DNA of 31,876 nucleotides, from the IMG/VR virus record IMGVR_UViG_3300050821_018098. The stretch is one strand, 5' to 3'. Made by a program: the position numbers and the translations under genes. How positions within the stretch are numbered: position 1 is the stretch's first letter; each line of letters starts with the position of its first letter. This stretch comes from a virus. Its lineage: Duplodnaviria; Heunggongvirae; Uroviricota; Caudoviricetes. The notes beneath the pieces are model-generated. The model was not told where the DNA came from. It did not search any database and worked only from the letters and a program-made list of their open reading frames with translations. This document shows, piece after piece, positions 1 through 31,876 of this stretch.

Positions 1-569
1 AACTCAAGCTTCTTTGTAGTACGAGAAAAAGCTAAAAACACTTTTACATTATAATTATTGTCACCAGGAAGTTTCTTACCTCTTTTTCTTTTGAATTTTG
101 AATCTATACCTCTACGCCCCTTCCAGGAAAGTCTGAAAGGTTTTTCATCAAACTCAATTACATTATTATCTAAATTTACAATATTGTATAAGGCCGTAAT
201 TACTTTAGTCCTCCATTCAAATACTGCTTGCTGAGAGATGGATAAATCTCTGTTTAGTTCTCTTATCGTAGGAAATTTCTTACCGTTAATCATTAAGTCT
301 AACATCTCTTCAAATTTCTCTAATTTCTTTATACCAGATAGTATCGTCTTTGATTTGTAAGTAAATGTTTTATTTGTAGTCTTACACTTATATTTTTGTA
401 TGTCTTTATAGCTTCCTTGCTTTACAAAAAGATTCGATTTACAACATGGACATTCTGTTACCTCTCGTGAAATGTTTTTAAAAAGAAGTGTTCTTAATTT
501 ATTGAGCAGATATTTTCTTTGCTCCGGTGTGAGCTCTCTGAGAAGTTTATCTAATGATCTTTTGTCCAT
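1..569 (-). CDS. IS1595-family (ISXO2-like, probably ISPna2 group) transposase, 3' part runs off the window
   Basis: Not in the ORF track; translated by hand from ATG at 569: MDKRSLDKLL...ECPCCKS...QGSYKDIQKYKCKTTNKTF (zinc ribbon)...PTIRELNRDLSISQQAVFEWRTKVITAL (HTH)...VIEFDEKPFRLSWKGRRG (first catalytic D, E-x-D-E). Open to position 1. Confidence 0.85.
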   Translation of the reverse strand, partial: MDKRSLDKLLRELTPEQRKYLLNKLRTLLFKNISREVTECPCCKSNLFVKQGSYKDIQKYKCKTTNKTFTYKSKTILSGIKKLEKFEEMLDLMINGKKFPTIRELNRDLSISQQAVFEWRTKVITALYNIVNLDNNVIEFDEKPFRLSWKGRRGIDSKFKRKRGKKLPGDNNYNVKVFLAFSRTTKKLE

Positions 570-660
570 AAAAACTGATTTAATAAGGTTATATTAATAA
601 CGCTTTTTATCGGTTTTTATTGTATATTCACACTAAAACGTCAAAACGGCTAACAGAGCC
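1..660 (-). mobile_element. IS1595-family insertion sequence, left end at about 660
   Basis: Minus strand from 660 reads GGCTCTGTTAGCCGTTTTG, matching the GGCnnTG terminus of the ISPna2 group, about 90 nt upstream of the transposase ATG. The other end and the target duplication lie outside the window. Confidence 0.7.
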
Positions 661-812
661 ACTCTTATAAACATTCTTTAAACCTCTATCTTTATATAAA
701 TAGGGTGTCAGGACTTATTTCCTGGAAACAATTAAAATAACTAATTTTCAGTCGTTTTGTAATATATACTTTATTTGACCAAAAATCACTTAATTATTTA
801 ACTATCAATCAA

Positions 813-980
813 TCAATTTAGTGGGTGTGTCTGGAACTTATTAGATAATGGTGAGGTATTATTTTGAAATGAAGCCAAGATATTATCCCTAAAATATCGA
901 AGAGCATTACGTTTATCTTCATAATGCTCCCAAATAGTATATATATCCTTCTCTTCATAAGATCGTGGTATTTTTTTCAT
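813..980 (-). CDS. small hypothetical protein (55 aa)
   Basis: Hand translation MKKIPRSYEEKDIYTIWEHYEDKRNALRYFRDNILASFQNNTSPLSNKFQTHPLN; its ATG overlaps the stop of 980..1474 (TAATG coupling). Confidence 0.4.
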   Translation of the reverse strand: MKKIPRSYEEKDIYTIWEHYEDKRNALRYFRDNILASFQNNTSPLSNKFQTHPLN

Positions 981-1474
981 TAGGTAATTTCTGTTATGAT
1001 ATTAAATAATGATTCAGATGTTATATCAAAGAGTTGTAGCTTAGGTGATCTCTTACCAAATTTCCAGACACCCCATTCTTTCTGTAATATCATACAGTCA
1101 GCATGCAAGCCTACCATATCAACTTTTCCAAAAAATCCAACAACATAAGTAGCACGAGGTATTAAAGAAATTCTTTCTGTGCTAAATGTTATTTCTAATT
1201 TTTTAATTTTATATTTTCCAATGAATTCTTCTTCGAGCTCAATCTCTTGCTCATAAAAAAATAAAAGCTTTTTATCTTCGTATATTCTAAGAAGTTCCTT
1301 AATATCTTTGTATAGGGCTTCAACAGAGGTTATCCATTGATTTTTCCTATCAGAAGCTTCGGCTTTTTGTTTCTCTCCTTCTTCGTACTTCTTTTTTAAA
1401 AAATTTTCAAAATCATCAAAATATTTTGGCATTTCATCTAAATTTAGAAACGAGTTTATTTTTTCTGAAGACAT
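980..1474 (-). CDS. hypothetical protein of bacterial type (164 aa)
   Basis: ORF track; protein-like composition (WITSVEALYKDIK...EEEFIGKY...LIPRATYVVGFFGKVDMVG); no function recognised. Confidence 0.7.
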   Translation of the reverse strand: MSSEKINSFLNLDEMPKYFDDFENFLKKKYEEGEKQKAEASDRKNQWITSVEALYKDIKELLRIYEDKKLLFFYEQEIELEEEFIGKYKIKKLEITFSTERISLIPRATYVVGFFGKVDMVGLHADCMILQKEWGVWKFGKRSPKLQLFDITSESLFNIITEIT

Positions 1475-1706
1475 ACCCTAATACTTTTAGGTATATATCT
1501 TGTCTAATTTTCTTGTTCAGCTGTTCGGTTAGGTATTGAATTTTATCTTCGAGCAACTTTATATTTTTCTCGTACAGTTCTCTTTCTTTCTCGTTAATAT
1601 GGTTAACAATAATAATAATAATATTGCGATAAGAAATATCATAATAGAGATATTGAACCTTGATGCATTTGGAATAATAAGGAATGTCCCAGATTATTCT
1701 CGTCAT
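1434..1706 (-). CDS. doubtful ORF or remnant with a short coiled coil (KERELYEKNIKLLEDKIQYL)
   Basis: ORF track; overlaps the next gene by about 40 nt; N-terminal half comes from an AAT microsatellite. Confidence 0.25.
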   Translation of the reverse strand: MTRIIWDIPYYSKCIKVQYLYYDISYRNIIIIIVNHINEKERELYEKNIKLLEDKIQYLTEQLNKKIRQDIYLKVLGYVFRKNKLVSKFR

Positions 1707-1733
1707 GAATATCTCATGGTAGGTAAGCCATAC

Positions 1734-1994
1734 TTAGTCATTGTGTGAAATATAATCCTTACAATGCGTATTATAATTATGATTAGCAGCACGTAATTTA
1801 GCATAAGGGACTTTGAAATGTTCTTCATTTTGAAGTCCTTTCTCTTCTATATAGCTTATAGCGTCACTACAAAAATACTCATAAGTTTGTAAAGCACCTC
1901 GTTGAATTTTTATATCACTTTTTAAACGAGAAACCTTACGACTCTCTCCAAATATCATTCGAAAAAATAAACCTATGTTAATCCAAGTTTTCAT
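1734..1994 (-). CDS. hypothetical protein (86 aa)
   Basis: ORF track; plausible start after an A-rich leader. Confidence 0.5.
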   Translation of the reverse strand: MKTWINIGLFFRMIFGESRKVSRLKSDIKIQRGALQTYEYFCSDAISYIEEKGLQNEEHFKVPYAKLRAANHNYNTHCKDYISHND

Positions 1995-2217
1995 ATTTCT
2001 TTCTTTTCTTTATATAGCATGGGTTAAGAGCTCCATTAAACTATAATTTTATCAGCATTAAATATCGTTTGAGTATGATTCTTATTTATTTCTAAAACAG
2101 TCATAAAATAATTTACATTACTATATACATAATGCTGCACACTTTTTACGATTTTTTGAGTGCTTTTCTATATTATTCGTTGAGAAAGTTTAATCAAACT
2201 CACAAGTACGTATTTAT

Positions 2218-2730
2218 ATGATGACAAAAAACTTAATAAACTCTCAAAGTTGTACAGGTAAGGATAGTGCAGAATGTGTAATGAAATATCAAACAGCAAC
2301 TATGAATGAAATGAAGAAATATCAAGACTTACAGTCAGATTATTTTCCATTTATTATTCAACTAACTGCCTTATTAACTGAAAAAGGTAAATTGAAAGCA
2401 TATAAAAGATTAGACAGAATGTTAATTGAAGGCGAAGAAATTGGAGATAAAAGATTATCGGCTCTTTACAAACAATTATTAATAATATGTGATGATTTTC
2501 GTAAACTTGTTCCAAAAGGTGAGAACAAAGCTTTTGATCCAATGACCCTCATTCCATCTGTTAAAGATATATATGATATTTATAGTGGAATAAGACAAAC
2601 ACAAATTGATAAAGCCGGCTCAATAGTTGATTTACTAAATACTTTACAATTAAGCTCCGTATCAGACTTGTCAAGTGGAAATAGTAGTAGTAATAGCTCT
2701 TCCTCTAAATCAAAAAAATCATCAAAATAG
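2218..2730 (+). CDS. hypothetical helical protein with Ser/Lys-rich tail (170 aa)
   Basis: ORF track; first of three closely spaced plus-strand ORFs. Confidence 0.6.
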   Translation: MMTKNLINSQSCTGKDSAECVMKYQTATMNEMKKYQDLQSDYFPFIIQLTALLTEKGKLKAYKRLDRMLIEGEEIGDKRLSALYKQLLIICDDFRKLVPKGENKAFDPMTLIPSVKDIYDIYSGIRQTQIDKAGSIVDLLNTLQLSSVSDLSSGNSSSNSSSSKSKKSSK

Positions 2731-2742
2731 ATATTAAGTATT

Positions 2743-3225
2743 ATGAAAGGTGACTTTGGTGAAAGTGTTGCAAATACTCTTATTGGTATGTGGACTCAAA
2801 ATGGGCAATTATTTGAAACAAAAGCTATTGGAGGGAAATGGCCTGTTATTGATATTTATGCAGAAGCAATATCTTCTAATGGCCAAAGGATATTTTGCTT
2901 CTTTCAGGTGAAATTAACAGAACTAGGATATACTAAAAGAGAGCATAAATTAAAAGTGCAAATTCATAAAGATGATTTAAACAAATTAGCAAACTACAAT
3001 GCTCCTACTTATTTAATTGGTGTAGATTATGACGAACAAAATCCAACTTCTTGTTCTGCATATATAAAAGTGGTAAGGGGAAATTACCAAGTAGGATTAA
3101 GTAGTATAGAAACAACTAATGTTCTTAATGCAGCCAACATAATTATCTTAAAACACGAAGTTGAATCCTATTGGGCAAATTTATCTCCTTTGATTAGTAA
3201 ATCAACATATCAAACAAGTTTTTAA
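2743..3225 (+). CDS. PD-(D/E)XK restriction-endonuclease-fold protein, DUF4365-like
   Basis: GDFGES (motif I E), KWPVIDIY (PD), FFQVK (QxK), then the YLIGVD strand, the layout typical of DUF4365. Confidence 0.65.
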   Translation: MKGDFGESVANTLIGMWTQNGQLFETKAIGGKWPVIDIYAEAISSNGQRIFCFFQVKLTELGYTKREHKLKVQIHKDDLNKLANYNAPTYLIGVDYDEQNPTSCSAYIKVVRGNYQVGLSSIETTNVLNAANIIILKHEVESYWANLSPLISKSTYQTSF

Positions 3226-3227
3226 AG

Positions 3228-3611
3228 ATGAAAACAATAAAGCAATTTGGAATATGGATGGCAGAGGAAATAGCAAAAGTCTATTTGTTTGAAGCTAATT
3301 TTATTGAAATTATTGAACAAGATAATAAATTTGACTTTTTAATAATGGATAAACAGAATCGTAAATCTATAATTGGAATTGACATAAAATCGTCTAAATA
3401 TAAAGAAACTAAACTCTTGGAGATTTATAGTAAAAAAAGACAAGAATATACAGAGAACAAATTTCCAGTGATTATAATGTACATCAATTATATTGACAAG
3501 ACTGGATTCTTTGAAGTGATAAATAAGCGGTTAACTAATAATTTAATCATTTTAAATACTACTAATTTTAAAGCTGAAATAAAGAAATTAACTAGAAAAA
3601 AAAGTAAGTAA
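3228..3611 (+). CDS. second small PD-(D/E)XK-like protein
   Basis: MAEEIAKVYL (motif I), KFDFLI (PD), GIDIKS (D-x-K); starts 2 nt after the previous stop. Confidence 0.5.
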   Translation: MKTIKQFGIWMAEEIAKVYLFEANFIEIIEQDNKFDFLIMDKQNRKSIIGIDIKSSKYKETKLLEIYSKKRQEYTENKFPVIIMYINYIDKTGFFEVINKRLTNNLIILNTTNFKAEIKKLTRKKSK

Positions 3612-3631
3612 ATTCTACATCCAGATAAAAG

Positions 3632-3829
3632 CTATGATTTCTTCTTCTGCATAATAAATTTCAAAGCATCCTCAAAACTCATATTAATCTTCAATGGCTC
3701 TTCATAAATTCTACGCCACACTCTCAGATTTTAATAATATATGACGTAAATATAAGTATTGACTGTCTCTTTAATCATTTTTTCCTTGCCCTTGTAAAAT
3801 CCTAAAAAATCACTCCAAACAACACTCAT
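3632..3829 (-). pseudogene. short interrupted ORF, possible eroded gene remnant
   Basis: MSVVWSDFLGFYKGKEKMIKETVNTYIYVIYY*NLRVWRRIYEEPLKINMSFEDALKFIMQKKKS with an in-frame TAA at 3731-3733. Confidence 0.25.
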
Positions 3830-3935
3830 TTATATATTTTGTTATATTCACTTTTAGTTTTATATTCGAATTTCTTACAAAGTTTTAGAATATGTACTCA
3901 ATATAACTATTCTAATTCAAGAAAAAATCATGCAC

Positions 3936-3954
3936 CAACTTATGAAGTAGAGCC
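3936..3954 (-). mobile_element. possible second IS1595-type terminus
   Basis: Minus strand from 3954 reads GGCTCTACTTCATAAGTTG; shares GGCTCT and a TTG at positions 17-19 with the end at 660, and lies at the island/phage-core boundary. Confidence 0.3.
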
Positions 3955-4065
3955 AATACATTTAACTTTAATTTTCAACTTTTGAATAATCATATAAATT
4001 ACCATGAATTGTTTTTGCTTTTTTAATAAAAATTTCATTCTTGTCACTCATAAAGACTACCCTTT

Positions 4066-4073
4066 CATATATA
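4066..4073 (+). promoter_or_regulatory. putative late-promoter motif (CATATATA)
   Basis: Ends 22 nt before ATG 4096; same motif and spacing recur at seven other starts. Confidence 0.55.
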
Positions 4074-4095
4074 CTAAAAATATATATATTTAAAG

Positions 4096-6945
4096 ATGTC
4101 CACTCCATTGTACATGCCCCTACGTTCAGGCATCAGCACATTTTGCTTTTCTGGTGCAGCTGAAGACACAAGTGCTGTGAATCAAAATCCCAACTATAAA
4201 ATGACTTTCAGTAAGTTTGTTGCTGGGAAAATGGACTTCACAAGAATGAAGATGAATCCTGTAACAAATCATAACTTCAACACAGAGTCTACAAAAGTAT
4301 ATTCGAACGCTGAGATAGGAGATCTTCTAGTTGCTTCACTTCGTAATTACGTAGCCAACCAGGAAGTTACAATCAGGGAGTCTAAATTGAATTCAAATAA
4401 TTATTTTTACAACCCAGACATTTTACAAAACACATCCGAAAGAATTTTTTGGAAATGGCTCCGAAAAACAGGAATAATAGAATTCGAGCCGGCTTTACCA
4501 AATGACGAATATGTAGATGGTTCCGATTTAGCTGTAGATGACACCTTACCTGATGATTATTTCAAAGAATATATTTGGAAAGAAAGAAGTCAAATTCAGT
4601 ACTCAGTTAATTCAATAGTAGAAAATTCTAATGATACTACAACATATTTAGTATCATTAAACAGTTCATCAAATATTAAACCAGGTGATTTTATTATATT
4701 AACAAACCAATCACCAATAAATATAGGCTTTCTTGGTACAAAATATTTCGTAGTAACACAAATCACAACATCTACACAACCAGGTGCAAAAAATGATGTT
4801 GTTATTATATCCAAGAAGCCTGTTGAAGTTGATTTAAACGGAAATCCTTTAATTTTCCCTAATCCGATATTTGTTCCTGATGATTTAGTTATAAATCAAA
4901 CAAGTAATACTCCTACAACACTAATGCTTTATTATGAAAGAGTAATAAAATATATTGGTGAAGTTGCAGGTATAAACAGTATTCAAAAAGCAAATAGTTC
5001 TTATACACAGGTAGCAACATTTATTCCTGATCAGAATGGTGAAACTCCAGATATACTTTTTAGAATTAAAGCAGATGCTAATTATAGCCCAGGTCTTTTT
5101 TATCCTATTCTTCCTAGTCAAGATCAACCCGAAATTATAGGTTCAGAAAACTATAATTCACCCCTAGTATCACAACCACAAAATTATCCAGGAGACCAAT
5201 ATGGATTTTTTGATTCAGAACAAAAATACCAAAATAGTGCTGGATATCAGGATAGAAGACGTGGAGATTATTATGGTATTACCGTAGCAGATCGTACAAC
5301 AGCAAGGATTATAAACACACCTTATGTATATCCAGAATTCGATGGTTCTAATCTTGACGGTATAACAATGGATTTTAACATTGACCACTTTTCAAAAATG
5401 AATCTTCCTAATAATAGATCAACAAATTTTGATGAATTTAGTGCAAAAGTATTTAATAATTTACCACCAAAAGATTTTGATTTCAACTTTATACTTTGGT
5501 ATTATGAAGTAGAAGATTTAACTAAAACACCTACTGTAACAACAATAGACTCTACAACTACAACGGTTACTACAGCAGACTCTACAGAAAGTATTACTTT
5601 AACAACTCAGACAAACACAACACCAATTAATCCAAACGGAACGAATTATAATCTTTACGCAATCAGTATATTAAGTGATGTTGATCCAACTACTTTCAAT
5701 CTTCCTGTTGTAAGTAAACTTGTTACAAACGGTACACAAGATGGTACAGCATATGAGTATGGATTGGATCTAAACTTCTCAATAAGCTCTGATAACCCAA
5801 CAGAACCTTTTGATCCATCAAAGACATATCAATTATTCGGTATGGATTTATATAATGAGTTAATGAAACAAATGATTATATCGAATGATTCATTTTCACA
5901 AGGTTTGGGTGTTATGACAACATTAGCTACGGAAGTAAATACTATAAAACAGTTAATTTATGGTCAGACAGATATCCGTGATATAAATTCAAAAATTCAA
6001 GCTCTTTATACTTTATTAAACGCATATAAAAGTTTGCAGATTAAAGATTCACCTTCCATTGTAGTACAGTTGGATGAATCAACTACACCACCAAGTATTT
6101 TATTAAATTCGATAGATCCCAGATATGGTGATATTAAAAAACTACCGGTTACTACTCTGTATAACGCTCAAACGAATCTTGTTCAAGATATACAGATCGT
6201 AATACCACAAGGTAAAGATATGCTTGTATCCATTATAAACGATGATCAAACCTCAACAACACTTGATAGAAATTTGAACGTTGTAATCAGTGGCGATTTA
6301 GCTTTTAAACAATCTATACAGTTTTATATCTACCCAGAAAATGCAAACACATTTAAAAATATTAATATTTCTATAAATACTGCTTTAGTAACAGGAATAG
6401 ATCCACAAAAAGGATATCAACTTATTAGTAATCTTATTCTTCCAGTTGATCAAAATTTAAATACAAATCTTGCTGTTGAAGGTATACAAAAAAGATGGGC
6501 TAATATTACATATCCACAAATTTTAGCTTTATCTGTTAGTATACAAAAAATAAGTAATGCTTATTATTTAAGAGTTGAAGTTGATGCTTTCATGGTTAAA
6601 GCCTTTAAGACTGGTGATGTAATTATGCTAGAGAATCTATTAGTTAAAGGTGTACAAAATACAGACTTATCAGGACAGTATGTTATTGTTGGTGATATTA
6701 CAGATAATAAAATAAATGTACTCCTTAACACAGCTCTTGTAACATCATTATATGAAACAGATCTTTCAACAACATCTCCTACATTAGTTGATAGACCTAT
6801 TCCAGATGCTTATTTATTACAACCACCTTTAATAAAAGTACACAAAGGTTATAAAATAAATATTACCTGTATTGATAGAACCACTACTACAATATCTGAT
6901 AAGTATTTAATACAAATCGAAAATTTCCAAAAGTATGAGTTATAG
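4096..6945 (+). CDS. large putative virion structural protein (949 aa)
   Basis: Long ORF, beta/Pro/Thr-rich composition, N-terminus MSTPLYMPLRSG...FSGAAED...FSKF recalls jumbo-phage structural proteins; preceded by the ATATATA motif. Confidence 0.65.
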   Translation: MSTPLYMPLRSGISTFCFSGAAEDTSAVNQNPNYKMTFSKFVAGKMDFTRMKMNPVTNHNFNTESTKVYSNAEIGDLLVASLRNYVANQEVTIRESKLNSNNYFYNPDILQNTSERIFWKWLRKTGIIEFEPALPNDEYVDGSDLAVDDTLPDDYFKEYIWKERSQIQYSVNSIVENSNDTTTYLVSLNSSSNIKPGDFIILTNQSPINIGFLGTKYFVVTQITTSTQPGAKNDVVIISKKPVEVDLNGNPLIFPNPIFVPDDLVINQTSNTPTTLMLYYERVIKYIGEVAGINSIQKANSSYTQVATFIPDQNGETPDILFRIKADANYSPGLFYPILPSQDQPEIIGSENYNSPLVSQPQNYPGDQYGFFDSEQKYQNSAGYQDRRRGDYYGITVADRTTARIINTPYVYPEFDGSNLDGITMDFNIDHFSKMNLPNNRSTNFDEFSAKVFNNLPPKDFDFNFILWYYEVEDLTKTPTVTTIDSTTTTVTTADSTESITLTTQTNTTPINPNGTNYNLYAISILSDVDPTTFNLPVVSKLVTNGTQDGTAYEYGLDLNFSISSDNPTEPFDPSKTYQLFGMDLYNELMKQMIISNDSFSQGLGVMTTLATEVNTIKQLIYGQTDIRDINSKIQALYTLLNAYKSLQIKDSPSIVVQLDESTTPPSILLNSIDPRYGDIKKLPVTTLYNAQTNLVQDIQIVIPQGKDMLVSIINDDQTSTTLDRNLNVVISGDLAFKQSIQFYIYPENANTFKNINISINTALVTGIDPQKGYQLISNLILPVDQNLNTNLAVEGIQKRWANITYPQILALSVSIQKISNAYYLRVEVDAFMVKAFKTGDVIMLENLLVKGVQNTDLSGQYVIVGDITDNKINVLLNTALVTSLYETDLSTTSPTLVDRPIPDAYLLQPPLIKVHKGYKINITCIDRTTTTISDKYLIQIENFQKYEL

Positions 6946-7618
6946 TTTCGATGAAGTTAAAGAGTGTGTTGAATTTGTATTAGATAGCAGTCAGGTTCAG
7001 GATCTTAAACCTGTATGGGAGAAAGCAAAAGATGATAATGGTTATAAATGGGTCTTAACCTTACATCGTCTCACATGGGATAATGCTAATGTACTTTATA
7101 CCAAAATTATTATTCGTACCGATGATAGTAAAAGTAAACTAATAGACAATAGATTTTCTTATTTGTATGAATTAAGTTGTTATTATAGAGAAGTTCAGTT
7201 TGAGAACCTGGAAGATTTTAAAGTAAAACTAGAAAGAATATTTAAAGACAATAAATTTGGTGTAAACTTAAAAAGAATATCTGAATTCTTAGTTTCTCCG
7301 GCCATGACCCTTAATGAATGGTTTTATAAGAACAAAATAGATACTATTAGTGTCTTTGATTTCCAGTATCAACCAAAATTTCTTGTTCTACCTTGTAAAA
7401 AATTATCATTCGATTTTACATTAAATATAAACAACAAAGAAGATATATCTATTACCTTAAAAAGAAAGATTACAGAGACTGATAATTTAACAAAAGATGT
7501 TTACGAATATACTTTTAACAGACTTAATAAATTTGAAACCGTTGAACAGGAAAATTTATCTACTATAGTAGAAACAGTAACAAGATATCTTAAAGATAAT
7601 TATACTATAAATATATAA
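6935..7618 (+). CDS. hypothetical protein (227 aa)
   Basis: ORF track; overlaps the upstream stop by 11 nt. Confidence 0.75.
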   Translation: MSYSFDEVKECVEFVLDSSQVQDLKPVWEKAKDDNGYKWVLTLHRLTWDNANVLYTKIIIRTDDSKSKLIDNRFSYLYELSCYYREVQFENLEDFKVKLERIFKDNKFGVNLKRISEFLVSPAMTLNEWFYKNKIDTISVFDFQYQPKFLVLPCKKLSFDFTLNINNKEDISITLKRKITETDNLTKDVYEYTFNRLNKFETVEQENLSTIVETVTRYLKDNYTINI

Positions 7619-7653
7619 TAATACTATATCATTATGGTGCACACTTTTTTGAT

Positions 7654-7661
7654 GATATATA
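7654..7661 (+). promoter_or_regulatory. putative late-promoter motif (GATATATA)
   Basis: Ends 22 nt before GTG 7684. Confidence 0.55.
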
Positions 7662-7683
7662 AAACAAATAAAACGTTGATTCT

Positions 7684-8304
7684 GTGATAAAAAGAGATGA
7701 TTTTTTACTAAAACTAGCAAATTTAAATAACTCAGCTTATTTAGAAACTTTAATGTCTGATTTAGAAAATTTTGTTGATGCAGCATTAATTAATCAAATT
7801 AATATTACTCAATTTATAAATACTAATCCTTCAGGATATGATTCAACAAGTGGTGCTTACACAGATGGTATAGTAGATCCATCTCAATACGACCCTACTT
7901 ATGCAATTCATAGAAATCCTGATGTAACATCTGGTGATAGTCAAGCTGGAAAATCAGGAAACTATACCATATGGGTAGATGACTCAACGGATTTAATTTT
8001 AAATGGTAATCTTGTTAATACTACACCATGGCTCGATAAAACTTTAGATAATCCAATAAAAGGAGAATTCTCTATTCAGCTTCCAGCTAATACGAATAAA
8101 AATCTTGCTTTATTATTAGCACAAAAATATATGTCTACTGATATTGGTGTTGATGGTACACCTTCTGGTGGTTATTGGAGTTATGTAACTTATCCAATAG
8201 GCCCTGAATATGGGTCAACTTCTGGACTAGATTATGGTGATGCTGTACGTATAAAACAATCAGGAAATGATTTGTATATAATTTTTAGGTTATACCCGCT
8301 TTAA
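7684..8304 (+). CDS. hypothetical, possibly virion protein (206 aa)
   Basis: ORF track, GTG start; Gly/Ser/Thr/Asp-rich; ATATATA motif upstream. Confidence 0.65.
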   Translation: MIKRDDFLLKLANLNNSAYLETLMSDLENFVDAALINQINITQFINTNPSGYDSTSGAYTDGIVDPSQYDPTYAIHRNPDVTSGDSQAGKSGNYTIWVDDSTDLILNGNLVNTTPWLDKTLDNPIKGEFSIQLPANTNKNLALLLAQKYMSTDIGVDGTPSGGYWSYVTYPIGPEYGSTSGLDYGDAVRIKQSGNDLYIIFRLYPL

Positions 8305-8721
8305 TATTTTGAATTTATGTAGGGCCTTTAAAAAGGCATAAAACTCATCACTATGTTTATGGAATTCTACAGATTGGAATAAATTCAAATCTAATTCATA
8401 AATTTCTTTTACCATAACATAGAAACGATCATCATGTTTACAATAAACAGAAAAATAAAAATTCTTATTACAGTTTCTGAATGTCATTTTAGAATCTTTA
8501 AACCCTAACTGATCCATATTTAAATCGAACTCAATATATCTATTTCTATCTACCCAATAAACATTCATAAAATCTTGTCTAGGAGACCTTATACCATTTA
8601 GACAGGCGAATGGTCGATTAATATCAGATATTCGCTCTAATAGCTTTAAATCATTGTAATATTGGGTAATAAACTCTTGATATAATTTACCCAACAAATT
8701 TATCTCATCCAGTGGTATCAT
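8290..8721 (-). CDS. hypothetical protein, paralog of 11487..11915
   Basis: Shared blocks: MIPLDEINLLGKLY/MILLSELSGVGKVY, WVDRNRYI/WIDNFRYI, KNFYF/KPFYF, DEFYAFLKAL/KELYAFLSIL. Confidence 0.7.
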   Translation of the reverse strand: MIPLDEINLLGKLYQEFITQYYNDLKLLERISDINRPFACLNGIRSPRQDFMNVYWVDRNRYIEFDLNMDQLGFKDSKMTFRNCNKNFYFSVYCKHDDRFYVMVKEIYELDLNLFQSVEFHKHSDEFYAFLKALHKFKILKRV

Positions 8722-8754
8722 CTGGATTATTTATTTAACCTTCAATGTTTCCTC

Positions 8755-8762
8755 GATATATA
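8755..8762 (+). promoter_or_regulatory. putative late-promoter motif (GATATATA)
   Basis: Ends 21 nt before ATG 8784. Confidence 0.55.
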
Positions 8763-8783
8763 CATGAAATTTGTTTAATATAC

Positions 8784-9257
8784 ATGAATTACGTAAAAAA
8801 TTATCAGGAATTTTTAAATGAAAAGAAGGCACATTTTCTTTCTGGAATAGTTTTGATTTTAGAAAATAAGATACTTTTAGTGAATCCGAAGAAATATAAA
8901 GATGCCCCTCATAAGTGGAGTATACCAAAAGGTCATACTGAAATGGATTATACCAGCTTAGAATCAGCTTTAAAGGAACTACAAGAAGAAGCCAATATAG
9001 ATTTACCTGAAACAAAATTCATTAATTGTAAACAAGGCGTTGTTAACTATATGAGAAATACTGGCCGGGAAAAGAATCTTGAATTTTATATTCTGAAAAT
9101 TAATCGTTCTGTTCTACCTTTCAAACTCTATAATGATATGATACTCAGATTCTATCTAAACAAAGGAGAAATTCATGAGGCCGGATTTTTTTCAAAGACA
9201 GATGCCATGGAACTTATTGAGTCAGAACAAAAATCTATTTTAAATTACATAGATTAA
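8784..9257 (+). CDS. Nudix hydrolase (variant box) with capsid-targeting-like leader
   Basis: Start moved to ATG 8784 (MNYVKNYQEFLNEK); ILLV...WSIPKGHTEMDYTSLESALKELQEEANI is a Nudix box with E>Y, R>K and G>N changes. Confidence 0.8.
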   Translation: MNYVKNYQEFLNEKKAHFLSGIVLILENKILLVNPKKYKDAPHKWSIPKGHTEMDYTSLESALKELQEEANIDLPETKFINCKQGVVNYMRNTGREKNLEFYILKINRSVLPFKLYNDMILRFYLNKGEIHEAGFFSKTDAMELIESEQKSILNYID

Positions 9258-9282
9258 AACCTTTTTTGTAATTTTGCGTATA
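9258..9282 (+). promoter_or_regulatory. putative class-2 promoter (AACCTT-N15-TATA)
   Basis: One-mismatch version of AAACTT-N15-TATA seen before polB, clpP and the HD gene. Confidence 0.3.
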
Positions 9283-9321
9283 AACTTGTTATATTCAAAA
9301 AACATTATTAGTTTTAGGCCT

Positions 9322-10548
9322 ATGAAGACGATAAAAATTATATTAATCTGTATTTTAGCTGGTTTACTTAATATAAGCCAAGCAAAGACTGTAAACTTAG
9401 ATCCTGTTTTAAAGGATTTCTTCGAAACAAAACAATTTAGTAATTGTTACAAATTAGCAAAGGTCATTAATAGTGGCCGATATTCATCTTATACACTTTC
9501 ACCATTTGGTGTGAAATACAAAGAAGATAATGTATACATATCCTCCCAGGCCCAGGAGTTTGAATTCAAATCTCTATACCTTAGTAACAGAGCATCATTC
9601 TATACAAGCTACATAAACAGAACTTCAGAAATACTTAAGTACTTCAAAAAGGATGAAATACACCCACAATTTTTAATCTGGGCTGATAGTATATTTAATA
9701 GTCCTATTCCAGATCAGTTTGGTTTATTAGTTGATAATTATATAGAAAGGAAATATAAAAGAGGCGATGATATTCCAGAAATAAGAGATGAAATGCGGAA
9801 AACAATGAAGTTAAATGAAATTTATAATTTTTTGAAATCTACTGATACTGTAGCTTTACACAAAATATTCGATATAGACAATTCAGAGTTAATTTCTTTA
9901 GTGAAGAATAGAAAAGTGGCTGATTTGATGACTCTTGACTCTAAAGGTTTTAACATTAGAACACATATTGTATACTCTAATAGTAAAGAGGATCCTATAC
10001 AAAACGAATTATATATATTATTCGAAAAATTTAATAAAAGTAAAAGATTAGTAAATAAAGACCAAATAATAAGATTCCTTTATAGGAACACTAAATTTAC
10101 AAAACAAGAAAAAGCTTTTGTTACATTTTATTTTGTTAAAAGTTTTTTAAGATATTGTAATAAAGATAACTCAAAATTCACTGAATATAGTGACATAGAT
10201 AATATTGTTCTATACAAAACAACTGTATGTAACGGATATGCTTTACTATATCAATTTCTTTTAAAAAGTGCTGATGTAGAATGCTATCACATATCTTTAA
10301 AAGAAATTGCTCATGCTAATAATATTGTAGTTATTAATAATAAGGCTTATTATGTTGATGTTACCTGGGGCATTTATTGTAAGGAGATAGGAACTTTTAA
10401 AAAAAGCACTATTAAAAGTACATTCGATTTAGAAATAAATCCTTATGATTATAAAGAAATAAATGATTTTTCATATATCAAATATGTTAATAACATAGAC
10501 GATGCTGTTGGTTTTGTTAGTTATCTAAATAATACATGTAAGAAATAA
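9322..10548 (+). CDS. secreted transglutaminase-like (Cys-His-Asp) protein
   Basis: Start moved to ATG 9322 giving signal peptide MKTIKIILICILAGLLNISQA; C-terminal TVCNGYA...AHANN...YVDVTWG triad. Confidence 0.75.
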   Translation: MKTIKIILICILAGLLNISQAKTVNLDPVLKDFFETKQFSNCYKLAKVINSGRYSSYTLSPFGVKYKEDNVYISSQAQEFEFKSLYLSNRASFYTSYINRTSEILKYFKKDEIHPQFLIWADSIFNSPIPDQFGLLVDNYIERKYKRGDDIPEIRDEMRKTMKLNEIYNFLKSTDTVALHKIFDIDNSELISLVKNRKVADLMTLDSKGFNIRTHIVYSNSKEDPIQNELYILFEKFNKSKRLVNKDQIIRFLYRNTKFTKQEKAFVTFYFVKSFLRYCNKDNSKFTEYSDIDNIVLYKTTVCNGYALLYQFLLKSADVECYHISLKEIAHANNIVVINNKAYYVDVTWGIYCKEIGTFKKSTIKSTFDLEINPYDYKEINDFSYIKYVNNIDDAVGFVSYLNNTCKK

Positions 10549-10577
10549 AAAAGCCCCAGAATGGGGCTTTTTTATTT
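10543..10577. terminator. bidirectional intrinsic terminator
   Basis: Perfect 16-bp inverted repeat AAATAAAAAAGCCCCA-GAA-TGGGGCTTTTTTATTT between convergent genes. Confidence 0.9.
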
Positions 10578-11457
10578 ATACTGGTTTTACTATTATTTGT
10601 AGTTTTACAAATTGTTCAGCTAAGAATTTTGGATCATCAGGCTTATCAGTACCTTTAACATAAGGAGTAGGTCCTACAACACCCTTTGTCTCAGCAACAA
10701 AACCTATTAATTTAGAAAGTTTTGGTAGTGAGGTTTTGAAATAATCAATCATATATTTTTTAAGATTGATTGCTCTATTTTCAGCAAGTTTTTGGTTTCC
10801 TCCAGCATAAGTAGTAGTTACTTGAGAAGCACTACCCAATATCTCCATTGTATATTTATCTGTAGCTCCAGGAGCTTGTAAAGCAGCTTCATGAGCACTA
10901 TAATATACACCAAAATCATCTAATTCTTTATTCAGTTCTACTTTTTTCGCATCATCAATAGTATCTTCGTTTGGTACAAAAGTATCACCTACACTTTTCT
11001 CATATGGTTCTATATCTACTGGTTTAATACTTACAAACCCAGGATTCAAGTTTACTGCCATCCAGGCTCCACCATATTTTTTAACGTCTATATCCATAGC
11101 ACCTTGAACAGTAAATCTACTTACAGTCATTTTCTTATCAGTAGCAGCTTTATTAGCATCAAGTTCTAATATAAAGTTCTCGCCGGATAATAGACTTTTC
11201 CCAGCATCAGCTAAATTAAATTGTGGTTTTGTGAATTTAAGTATATCACCTTCTCTAACAAATTGGAAAGGTACTGCTGTTTGATTGATTGGTTTACCTT
11301 GATACTTGAATATAACATCAGCTACAGCACCTTTACTGAAGTCTGGCGTTTTAGATAAGTCAAGTTCTATAGTAACTAAATTTACATCAAAGTTATCAGT
11401 GGCTTCATTTATTTTAGTAGCCATGAATTGTTCAAATGTTTTAACGTAATTTTTCAT
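10576..11457 (-). CDS. protein with C-terminal OmpA-like (peptidoglycan-binding-fold) domain and capsid-targeting-like leader
   Basis: MKNYVKTFEQFMATKINE leader; MEILGSASQ...GGNQKLAENRAINLKKYM resembles the OmpA_C I-x-G...N-x2-L-x3-R-A-x2-V-x2-Y-L pattern. Confidence 0.6.
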   Translation of the reverse strand: MKNYVKTFEQFMATKINEATDNFDVNLVTIELDLSKTPDFSKGAVADVIFKYQGKPINQTAVPFQFVREGDILKFTKPQFNLADAGKSLLSGENFILELDANKAATDKKMTVSRFTVQGAMDIDVKKYGGAWMAVNLNPGFVSIKPVDIEPYEKSVGDTFVPNEDTIDDAKKVELNKELDDFGVYYSAHEAALQAPGATDKYTMEILGSASQVTTTYAGGNQKLAENRAINLKKYMIDYFKTSLPKLSKLIGFVAETKGVVGPTPYVKGTDKPDDPKFLAEQFVKLQIIVKPV

Positions 11458-11479
11458 GCAATTATTCGATAGTTTTATT

Positions 11480-11487
11480 TATATATC
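11480..11487 (-). promoter_or_regulatory. putative late-promoter motif (GATATATA)
   Basis: Ends 22 nt before ATG 11457. Confidence 0.55.
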
Positions 11488-11915
11488 TATGAACAAAGCT
11501 GTGATTTTAGGATACTTAAAAAGGCATATAGTTCTTTTGAATTTTCTGAGGAGATAAAATTTGTATGTTCAAAATACATATTTTTATATTCTTTTTCTAT
11601 ATCAACAATATTAATACTAAAATGGTTATCTATCTGATTGAAAGTAAAATAAAAAGGTTTAGATATATTTACAAAATAATATTTTGCGAAAGTATTATAT
11701 CTATAATCTGTATTTGTAAGTATATACCGAAAATTATCGATCCATATTCTGTTAGAACAATGAGTCTTTTCAAAGGCTATCAAGGGAATATCTACTCTCT
11801 GTTCTACTTTAGTATTAAAAAAGCCTATTCTATTAATTGTATTATTCAATATCTTTTCATAAACTTTTCCTACTCCAGATAGCTCACTTAACAATATCAT
11901 ACTACTCAGCAGCAA
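11487..11915 (-). CDS. hypothetical protein, paralog of 8290..8721
   Basis: Same shared blocks as 8290..8721; true start probably the second Met (MILLSEL). Confidence 0.7.
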   Translation of the reverse strand: MLLSSMILLSELSGVGKVYEKILNNTINRIGFFNTKVEQRVDIPLIAFEKTHCSNRIWIDNFRYILTNTDYRYNTFAKYYFVNISKPFYFTFNQIDNHFSINIVDIEKEYKNMYFEHTNFISSENSKELYAFLSILKSQLCS

Positions 11916-12240
11916 ACATTATGAAACCGTTTGATACTAATTTATCTGTATAGGCTTTTTTACTTCCTGCACCGATTTGTTTATCTACAACAATACCATC
12001 TTTAAAATATAATACACTTGGAAGATTACGAACGCCATACTTCTGAGTTGATACTGAATTTATATCAACATCTATTTTAGCTACAATTATTTCATCTTCA
12101 TAAGTACTTGCTAATTCATCAAGAATTGGTGCTATCATAGTACATGGACCACACCACGATGCTCTAAAGTCCACTAATACCGGCTTATCCGAGGCAAGTA
12201 TTTCATTTATATTACTATCATTAATTTCAATCATTTTCAT
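11902..12240 (-). CDS. trxA: thioredoxin
   Basis: VLVDFRASWCGPCTMIAP...KYGVRNLPSVLYFKDG; start set at MKMIEIND (12240). Confidence 0.95.
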   Translation of the reverse strand: MKMIEINDSNINEILASDKPVLVDFRASWCGPCTMIAPILDELASTYEDEIIVAKIDVDINSVSTQKYGVRNLPSVLYFKDGIVVDKQIGAGSKKAYTDKLVSNGFIMFAAE

Positions 12241-12245
12241 AAATT

Positions 12246-12446
12246 TTATTTTTCGTCCCAAGTATGTTTACAATCGTTACAATTACAAACAGAAAGAAAA
12301 TAACCATAACTCATCAATCTACCTTTAATCAATTTTCCTTGAGTTCTTATTATCTTTTTATCTATAGTAATATTTTTTGAATTACAAACATTACATATTT
12401 TAATATTCATATTTTTAAACATCTTAATTTTTAAGCCATTTTTCAT
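12246..12446 (-). CDS. small zinc-ribbon protein
   Basis: CNVC...CNCNDCKHTW. Confidence 0.55.
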   Translation of the reverse strand: MKNGLKIKMFKNMNIKICNVCNSKNITIDKKIIRTQGKLIKGRLMSYGYFLSVCNCNDCKHTWDEK

Positions 12447-12666
12447 TAAATGTATAAAGTTCTAATGTTACAGTATCTCTTACCTTTAATATAATCATAG
12501 GTGCGAATTCTTTTTCTGATATAATAGTGAAACTTTCAAATACATATCCATTAACCATGTTATCTTTAAAATAATCCTCCACTATAGACATATCCAAGTG
12601 ATACTTCATTACGAAGAAAGATCGTTGAATGGTTTCCTTAAATTTTAATTCCTCAATTTTATTCAT
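12424..12666 (-). CDS. hypothetical protein (80 aa)
   Basis: ORF track; within a tightly packed minus-strand run. Confidence 0.6.
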   Translation of the reverse strand: MNKIEELKFKETIQRSFFVMKYHLDMSIVEDYFKDNMVNGYVFESFTIISEKEFAPMIILKVRDTVTLELYTFNEKWLKN

Positions 12667-12674
12667 AGGTTTTT

Positions 12675-13193
12675 TTATTCTAATATTTTTCTGATAACAA
12701 AATCATCAGGGCTTTCATAATCTCCACCATCAATAAATTCCATATTTTTCTCTTTAAGAAATTCAGCAACGGTTCCTATTATTTCGAAACCTTCTCTTTT
12801 GTAAAAATTTAGTGGGGCTCCTTCTTTATCAACGTATGACATTAATTCTTTACAACCAACTTTCTTAGCTTCATCTTCAAGATATTTTAAAACTTCAACA
12901 CCTAAGCCTTTATTTCTATAAACCGGAACAAGTCCAAACCATCCAAGCCATAACGTTTCTGTAGATTCATTCAGTGAATATAATCCACAACATCCTATAG
13001 CTTTATCTTCAGTTTTAATTAATCTAAACTCCCAGAAGTGGAGAGCCCACAGATCCTCAATTACGCCACACCATTCTAAAACAGTTGAATAAAAGATATA
13101 ATCAAAATCTTTTACCAACGGTTTCAATATTGGACCAAATTCATATATATTTCTTGTATTTGAATATTCAATATTTACCATATAACATCCCAT
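12675..13193 (-). CDS. GNAT family N-acetyltransferase
   Basis: IGCCGLY...WFGLVPVYRNKGLGVEVL (motif A, R-x-x-G-x-G)...LNFYKREGF (motif B). Confidence 0.9.
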   Translation of the reverse strand: MGCYMVNIEYSNTRNIYEFGPILKPLVKDFDYIFYSTVLEWCGVIEDLWALHFWEFRLIKTEDKAIGCCGLYSLNESTETLWLGWFGLVPVYRNKGLGVEVLKYLEDEAKKVGCKELMSYVDKEGAPLNFYKREGFEIIGTVAEFLKEKNMEFIDGGDYESPDDFVIRKILE

Positions 13194-13438
13194 TTGGACA
13201 ATTTACCTTTATCATATCCAGCAGTATACATGTTAATTAAGGCTTTTTTTATTTCTTCTGGATTTTCTATACTACCTAAACCAAGTATTAACTCATTAGA
13301 AATTTTTTCTAACACTTCTTCCTGAGTAATATTATGTACATATCCAGGCATATAAGGCTCACCTTCGATACATTTTCTTCTATTAACTTCAAATAATTTT
13401 GAGATGTTAGTTAGAATATCTTTTTTAGTGTTTTTCAT
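13175..13438 (-). CDS. hypothetical protein (87 aa)
   Basis: ORF track; within operon. Confidence 0.6.
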   Translation of the reverse strand: MKNTKKDILTNISKLFEVNRRKCIEGEPYMPGYVHNITQEEVLEKISNELILGLGSIENPEEIKKALINMYTAGYDKGKLSKWDVIW

Positions 13439-13445
13439 TTTTTCA

Positions 13446-14570
13446 TTATATAATTTTGTAATGTTCTTTCAATATTTTACGAGCCTCTATTTCCTCTACA
13501 ATCAATTGTTTTTTACTTCCTTTAATATTAAGTATATCTAAGTGAGCAAATATTTTTAACACGTTTGTTAATTGTGTTTTCGATATTATGAAACCTTGAG
13601 CCTTTGCTAAATCTTCGAAATTCTTAAGCGGTGGTAAATTAGCACCTTTTTTTAAGTGTTTAAATGTGAATACCAAATCTAAAACTTTATCATGAAATTC
13701 CCAAGTTTTATATTGAGTATTTTCTTTAAGTTTTAACTCGTACTCTTGTACAGATTTAGTATTGTAGAGAAATGTGAAGAATATACCAGTGGAAACAAAT
13801 ATCTCAACTACAACAGCACCGATTACAAATATCCAAATGATATTACTATTTTCTGATTTATTTACATCAAGCTCAGTATTTAAATCTTTTTCGTAAACAG
13901 ATATACTCTTATCACGTTCTGATTTAAGTTCTTTTATTTGAGATTCATTATTTTTTATAGTTTCTTTATTACCTTCAATTTGTTTACGATATTGATTTCT
14001 TTCTCGGCTCCATTGAGGTAATTCATCAATTCTTGTTTGTATTGTTAAATTGACATTAAATAACTGTCCATTTTGTTCCTCTATTTTAATAATTTTATCG
14101 TTATAATTTTTACTCAAAGAATCAGAATATATTTTGATATCCTTCTTTGTTTCTGTAACCATTACTTTTTCTTTACTACTCAATTCTTTTGCTCCAGAAA
14201 TACTAAAATAGAAGGATCCTGCAATCATAAGTAATGATGATAAAAAGAGTATTATTAAGCCCTTACCAGCAAAATTAAAATTAGCTTCTACGAAATATTT
14301 GGAGAATTTGGAGTAAATAACTCTTTTAATAATTTCAAACAAAGCTATTGTGAATATAGCAGCACTAATAATAAATACAACAATACCACCTGTAGGTTCT
14401 TCAGCAATCTTTGTGTAAACATCTTTAAAGAAAAAATATCCAAAAAACATAAGAACGCCTTGTAATAAAATAGATATCCAGTATCCTACATCTTTAAGGC
14501 TTTTATATTCTTCAAAAAAAGATTTCTTTTCAACCTTCTTTTTTAAACTTTCGTATTCTTCATGTTTCAT
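13446..14570 (-). CDS. multi-pass membrane protein with long coiled coil
   Basis: Three N-terminal hydrophobic helices, heptad region of about 100 aa, a fourth TM (IIWIFVIGAVVVEIF...) and a possible winged-helix C-terminus. Confidence 0.75.
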   Translation of the reverse strand: MKHEEYESLKKKVEKKSFFEEYKSLKDVGYWISILLQGVLMFFGYFFFKDVYTKIAEEPTGGIVVFIISAAIFTIALFEIIKRVIYSKFSKYFVEANFNFAGKGLIILFLSSLLMIAGSFYFSISGAKELSSKEKVMVTETKKDIKIYSDSLSKNYNDKIIKIEEQNGQLFNVNLTIQTRIDELPQWSRERNQYRKQIEGNKETIKNNESQIKELKSERDKSISVYEKDLNTELDVNKSENSNIIWIFVIGAVVVEIFVSTGIFFTFLYNTKSVQEYELKLKENTQYKTWEFHDKVLDLVFTFKHLKKGANLPPLKNFEDLAKAQGFIISKTQLTNVLKIFAHLDILNIKGSKKQLIVEEIEARKILKEHYKII

Positions 14571-16479
14571 GTGTGTATCTTATATTATTATCAATTACTT
14601 CAATATTTATCACGGTATCCCGAATCATATGTTCTATTATATATTCGGCTAAAGGATTTGTTACTTCATTTTGTATAACTTCAGATACTTTCCAGGCACC
14701 TTTAGATTTATCCTCACATATAGTAGATAATTTTTCGATAAAGTTTTGCTGATATACCAAATCAATATTTTGTATTTCCTTTAATCTAAACTCAATATCA
14801 TTTATTTTATCTTTTACTATATCAGATAGAATCTCTAAACTTAAATTATTGAAATATAAAACATCATCGAGTCTGTTTAACAATTCTGGTGTTAATACCT
14901 TTTTTATTTGTGTACCAACTGACTCAGATGTTTTCACTTCACTACTACCAAAACCCACTGGTTTATAATTAAGTTCTTTTGTACCAATATTTGTTGTGAG
15001 AAGAATTATGGCTTGAGTAAGTCTTGCTTTCTTACCCATACTATCTGTTATAAACCCTTCATCAAGTATTTGAAGTAATAAATTTAAGATTGAACTATGT
15101 GCTAACTCTATTTGATCAAAAAGTATTACACAAGCAGGATGTTTCAATATTTCTCTTACAAGAGGGCTTCCTGCTTCATAACCAACATATCCAGGAGCAC
15201 CACCGGTTAGTTTACTACTGTTCATTGATTCCATGAAGTCTGACATATTGAACCTTACAACTTTTGATTCATCATTCCATAATTCTTTTGCTATTTTATA
15301 AGCTATACTAGTTTTACCGGTACCACCTGGACCAGCTAACAAATAACAAGCTAAAGGTCTATTAGTCGATGATAAACCTGATACTTTTCTTTTTATACTA
15401 TTCATTATAGCTTTTACCGAACTTTCTTGACCACGTAATACTTTATTTATATTATTTTCTATATTATTCCAACGATTGGAGGCTTTACCAATACTCACCC
15501 AATCCAAAGGAAGATTAGCTTGTAAAGCGGTAACTTTTTCTAAATCTTCATTTTTTACTTTTTCCTTTTTTGTTACCAACTTCATTTTCCTAACAGAATC
15601 CTTCAATAATACTTCACATCTTTCAACGGATTCTAAAACATAAGGAACCTCTATCCAATCATGATCCTTTATTATTCGTAATTTCTCTTGTTCCAAATAT
15701 TCTAATTCTATTTCTAAAAGAACAACATCTTTTGGTTTTTGTTGTTTTCTGTTTTTAATTACACCACCAACTTCATCGATAATATCAAAAGCCCCATCAG
15801 GCAAAGCTCTATGTGGTAAATATTTTATAGCAAGATCTACAGCATATTCTAATACTGAATCTGGGTATGTAATACCATGATGTTTCTCATAAATCGATTT
15901 TGACTTTTTAAGAATTTCTATGGTTTGTTTTCTATCGGTTGAAGGAACATCTATTATATTAAATCTTCTAGTAAAGGCACCGTCTTTGGAAAGATATTTC
16001 ATATACTCCTCTTGTGTAGTACAACCGATTAAAACTATTTCATTACTTGTTAAATATGGTTTAATTATATTACCTAGACTCAATGCCTGACTTTTATTTG
16101 CACTAAAGAAAGTATGAATTTCATCAATAAAAAGTATACAGTCCTTACTAGTAATTAAGAATTTCAATAATTTATCAAATTTCTCCTCTAACTCACCACG
16201 AAGTTTAGTACCAGCCATAAGGCCAGCCATATCAAGTTTGAGTATATGTTTAAATTTATGAGCTCTATTTTGATTTAATGTATGAGCGAGACCTTCTATT
16301 AAAGCAGTTTTACCAACACCAGGATCACCAAGTAACAATACATTTCTTTTCTTCCTTCTGGACAAATAAATCAGAAGTTTTTTCATTTCATTTTCCCTGC
16401 CTATTGCTGGATCTATTTTCTTCTCTTCAGCCAGGGCTACAAGATCATCACCATAATTCTTTAATTCACTCTTGTCCAA
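14560..16479 (-). CDS. clpC: ClpC/ClpA-type AAA+ ATPase lacking the N-domain, degenerate second ATPase
   Basis: NBD1 GDPGVGKT, LFIDEIH, FTRRF; UVR-like middle; NBD2 GPGGTGKT, GAPGYVGY, ILFDQIE, VGF loop, ELLNRLD. Confidence 0.9.
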   Translation of the reverse strand: MDKSELKNYGDDLVALAEEKKIDPAIGRENEMKKLLIYLSRRKKRNVLLLGDPGVGKTALIEGLAHTLNQNRAHKFKHILKLDMAGLMAGTKLRGELEEKFDKLLKFLITSKDCILFIDEIHTFFSANKSQALSLGNIIKPYLTSNEIVLIGCTTQEEYMKYLSKDGAFTRRFNIIDVPSTDRKQTIEILKKSKSIYEKHHGITYPDSVLEYAVDLAIKYLPHRALPDGAFDIIDEVGGVIKNRKQQKPKDVVLLEIELEYLEQEKLRIIKDHDWIEVPYVLESVERCEVLLKDSVRKMKLVTKKEKVKNEDLEKVTALQANLPLDWVSIGKASNRWNNIENNINKVLRGQESSVKAIMNSIKRKVSGLSSTNRPLACYLLAGPGGTGKTSIAYKIAKELWNDESKVVRFNMSDFMESMNSSKLTGGAPGYVGYEAGSPLVREILKHPACVILFDQIELAHSSILNLLLQILDEGFITDSMGKKARLTQAIILLTTNIGTKELNYKPVGFGSSEVKTSESVGTQIKKVLTPELLNRLDDVLYFNNLSLEILSDIVKDKINDIEFRLKEIQNIDLVYQQNFIEKLSTICEDKSKGAWKVSEVIQNEVTNPLAEYIIEHMIRDTVINIEVIDNNIRYTHET

Positions 16480-16490
16480 GACCTAAAATT

Positions 16491-16796
16491 TTATTTTAGT
16501 TTACCACTTAAACGTTCCCAAAAAGTTAATTTCTTTTTGTATCGTTCACTTAAGTTATTTATCTTGTATTGCTGTTCTTGTATTTGATTCAAAAATATTT
16601 GATTTAATCTTAAAAGTTCTTTTTCACTATCTCTAGCTTGTTCAAGCTCATTAATCACTCGTATTTTATCTGATTGAATATACCTTATAGTAGATTTTGC
16701 TTCATCAAGAAATGAAGAAACTTGTTGATGTGTGTAATTTTGATAACCATCATTGTTATACAAAAATTCAATAAAATCTTTTACCTGAGGCCACAT
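16491..16796 (-). CDS. coiled-coil hypothetical protein (101 aa)
   Basis: ORF track; heptad pattern and basic amphipathic tail KKLTFWERLSGKLK. Confidence 0.65.
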   Translation of the reverse strand: MWPQVKDFIEFLYNNDGYQNYTHQQVSSFLDEAKSTIRYIQSDKIRVINELEQARDSEKELLRLNQIFLNQIQEQQYKINNLSERYKKKLTFWERLSGKLK

Positions 16797-16844
16797 ATTA
16801 TATTGTTTATATAGGCTTAAAATATTATACCTATAAACAAAATT

Positions 16845-17147
16845 CTAAATATTCCAAGTTGGTATATCATGAATAGGCATCCAATATAGAACTGTAACAT
16901 AATCGTCATCAAGTTGCCATTCGTTCATACAACTATTTCTATATACTTTTGCGGGAAAAGTATATTTCTCATATTTTTTACTAAAAAGAGTTTCTTCGGA
17001 AGCAATTTTTTCAACAACACCCCAGAAACAACCTATATCAGGTAATTTTTCAGATGAAGAAATCCAACCTATACCAAGTAGAGATTTTAATTCTTCTCCA
17101 CTAATTATTGGTACTTCTATTTCTGTTTTTATTTCGTAATTTTCCAT
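16845..17147 (-). CDS. DUF551-like phage protein
   Basis: WISSSEKLP...VLYWMPI pattern. Confidence 0.65.
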   Translation of the reverse strand: MENYEIKTEIEVPIISGEELKSLLGIGWISSSEKLPDIGCFWGVVEKIASEETLFSKKYEKYTFPAKVYRNSCMNEWQLDDDYVTVLYWMPIHDIPTWNI

Positions 17148-17150
17148 AAT

Positions 17151-17588
17151 TTATTGTAAATTGTAAACAAGAGTTTTAAAATTAATAGCATTCAACTGTA
17201 TTTCAGGGACTTCCTCAGAAAAGTAATACCAGTGATCACCTCTACATAATTTAACATCGTTATCAATGGATTCTATTACCATAAAATCATATTCTGAACA
17301 AAAGAGTAAATCTTTATCATAATGGTAATTATGAATATCGTCATTATAATAATCCCAAAATTTATCATAAATTTCTGAGAGTCTATTGTAACATTCAGAT
17401 TCAGTTTCATAATACTCTTCTACATGTTTCTCTTCATCTAAACGGCCTTCGTATATTATGAAACGCCATCCTTTTTCAGATTCTTTCCATATATAAAAAT
17501 CATCCAGCATATCTTTTAATTCATCACTATAATTATCCGGTGTATACATATTAGTAGTTTTTTTAAAAATCCCATTCTTTATCATCAT
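17151..17588 (-). CDS. hypothetical acidic/aromatic protein (145 aa)
   Basis: ORF track; overlaps the polB end. Confidence 0.6.
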   Translation of the reverse strand: MMIKNGIFKKTTNMYTPDNYSDELKDMLDDFYIWKESEKGWRFIIYEGRLDEEKHVEEYYETESECYNRLSEIYDKFWDYYNDDIHNYHYDKDLLFCSEYDFMVIESIDNDVKLCRGDHWYYFSEEVPEIQLNAINFKTLVYNLQ

Positions 17589-20412
17589 TCAAAATAGCCT
17601 CGTTATCAGCGTTTATTTTAATAGTTTTTTCATCATCACCCCATTTATTAATAACACTGGTTTTAGCATTTTCTAAGACTTTCTTTTTCATGTCTTTAGT
17701 AGTATTGAATATATCAAGTCTCATTTGAAGATTTCTATCAAACTGACTTAGTCCAAGTACAGCATTAAATCTATTTACCAGAGAAAGAATTGTTTTTTCA
17801 AATGTTAAATCACGATCTATTGGTGCTTCTCTCTCAGCAAATTCAATAGGATATGAGCCACGAATATAAGCAAATTCTTTAGTACCTTTTAATTTAGTAA
17901 CTGATTTAGCATAATAATATTTTATTTTATCACCAGCCTGAATTAAGTTATACTTATTTTTTAAGGTTGAGTTTTTATTTAATAAATAATTATAGAACCC
18001 AGCAGCTTTAACATTATGTGTTGCACCTTTTTCATATAAGAAATTTGCTTGGTCATCAATTATAGCACCCATATCATTTACTGATGTACTACAACTAATA
18101 TCTTCTATATCAGCAACCTCATGAGCCATTTTAATTTTCTTTAACAATTTATTCAATTCAAAATCATTAAGATCATCTTTGTTGATAAAATAATATTTTA
18201 TAATACCATCCATATGTTCTCTCACAAATAAAGGTGTTTTAGAACTTACGATATCAATACCTGTTGGACTTAGTTTAGACAAACTAGCATGAAATATTCC
18301 TTTCTTACACCAATCAGGATTTTCTGTTCTTTCTTCACCATCTTCCCAGGCAAGATTTTTAATATATTTTTTCTTCTCTAAGAAAATAATAGATTCGCTT
18401 ATACTTTCAAGTTCAAATTCTTCTATATTTTTCACTTTATATTTATCAGCATAAGCTTCGAGTACATCTACAAAATATCCAGCTAATCTATGATTATTAA
18501 CCGTATGTACAAATTTTATAGGATCCTCATTCCAACCACAACTTTGTGCACCCGGATAGAAAGTTATATAATTAGAATCTGTGTCAATATATACTGTACA
18601 TGATGTTTTTTTAGGAATTTGTTTAACATCCGTTACACCAAGTATTTTATGTAATTCAGTATCTAAATGCCATTTATTATGCCAATAATCTTCATTCGCT
18701 GTACCCATTACTTGAATTATATCACGACCAAATGCTGTAATAGTACTTGCAACACCGTTTTCGAAAGCAACGAAGTGTCTGGCTGCAAAGGCACCATAAG
18801 AACCATTCAACACAAGTTTTAATGCCATCTGAATAGCATCAAATCTGTTGTAGCTGGCCATAGCTTCTTCATATTTAACTTTTAACTCAGCCATCAATTC
18901 CTTATCTGGTTTCAATTTAGACTTCTCAGCCTTCATCTGATCCGAATATGTTTTAGCTTTATCTTTTGATTCTGTGGCCCACTTCTTATTTTTCTTTCTA
19001 TCATAGTAAATCTCTGTAAGTTTATTCACCACAACAGATTCACTTCTGGCAAATACAGCATTATTAACAGCTACAATATCATCTTCAGCAATTTTATATT
19101 TCTTACCTTTCCATAAAGCATATCCAGGTTCATCTTTAATAACATAACCTCTAAATGTTTCAGGCGAAAGATTAAACTGTCTGATATTTGTCGGATATAG
19201 AGAAGCGAAGTCATAACATGACACATACCGGTTCATACCTTTTAAAGGATTCTTTACATAACCACCTTTAATCTTCTCTTCAATATGACTATCATCGTAA
19301 TCTTTAAAGAAAACAATATTTAACTTATCCCGGTAATCTTCTCTAAGGATACCTTCAGTTACACGAAGCGTTGTCACAGCATCCAATATTCTTACCTTCG
19401 CAAGAGAAGCAATAGCAAACATAATGTTTGCATACTTAGTCTTTTCATGAATAAGTTGCACAAGTATGGAGTCAGCAGCATTATAAAATAAATATTCTTC
19501 CAAATTTTCATCATATAATTGTTGAAGATCTCCAGGATATTTAATTTTACCAACACCAAGAAGTTTCATAGAAACGAAATCCAAAGCAGCCGATTCTTTT
19601 ACTTTGATAGAAGTATCCCATTTTTTATACAGATCCATGTAATCGACAATTACACGATGTCTTGGAAGTTCTTCGTATTTCTTTTTTAATTTCTTCTTTT
19701 TATCAGCAGCACTTGGTTCCTTATTAAAAGGTTTGTCAAGTAATCTTGATGGACTTACACTAGAAGGATCTAAACCAAGTTTTCTTGCTCTATTAATGAT
19801 ATAGACCCAGTCATATTCAACAAAGTTCCAACCTGTTATAATAGAGAAATTTGGTATAACCTGTTCAAGTAAATAAGCAACTAACGCTCTTTCAGGATCT
19901 TCATTATCATGAAAACTGATGTATTTCACATCAAAATTTAAATTGAAGTTTTCAAAGTGTTTATCAAGCTTCTTTTTAATGTTATTAATCTGACCATTAC
20001 CCATAGGTTTAAGGCCTAATAGCATTACTTTACTACCAACAACAATTGACACAGTAAGAATAGGTGCAGCTGCCTTTTGTGGGGGCGACCAACCACCAGG
20101 AAGAATTTCATTTTCAATATCTATAAAAGCTATTTGTTTTGGTTCAACATAACCAAATATTTCTTCACGTTCCTTTTGTTCCAGAGCATCAAAAAACTCA
20201 AAAACACTATAACGGTTTGGTATTTTACAATTTACAACTTTTACAGCTTCACCATCCCAAGTATGATATTCACTTTTATCAGGATCATCTTGGACAGTTT
20301 TTACGTATTTTTTGGGCTTTCTCCAGGGATAGTATTTCATCCTAAATTTACCTTTAGGGTCAAGATAGGAGGCCATCAAACTTCCCGATTTGTATTCAAA
20401 ATCTATAAGCAT
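17563..20412 (-). CDS. polB: family B DNA polymerase (T4 gp43-like) with 3'-5' exonuclease
   Basis: Exo I FIDIEN, Exo II GWNFVEYDWVY, Exo III YNAADS; Pol A YDFASLYP, B KLVLNGSYG, C YIDTDS; KKKY. Confidence 0.95.
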   Translation of the reverse strand: MLIDFEYKSGSLMASYLDPKGKFRMKYYPWRKPKKYVKTVQDDPDKSEYHTWDGEAVKVVNCKIPNRYSVFEFFDALEQKEREEIFGYVEPKQIAFIDIENEILPGGWSPPQKAAAPILTVSIVVGSKVMLLGLKPMGNGQINNIKKKLDKHFENFNLNFDVKYISFHDNEDPERALVAYLLEQVIPNFSIITGWNFVEYDWVYIINRARKLGLDPSSVSPSRLLDKPFNKEPSAADKKKKLKKKYEELPRHRVIVDYMDLYKKWDTSIKVKESAALDFVSMKLLGVGKIKYPGDLQQLYDENLEEYLFYNAADSILVQLIHEKTKYANIMFAIASLAKVRILDAVTTLRVTEGILREDYRDKLNIVFFKDYDDSHIEEKIKGGYVKNPLKGMNRYVSCYDFASLYPTNIRQFNLSPETFRGYVIKDEPGYALWKGKKYKIAEDDIVAVNNAVFARSESVVVNKLTEIYYDRKKNKKWATESKDKAKTYSDQMKAEKSKLKPDKELMAELKVKYEEAMASYNRFDAIQMALKLVLNGSYGAFAARHFVAFENGVASTITAFGRDIIQVMGTANEDYWHNKWHLDTELHKILGVTDVKQIPKKTSCTVYIDTDSNYITFYPGAQSCGWNEDPIKFVHTVNNHRLAGYFVDVLEAYADKYKVKNIEEFELESISESIIFLEKKKYIKNLAWEDGEERTENPDWCKKGIFHASLSKLSPTGIDIVSSKTPLFVREHMDGIIKYYFINKDDLNDFELNKLLKKIKMAHEVADIEDISCSTSVNDMGAIIDDQANFLYEKGATHNVKAAGFYNYLLNKNSTLKNKYNLIQAGDKIKYYYAKSVTKLKGTKEFAYIRGSYPIEFAEREAPIDRDLTFEKTILSLVNRFNAVLGLSQFDRNLQMRLDIFNTTKDMKKKVLENAKTSVINKWGDDEKTIKINADNEAILNDDKEWDF

Positions 20413-20440
20413 ATTCTAATATTGTTTGAGAAGTATATTG

Positions 20441-20465
20441 TATAGCTGGGTTATTAGATAAAGTT
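20441..20465 (-). promoter_or_regulatory. putative class-2 promoter (AAACTT-N15-TATA)
   Basis: Minus strand AAACTT ATCTAATAACCCAGC TATA, ending 28 nt before the polB ATG. Confidence 0.45.
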
Positions 20466-20566
20466 TTTGTATTTAAACAAAATATTTTCTACAAATTATA
20501 TGTTAAATTTTTTATAGGTTTTTGTAAAATAGTTTATTACTTTTGTATTATTAAATATTTGAAAAC

Positions 20567-21070
20567 ATGTTTAAAAAATTAAAAAATCACTTTTGGGGAG
20601 CATTCTTTTTGATTACCAGTATTCTGTTAATCGTTTCCTTAATATTTGCTAATAAATTTAACCTTGTACCAGTTTTTTTGGTTATATGTCTAATTATGAG
20701 CATTATGTTACATTTGGGTTGTGCTTATGAATCAAAATGGTCGGATCCAACAAAAATAAAAATTGTTTCTGTTAAAATATTAAAAAAACGGCAGTGTATT
20801 TGGGAAACCAGATATTTTGTTTTTGAACAACATACTGTCACAGATTATTATATGGGATATTTTATAAAGTCTAAAACTATATGGCCAGAAAATATCAACT
20901 ACAGAGAACGTTACAATGATTCATATGAAACCAAAGAAGATGCTATGATAGAAATTTTATTAACACTTAAAACTTTAAAAGCTAATCTGTATAATGAACC
21001 TACAGTAAAAGATATAGAAGAGGTTTACGAAATTACGGTTGCTGAAGAACTGACCAAAATAGAAATATAG
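20567..21070 (+). CDS. membrane protein with two N-terminal TM helices (167 aa)
   Basis: FWGAFFLITSILLIVSLIF and LVPVFLVICLIMSIML. Confidence 0.7.
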   Translation: MFKKLKNHFWGAFFLITSILLIVSLIFANKFNLVPVFLVICLIMSIMLHLGCAYESKWSDPTKIKIVSVKILKKRQCIWETRYFVFEQHTVTDYYMGYFIKSKTIWPENINYRERYNDSYETKEDAMIEILLTLKTLKANLYNEPTVKDIEEVYEITVAEELTKIEI

Positions 21071-21072
21071 TA

Positions 21073-21522
21073 ATGGAAGTTATTTTTACAAATAAAAAGG
21101 CCCGGTATGAATACGAGTTTATAGAAACCGAAATAGCTGGTATCATGTTACATGGTTCCGAAGTAAAAGCTTTGAGAGAAGGTAAAACCAATATTGATGA
21201 TGCTTACCTAACTATAAAAGATAGCAAAGTAATTATCCAGAAAATGTTTATTGGTGATCAGAAGGTCTCTAATCACACTTCACATGATAACTCCAGGGAC
21301 CGGATTATTCTTATGACTAAGAATCAAAGAAGAAAATGGTTACAAAAGTTGGAAACAAAAGGTTTAACAATTATTCCATACAAAGTTTTCTTTGATGATA
21401 AAAATATTTGTAAAATAGAAGTTGTTTTAGCTAAAGGCAAAAAGCTTCATGATAAGAGAGAATCAATTAAAAGTAAGGATATTGACAGAGACACAAAAAG
21501 AGAATTAAGCAATCTAAATTAA
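21073..21522 (+). CDS. smpB: SsrA-binding protein SmpB
   Basis: NKKARYEY...EIAGIMLHGSEVKALR...RDRIILMTK...GLTIIP...AKGKKLHDKRESIK. Confidence 0.95.
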   Translation: MEVIFTNKKARYEYEFIETEIAGIMLHGSEVKALREGKTNIDDAYLTIKDSKVIIQKMFIGDQKVSNHTSHDNSRDRIILMTKNQRRKWLQKLETKGLTIIPYKVFFDDKNICKIEVVLAKGKKLHDKRESIKSKDIDRDTKRELSNLN

Positions 21523-21527
21523 ACTAT

Positions 21528-22568
21528 ATGACAAATTCAAAATGGACACACGAAAGTTTGTTGTTGATGGAGAAAATCAACAATCACTTTAATAAACTAT
21601 GTAGTGAGACAAACTATGTAAACAGGCTCGGTGAAGAAAACAATTGGACTTTTACTTATACCGTAAGAGCAGTTGAAGAATATAAGAAATTTTTATTCTT
21701 ATTCGCTATAGATAAAGACCCTGTTTCACCATCACATCCAATAGATGAAGCTTGGCACACACACATTCTCTACACAAAAAATTACTTCAACGAACTTTCC
21801 ACTATTCTTGGTAAAACATTACATCATGAACCAGAAACTGGAAGAAAACAAATCGAAGAGATTACCAAACTAAAAAATTGGTACAAATCTACACTGGAAC
21901 GTTATAACAGTTATTTTGGTGAGGAACCTAAAGATATTTGGACTGTAGTCAAAAAAGATAATTACAGTATTGCTGATGAGGAAAATTTATCAAAAAAAGC
22001 TAATTCTTTACATGGTATGTTGTATGTAAATATTATCCCCATTGTTATTTTAGTAATACTATCCGGTGGATTTGCCTTATTTGGTTTATTCTGGTGGGCT
22101 TTAATTGGTGCTGTAATAGCTACAACTTATTATATTTTTAATGCTATTTCAGAAAACAAAAAAGAACGTGACGATAGAGAGGAAGAAGAACGATTGTCTA
22201 GAATTAGACACACTTCTCATAAAGAAACTCAATATAGCTCAAAAAATAGATATACGGAAGATCTTAATAAAAGGCGTTCTGAAACACCAAAAACTATTGA
22301 GACAATTCATACAACTGAAACAGTTCATCATTCAGGATTGGATCCCGTGACTTCATATCTTTTGATGGATTCCATAATGAATCATAATAATGAAAGTAAT
22401 AATCCAGATACTAGTAATGATTCAGGAAAATCTAGCTGTTCAAGTTGCTCATCAAAATCAAGTTGTTCCAGTTCTTCAGATTCTAGTTCACATTCAAGCT
22501 GCTCTTCAGGTTCTAGCTGTTCAAGTAGTAGTTGTTCATCAGGTTCTAGTTGTGGTGGTGGAGATTAA
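21528..22568 (+). CDS. glycine-rich-domain (DUF1399/TIGR04222-like) membrane protein with Ser/Cys-rich tail
   Basis: EYKKFLFL...PSHPIDEAWHTHILYTKNY...HHEP; TM segment; tail SCSSCSS...SSCGGGD. Confidence 0.75.
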   Translation: MTNSKWTHESLLLMEKINNHFNKLCSETNYVNRLGEENNWTFTYTVRAVEEYKKFLFLFAIDKDPVSPSHPIDEAWHTHILYTKNYFNELSTILGKTLHHEPETGRKQIEEITKLKNWYKSTLERYNSYFGEEPKDIWTVVKKDNYSIADEENLSKKANSLHGMLYVNIIPIVILVILSGGFALFGLFWWALIGAVIATTYYIFNAISENKKERDDREEEERLSRIRHTSHKETQYSSKNRYTEDLNKRRSETPKTIETIHTTETVHHSGLDPVTSYLLMDSIMNHNNESNNPDTSNDSGKSSCSSCSSKSSCSSSSDSSSHSSCSSGSSCSSSSCSSGSSCGGGD

Positions 22569-22595
22569 TAAATAAATTTCCGCTTATACGAATTT

Positions 22596-23303
22596 ATGAA
22601 TAAAATAAAAAACCTAAAGAAACAACGTGTTTTAAACCGATACTTTTTCTTCCAACAAGAACTCGATATAAAAGAGAACATGTTGGAAGAAATGGATATC
22701 GAATTTAGAGATGCTCTTAGTGTTTTCTTAAAAAACAATCCTGAAGTTGATAAATTATATCAAGAAAGACTCAAACAAAAACAGGATGAGGAATTTCAAC
22801 GTTATAAAGAAGCCTTCAGTGAAGAAACTGGTGAAATATTAAGTGATTCAAAAGAAATAATTCTTTCTGATAAAAAAGAGGAAAATTTCTTTGAAGAGGA
22901 TCCAGAAGAATATACTAATGAAGAATCCGATGATAATGAATCTGAAGAAGATAATTCTGATAAAGAAGAAAAAAAGATATATCAGAAGTTATATCGAGAA
23001 ATAGTTAAAATAACACATCCAGATAAAGTGAAGGATGACCAGAGAAATAAAATGTATATCAGGGCTACTACAGCTTATGAAAAAAATGAATTTCTTGTTT
23101 TAGTAATGATTGCGAGCCAATTAAATATTGAATGGGATTGGAATCCTATTATGGAAACAAGAGTTAAAACAACGGTAGATGGTTTACAAAAGAAACTAGT
23201 TTTAATAGAAAAAAGTGTATCCTGGCTTTGGTATAATACAGAAAATGACGATACAAAAAATCAAGTTCTTATGGTATTTCTCCGAAATATTTTACAATCA
23301 TGA
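22596..23303 (+). CDS. J-domain-like (HPD) co-chaperone-like protein
   Basis: KLYREIVKITHPDK...MYIRATTAYEKN after an acidic linker. Confidence 0.7.
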   Translation: MNKIKNLKKQRVLNRYFFFQQELDIKENMLEEMDIEFRDALSVFLKNNPEVDKLYQERLKQKQDEEFQRYKEAFSEETGEILSDSKEIILSDKKEENFFEEDPEEYTNEESDDNESEEDNSDKEEKKIYQKLYREIVKITHPDKVKDDQRNKMYIRATTAYEKNEFLVLVMIASQLNIEWDWNPIMETRVKTTVDGLQKKLVLIEKSVSWLWYNTENDDTKNQVLMVFLRNILQS

Positions 23304-23773
23304 TTCTTCAGAATCAACTTATCAATTATTTAAATGAAAACCTTGATCATAACAATGATTCCAAGGTTTTCTTATTATATCTACATTCTGAATTAAAGAA
23401 TAAGCCTGCATCGGATGAGTTAAATAATCAGGTATTAGAAAAATTAAAAAATATGTTACCTATGGGTGACTGGTATTCTTATTGTTTAAATACAAATAAT
23501 AAAGAAGATTTTTTCGATAGACTAAAACAAATTGTATATGAAGCTTCACATTTGAACATTCTTGATATACTTAAAAAACATTCTGATTTAGAATCGGATG
23601 CAAGACAGGAAGAAGATTATAAGTTATATCTTATTGATTTTCTCACTAATAATATCAATGAGAAAGATTATGATATGGAAACAAAGGATTCCTTATCACA
23701 ATTATATGAACTTATTATTTCTGGTGAAATTCAGTATGTAGAAGATATGTCGAAATACGGCCTTATTTTATAA
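23300..23773 (+). CDS. hypothetical protein (157 aa)
   Basis: ORF track; ATGA overlap with the upstream gene. Confidence 0.7.
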   Translation: MILQNQLINYLNENLDHNNDSKVFLLYLHSELKNKPASDELNNQVLEKLKNMLPMGDWYSYCLNTNNKEDFFDRLKQIVYEASHLNILDILKKHSDLESDARQEEDYKLYLIDFLTNNINEKDYDMETKDSLSQLYELIISGEIQYVEDMSKYGLIL

Positions 23774-23796
23774 ACTTTTCATCAATAAAGGATATA
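23772..23796 (+). promoter_or_regulatory. putative class-2 promoter (AAACTT-N15-TATA)
   Basis: AAACTT TTCATCAATAAAGGA TATAAT, TATA ending 23 nt before the clpP ATG. Confidence 0.45.
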
Positions 23797-23819
23797 ATTC
23801 TTAAACTGAATTTATATTC

Positions 23820-24374
23820 ATGGAAAAACCTGTAAGCAGAAAAATATATCTATCCGAACAATTTACACAAGAAAGTATTAAATTAGTAACAAAAAGTATT
23901 GATGAAATTAATGATAAAGATGATACCCTTGAAAGAGAACTTTTAATTACTTATGGATTAACATATGAAAGAAAACCAATTGAGCTCAAAATCGATTCGT
24001 TTGGTGGGATGGTATATATGGCATTTGGATTAATTTCTGTTTTAGAAAATTCTAAAACACCTATACATACAATTGTTACAGGTTGTGCAATGTCTTGTGG
24101 ATTTTTACTTCTAATTTGTGGTAAGAAAAGATTTGCACATAAACATAGTACTATTTTATATCATCAAGTATCTTCTGGTGGTCGTGGCACATTAAAAGAA
24201 CTCGAAGATAATATTGTTGAAACTAGACGTATCAACAAAGTTCTTAGAGATGTTACGTTAGCTAAAACTAAAATATCAAAAGCAAGATTAAAAGAATGTT
24301 ATGAAAAGAAAATCGATTGGTACATTACCGCTGAAGAAGCTCTTAAACTTGGTATTATTGATGAGATATTATAG
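23820..24374 (+). CDS. clpP: ClpP-family serine protease
   Basis: IDSFGG...GCAMSCG (Ser)...ILYHQ (His)...IDWYITAEEALKLGIIDEI (Asp); triad intact. Confidence 0.92.
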   Translation: MEKPVSRKIYLSEQFTQESIKLVTKSIDEINDKDDTLERELLITYGLTYERKPIELKIDSFGGMVYMAFGLISVLENSKTPIHTIVTGCAMSCGFLLLICGKKRFAHKHSTILYHQVSSGGRGTLKELEDNIVETRRINKVLRDVTLAKTKISKARLKECYEKKIDWYITAEEALKLGIIDEIL

Positions 24375-24575
24375 TTTGTTCTCTGTAGAAAACATTTCTT
24401 TAAGTTTTTGTTTATGTGTTTCATTTTTACAACGAATAGCGTACACTTGATATTTTTTATTAAAATATACACTACTTATAGCTTTACCAATACTCCTGGC
24501 GATATCTTCGACAGGAGTTTTTTCTTTTGAGAAAACATAATTATTTCCACCTATACCTACTTTAAATACTACCAT
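24369..24575 (-). CDS. hypothetical protein (68 aa)
   Basis: ORF track; convergent with clpP. Confidence 0.5.
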   Translation of the reverse strand: MVVFKVGIGGNNYVFSKEKTPVEDIARSIGKAISSVYFNKKYQVYAIRCKNETHKQKLKEMFSTENKL

Positions 24576-24590
24576 ATTCTTATAAAATGT

Positions 24591-24639
24591 GAAACCCGGT
24601 TGATAGCGACATCTCCGGGTTTCTTGCCATAACAGGCAA
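24591..24639. other. GC-rich double hairpin (terminator or cis-RNA element)
   Basis: GAAACCCGG(24591-24599)/CCGGGTTTC(24615-24623) immediately followed by TTGCC-ATAACA-GGCAA(24624-24639). Confidence 0.55.
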
Positions 24640-24670
24640 ACGATCCTAATTCGTATTTTAAATATTTTAA

Positions 24671-24916
24671 TTAAGCCTCAGTATCTTCAATAACTTTACA
24701 TAGAGAAGCACAATATGTATCCTCTAATAAAAGTAAACTATCATAAAATTCCTTTGCGATAGCTTCTTCTCCTATCTCAAAAAATTTCGAATGATCTATA
24801 ATATCTTCAGTTCTACCTAAATCTTCTTTTTTTGTAGTCCAAACTACACAGTAAGCTCTCCTTGGAGCATTATTTTCATGAACAAAATTTTCAAAAGATT
24901 TTATATAGTTTTTCAT
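24671..24916 (-). CDS. small protein with capsid-targeting-like leader (81 aa)
   Basis: MKNYIKSFENFVHEN N-terminus. Confidence 0.7.
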   Translation of the reverse strand: MKNYIKSFENFVHENNAPRRAYCVVWTTKKEDLGRTEDIIDHSKFFEIGEEAIAKEFYDSLLLLEDTYCASLCKVIEDTEA

Positions 24917-25887
24917 TTCAGTTCTATTTTACTGTATTTATCAAGTTCTTTATCATCAAAATAGAAAAATTGAAAATCAACAATTCTACCATTCCATTTT
25001 GGCTTCCATTTATCTGAAACAAACGATGACTGATATTCTTCTGTGAATTGTAATGATGTTTTGCGAGGCATATTTTCTATAACAACAGCAATATCTAAAT
25101 CGCTATCTGGTTTAGCCGTACCTTTAGCTTCACTACCAACTATAAAGGCTTTTAAAACTTTTTTCTTAATCGGTTTAACTAAATTGAATCTTAATTTCTC
25201 TCTTACCCATTTAAGTGAAGGATATTCTTTAATTTCTTCTGAATATTCTTCTCCATATGTTGGTGTATAAAGGTGATCTAAATCTTCTCCAACATAAGCC
25301 CATACAGTTTTAATTCCTTTTTTAATAAGAGCTTGACATCTATGTGTACCATCTATAATTTGATTGTATTCAGAATCATAAACTATAGGTGGATAATTAT
25401 TATCATTTTCATTTAATAGTTTTACATATTCATTTACAGTATCATCATCAATGGTAAATTCATCTGTATCAATATCACTAATGTTAAGTTTATTAAGAAG
25501 AAAGTAATTAAATTTATAAACTCTATCATGAATATCTGTATCTTCCATATCACCATGAAGGCTCCAGATATAATCATATATGAAAAGGCTATCTACTTTA
25601 TCAGGATATTCTTTAGGATTTGGTCGATCATTATCTAATATATTTGTTACATTATTAAATCCACCTTTCAATCTACCTATTTTCTTAATAACGACACCTT
25701 TAATAAGGTATACTTCATTATCTTTTCTAGTTTCAATTTTATAGGGTCCCCATGATAAACCATTATCAGTAGCTATTAAACTATTTGGATCCATGTTATT
25801 TATTTTTAGCATGTTTTTAACTTGATCAAAATATTCATTTGATGTTTGATTAAATTCAAAATTCTCATATAACTTAATATATCTCAT
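24913..25887 (-). CDS. ParB/Sulfiredoxin-like domain fused to a Pol-beta-superfamily (MNT-type) nucleotidyltransferase
   Basis: YPPIVYD...QIIDGTHRCQAL (ParB/Srx D-G-x-H-R); AFIVGSEAKGTAKPDSDLDIAV (hG[GS]-x9-13-D-h-D); leader MRYIKLYENF. Confidence 0.8.
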   Translation of the reverse strand: MRYIKLYENFEFNQTSNEYFDQVKNMLKINNMDPNSLIATDNGLSWGPYKIETRKDNEVYLIKGVVIKKIGRLKGGFNNVTNILDNDRPNPKEYPDKVDSLFIYDYIWSLHGDMEDTDIHDRVYKFNYFLLNKLNISDIDTDEFTIDDDTVNEYVKLLNENDNNYPPIVYDSEYNQIIDGTHRCQALIKKGIKTVWAYVGEDLDHLYTPTYGEEYSEEIKEYPSLKWVREKLRFNLVKPIKKKVLKAFIVGSEAKGTAKPDSDLDIAVVIENMPRKTSLQFTEEYQSSFVSDKWKPKWNGRIVDFQFFYFDDKELDKYSKIELK

Positions 25888-26458
25888 TCATTTTAAAATA
25901 ATTTTTTAAATATTCCACACAGTATCCTGTAATAGTGTCTTCTATTTCTAGATGTGGTATTTGTGAAACAGGTATTCGTATACTTTGACTATTTGCTTCA
26001 GCATCGGATCCATCACCTTTAGCTTCTACCTGGTCATAATCATTAGAATTTATTTCTAAAAAGTAAATATGATATTTAGCACTACAACCTTTAGAAACAA
26101 ATAATGTATTAACTTCTACAGCTTCAACACTTGGTTTAAGACTCATACCAGTTTCCTCTAGTACTTCTCTAAAAAGGCATTGAATAGGTTTCTCATTCTT
26201 ATTCATTGTACCACTAAGCATGGTCAAATAGTGTTCTTTCGAATCACGACATTTATAAGTAGGTACATATTCATATCTAAACATAACTTCTCCGGTATCA
26301 GAAAGATATATTATAGCAATAATCATATCTGGTTCATCCATATAAATCCAACCTTCAGCTCTTTTTACTTTATAATTACCATCCTGAAATAATATTTCAC
26401 CTGTACCATTAGTTTCAACAGTATTTGTTTTTTTAATATAATCAGAAAATTTATCCAT
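25874..26458 (-). CDS. Nudix hydrolase, ADP-ribose pyrophosphatase-like
   Basis: Canonical box GTMNKNEKPIQCLFREVLEETGM; FRYEYVP, LFVSKGCSAKYHIYF and GDGSDAE resemble NudF-type motifs. Confidence 0.85.
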   Translation of the reverse strand: MDKFSDYIKKTNTVETNGTGEILFQDGNYKVKRAEGWIYMDEPDMIIAIIYLSDTGEVMFRYEYVPTYKCRDSKEHYLTMLSGTMNKNEKPIQCLFREVLEETGMSLKPSVEAVEVNTLFVSKGCSAKYHIYFLEINSNDYDQVEAKGDGSDAEANSQSIRIPVSQIPHLEIEDTITGYCVEYLKNYFKMNEIY

Positions 26459-26462
26459 GTTT

Positions 26463-26470
26463 TATATATG
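26463..26470 (-). promoter_or_regulatory. ATATATA motif with atypically short spacing (CATATATA)
   Basis: Only 4 nt before ATG 26458; may be chance. Confidence 0.25.
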
Positions 26471-26474
26471 TTAT

Positions 26475-29243
26475 TTAAGCACCACGATTTATTGCATAAA
26501 GTTGTTTCAAAGCACTATCTGCTATGATAAGATCTCTACCATCTTTTACAAAATACTGGTTTAACACATCCATGTGTTGACTCTCCGGTAACAAACTATC
26601 CCATATTCTTAAGTTTGTAAGGAGAATGGGTGAACCCATAAGTTTCATGTTTAATCTATCAACAGAGAATGCTTGAGGTTCATCAAATTCAGCTGCTTGA
26701 TTAGCAACTTTAACAAGGTCTGTAGTAGAATAACTCAATGGATTTGCTTCATTTTGTCTTCTGTATAACCAGAATTCAATATGTCTTTCTCTTTGATTTA
26801 ATCGTATCACAACGATATACCAAGTATTAAGTTGTACACTTACATCCCATAACCAACTAAGTTCATTTAATCTGAATTCAATCATACCATCTTCAAAAGC
26901 AATATCATAACCAAGTGGTTGTGTAGGATGTCTATTGTTAAGAAGAACATAACGTTGTTGTGTGATATATTCTTGAATATTGAACCACAATACAAATGTT
27001 CTATTTGTAGAAACAGCTAATTGATCAGAGAATCCATAAGTAATAGCTGCCTGATTAAGTGGGGCCTTGCTTAGATCATAGTAATATCTCGAAACTATAA
27101 CAGAGCTATTATATAAATCATAATCAACAACTAATGTTGGATCAAAAGCTTTACGTATCATATTATCACCTCCTCCTACTATTACTACTTCACCATTTTG
27201 TATTAAAGGTGATAATGCTATATCTGTTAATGTCTCCATTTGTGGAGCTTCAGCACCTTTATTCATTTCTCTTTGTACATCATCACCGAATAAATTATCC
27301 AGACTATTATGTTCAAGAGGTGAGTCAACTTCTGAAGCAAATTCTCTTTTATCGATTTTTGATAGTTTTTGATGTTTTTTAAGAACAACATTATAATAAA
27401 CGGAGCCATTAAGAACATCTTTAAATGCTTGTGCATGTGAGATCATATACCATCTATTAAGAATACAGAAATTAATTATGTCACCGACAGCAGGTCTTTG
27501 TTCGATTCCAAAAGCAATTTTAAATTCATCTCTAGTAATTTGAATTTTAAATACTTCAAAAAGTGCTAAATCAAACATATTAAAGTGAATTGTACTTTCA
27601 GGAAATTTATTATCTGGAACAATAACTTTTATAGTACATCTATCAGAGATGTATAATAACTGTTGTTCATGAAGAACAGCATCCATACCTTTAGCATCAG
27701 GTTTAGTTTTATAGTATTTAACTTCATGACCAAATAAACTTGTATTATCATTAGCTAATTTATTATAAAGATTTAATGGTTGTAAATCATAAACATTCCA
27801 TGTCGGTGTACTAAATGATGAACATGAATCAACTGAAGGGCTTTCCATTACAGAATCACCATCACAATTTTTTGTTCTTGAATTTCTCCAAATATCAGGT
27901 ATATCTGTTACACTATAACATTCATCAACACTAGGATTCAATGTATAGTCACATTGACCTCTAAAACCAAATTTGTTAAGAGTTTTATATGATTTTGTAA
28001 TGTTTTGAAAATCACCCTCCAGCATTAAATCATAAACTTTTATGGCTCCAGTAGTATCTGTACCAGTTCTAATAAATCCGACTTCAATATTTAAGAATCT
28101 TACAGGATCAGGTTTTAATGTTCTTATATTATCGAGTGTTAAAAATTCCCACGGTGTCCAACTATGTTTATAATTACTAGATATTCTATATTTTAAGTCA
28201 AGTGTTCTTTCCGCTATACCAGAAGTACCTGTAGTATCAATTACTATTCCAGCAACGTCGATTTGAAATCCTGTAAATTTAAAAGCTTTGTAAATATCCG
28301 GTGTTTCAAGTATTACAAATTGTCCTGGATATGTTAGATTAACTATTGATTGTGCTCTCTCAATAACAAATTTAGCCGTTAAAAATAAATTGTTAATTTC
28401 AAGACTTTTTATATAACTATCAGGAAGTACTCTATCTACATAACGAATTTCAATAGTATCAGTAAGTCCTATTTCATAACCTAATTGATATTGACTTATA
28501 AATATAAAATCCCCTACGTTAGGTATTGAATCAGCCGTTGTAACAACAAGCCCAAATTTAAAAGCTAAAGGATTAGTGACTAAAATACCATTTAAATAAA
28601 TCTGAACAGTACCTTGTGTCGGATAATCAATATCTATCTGAATAGGTGTAAGATTAGTCGTTAATATATCATAATTACTATCATCAATAGGATCCAAACT
28701 TGTATAAGTTCTATCTCTATCATAGTTAAAATATGGTAATGCTATATACTTAAATTCAAACCAATAATCATATTCATCACAATATTGAGACTGTGGTAAA
28801 TTAACACTTGAAATTGGTGCCCATGTAGTCCATTGCTGTCTATCAGTTGACCATCGCATTTCTTTTTGAAAATATAAAAAGTCTGTATCTCCAGAAATAT
28901 CTTCCAGAATAGAATCCCATTCACAAATATTTTGGAATGGTTCCCTATTACCAAAAACTAAAGATTCGTACTGAACAACTTCATTAGCAAGATTAGATCT
29001 ATAAGCATAGCTATGTGTTCCTGCGGTACCTGAAGTACCAGGGATATAGTAATATCCTGTACGTTCAATATCACCTGGTAATATAGGAGGATCTATTAAA
29101 ATATATTGAAGACCATTGGTACCATTTATCCATGCACCAGGAGCAAACATATACGGTGGTATAGTTACAGATTCTAACTCAAATTTAGCTGTAAATTCCT
29201 GTTTTAAGTTTTTATGTATTTTTGGATCTATGTAAATATACAC
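26475..29243 (-). CDS. large virion protein: T4 gp14-like neck/head-completion domain plus C-terminal LamG/ConA-like domain (922 aa)
   Basis: LFGHEVKYY...LHE...F...ITRDEF...RPAVGDII...WYMI resembles gp14; TFVLWFN...NTWYIVVI...LTNLRIWD resembles LamG. Confidence 0.65.
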   Translation of the reverse strand: MYIYIDPKIHKNLKQEFTAKFELESVTIPPYMFAPGAWINGTNGLQYILIDPPILPGDIERTGYYYIPGTSGTAGTHSYAYRSNLANEVVQYESLVFGNREPFQNICEWDSILEDISGDTDFLYFQKEMRWSTDRQQWTTWAPISSVNLPQSQYCDEYDYWFEFKYIALPYFNYDRDRTYTSLDPIDDSNYDILTTNLTPIQIDIDYPTQGTVQIYLNGILVTNPLAFKFGLVVTTADSIPNVGDFIFISQYQLGYEIGLTDTIEIRYVDRVLPDSYIKSLEINNLFLTAKFVIERAQSIVNLTYPGQFVILETPDIYKAFKFTGFQIDVAGIVIDTTGTSGIAERTLDLKYRISSNYKHSWTPWEFLTLDNIRTLKPDPVRFLNIEVGFIRTGTDTTGAIKVYDLMLEGDFQNITKSYKTLNKFGFRGQCDYTLNPSVDECYSVTDIPDIWRNSRTKNCDGDSVMESPSVDSCSSFSTPTWNVYDLQPLNLYNKLANDNTSLFGHEVKYYKTKPDAKGMDAVLHEQQLLYISDRCTIKVIVPDNKFPESTIHFNMFDLALFEVFKIQITRDEFKIAFGIEQRPAVGDIINFCILNRWYMISHAQAFKDVLNGSVYYNVVLKKHQKLSKIDKREFASEVDSPLEHNSLDNLFGDDVQREMNKGAEAPQMETLTDIALSPLIQNGEVVIVGGGDNMIRKAFDPTLVVDYDLYNSSVIVSRYYYDLSKAPLNQAAITYGFSDQLAVSTNRTFVLWFNIQEYITQQRYVLLNNRHPTQPLGYDIAFEDGMIEFRLNELSWLWDVSVQLNTWYIVVIRLNQRERHIEFWLYRRQNEANPLSYSTTDLVKVANQAAEFDEPQAFSVDRLNMKLMGSPILLTNLRIWDSLLPESQHMDVLNQYFVKDGRDLIIADSALKQLYAINRGA

Positions 29244-29267
29244 GAATAGATTTTTATTTTCTTACAT

Positions 29268-29275
29268 TATATATC
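29268..29275 (-). promoter_or_regulatory. putative late-promoter motif (GATATATA)
   Basis: Ends 24 nt before GTG 29243. Confidence 0.55.
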
Positions 29276-29278
29276 CGA

Positions 29279-29303
29279 AAACTTTCAATGTAATACTGAT
29301 ATA
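29279..29303 (+). promoter_or_regulatory. putative class-2 promoter (AAACTT-N15-TATA)
   Basis: AAACTT TCAATGTAATACTGA TATA, ending 19 nt before ATG 29323; back-to-back with the late motif. Confidence 0.4.
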
Positions 29304-29322
29304 AAACTAAAATGATATATTT

Positions 29323-29958
29323 ATGGATACTATTACAATTCCTAATTTGTACGAAATTTTAGAAGGATTTAATTTAGAGTCAGCTTATTCATATGTATTA
29401 AGAAATAATCTTGGTAACAATTTACCATATCATAATTTTGGTCACATAGAAAATGTTACTCTATTTGCATATATGGGATGTATTCATGAATCTATCAGTG
29501 GTGAAATTACTAGAAATATTTTACTTGCTGCTTTATTCCATGATTTCAATCATTCTGGAGGTAAACTTAAAGATATCGAAAATATAACTCTTGCTAAGGC
29601 CGGATTAAATGACTACTTAATAGAATCAAATGACACAGAAACTAAATTAGAATTTGTAAATTATTTGATTGATATAACAGAGTTTCCTTATACAATAGAA
29701 ACATCAAAATTGACTATTCATCAAAAAATACTTAGGGATGCTGATATTATTCAAAGTTTCTTTCTTAACAATTATATGCAGGATGTAGTACTTGGTCTGG
29801 CTAAAGAAATGAATAAAACTCCCGAAGAGACCGTAGATGGACAATTGAATTTCATATCAAATTTATCCTTTGGAACAGAATATGCTAACAAATTATATAA
29901 TGAAAGAAAGTTAGATATTCTTTCCAATTTGATTCTAATACAAAGATTTTTGAAATAA
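29323..29958 (+). CDS. HD-domain metal-dependent phosphohydrolase (class I PDE-like motifs)
   Basis: LPYHNFGH...AALFHDFNHSGG...ILRDADI. Confidence 0.85.
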   Translation: MDTITIPNLYEILEGFNLESAYSYVLRNNLGNNLPYHNFGHIENVTLFAYMGCIHESISGEITRNILLAALFHDFNHSGGKLKDIENITLAKAGLNDYLIESNDTETKLEFVNYLIDITEFPYTIETSKLTIHQKILRDADIIQSFFLNNYMQDVVLGLAKEMNKTPEETVDGQLNFISNLSFGTEYANKLYNERKLDILSNLILIQRFLK

Positions 29959-29963
29959 GTTAT

Positions 29964-30791
29964 CTACTTATCTTTCTTGTTTATTCCATGTATTGTAATG
30001 GTTTGTGCATCACTCTTACCAGCATTTATAATTACGTCAAATGTTATATCTTGATTAACCAATTTTTCTATTGCACTCATTACTTTTGAAACTTCTGAGC
30101 CATCTTGTACCATTGTCATACCACCCTCATTAATTTGAGTTTGATCATTTTTAGATTCTTTGATAAAAGTCTTGAAATCTTTTACTTTGTAATTTTCATT
30201 CTGTAATTTCTTTCTAGCATCCATAGTCATACCAGCATTTTCTCTTCTTTTTATTCTGATAGGATCAAACCCAGTTTCATATTGTTTACCAACTAAAACT
30301 TCAGCAACCATACCTTCAGGTAAACCTTCTGTACAATTACCACCACTATCCACACCTGAAGTCTCCCAACCAAACTTTAATACTTTATTCTTATTATCAA
30401 ATGGTATAATATCAACTACCTCAGCCCAACTAAAAGATATAAGTTCGGCATTAGGTTTAAATGATTTCAATCTTTTAATAGCTTCACCTATTGTTATAGC
30501 TTTAACATTACACTGAAATCTTTGTGTTGGAATAAAAGCTTTATCATAATATTCACCAGGTACTTTTTCAACAATTTCACCAGACATTGCATATGGTAAA
30601 CCAACAAAATCTGAGTTATCTTTATCTTCTGAATAATCTATACCATCATAGGTAAGACCATATGTTTCAATATTTTGATAACCTAAACCTGTAACAATAG
30701 AAGCCGAATTTCTACCACCATCATCATGAATAATCATCCATCCTTTAGGATCAAATTGTTCTAGTTTAATAATTGCTTCAGCTGCTGTCAT
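29964..30791 (-). CDS. hypothetical protein with internal duplication and internal leader-like motif (275 aa)
   Basis: TAAEAIIKLEQFDP and TIGEAIKRLKSFKP repeats; KVKDFKTFIKES...INE near the C-terminus. Confidence 0.7.
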   Translation of the reverse strand: MTAAEAIIKLEQFDPKGWMIIHDDGGRNSASIVTGLGYQNIETYGLTYDGIDYSEDKDNSDFVGLPYAMSGEIVEKVPGEYYDKAFIPTQRFQCNVKAITIGEAIKRLKSFKPNAELISFSWAEVVDIIPFDNKNKVLKFGWETSGVDSGGNCTEGLPEGMVAEVLVGKQYETGFDPIRIKRRENAGMTMDARKKLQNENYKVKDFKTFIKESKNDQTQINEGGMTMVQDGSEVSKVMSAIEKLVNQDITFDVIINAGKSDAQTITIHGINKKDK

Positions 30792-30812
30792 TTATTTTGT
30801 ATGAATTTTACT

Positions 30813-30820
30813 TATATATT
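30813..30820 (-). promoter_or_regulatory. putative late-promoter motif (AATATATA)
   Basis: Ends 21 nt before ATG 30791. Confidence 0.55.
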
Positions 30821-30835
30821 CTATTTGATAACTGT

Positions 30836-31378
30836 TTATGATTTTTTACTTAAAAGTTCCGTAAGTTTATCAGAACTTAATTTAGCTCTCACATCGTCCG
30901 GCTCCCATCTATTACAACAAGCATTAGGATGTATTAGTCCTGGTGTATCACCTTCAGAATCTTTATTAACTCTTTCACAATCAAGATTTTTTATATCAAA
31001 ATATTCACATCTTTTACAACTGAAACCTTCTTCATTTTCAAAATAACCAGCCTGTTCTTTTGTTATTACACCAATATAAGGTATTTCTGGGGTATTTTCA
31101 CCTACAGGATCCATATGTATCCAAAATCCACATGAACCATAAGGTTTAATATTTTCGTTTGGCCCAAGGACTTTACATTTAGTAGAATTAGGAAAATCTT
31201 TATTTTTTGAAAAAACACATTTGTCACAAGTATATTTAGTTTCAGGTCTAAAAATATATAAAACAGCTTCTTTTGGAATTTTATGAACAGTTTCGACAGT
31301 TGATGATTTTTCATTTATCATTACATTTTCCTTAATAAAATCTTCAAATTTTATAACGTGTTGATTTTCTTTTTTCAT
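30836..31378 (-). CDS. tandem HiPIP-like four-Cys (putative 4Fe-4S) protein with capsid-targeting-like leader
   Basis: KEAVLY...CDKC-x13-C-x14-CGFW and KEQAGY...CKRC-x9-C-x20-CNRW; leader HVIKFEDFIKE...INE. Confidence 0.65.
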   Translation of the reverse strand: MKKENQHVIKFEDFIKENVMINEKSSTVETVHKIPKEAVLYIFRPETKYTCDKCVFSKNKDFPNSTKCKVLGPNENIKPYGSCGFWIHMDPVGENTPEIPYIGVITKEQAGYFENEEGFSCKRCEYFDIKNLDCERVNKDSEGDTPGLIHPNACCNRWEPDDVRAKLSSDKLTELLSKKS

Positions 31379-31399
31379 TTATTTAAATAAAATTTCAAT

Positions 31400-31407
31400 T
31401 ATATATT
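31400..31407 (-). promoter_or_regulatory. putative late-promoter motif (AATATATA)
   Basis: Ends 21 nt before ATG 31378. Confidence 0.55.
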
Positions 31408-31479
31408 CTATCAAAACTTCTATATTTTTTATAGAAATAAAAATTTGAATAAACGTTCTATTATTTTCTTTGTTTTTGT

Positions 31480-31487
31480 GATATATA
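31480..31487 (+). promoter_or_regulatory. putative late-promoter motif (GATATATA)
   Basis: Ends 23 nt before ATG 31511. Confidence 0.55.
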
Positions 31488-31510
31488 CTAAAAACAGATT
31501 CAAAATTAAC

Positions 31511-31876
31511 ATGGCTTGCTGCGATTCATCAAATAGTTTATTTAAAGGCAGAGAGAAATTCATCAGTTTCTTCAAAGAAAAATTGGTCGCTCAAGATGCA
31601 GCCTCTATTTTAGCAGATCTTTCTTTTTGTGGTCTTAAAATAAAATATGATCAAGTACTCAAAGGTAGTACCTATCTACCACCAGGTGCAGTAAATATGG
31701 AAATTCCCTATGGTGGATTAGGTACAGATATTACCTTTTTTGCTATGAAAGCTACTTATGATGCTACCAATAAAAGACTTGATGATAATTATATACAATA
31801 TTATTTTGCTGGACAACCAGATGTTGTTAGAAATATTGCCGGAATAACTATTTTTTCTGGAACAGATAGTTCAAGA
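31511..31876 (+). CDS. hypothetical, possibly structural protein, runs off the window
   Basis: Not in the ORF track; 122 open codons MACCDSSNSLFKGREKFISFFKEKLVAQDAASILADLSFCGLKIKYDQVLKGSTYLPPGAVNMEIPYGGLG...; ATATATA motif upstream. Confidence 0.75.
   Translation, partial: MACCDSSNSLFKGREKFISFFKEKLVAQDAASILADLSFCGLKIKYDQVLKGSTYLPPGAVNMEIPYGGLGTDITFFAMKATYDATNKRLDDNYIQYYFAGQPDVVRNIAGITIFSGTDSSR

Follow-up and report, generated by a model that had tools for sequence, protein, structure and literature searches.

Known routes for loading proteins into phage heads

Proteins that are injected together with phage DNA decide the first minutes of infection and, to our knowledge, sets of such proteins have been determined in few phages, all of them cultured. 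The capsid targeting sequence (CTS) of phage T4, on which Mullaney and Black reportedly worked in 1996, is already in use for packaging foreign proteins, and we know of no settled rule by which it works. In encapsulins, unrelated enzymes are guided into an HK97-fold shell by a short peptide at one terminus, usually the C-terminus; the peptide attaches to the shell protein and stays uncleaved, and no transfer of the cargo to a further cell follows. The T4 CTS is carried by the internal proteins IPI, IPII, and IPIII and by Alt (reviewed in PMC9026906 and PMC3012670), and the genetics of IPIII assigned targeting to residues 4 and 7 and processing to residues 8 and 10 (PMC9026906). In phiKZ, 201phi2-1, and SPN3US, dozens of head-internal proteins are ejected into the host, and the inner-body/ejection proteins bear propeptides processed by gp175/gp245 (PMC5694885, PMC7411985). 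ART-PolyVal polyvalent proteins have also been proposed to be injected (PMC7824862).

We analysed a window of 31,876 nucleotides of DNA from a tailed phage (Caudoviricetes; IMG/VR record IMGVR_UViG_3300050821_018098), together with the 166.9-kb record of the phage fragment that contains it, which is the source of all genome-wide counts (window position = record position + 165) and amounts to 29% of a genome. Unrelated proteins of this phage share an N-terminal leader resembling the T4 CTS, both being tags of 10–19 residues with two aromatics three apart, followed by [IL]-x-E in T4 and in many of the leaders here. The conserved positions of the leader are those mapped in T4, namely aromatic residues 4 and 7, Ile8, and Glu10 of MKTYQEFIAE, with which T4 ipII and ipIII indeed begin, as the preliminary description of this DNA had stated. 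The two systems also have in common a T4-type portal, a capsid protein of the Gp23 type, and a protease of the gp21 family; the context of the leader genes is putatively late, as in T4, and one tagged protein with a probable ADP-ribosyltransferase fold is reminiscent of Alt. In contrast to the T4 CTS, the leader has two to three additional front residues (M-x-Y-[VIL]-K), is found on enzymes instead of small basic proteins, and occurs on at least 12 genes in the strict form and ~25 in all (about one-tenth of the genes) within 167 kb versus a handful in T4; furthermore, protease and scaffold form one polypeptide here, and the scaffold consists of 14-residue repeats bearing the leader heptad. The leader is likely to be a propeptide of the T4 CTS type that targets proteins to the prohead, and it probably labels enzymes that travel into the host along with the DNA.

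The phiKZ-like systems resemble this phage in giant size and in a gp21-related protease, theirs cutting after Glu, whereas their propeptides are mostly longer than 100 residues and dissimilar, with a [SAG]-x-E or A-x-E site, their capsid genes are of a different lineage, and we know of no short tag shared by their proteins. Polyvalent proteins of phages and conjugative elements contain the same kind of effector domains (ADP-ribosyltransferase fold, ART-PolyVal), but several are joined in one giant polypeptide, whereas separate small genes with their own tags are found here. Encapsulin cargo likewise consists of unrelated enzymes with a short terminal peptide; the tag here is N-terminal instead, with scaffold docking, cleavage, and delivery being proposed.

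Leader motif and tagged genes

The strict motif [YF][VIL]K.[FY][EQ].[FY] has 13 six-frame matches in the 166.9-kb record, 12 of which are located at Met+2/3 at the head of an ORF; these 12 strict leaders show no variation at the two [FY] sites, which lie three residues apart. With a position matrix, 12 N-termini scored ≥10 bits versus 0.22 expected from internal positions, two of the 12 being non-seed sequences. The T4-defined grammar [FYW]xx[FYW][ILVM]xE, which is independent of the matrix seeds, begins within residues 1–19 in 11 of 220 proteins (2.2 expected; p = 1.7e-5); this heptad occurs 36 times in the whole proteome, including 11 N-terminal copies and 8 within scaffold repeats. In a profile scan of the kind proposed in the preliminary description, the motif was specific to N-termini. 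The seven N-termini quoted there were all found in place, and the leader is absent, as it had reported, from polB, ClpC-like ATPase, ClpP, SmpB, thioredoxin, and GNAT, whose identities were confirmed by Pfam; the protein it labelled HD gave no Pfam match. Among 133 leaders from other contigs, a set retrieved with a pattern that already prescribes both [FY] and hence no independent test of the aromatics, [ILVM]-x-E directly follows the leader in 29 (background, 2%). About one-third of leaders have no obvious nearby [ILV]-x-E, and Asp replaces Glu in one leader (FIND).

Table 1. Tagged genes and ATATATA elements in the window
Feature	Position	Strand	Evidence or remark
Nudix hydrolase, 157 aa, leader MNYVKNYQEFLNE	8784..9257	+	Pfam NUDIX 4e-10
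293-aa protein, leader MKNYVKTFEQFMATKINE, C-terminal OmpA-like region	10576..11457	-	Top matrix score, 27 bits
81-aa protein, leader MKNYIKSFENFVHE, heptad FENFVHE, no known family	24671..24916	-	Matrix, Pfam
324-aa protein, leader MRYIKLYENF, weak ParB-like region and nucleotidyltransferase domain	24913..25887	-	Pfam NTP_transf_2 2e-8, Polbeta 9e-7, ParBc_2 0.007
Second Nudix protein, 194 aa, short leader form MDKFSDYIKK	25874..26458	-	Pfam NUDIX 5e-5
275-aa protein, internal leader-like stretch NYKVKDFKTFIKE...INE at residues ~199-220	29964..30791	-	
180-aa cysteine-rich protein, leader HVIKFEDFIKE...INE from residue 7	30836..31378	-	
ATATATA promoter-like element, 28 nt before start codon of first Nudix gene	8756..8762	+	Spacing as at portal, protease, capsid genes
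ATATATA at -29 of the 293-aa protein gene	11480..11486	-	
ATATATA 11 nt before start of second Nudix gene	26463..26469	-	Close-spacing class
ATATATA at -28 of the 275-aa protein gene	30813-30819	-	
ATATATA at -28 of the 180-aa protein gene	31400-31406	-	

The first Nudix gene (Table 1) truly starts with the Met at 8784, and the upstream ATG at 8745 is not the start. In its AF2 model, the fold starts near residue 15, residues 1–10 showing a pLDDT of 53, and the orthologues keep a leader-like N-terminus down to 35% identity. The short leader form of the second Nudix protein is also present on three further genes outside the window (FSDYIKE, FTDYIKE, and FSELIKE), and the internal copy in the 275-aa protein matches the heptad (FKTFIKE at residue 206).

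The position of ATATATA peaks at -28 upstream of the portal, protease, capsid, tail tube, head closure, and adaptor genes, and this position before structural genes is our one basis for regarding the element as promoter-like, putatively a late promoter. The preliminary description had placed it at -28/-29 of genes 8784, 11457, 30791, and 31378, where it was found. The enrichment of leaders among genes with ATATATA, which that description had proposed to examine, was observed: 16 of 25 leader genes have the element versus 32 of 195 others (odds ratio 9, p = 1.3e-6).

Head-assembly genes and scaffold repeat

The preliminary description also envisaged a gp21-like protease elsewhere in the genome. 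A gp21/gp175-family protease is present, fused to the scaffold in one polypeptide and located between the portal gene (Pfam Portal_T4, 2e-45) and the capsid gene (Pfam Gp23, 7e-31). Its protease domain gave weak S77/S80 matches (16–21 bits, under the Pfam cut-offs), and many of the 1503 homologues carry PF03420 or PF20034. The gene order of portal, protease–scaffold, and capsid is the same as in Tenacibaculum phage PTm1, in which the middle gene is annotated so. The end of the capsid propeptide shows an invariant Glu in [LIV]-x-E across five relatives, adjoining the cut position of T4 gp23, and resembles the site after the leader. These conserved sites suggest Glu specificity for the protease of this phage.

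The scaffold contains one [ILVM]-x-E-type site per 14 residues, and the 14-residue repeat carries the leader heptad, with a consensus of YSEY[IL]AE in 8–16 copies in 120 scaffold homologues (YQEFIAE in T4). Also, a tagged 124-aa protein at record position 156397 aligns, leader included, with the propeptide end and N-arm of the capsid protein (E = 2e-14 and 3e-15). That the leader heptad is the scaffold's own repeat, and that one leader protein appears to be a paralogue of the capsid propeptide end, are new here.

Proposed packaging pathway

The reading of the shared N-terminus as a T4-style capsid-targeting leader, advanced in the preliminary description, is well supported in silico by its N-terminal specificity, the ATATATA enrichment, the gp21-family protease, and the capsid [LIV]-x-E site. 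We infer the following course, from scaffold binding and cleavage through storage of the cargo in the head to its ejection and action in the host. The tagged genes would be transcribed late, together with the structural genes. The amphipathic leader of 10–18 residues, with two aromatics three apart and usually followed by [ILV]-x-E, would dock the protein on the scaffold core of the assembling head, as is proposed because the leader copies both the repeat of the scaffold and the helix with which the capsid propeptide ends. The scaffold-fused gp21-family protease would cut after Glu while dismantling the scaffold, and the freed enzyme would remain in the head with the DNA, to be ejected into the next host. 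A wider proposal, which we hold tentatively as possible rather than probable, is that the leader amounts to one copy of the 14-residue scaffold repeat and of the last propeptide helix, and that cargo would therefore enter by co-assembly with the scaffold and be freed by the same dismantling cut; the tag dialect would then co-vary with the scaffold repeat, and the injected proteome would be readable from sequence across hundreds of uncultivated T4-type phages. As a counterpoint to the pathway, the tagged genes number at least 25 in 29% of a genome, and if all of them encode cargo, its kinds would be far more numerous than in any studied phage that we know of.

If the tag marks head-loaded proteins, the injected set would be predictable from sequence for huge uncultivated phages of 400–700 kb; under the wider proposal, the products of about one-tenth of all genes would be injected here, mostly nucleotide-acting enzymes. 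Enzymes that might act in counter-defence (Nudix, nucleotidyltransferase, and ADP-ribosyltransferase fold) would be singled out in this way, and foreign proteins could be packaged with a second tag that is diverse in nature. The resemblance between tag, scaffold repeat, and capsid propeptide also suggests how the T4 CTS may act, by a simple rule that can be tested.

Candidate cargo proteins

The tagged bodies are unrelated and belong to different Pfam families (Nudix, nucleotidyltransferase/ParB-like, OmpA-like, and ADP-ribosyltransferase fold). Enzymes among them include three Nudix proteins, two nucleotidyltransferases, one protein with the ADP-ribosyltransferase fold, and a deoxyribosyltransferase-like protein; one tagged protein has 735 aa. 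The cell-wall-binding and Fe-S labels of the preliminary description stand on weak matches: the OmpA-like region matches Pfam OmpA at 1.4e-4 with 22.6 bits, below the cut-off of 27.2, and the 'HiPIP-like' label of the cysteine-rich protein, which gave no Pfam match, is an Atlas lead only (score, 0.87).

A tagged 142-aa protein at record position 124398 gave weak PARP and Tpt1 matches and has DarT, PARP, Tpt1, and Arr as structure neighbours in the Atlas (TM, 0.5–0.6), with no sequence kinship to Alt. In its family, 113 of 116 small homologues are without the leader, and the domain is also found inside 1366- and 4167-aa proteins carrying ART-PolyVal. Altogether, the leader is a module separable from the bodies, as seen from their unrelated families, its location outside the AF2 Nudix fold, and the leaderless homologues.

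It is conceivable, though unlikely, that prohead targeting is true but the cargo acts inside the head, where it would serve to assemble it, build its core, condense the DNA, or balance charge, and is then degraded or left behind. In T4, the prohead likewise takes up the scaffold and the core proteins gp67 and gp68, which end up as peptides after cleavage (PMC5694885). Of the tagged proteins here, several lack an enzyme domain or are strongly acidic (pI 4.1–4.7), among them an acidic 202-aa protein at record position 43002, and the tagged capsid-propeptide paralogue looks structural; long acidic stretches resembling the tail of T4 gp67 come after the leader in the relative LR756504, with no clean [ILV]-x-E site. 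Against this view, a capsid offers no obvious role for many of the tagged proteins, which are intact enzymes, and the ADP-ribosyltransferase-fold domain recurs in the ART-PolyVal proteins, for which injection has been proposed (PMC7824862).

Distribution and conservation of the leader

The leader is widespread among uncultivated Gp23-type phages: 22 of 40 leader-carrying contigs hold a Gp23 gene versus 0 of 24 contigs matched by the reversed pattern, the carriers being mostly 10–50% complete and the control contigs smaller than the carriers. The six cultured relatives scanned (PTm1, MA9V-2, pT24, MaF61, S-PM2, and Melnitz-2) showed no excess of the leader. The tie to Gp23-type phages speaks against a function unrelated to the capsid, in which the leader would be a docking or recognition helix for another partner, such as a phage chaperone, a modifying enzyme, a host hub, or, as a degron, the ClpC-like ATPase and ClpP that are encoded by the phage. 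Such a function is made quite improbable also by the fit of the leader to the T4 CTS at the functionally mapped positions, the site after it being of the same type as the capsid propeptide end, its copying of the scaffold repeat, the structural-gene promoter-like element common to leader genes, and the absence of any radical-SAM gene from the 166.9-kb fragment.

A signal at the RNA or DNA level, either a translation-start enhancer of late, possibly leaderless mRNAs or a gene-shuffling recombination joint, is very improbable, for although six of the nine genes with ATATATA 8–16 nt before the ATG are leader genes, the same close spacing is seen in 28 of the 133 leaders elsewhere, and plasticity is a known trait of T-even internal-protein loci, the synonymous sites of these 133 leaders are free to vary (TAT 82/TAC 51), the protein substitutions are conservative (Y/F and I/L/V), the leader is missing from structural genes that have this upstream element, and the leader-coding stretches are too short and varied for homologous recombination. 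With mixed synonymous codons, and with position 4 of the 133 leaders occupied by Ile, Leu, Val, or Met (codons TTA, ATT, ATA, GTA, and others), the leader is conserved by protein-level selection.

Occurrence and position of the leader

Scanned in all six frames, the record (the 166.9-kb IMG/VR phage fragment that contains the window) gave 13 matches to the strict form of the leader, [YF][VIL]K.[FY][EQ].[FY], 12 of which sit 2–3 residues past the Met opening the ORF. The N-terminal specificity claimed in the preliminary description is thus borne out, and every N-terminus quoted there is present in the sequence. With a position matrix made from the strict leaders, 12 N-termini reached ≥10 bits, versus 0.22 expected from internal positions; two of the genes so found lie outside the seed set. 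With the looser family, including MKF[FI]KK[FY]DDF and the short M-x-K-F-[ST]-[DE]-[YL]-I-K-E, the total reaches ~25 of the 220 predicted genes; two more copies are short remnant ORFs, one of which is mended by deleting a single base of a homopolymer run. As had been stated, the polymerase, ClpC-like ATPase, ClpP, SmpB, thioredoxin, and GNAT genes do not carry the leader.

The thirteenth strict leader gene is interrupted after 12 codons (MGKYVKTFEKFY, then stop). Removal of one T from an A5/T4 run yields FEKFINE fused to the 76-aa ORF downstream; sequencing error, pseudogene formation, and a programmed shift are all candidate causes of the break. Either side of the first leader genes lie two paralogous genes for 142–143-aa proteins, one of which has GKLYQEFITQ at residue 11, closely resembling the capsid targeting sequence (CTS) of T4 internal proteins but non-N-terminal and ending in Gln.

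Coordinates of features in the record and the window (window position = record position + 165; the record lacks the window's first 165 bases)
Feature	Coordinates	Remarks
Broken leader gene	record 93982-94234 (L009:583-835)	flanked by 530-aa ORF and head-closure gene
T4-type portal, 708-aa protease-scaffold, and Gp23-type capsid genes	record 96170-102052
Protease-scaffold gene (L011)	record 98064-100190
Divergent leader gene pair	record 124379-124398	between L003 and L004; start codons 18 nt apart
Tagged 124-aa protein (L017)	record 156397-156771
Zinc-finger-like ORF	window 3-569 (-)	overruns window start
Large ORFs	window 4096-6945, 26475-29243	ATATATA element at -29/-31
Paralogous 142–143-aa genes	window 8290-8721 (-), 11487-11915 (-)
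ClpC/ClpB-like ATPase, SmpB, ClpP set	window 14560-16479, 21073-21522, 23820-24374	within 10 kb of each other
346-aa protein	window 21528-22568 (+)
Close-spaced ATATATA element	window 26463-26469	class with the element 8-16 nt before ATG

Resemblance to the T4 capsid targeting sequence

T4 ipII and ipIII do begin with MKTYQEFIAE, as the preliminary description had stated, and the core pattern gave four matches in T4 on that strand, the N-terminal ones being exactly these two genes. The CTS has been known since 1996 in T4 and its close T-even relatives. In T4 IPIII, residues 4 and 7 serve targeting and residues 8 and 10 processing, and Asp at position 10 blocks cutting with targeting unaffected (PMC9026906, review). 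These four positions are the ones conserved in the leader, [FY]-x-x-[FY]-[ILV]-x-E. The T4-derived heptad [FYW]xx[FYW][ILVM]xE, which is independent of our seeds, begins within the first 19 residues in 11 proteins, against 2.2 expected. Judged by these shared positions, the leader is probably a dialect of the T4-type CTS; new relative to T4 are its extension, its far larger number, its presence on enzymes, and, in the lineage of this phage, a scaffold made of the same heptad. A literature search returned no paper linking the CTS to huge or metagenomic phages, the use of 'capsid targeting' there concerning T4, SPN3US, P1, and P22.

Head genes and putative cleavage site

A gp21-like protease had been proposed to cut after the leader Glu, and the search for one found a candidate in a 708-aa protein encoded between the genes for a T4-type portal (2e-45) and a Gp23-type capsid protein (7e-31). 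Its N-terminal 200 residues show weak matches to Peptidase_S77 (T4 gp21) and S80 (phiKZ gp175), and many of its >1500 homologues have one of these Pfam families; a sequence search of the PDB gave no match. In Tenacibaculum phage PTm1 the order of the portal, protease-scaffold, and capsid genes is equal, and the middle gene is annotated as scaffold and protease. The scaffold part, fused to the protease within the 708 aa, consists of consecutive 14-residue repeats with an acidic stretch behind them. A conserved I-L-E at the N-terminus is comparable to LIE-9 of T4 gp21. In the capsid propeptide, the terminal Glu is invariant in five relatives, in each case within [LIV]-x-E, and adjoins the residues aligned to the start of mature T4 gp23. 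Among 133 distinct leaders from other contigs, [ILVM]-x-E follows directly in 29 (background, 2%). About a third of the leaders overall have no clear site.

Scaffold repeat and capsid propeptide

The heptad occurs 36 times in the predicted proteome, with 11 copies in N-terminal leaders and 8 in the repeat region of the protease-scaffold protein, which makes up 1.5% of all proteome residues. Each of 120 scaffold homologues has 8–16 copies, with the consensus YSEY[IL]AE, to be compared with YQEFIAE in the T4 CTS, and the repeats hold one [ILV]-x-E per 14 residues. The scaffolds of PTm1 and MA9V-2 are without such a heptad, and both phages are also without the leader. The scaffold repeat of PTm1 differs (FTKELSE), and a pattern for it matched nothing in that phage beyond the three copies in the scaffold itself and a single further place, revealing no tag dialect.

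The alignment of the tagged 124-aa protein encoded by L017 to the capsid protein takes in the leader and covers the propeptide's end plus the N-arm behind it, both in this phage (E 2e-14) and, gapless, in a 640-kb relative (E 3e-15). The leader of the L017 protein coincides with the conserved helix W-[MV]-x-E-Y-A-E-[YM] immediately before the maturation site; the rest of the protein copies the capsid N-arm (GY...GMGAVVSPG...GSGDFG) and ends in a basic tail. By this alignment, it is a paralogue of the N-terminal part of the capsid protein, and it looks like a small capsid-associated protein. Taken together, the scaffold repeat and the L017 protein suggest that the leader docks like the capsid propeptide, on a scaffold of like helices. 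No published description was found of either the scaffold-repeat identity or the capsid-propeptide paralogue as a link to the head.

Tagged proteins and modularity of the leader

Among the tagged bodies are three Nudix proteins and two nucleotidyltransferases, of which one also has a weakly matching ParB-like region; an ankyrin protein, a deoxyribosyltransferase-like plus Nudix protein, and several products without a family assignment carry the leader too. Among the cargoes named earlier, the OmpA-like and HiPIP labels both proved weak, the OmpA-like region lying below the cut-off. In the AlphaFold model of a tagged Nudix protein, the fold starts at about residue 15 with pLDDT >90, and the first ten residues have 53; Nudix orthologues keep a leader-like start down to 35% identity. 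A tagged 142-aa protein (record 124398) has DarT, PARP, Tpt1, and Arr, all of the ADP-ribosyltransferase fold, as structural neighbours. A word-based homologue search with it gave no match beyond itself; by exhaustive search, the leader is missing in 113 of 116 small homologues, and the domain also occurs inside ART-PolyVal-bearing proteins of 1366 and 4167 aa. The 133 leaders from other contigs use mixed synonymous codons and have I, L, V, or M at position 4, which argues for selection on the peptide and not on the RNA. Read from these sequences, the leader is modular and selected as protein. Its reading as a radical-SAM recognition tag was rejected, since the fragment has no radical-SAM gene.

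The ATATATA element

Measured from the start codons, the upstream positions of ATATATA cluster sharply at two distances, -28 (~37 genes) and -11/-12 (9 genes). The -28 class contains the portal, protease-scaffold, capsid, tail tube, head closure, and head-tail adaptor genes, and we infer from these positions that ATATATA acts as a late promoter. The suspected enrichment of the leader among genes with the element was confirmed: 16 of 25 leader genes have it versus 32 of 195 others (odds ratio, 9; p, 1.3e-6), and the leader genes without it mostly lie immediately downstream of one that bears it. Many leaders from other contigs likewise have ATATATA at -11/-12 or -28.

Besides the window gene whose element is listed in the table, the close-spacing class has eight further members in the record; 6 of the 9 are leader genes, and the same spacing precedes 28 of the 133 leaders elsewhere. 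With such spacing, the mRNAs would be leaderless or almost so. In one divergent pair of leader genes, the spacer is centred on the palindromic TATATATA, so that the element lies 12 nt before the ATG of both.

Distribution among other phages

Near-complete genomes of 430–676 kb contain 9–25 strict copies versus 0–2 for the reversed pattern, and in the relative LR756504 the leader (MKYLKxFExF) stands at 15 N-termini, often with acidic runs behind it. Scanning IMG/VR for M-K-Y-x-K-x-[FY]-E-x-[FY] gave at least 120 stretches versus 24 with the reversed pattern, and the first 80 stretches listed yielded 90 complete ORFs, 86 of them at least 60 aa long. Among the matches listed, a Gp23 gene is present in 22 of 40 carrier contigs >56 kb, for which ~17 would be expected (summed completeness, one gene per genome), versus 0 of 24 control contigs (reversed pattern), which are smaller. 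Neither the strict nor the core pattern exceeded the reversed control in six cultured relatives (Tenacibaculum phages PTm1 and pT24, Chryseobacterium phage MA9V-2, Flavobacterium phage MaF61, Synechococcus phage S-PM2, and Methylophilales phage Melnitz-2), nor in the uncultured Lak-A1.

Source phage and other features of the window

The record, of which the window is the start, has a G+C content of 29% and a CheckV completeness of 29%. The closest counterparts of its DNA polymerase and capsid protein are those of the LR7565xx 'uncultured phage' genomes (636–735 kb), with a more distant likeness to those of Lak megaphages and PTm1; the record is therefore a piece of a huge phage, the host group of which is probably Bacteroidota.

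Two large window ORFs had no match in PHROGs or Pfam, and their products are probably structural. The ClpC/ClpB-like double AAA+ ATPase, SmpB, and ClpP genes form a protein-quality-control set. The product of the ORF at the window start combines a zinc-finger-like N-terminal part (CxxC...C) with a basic tail and may be a transposase or a DNA-binding protein. The 346-aa protein has a long C-terminal tail of low complexity, rich in Ser and Cys (SSCSSCSSKSSCSSS...).
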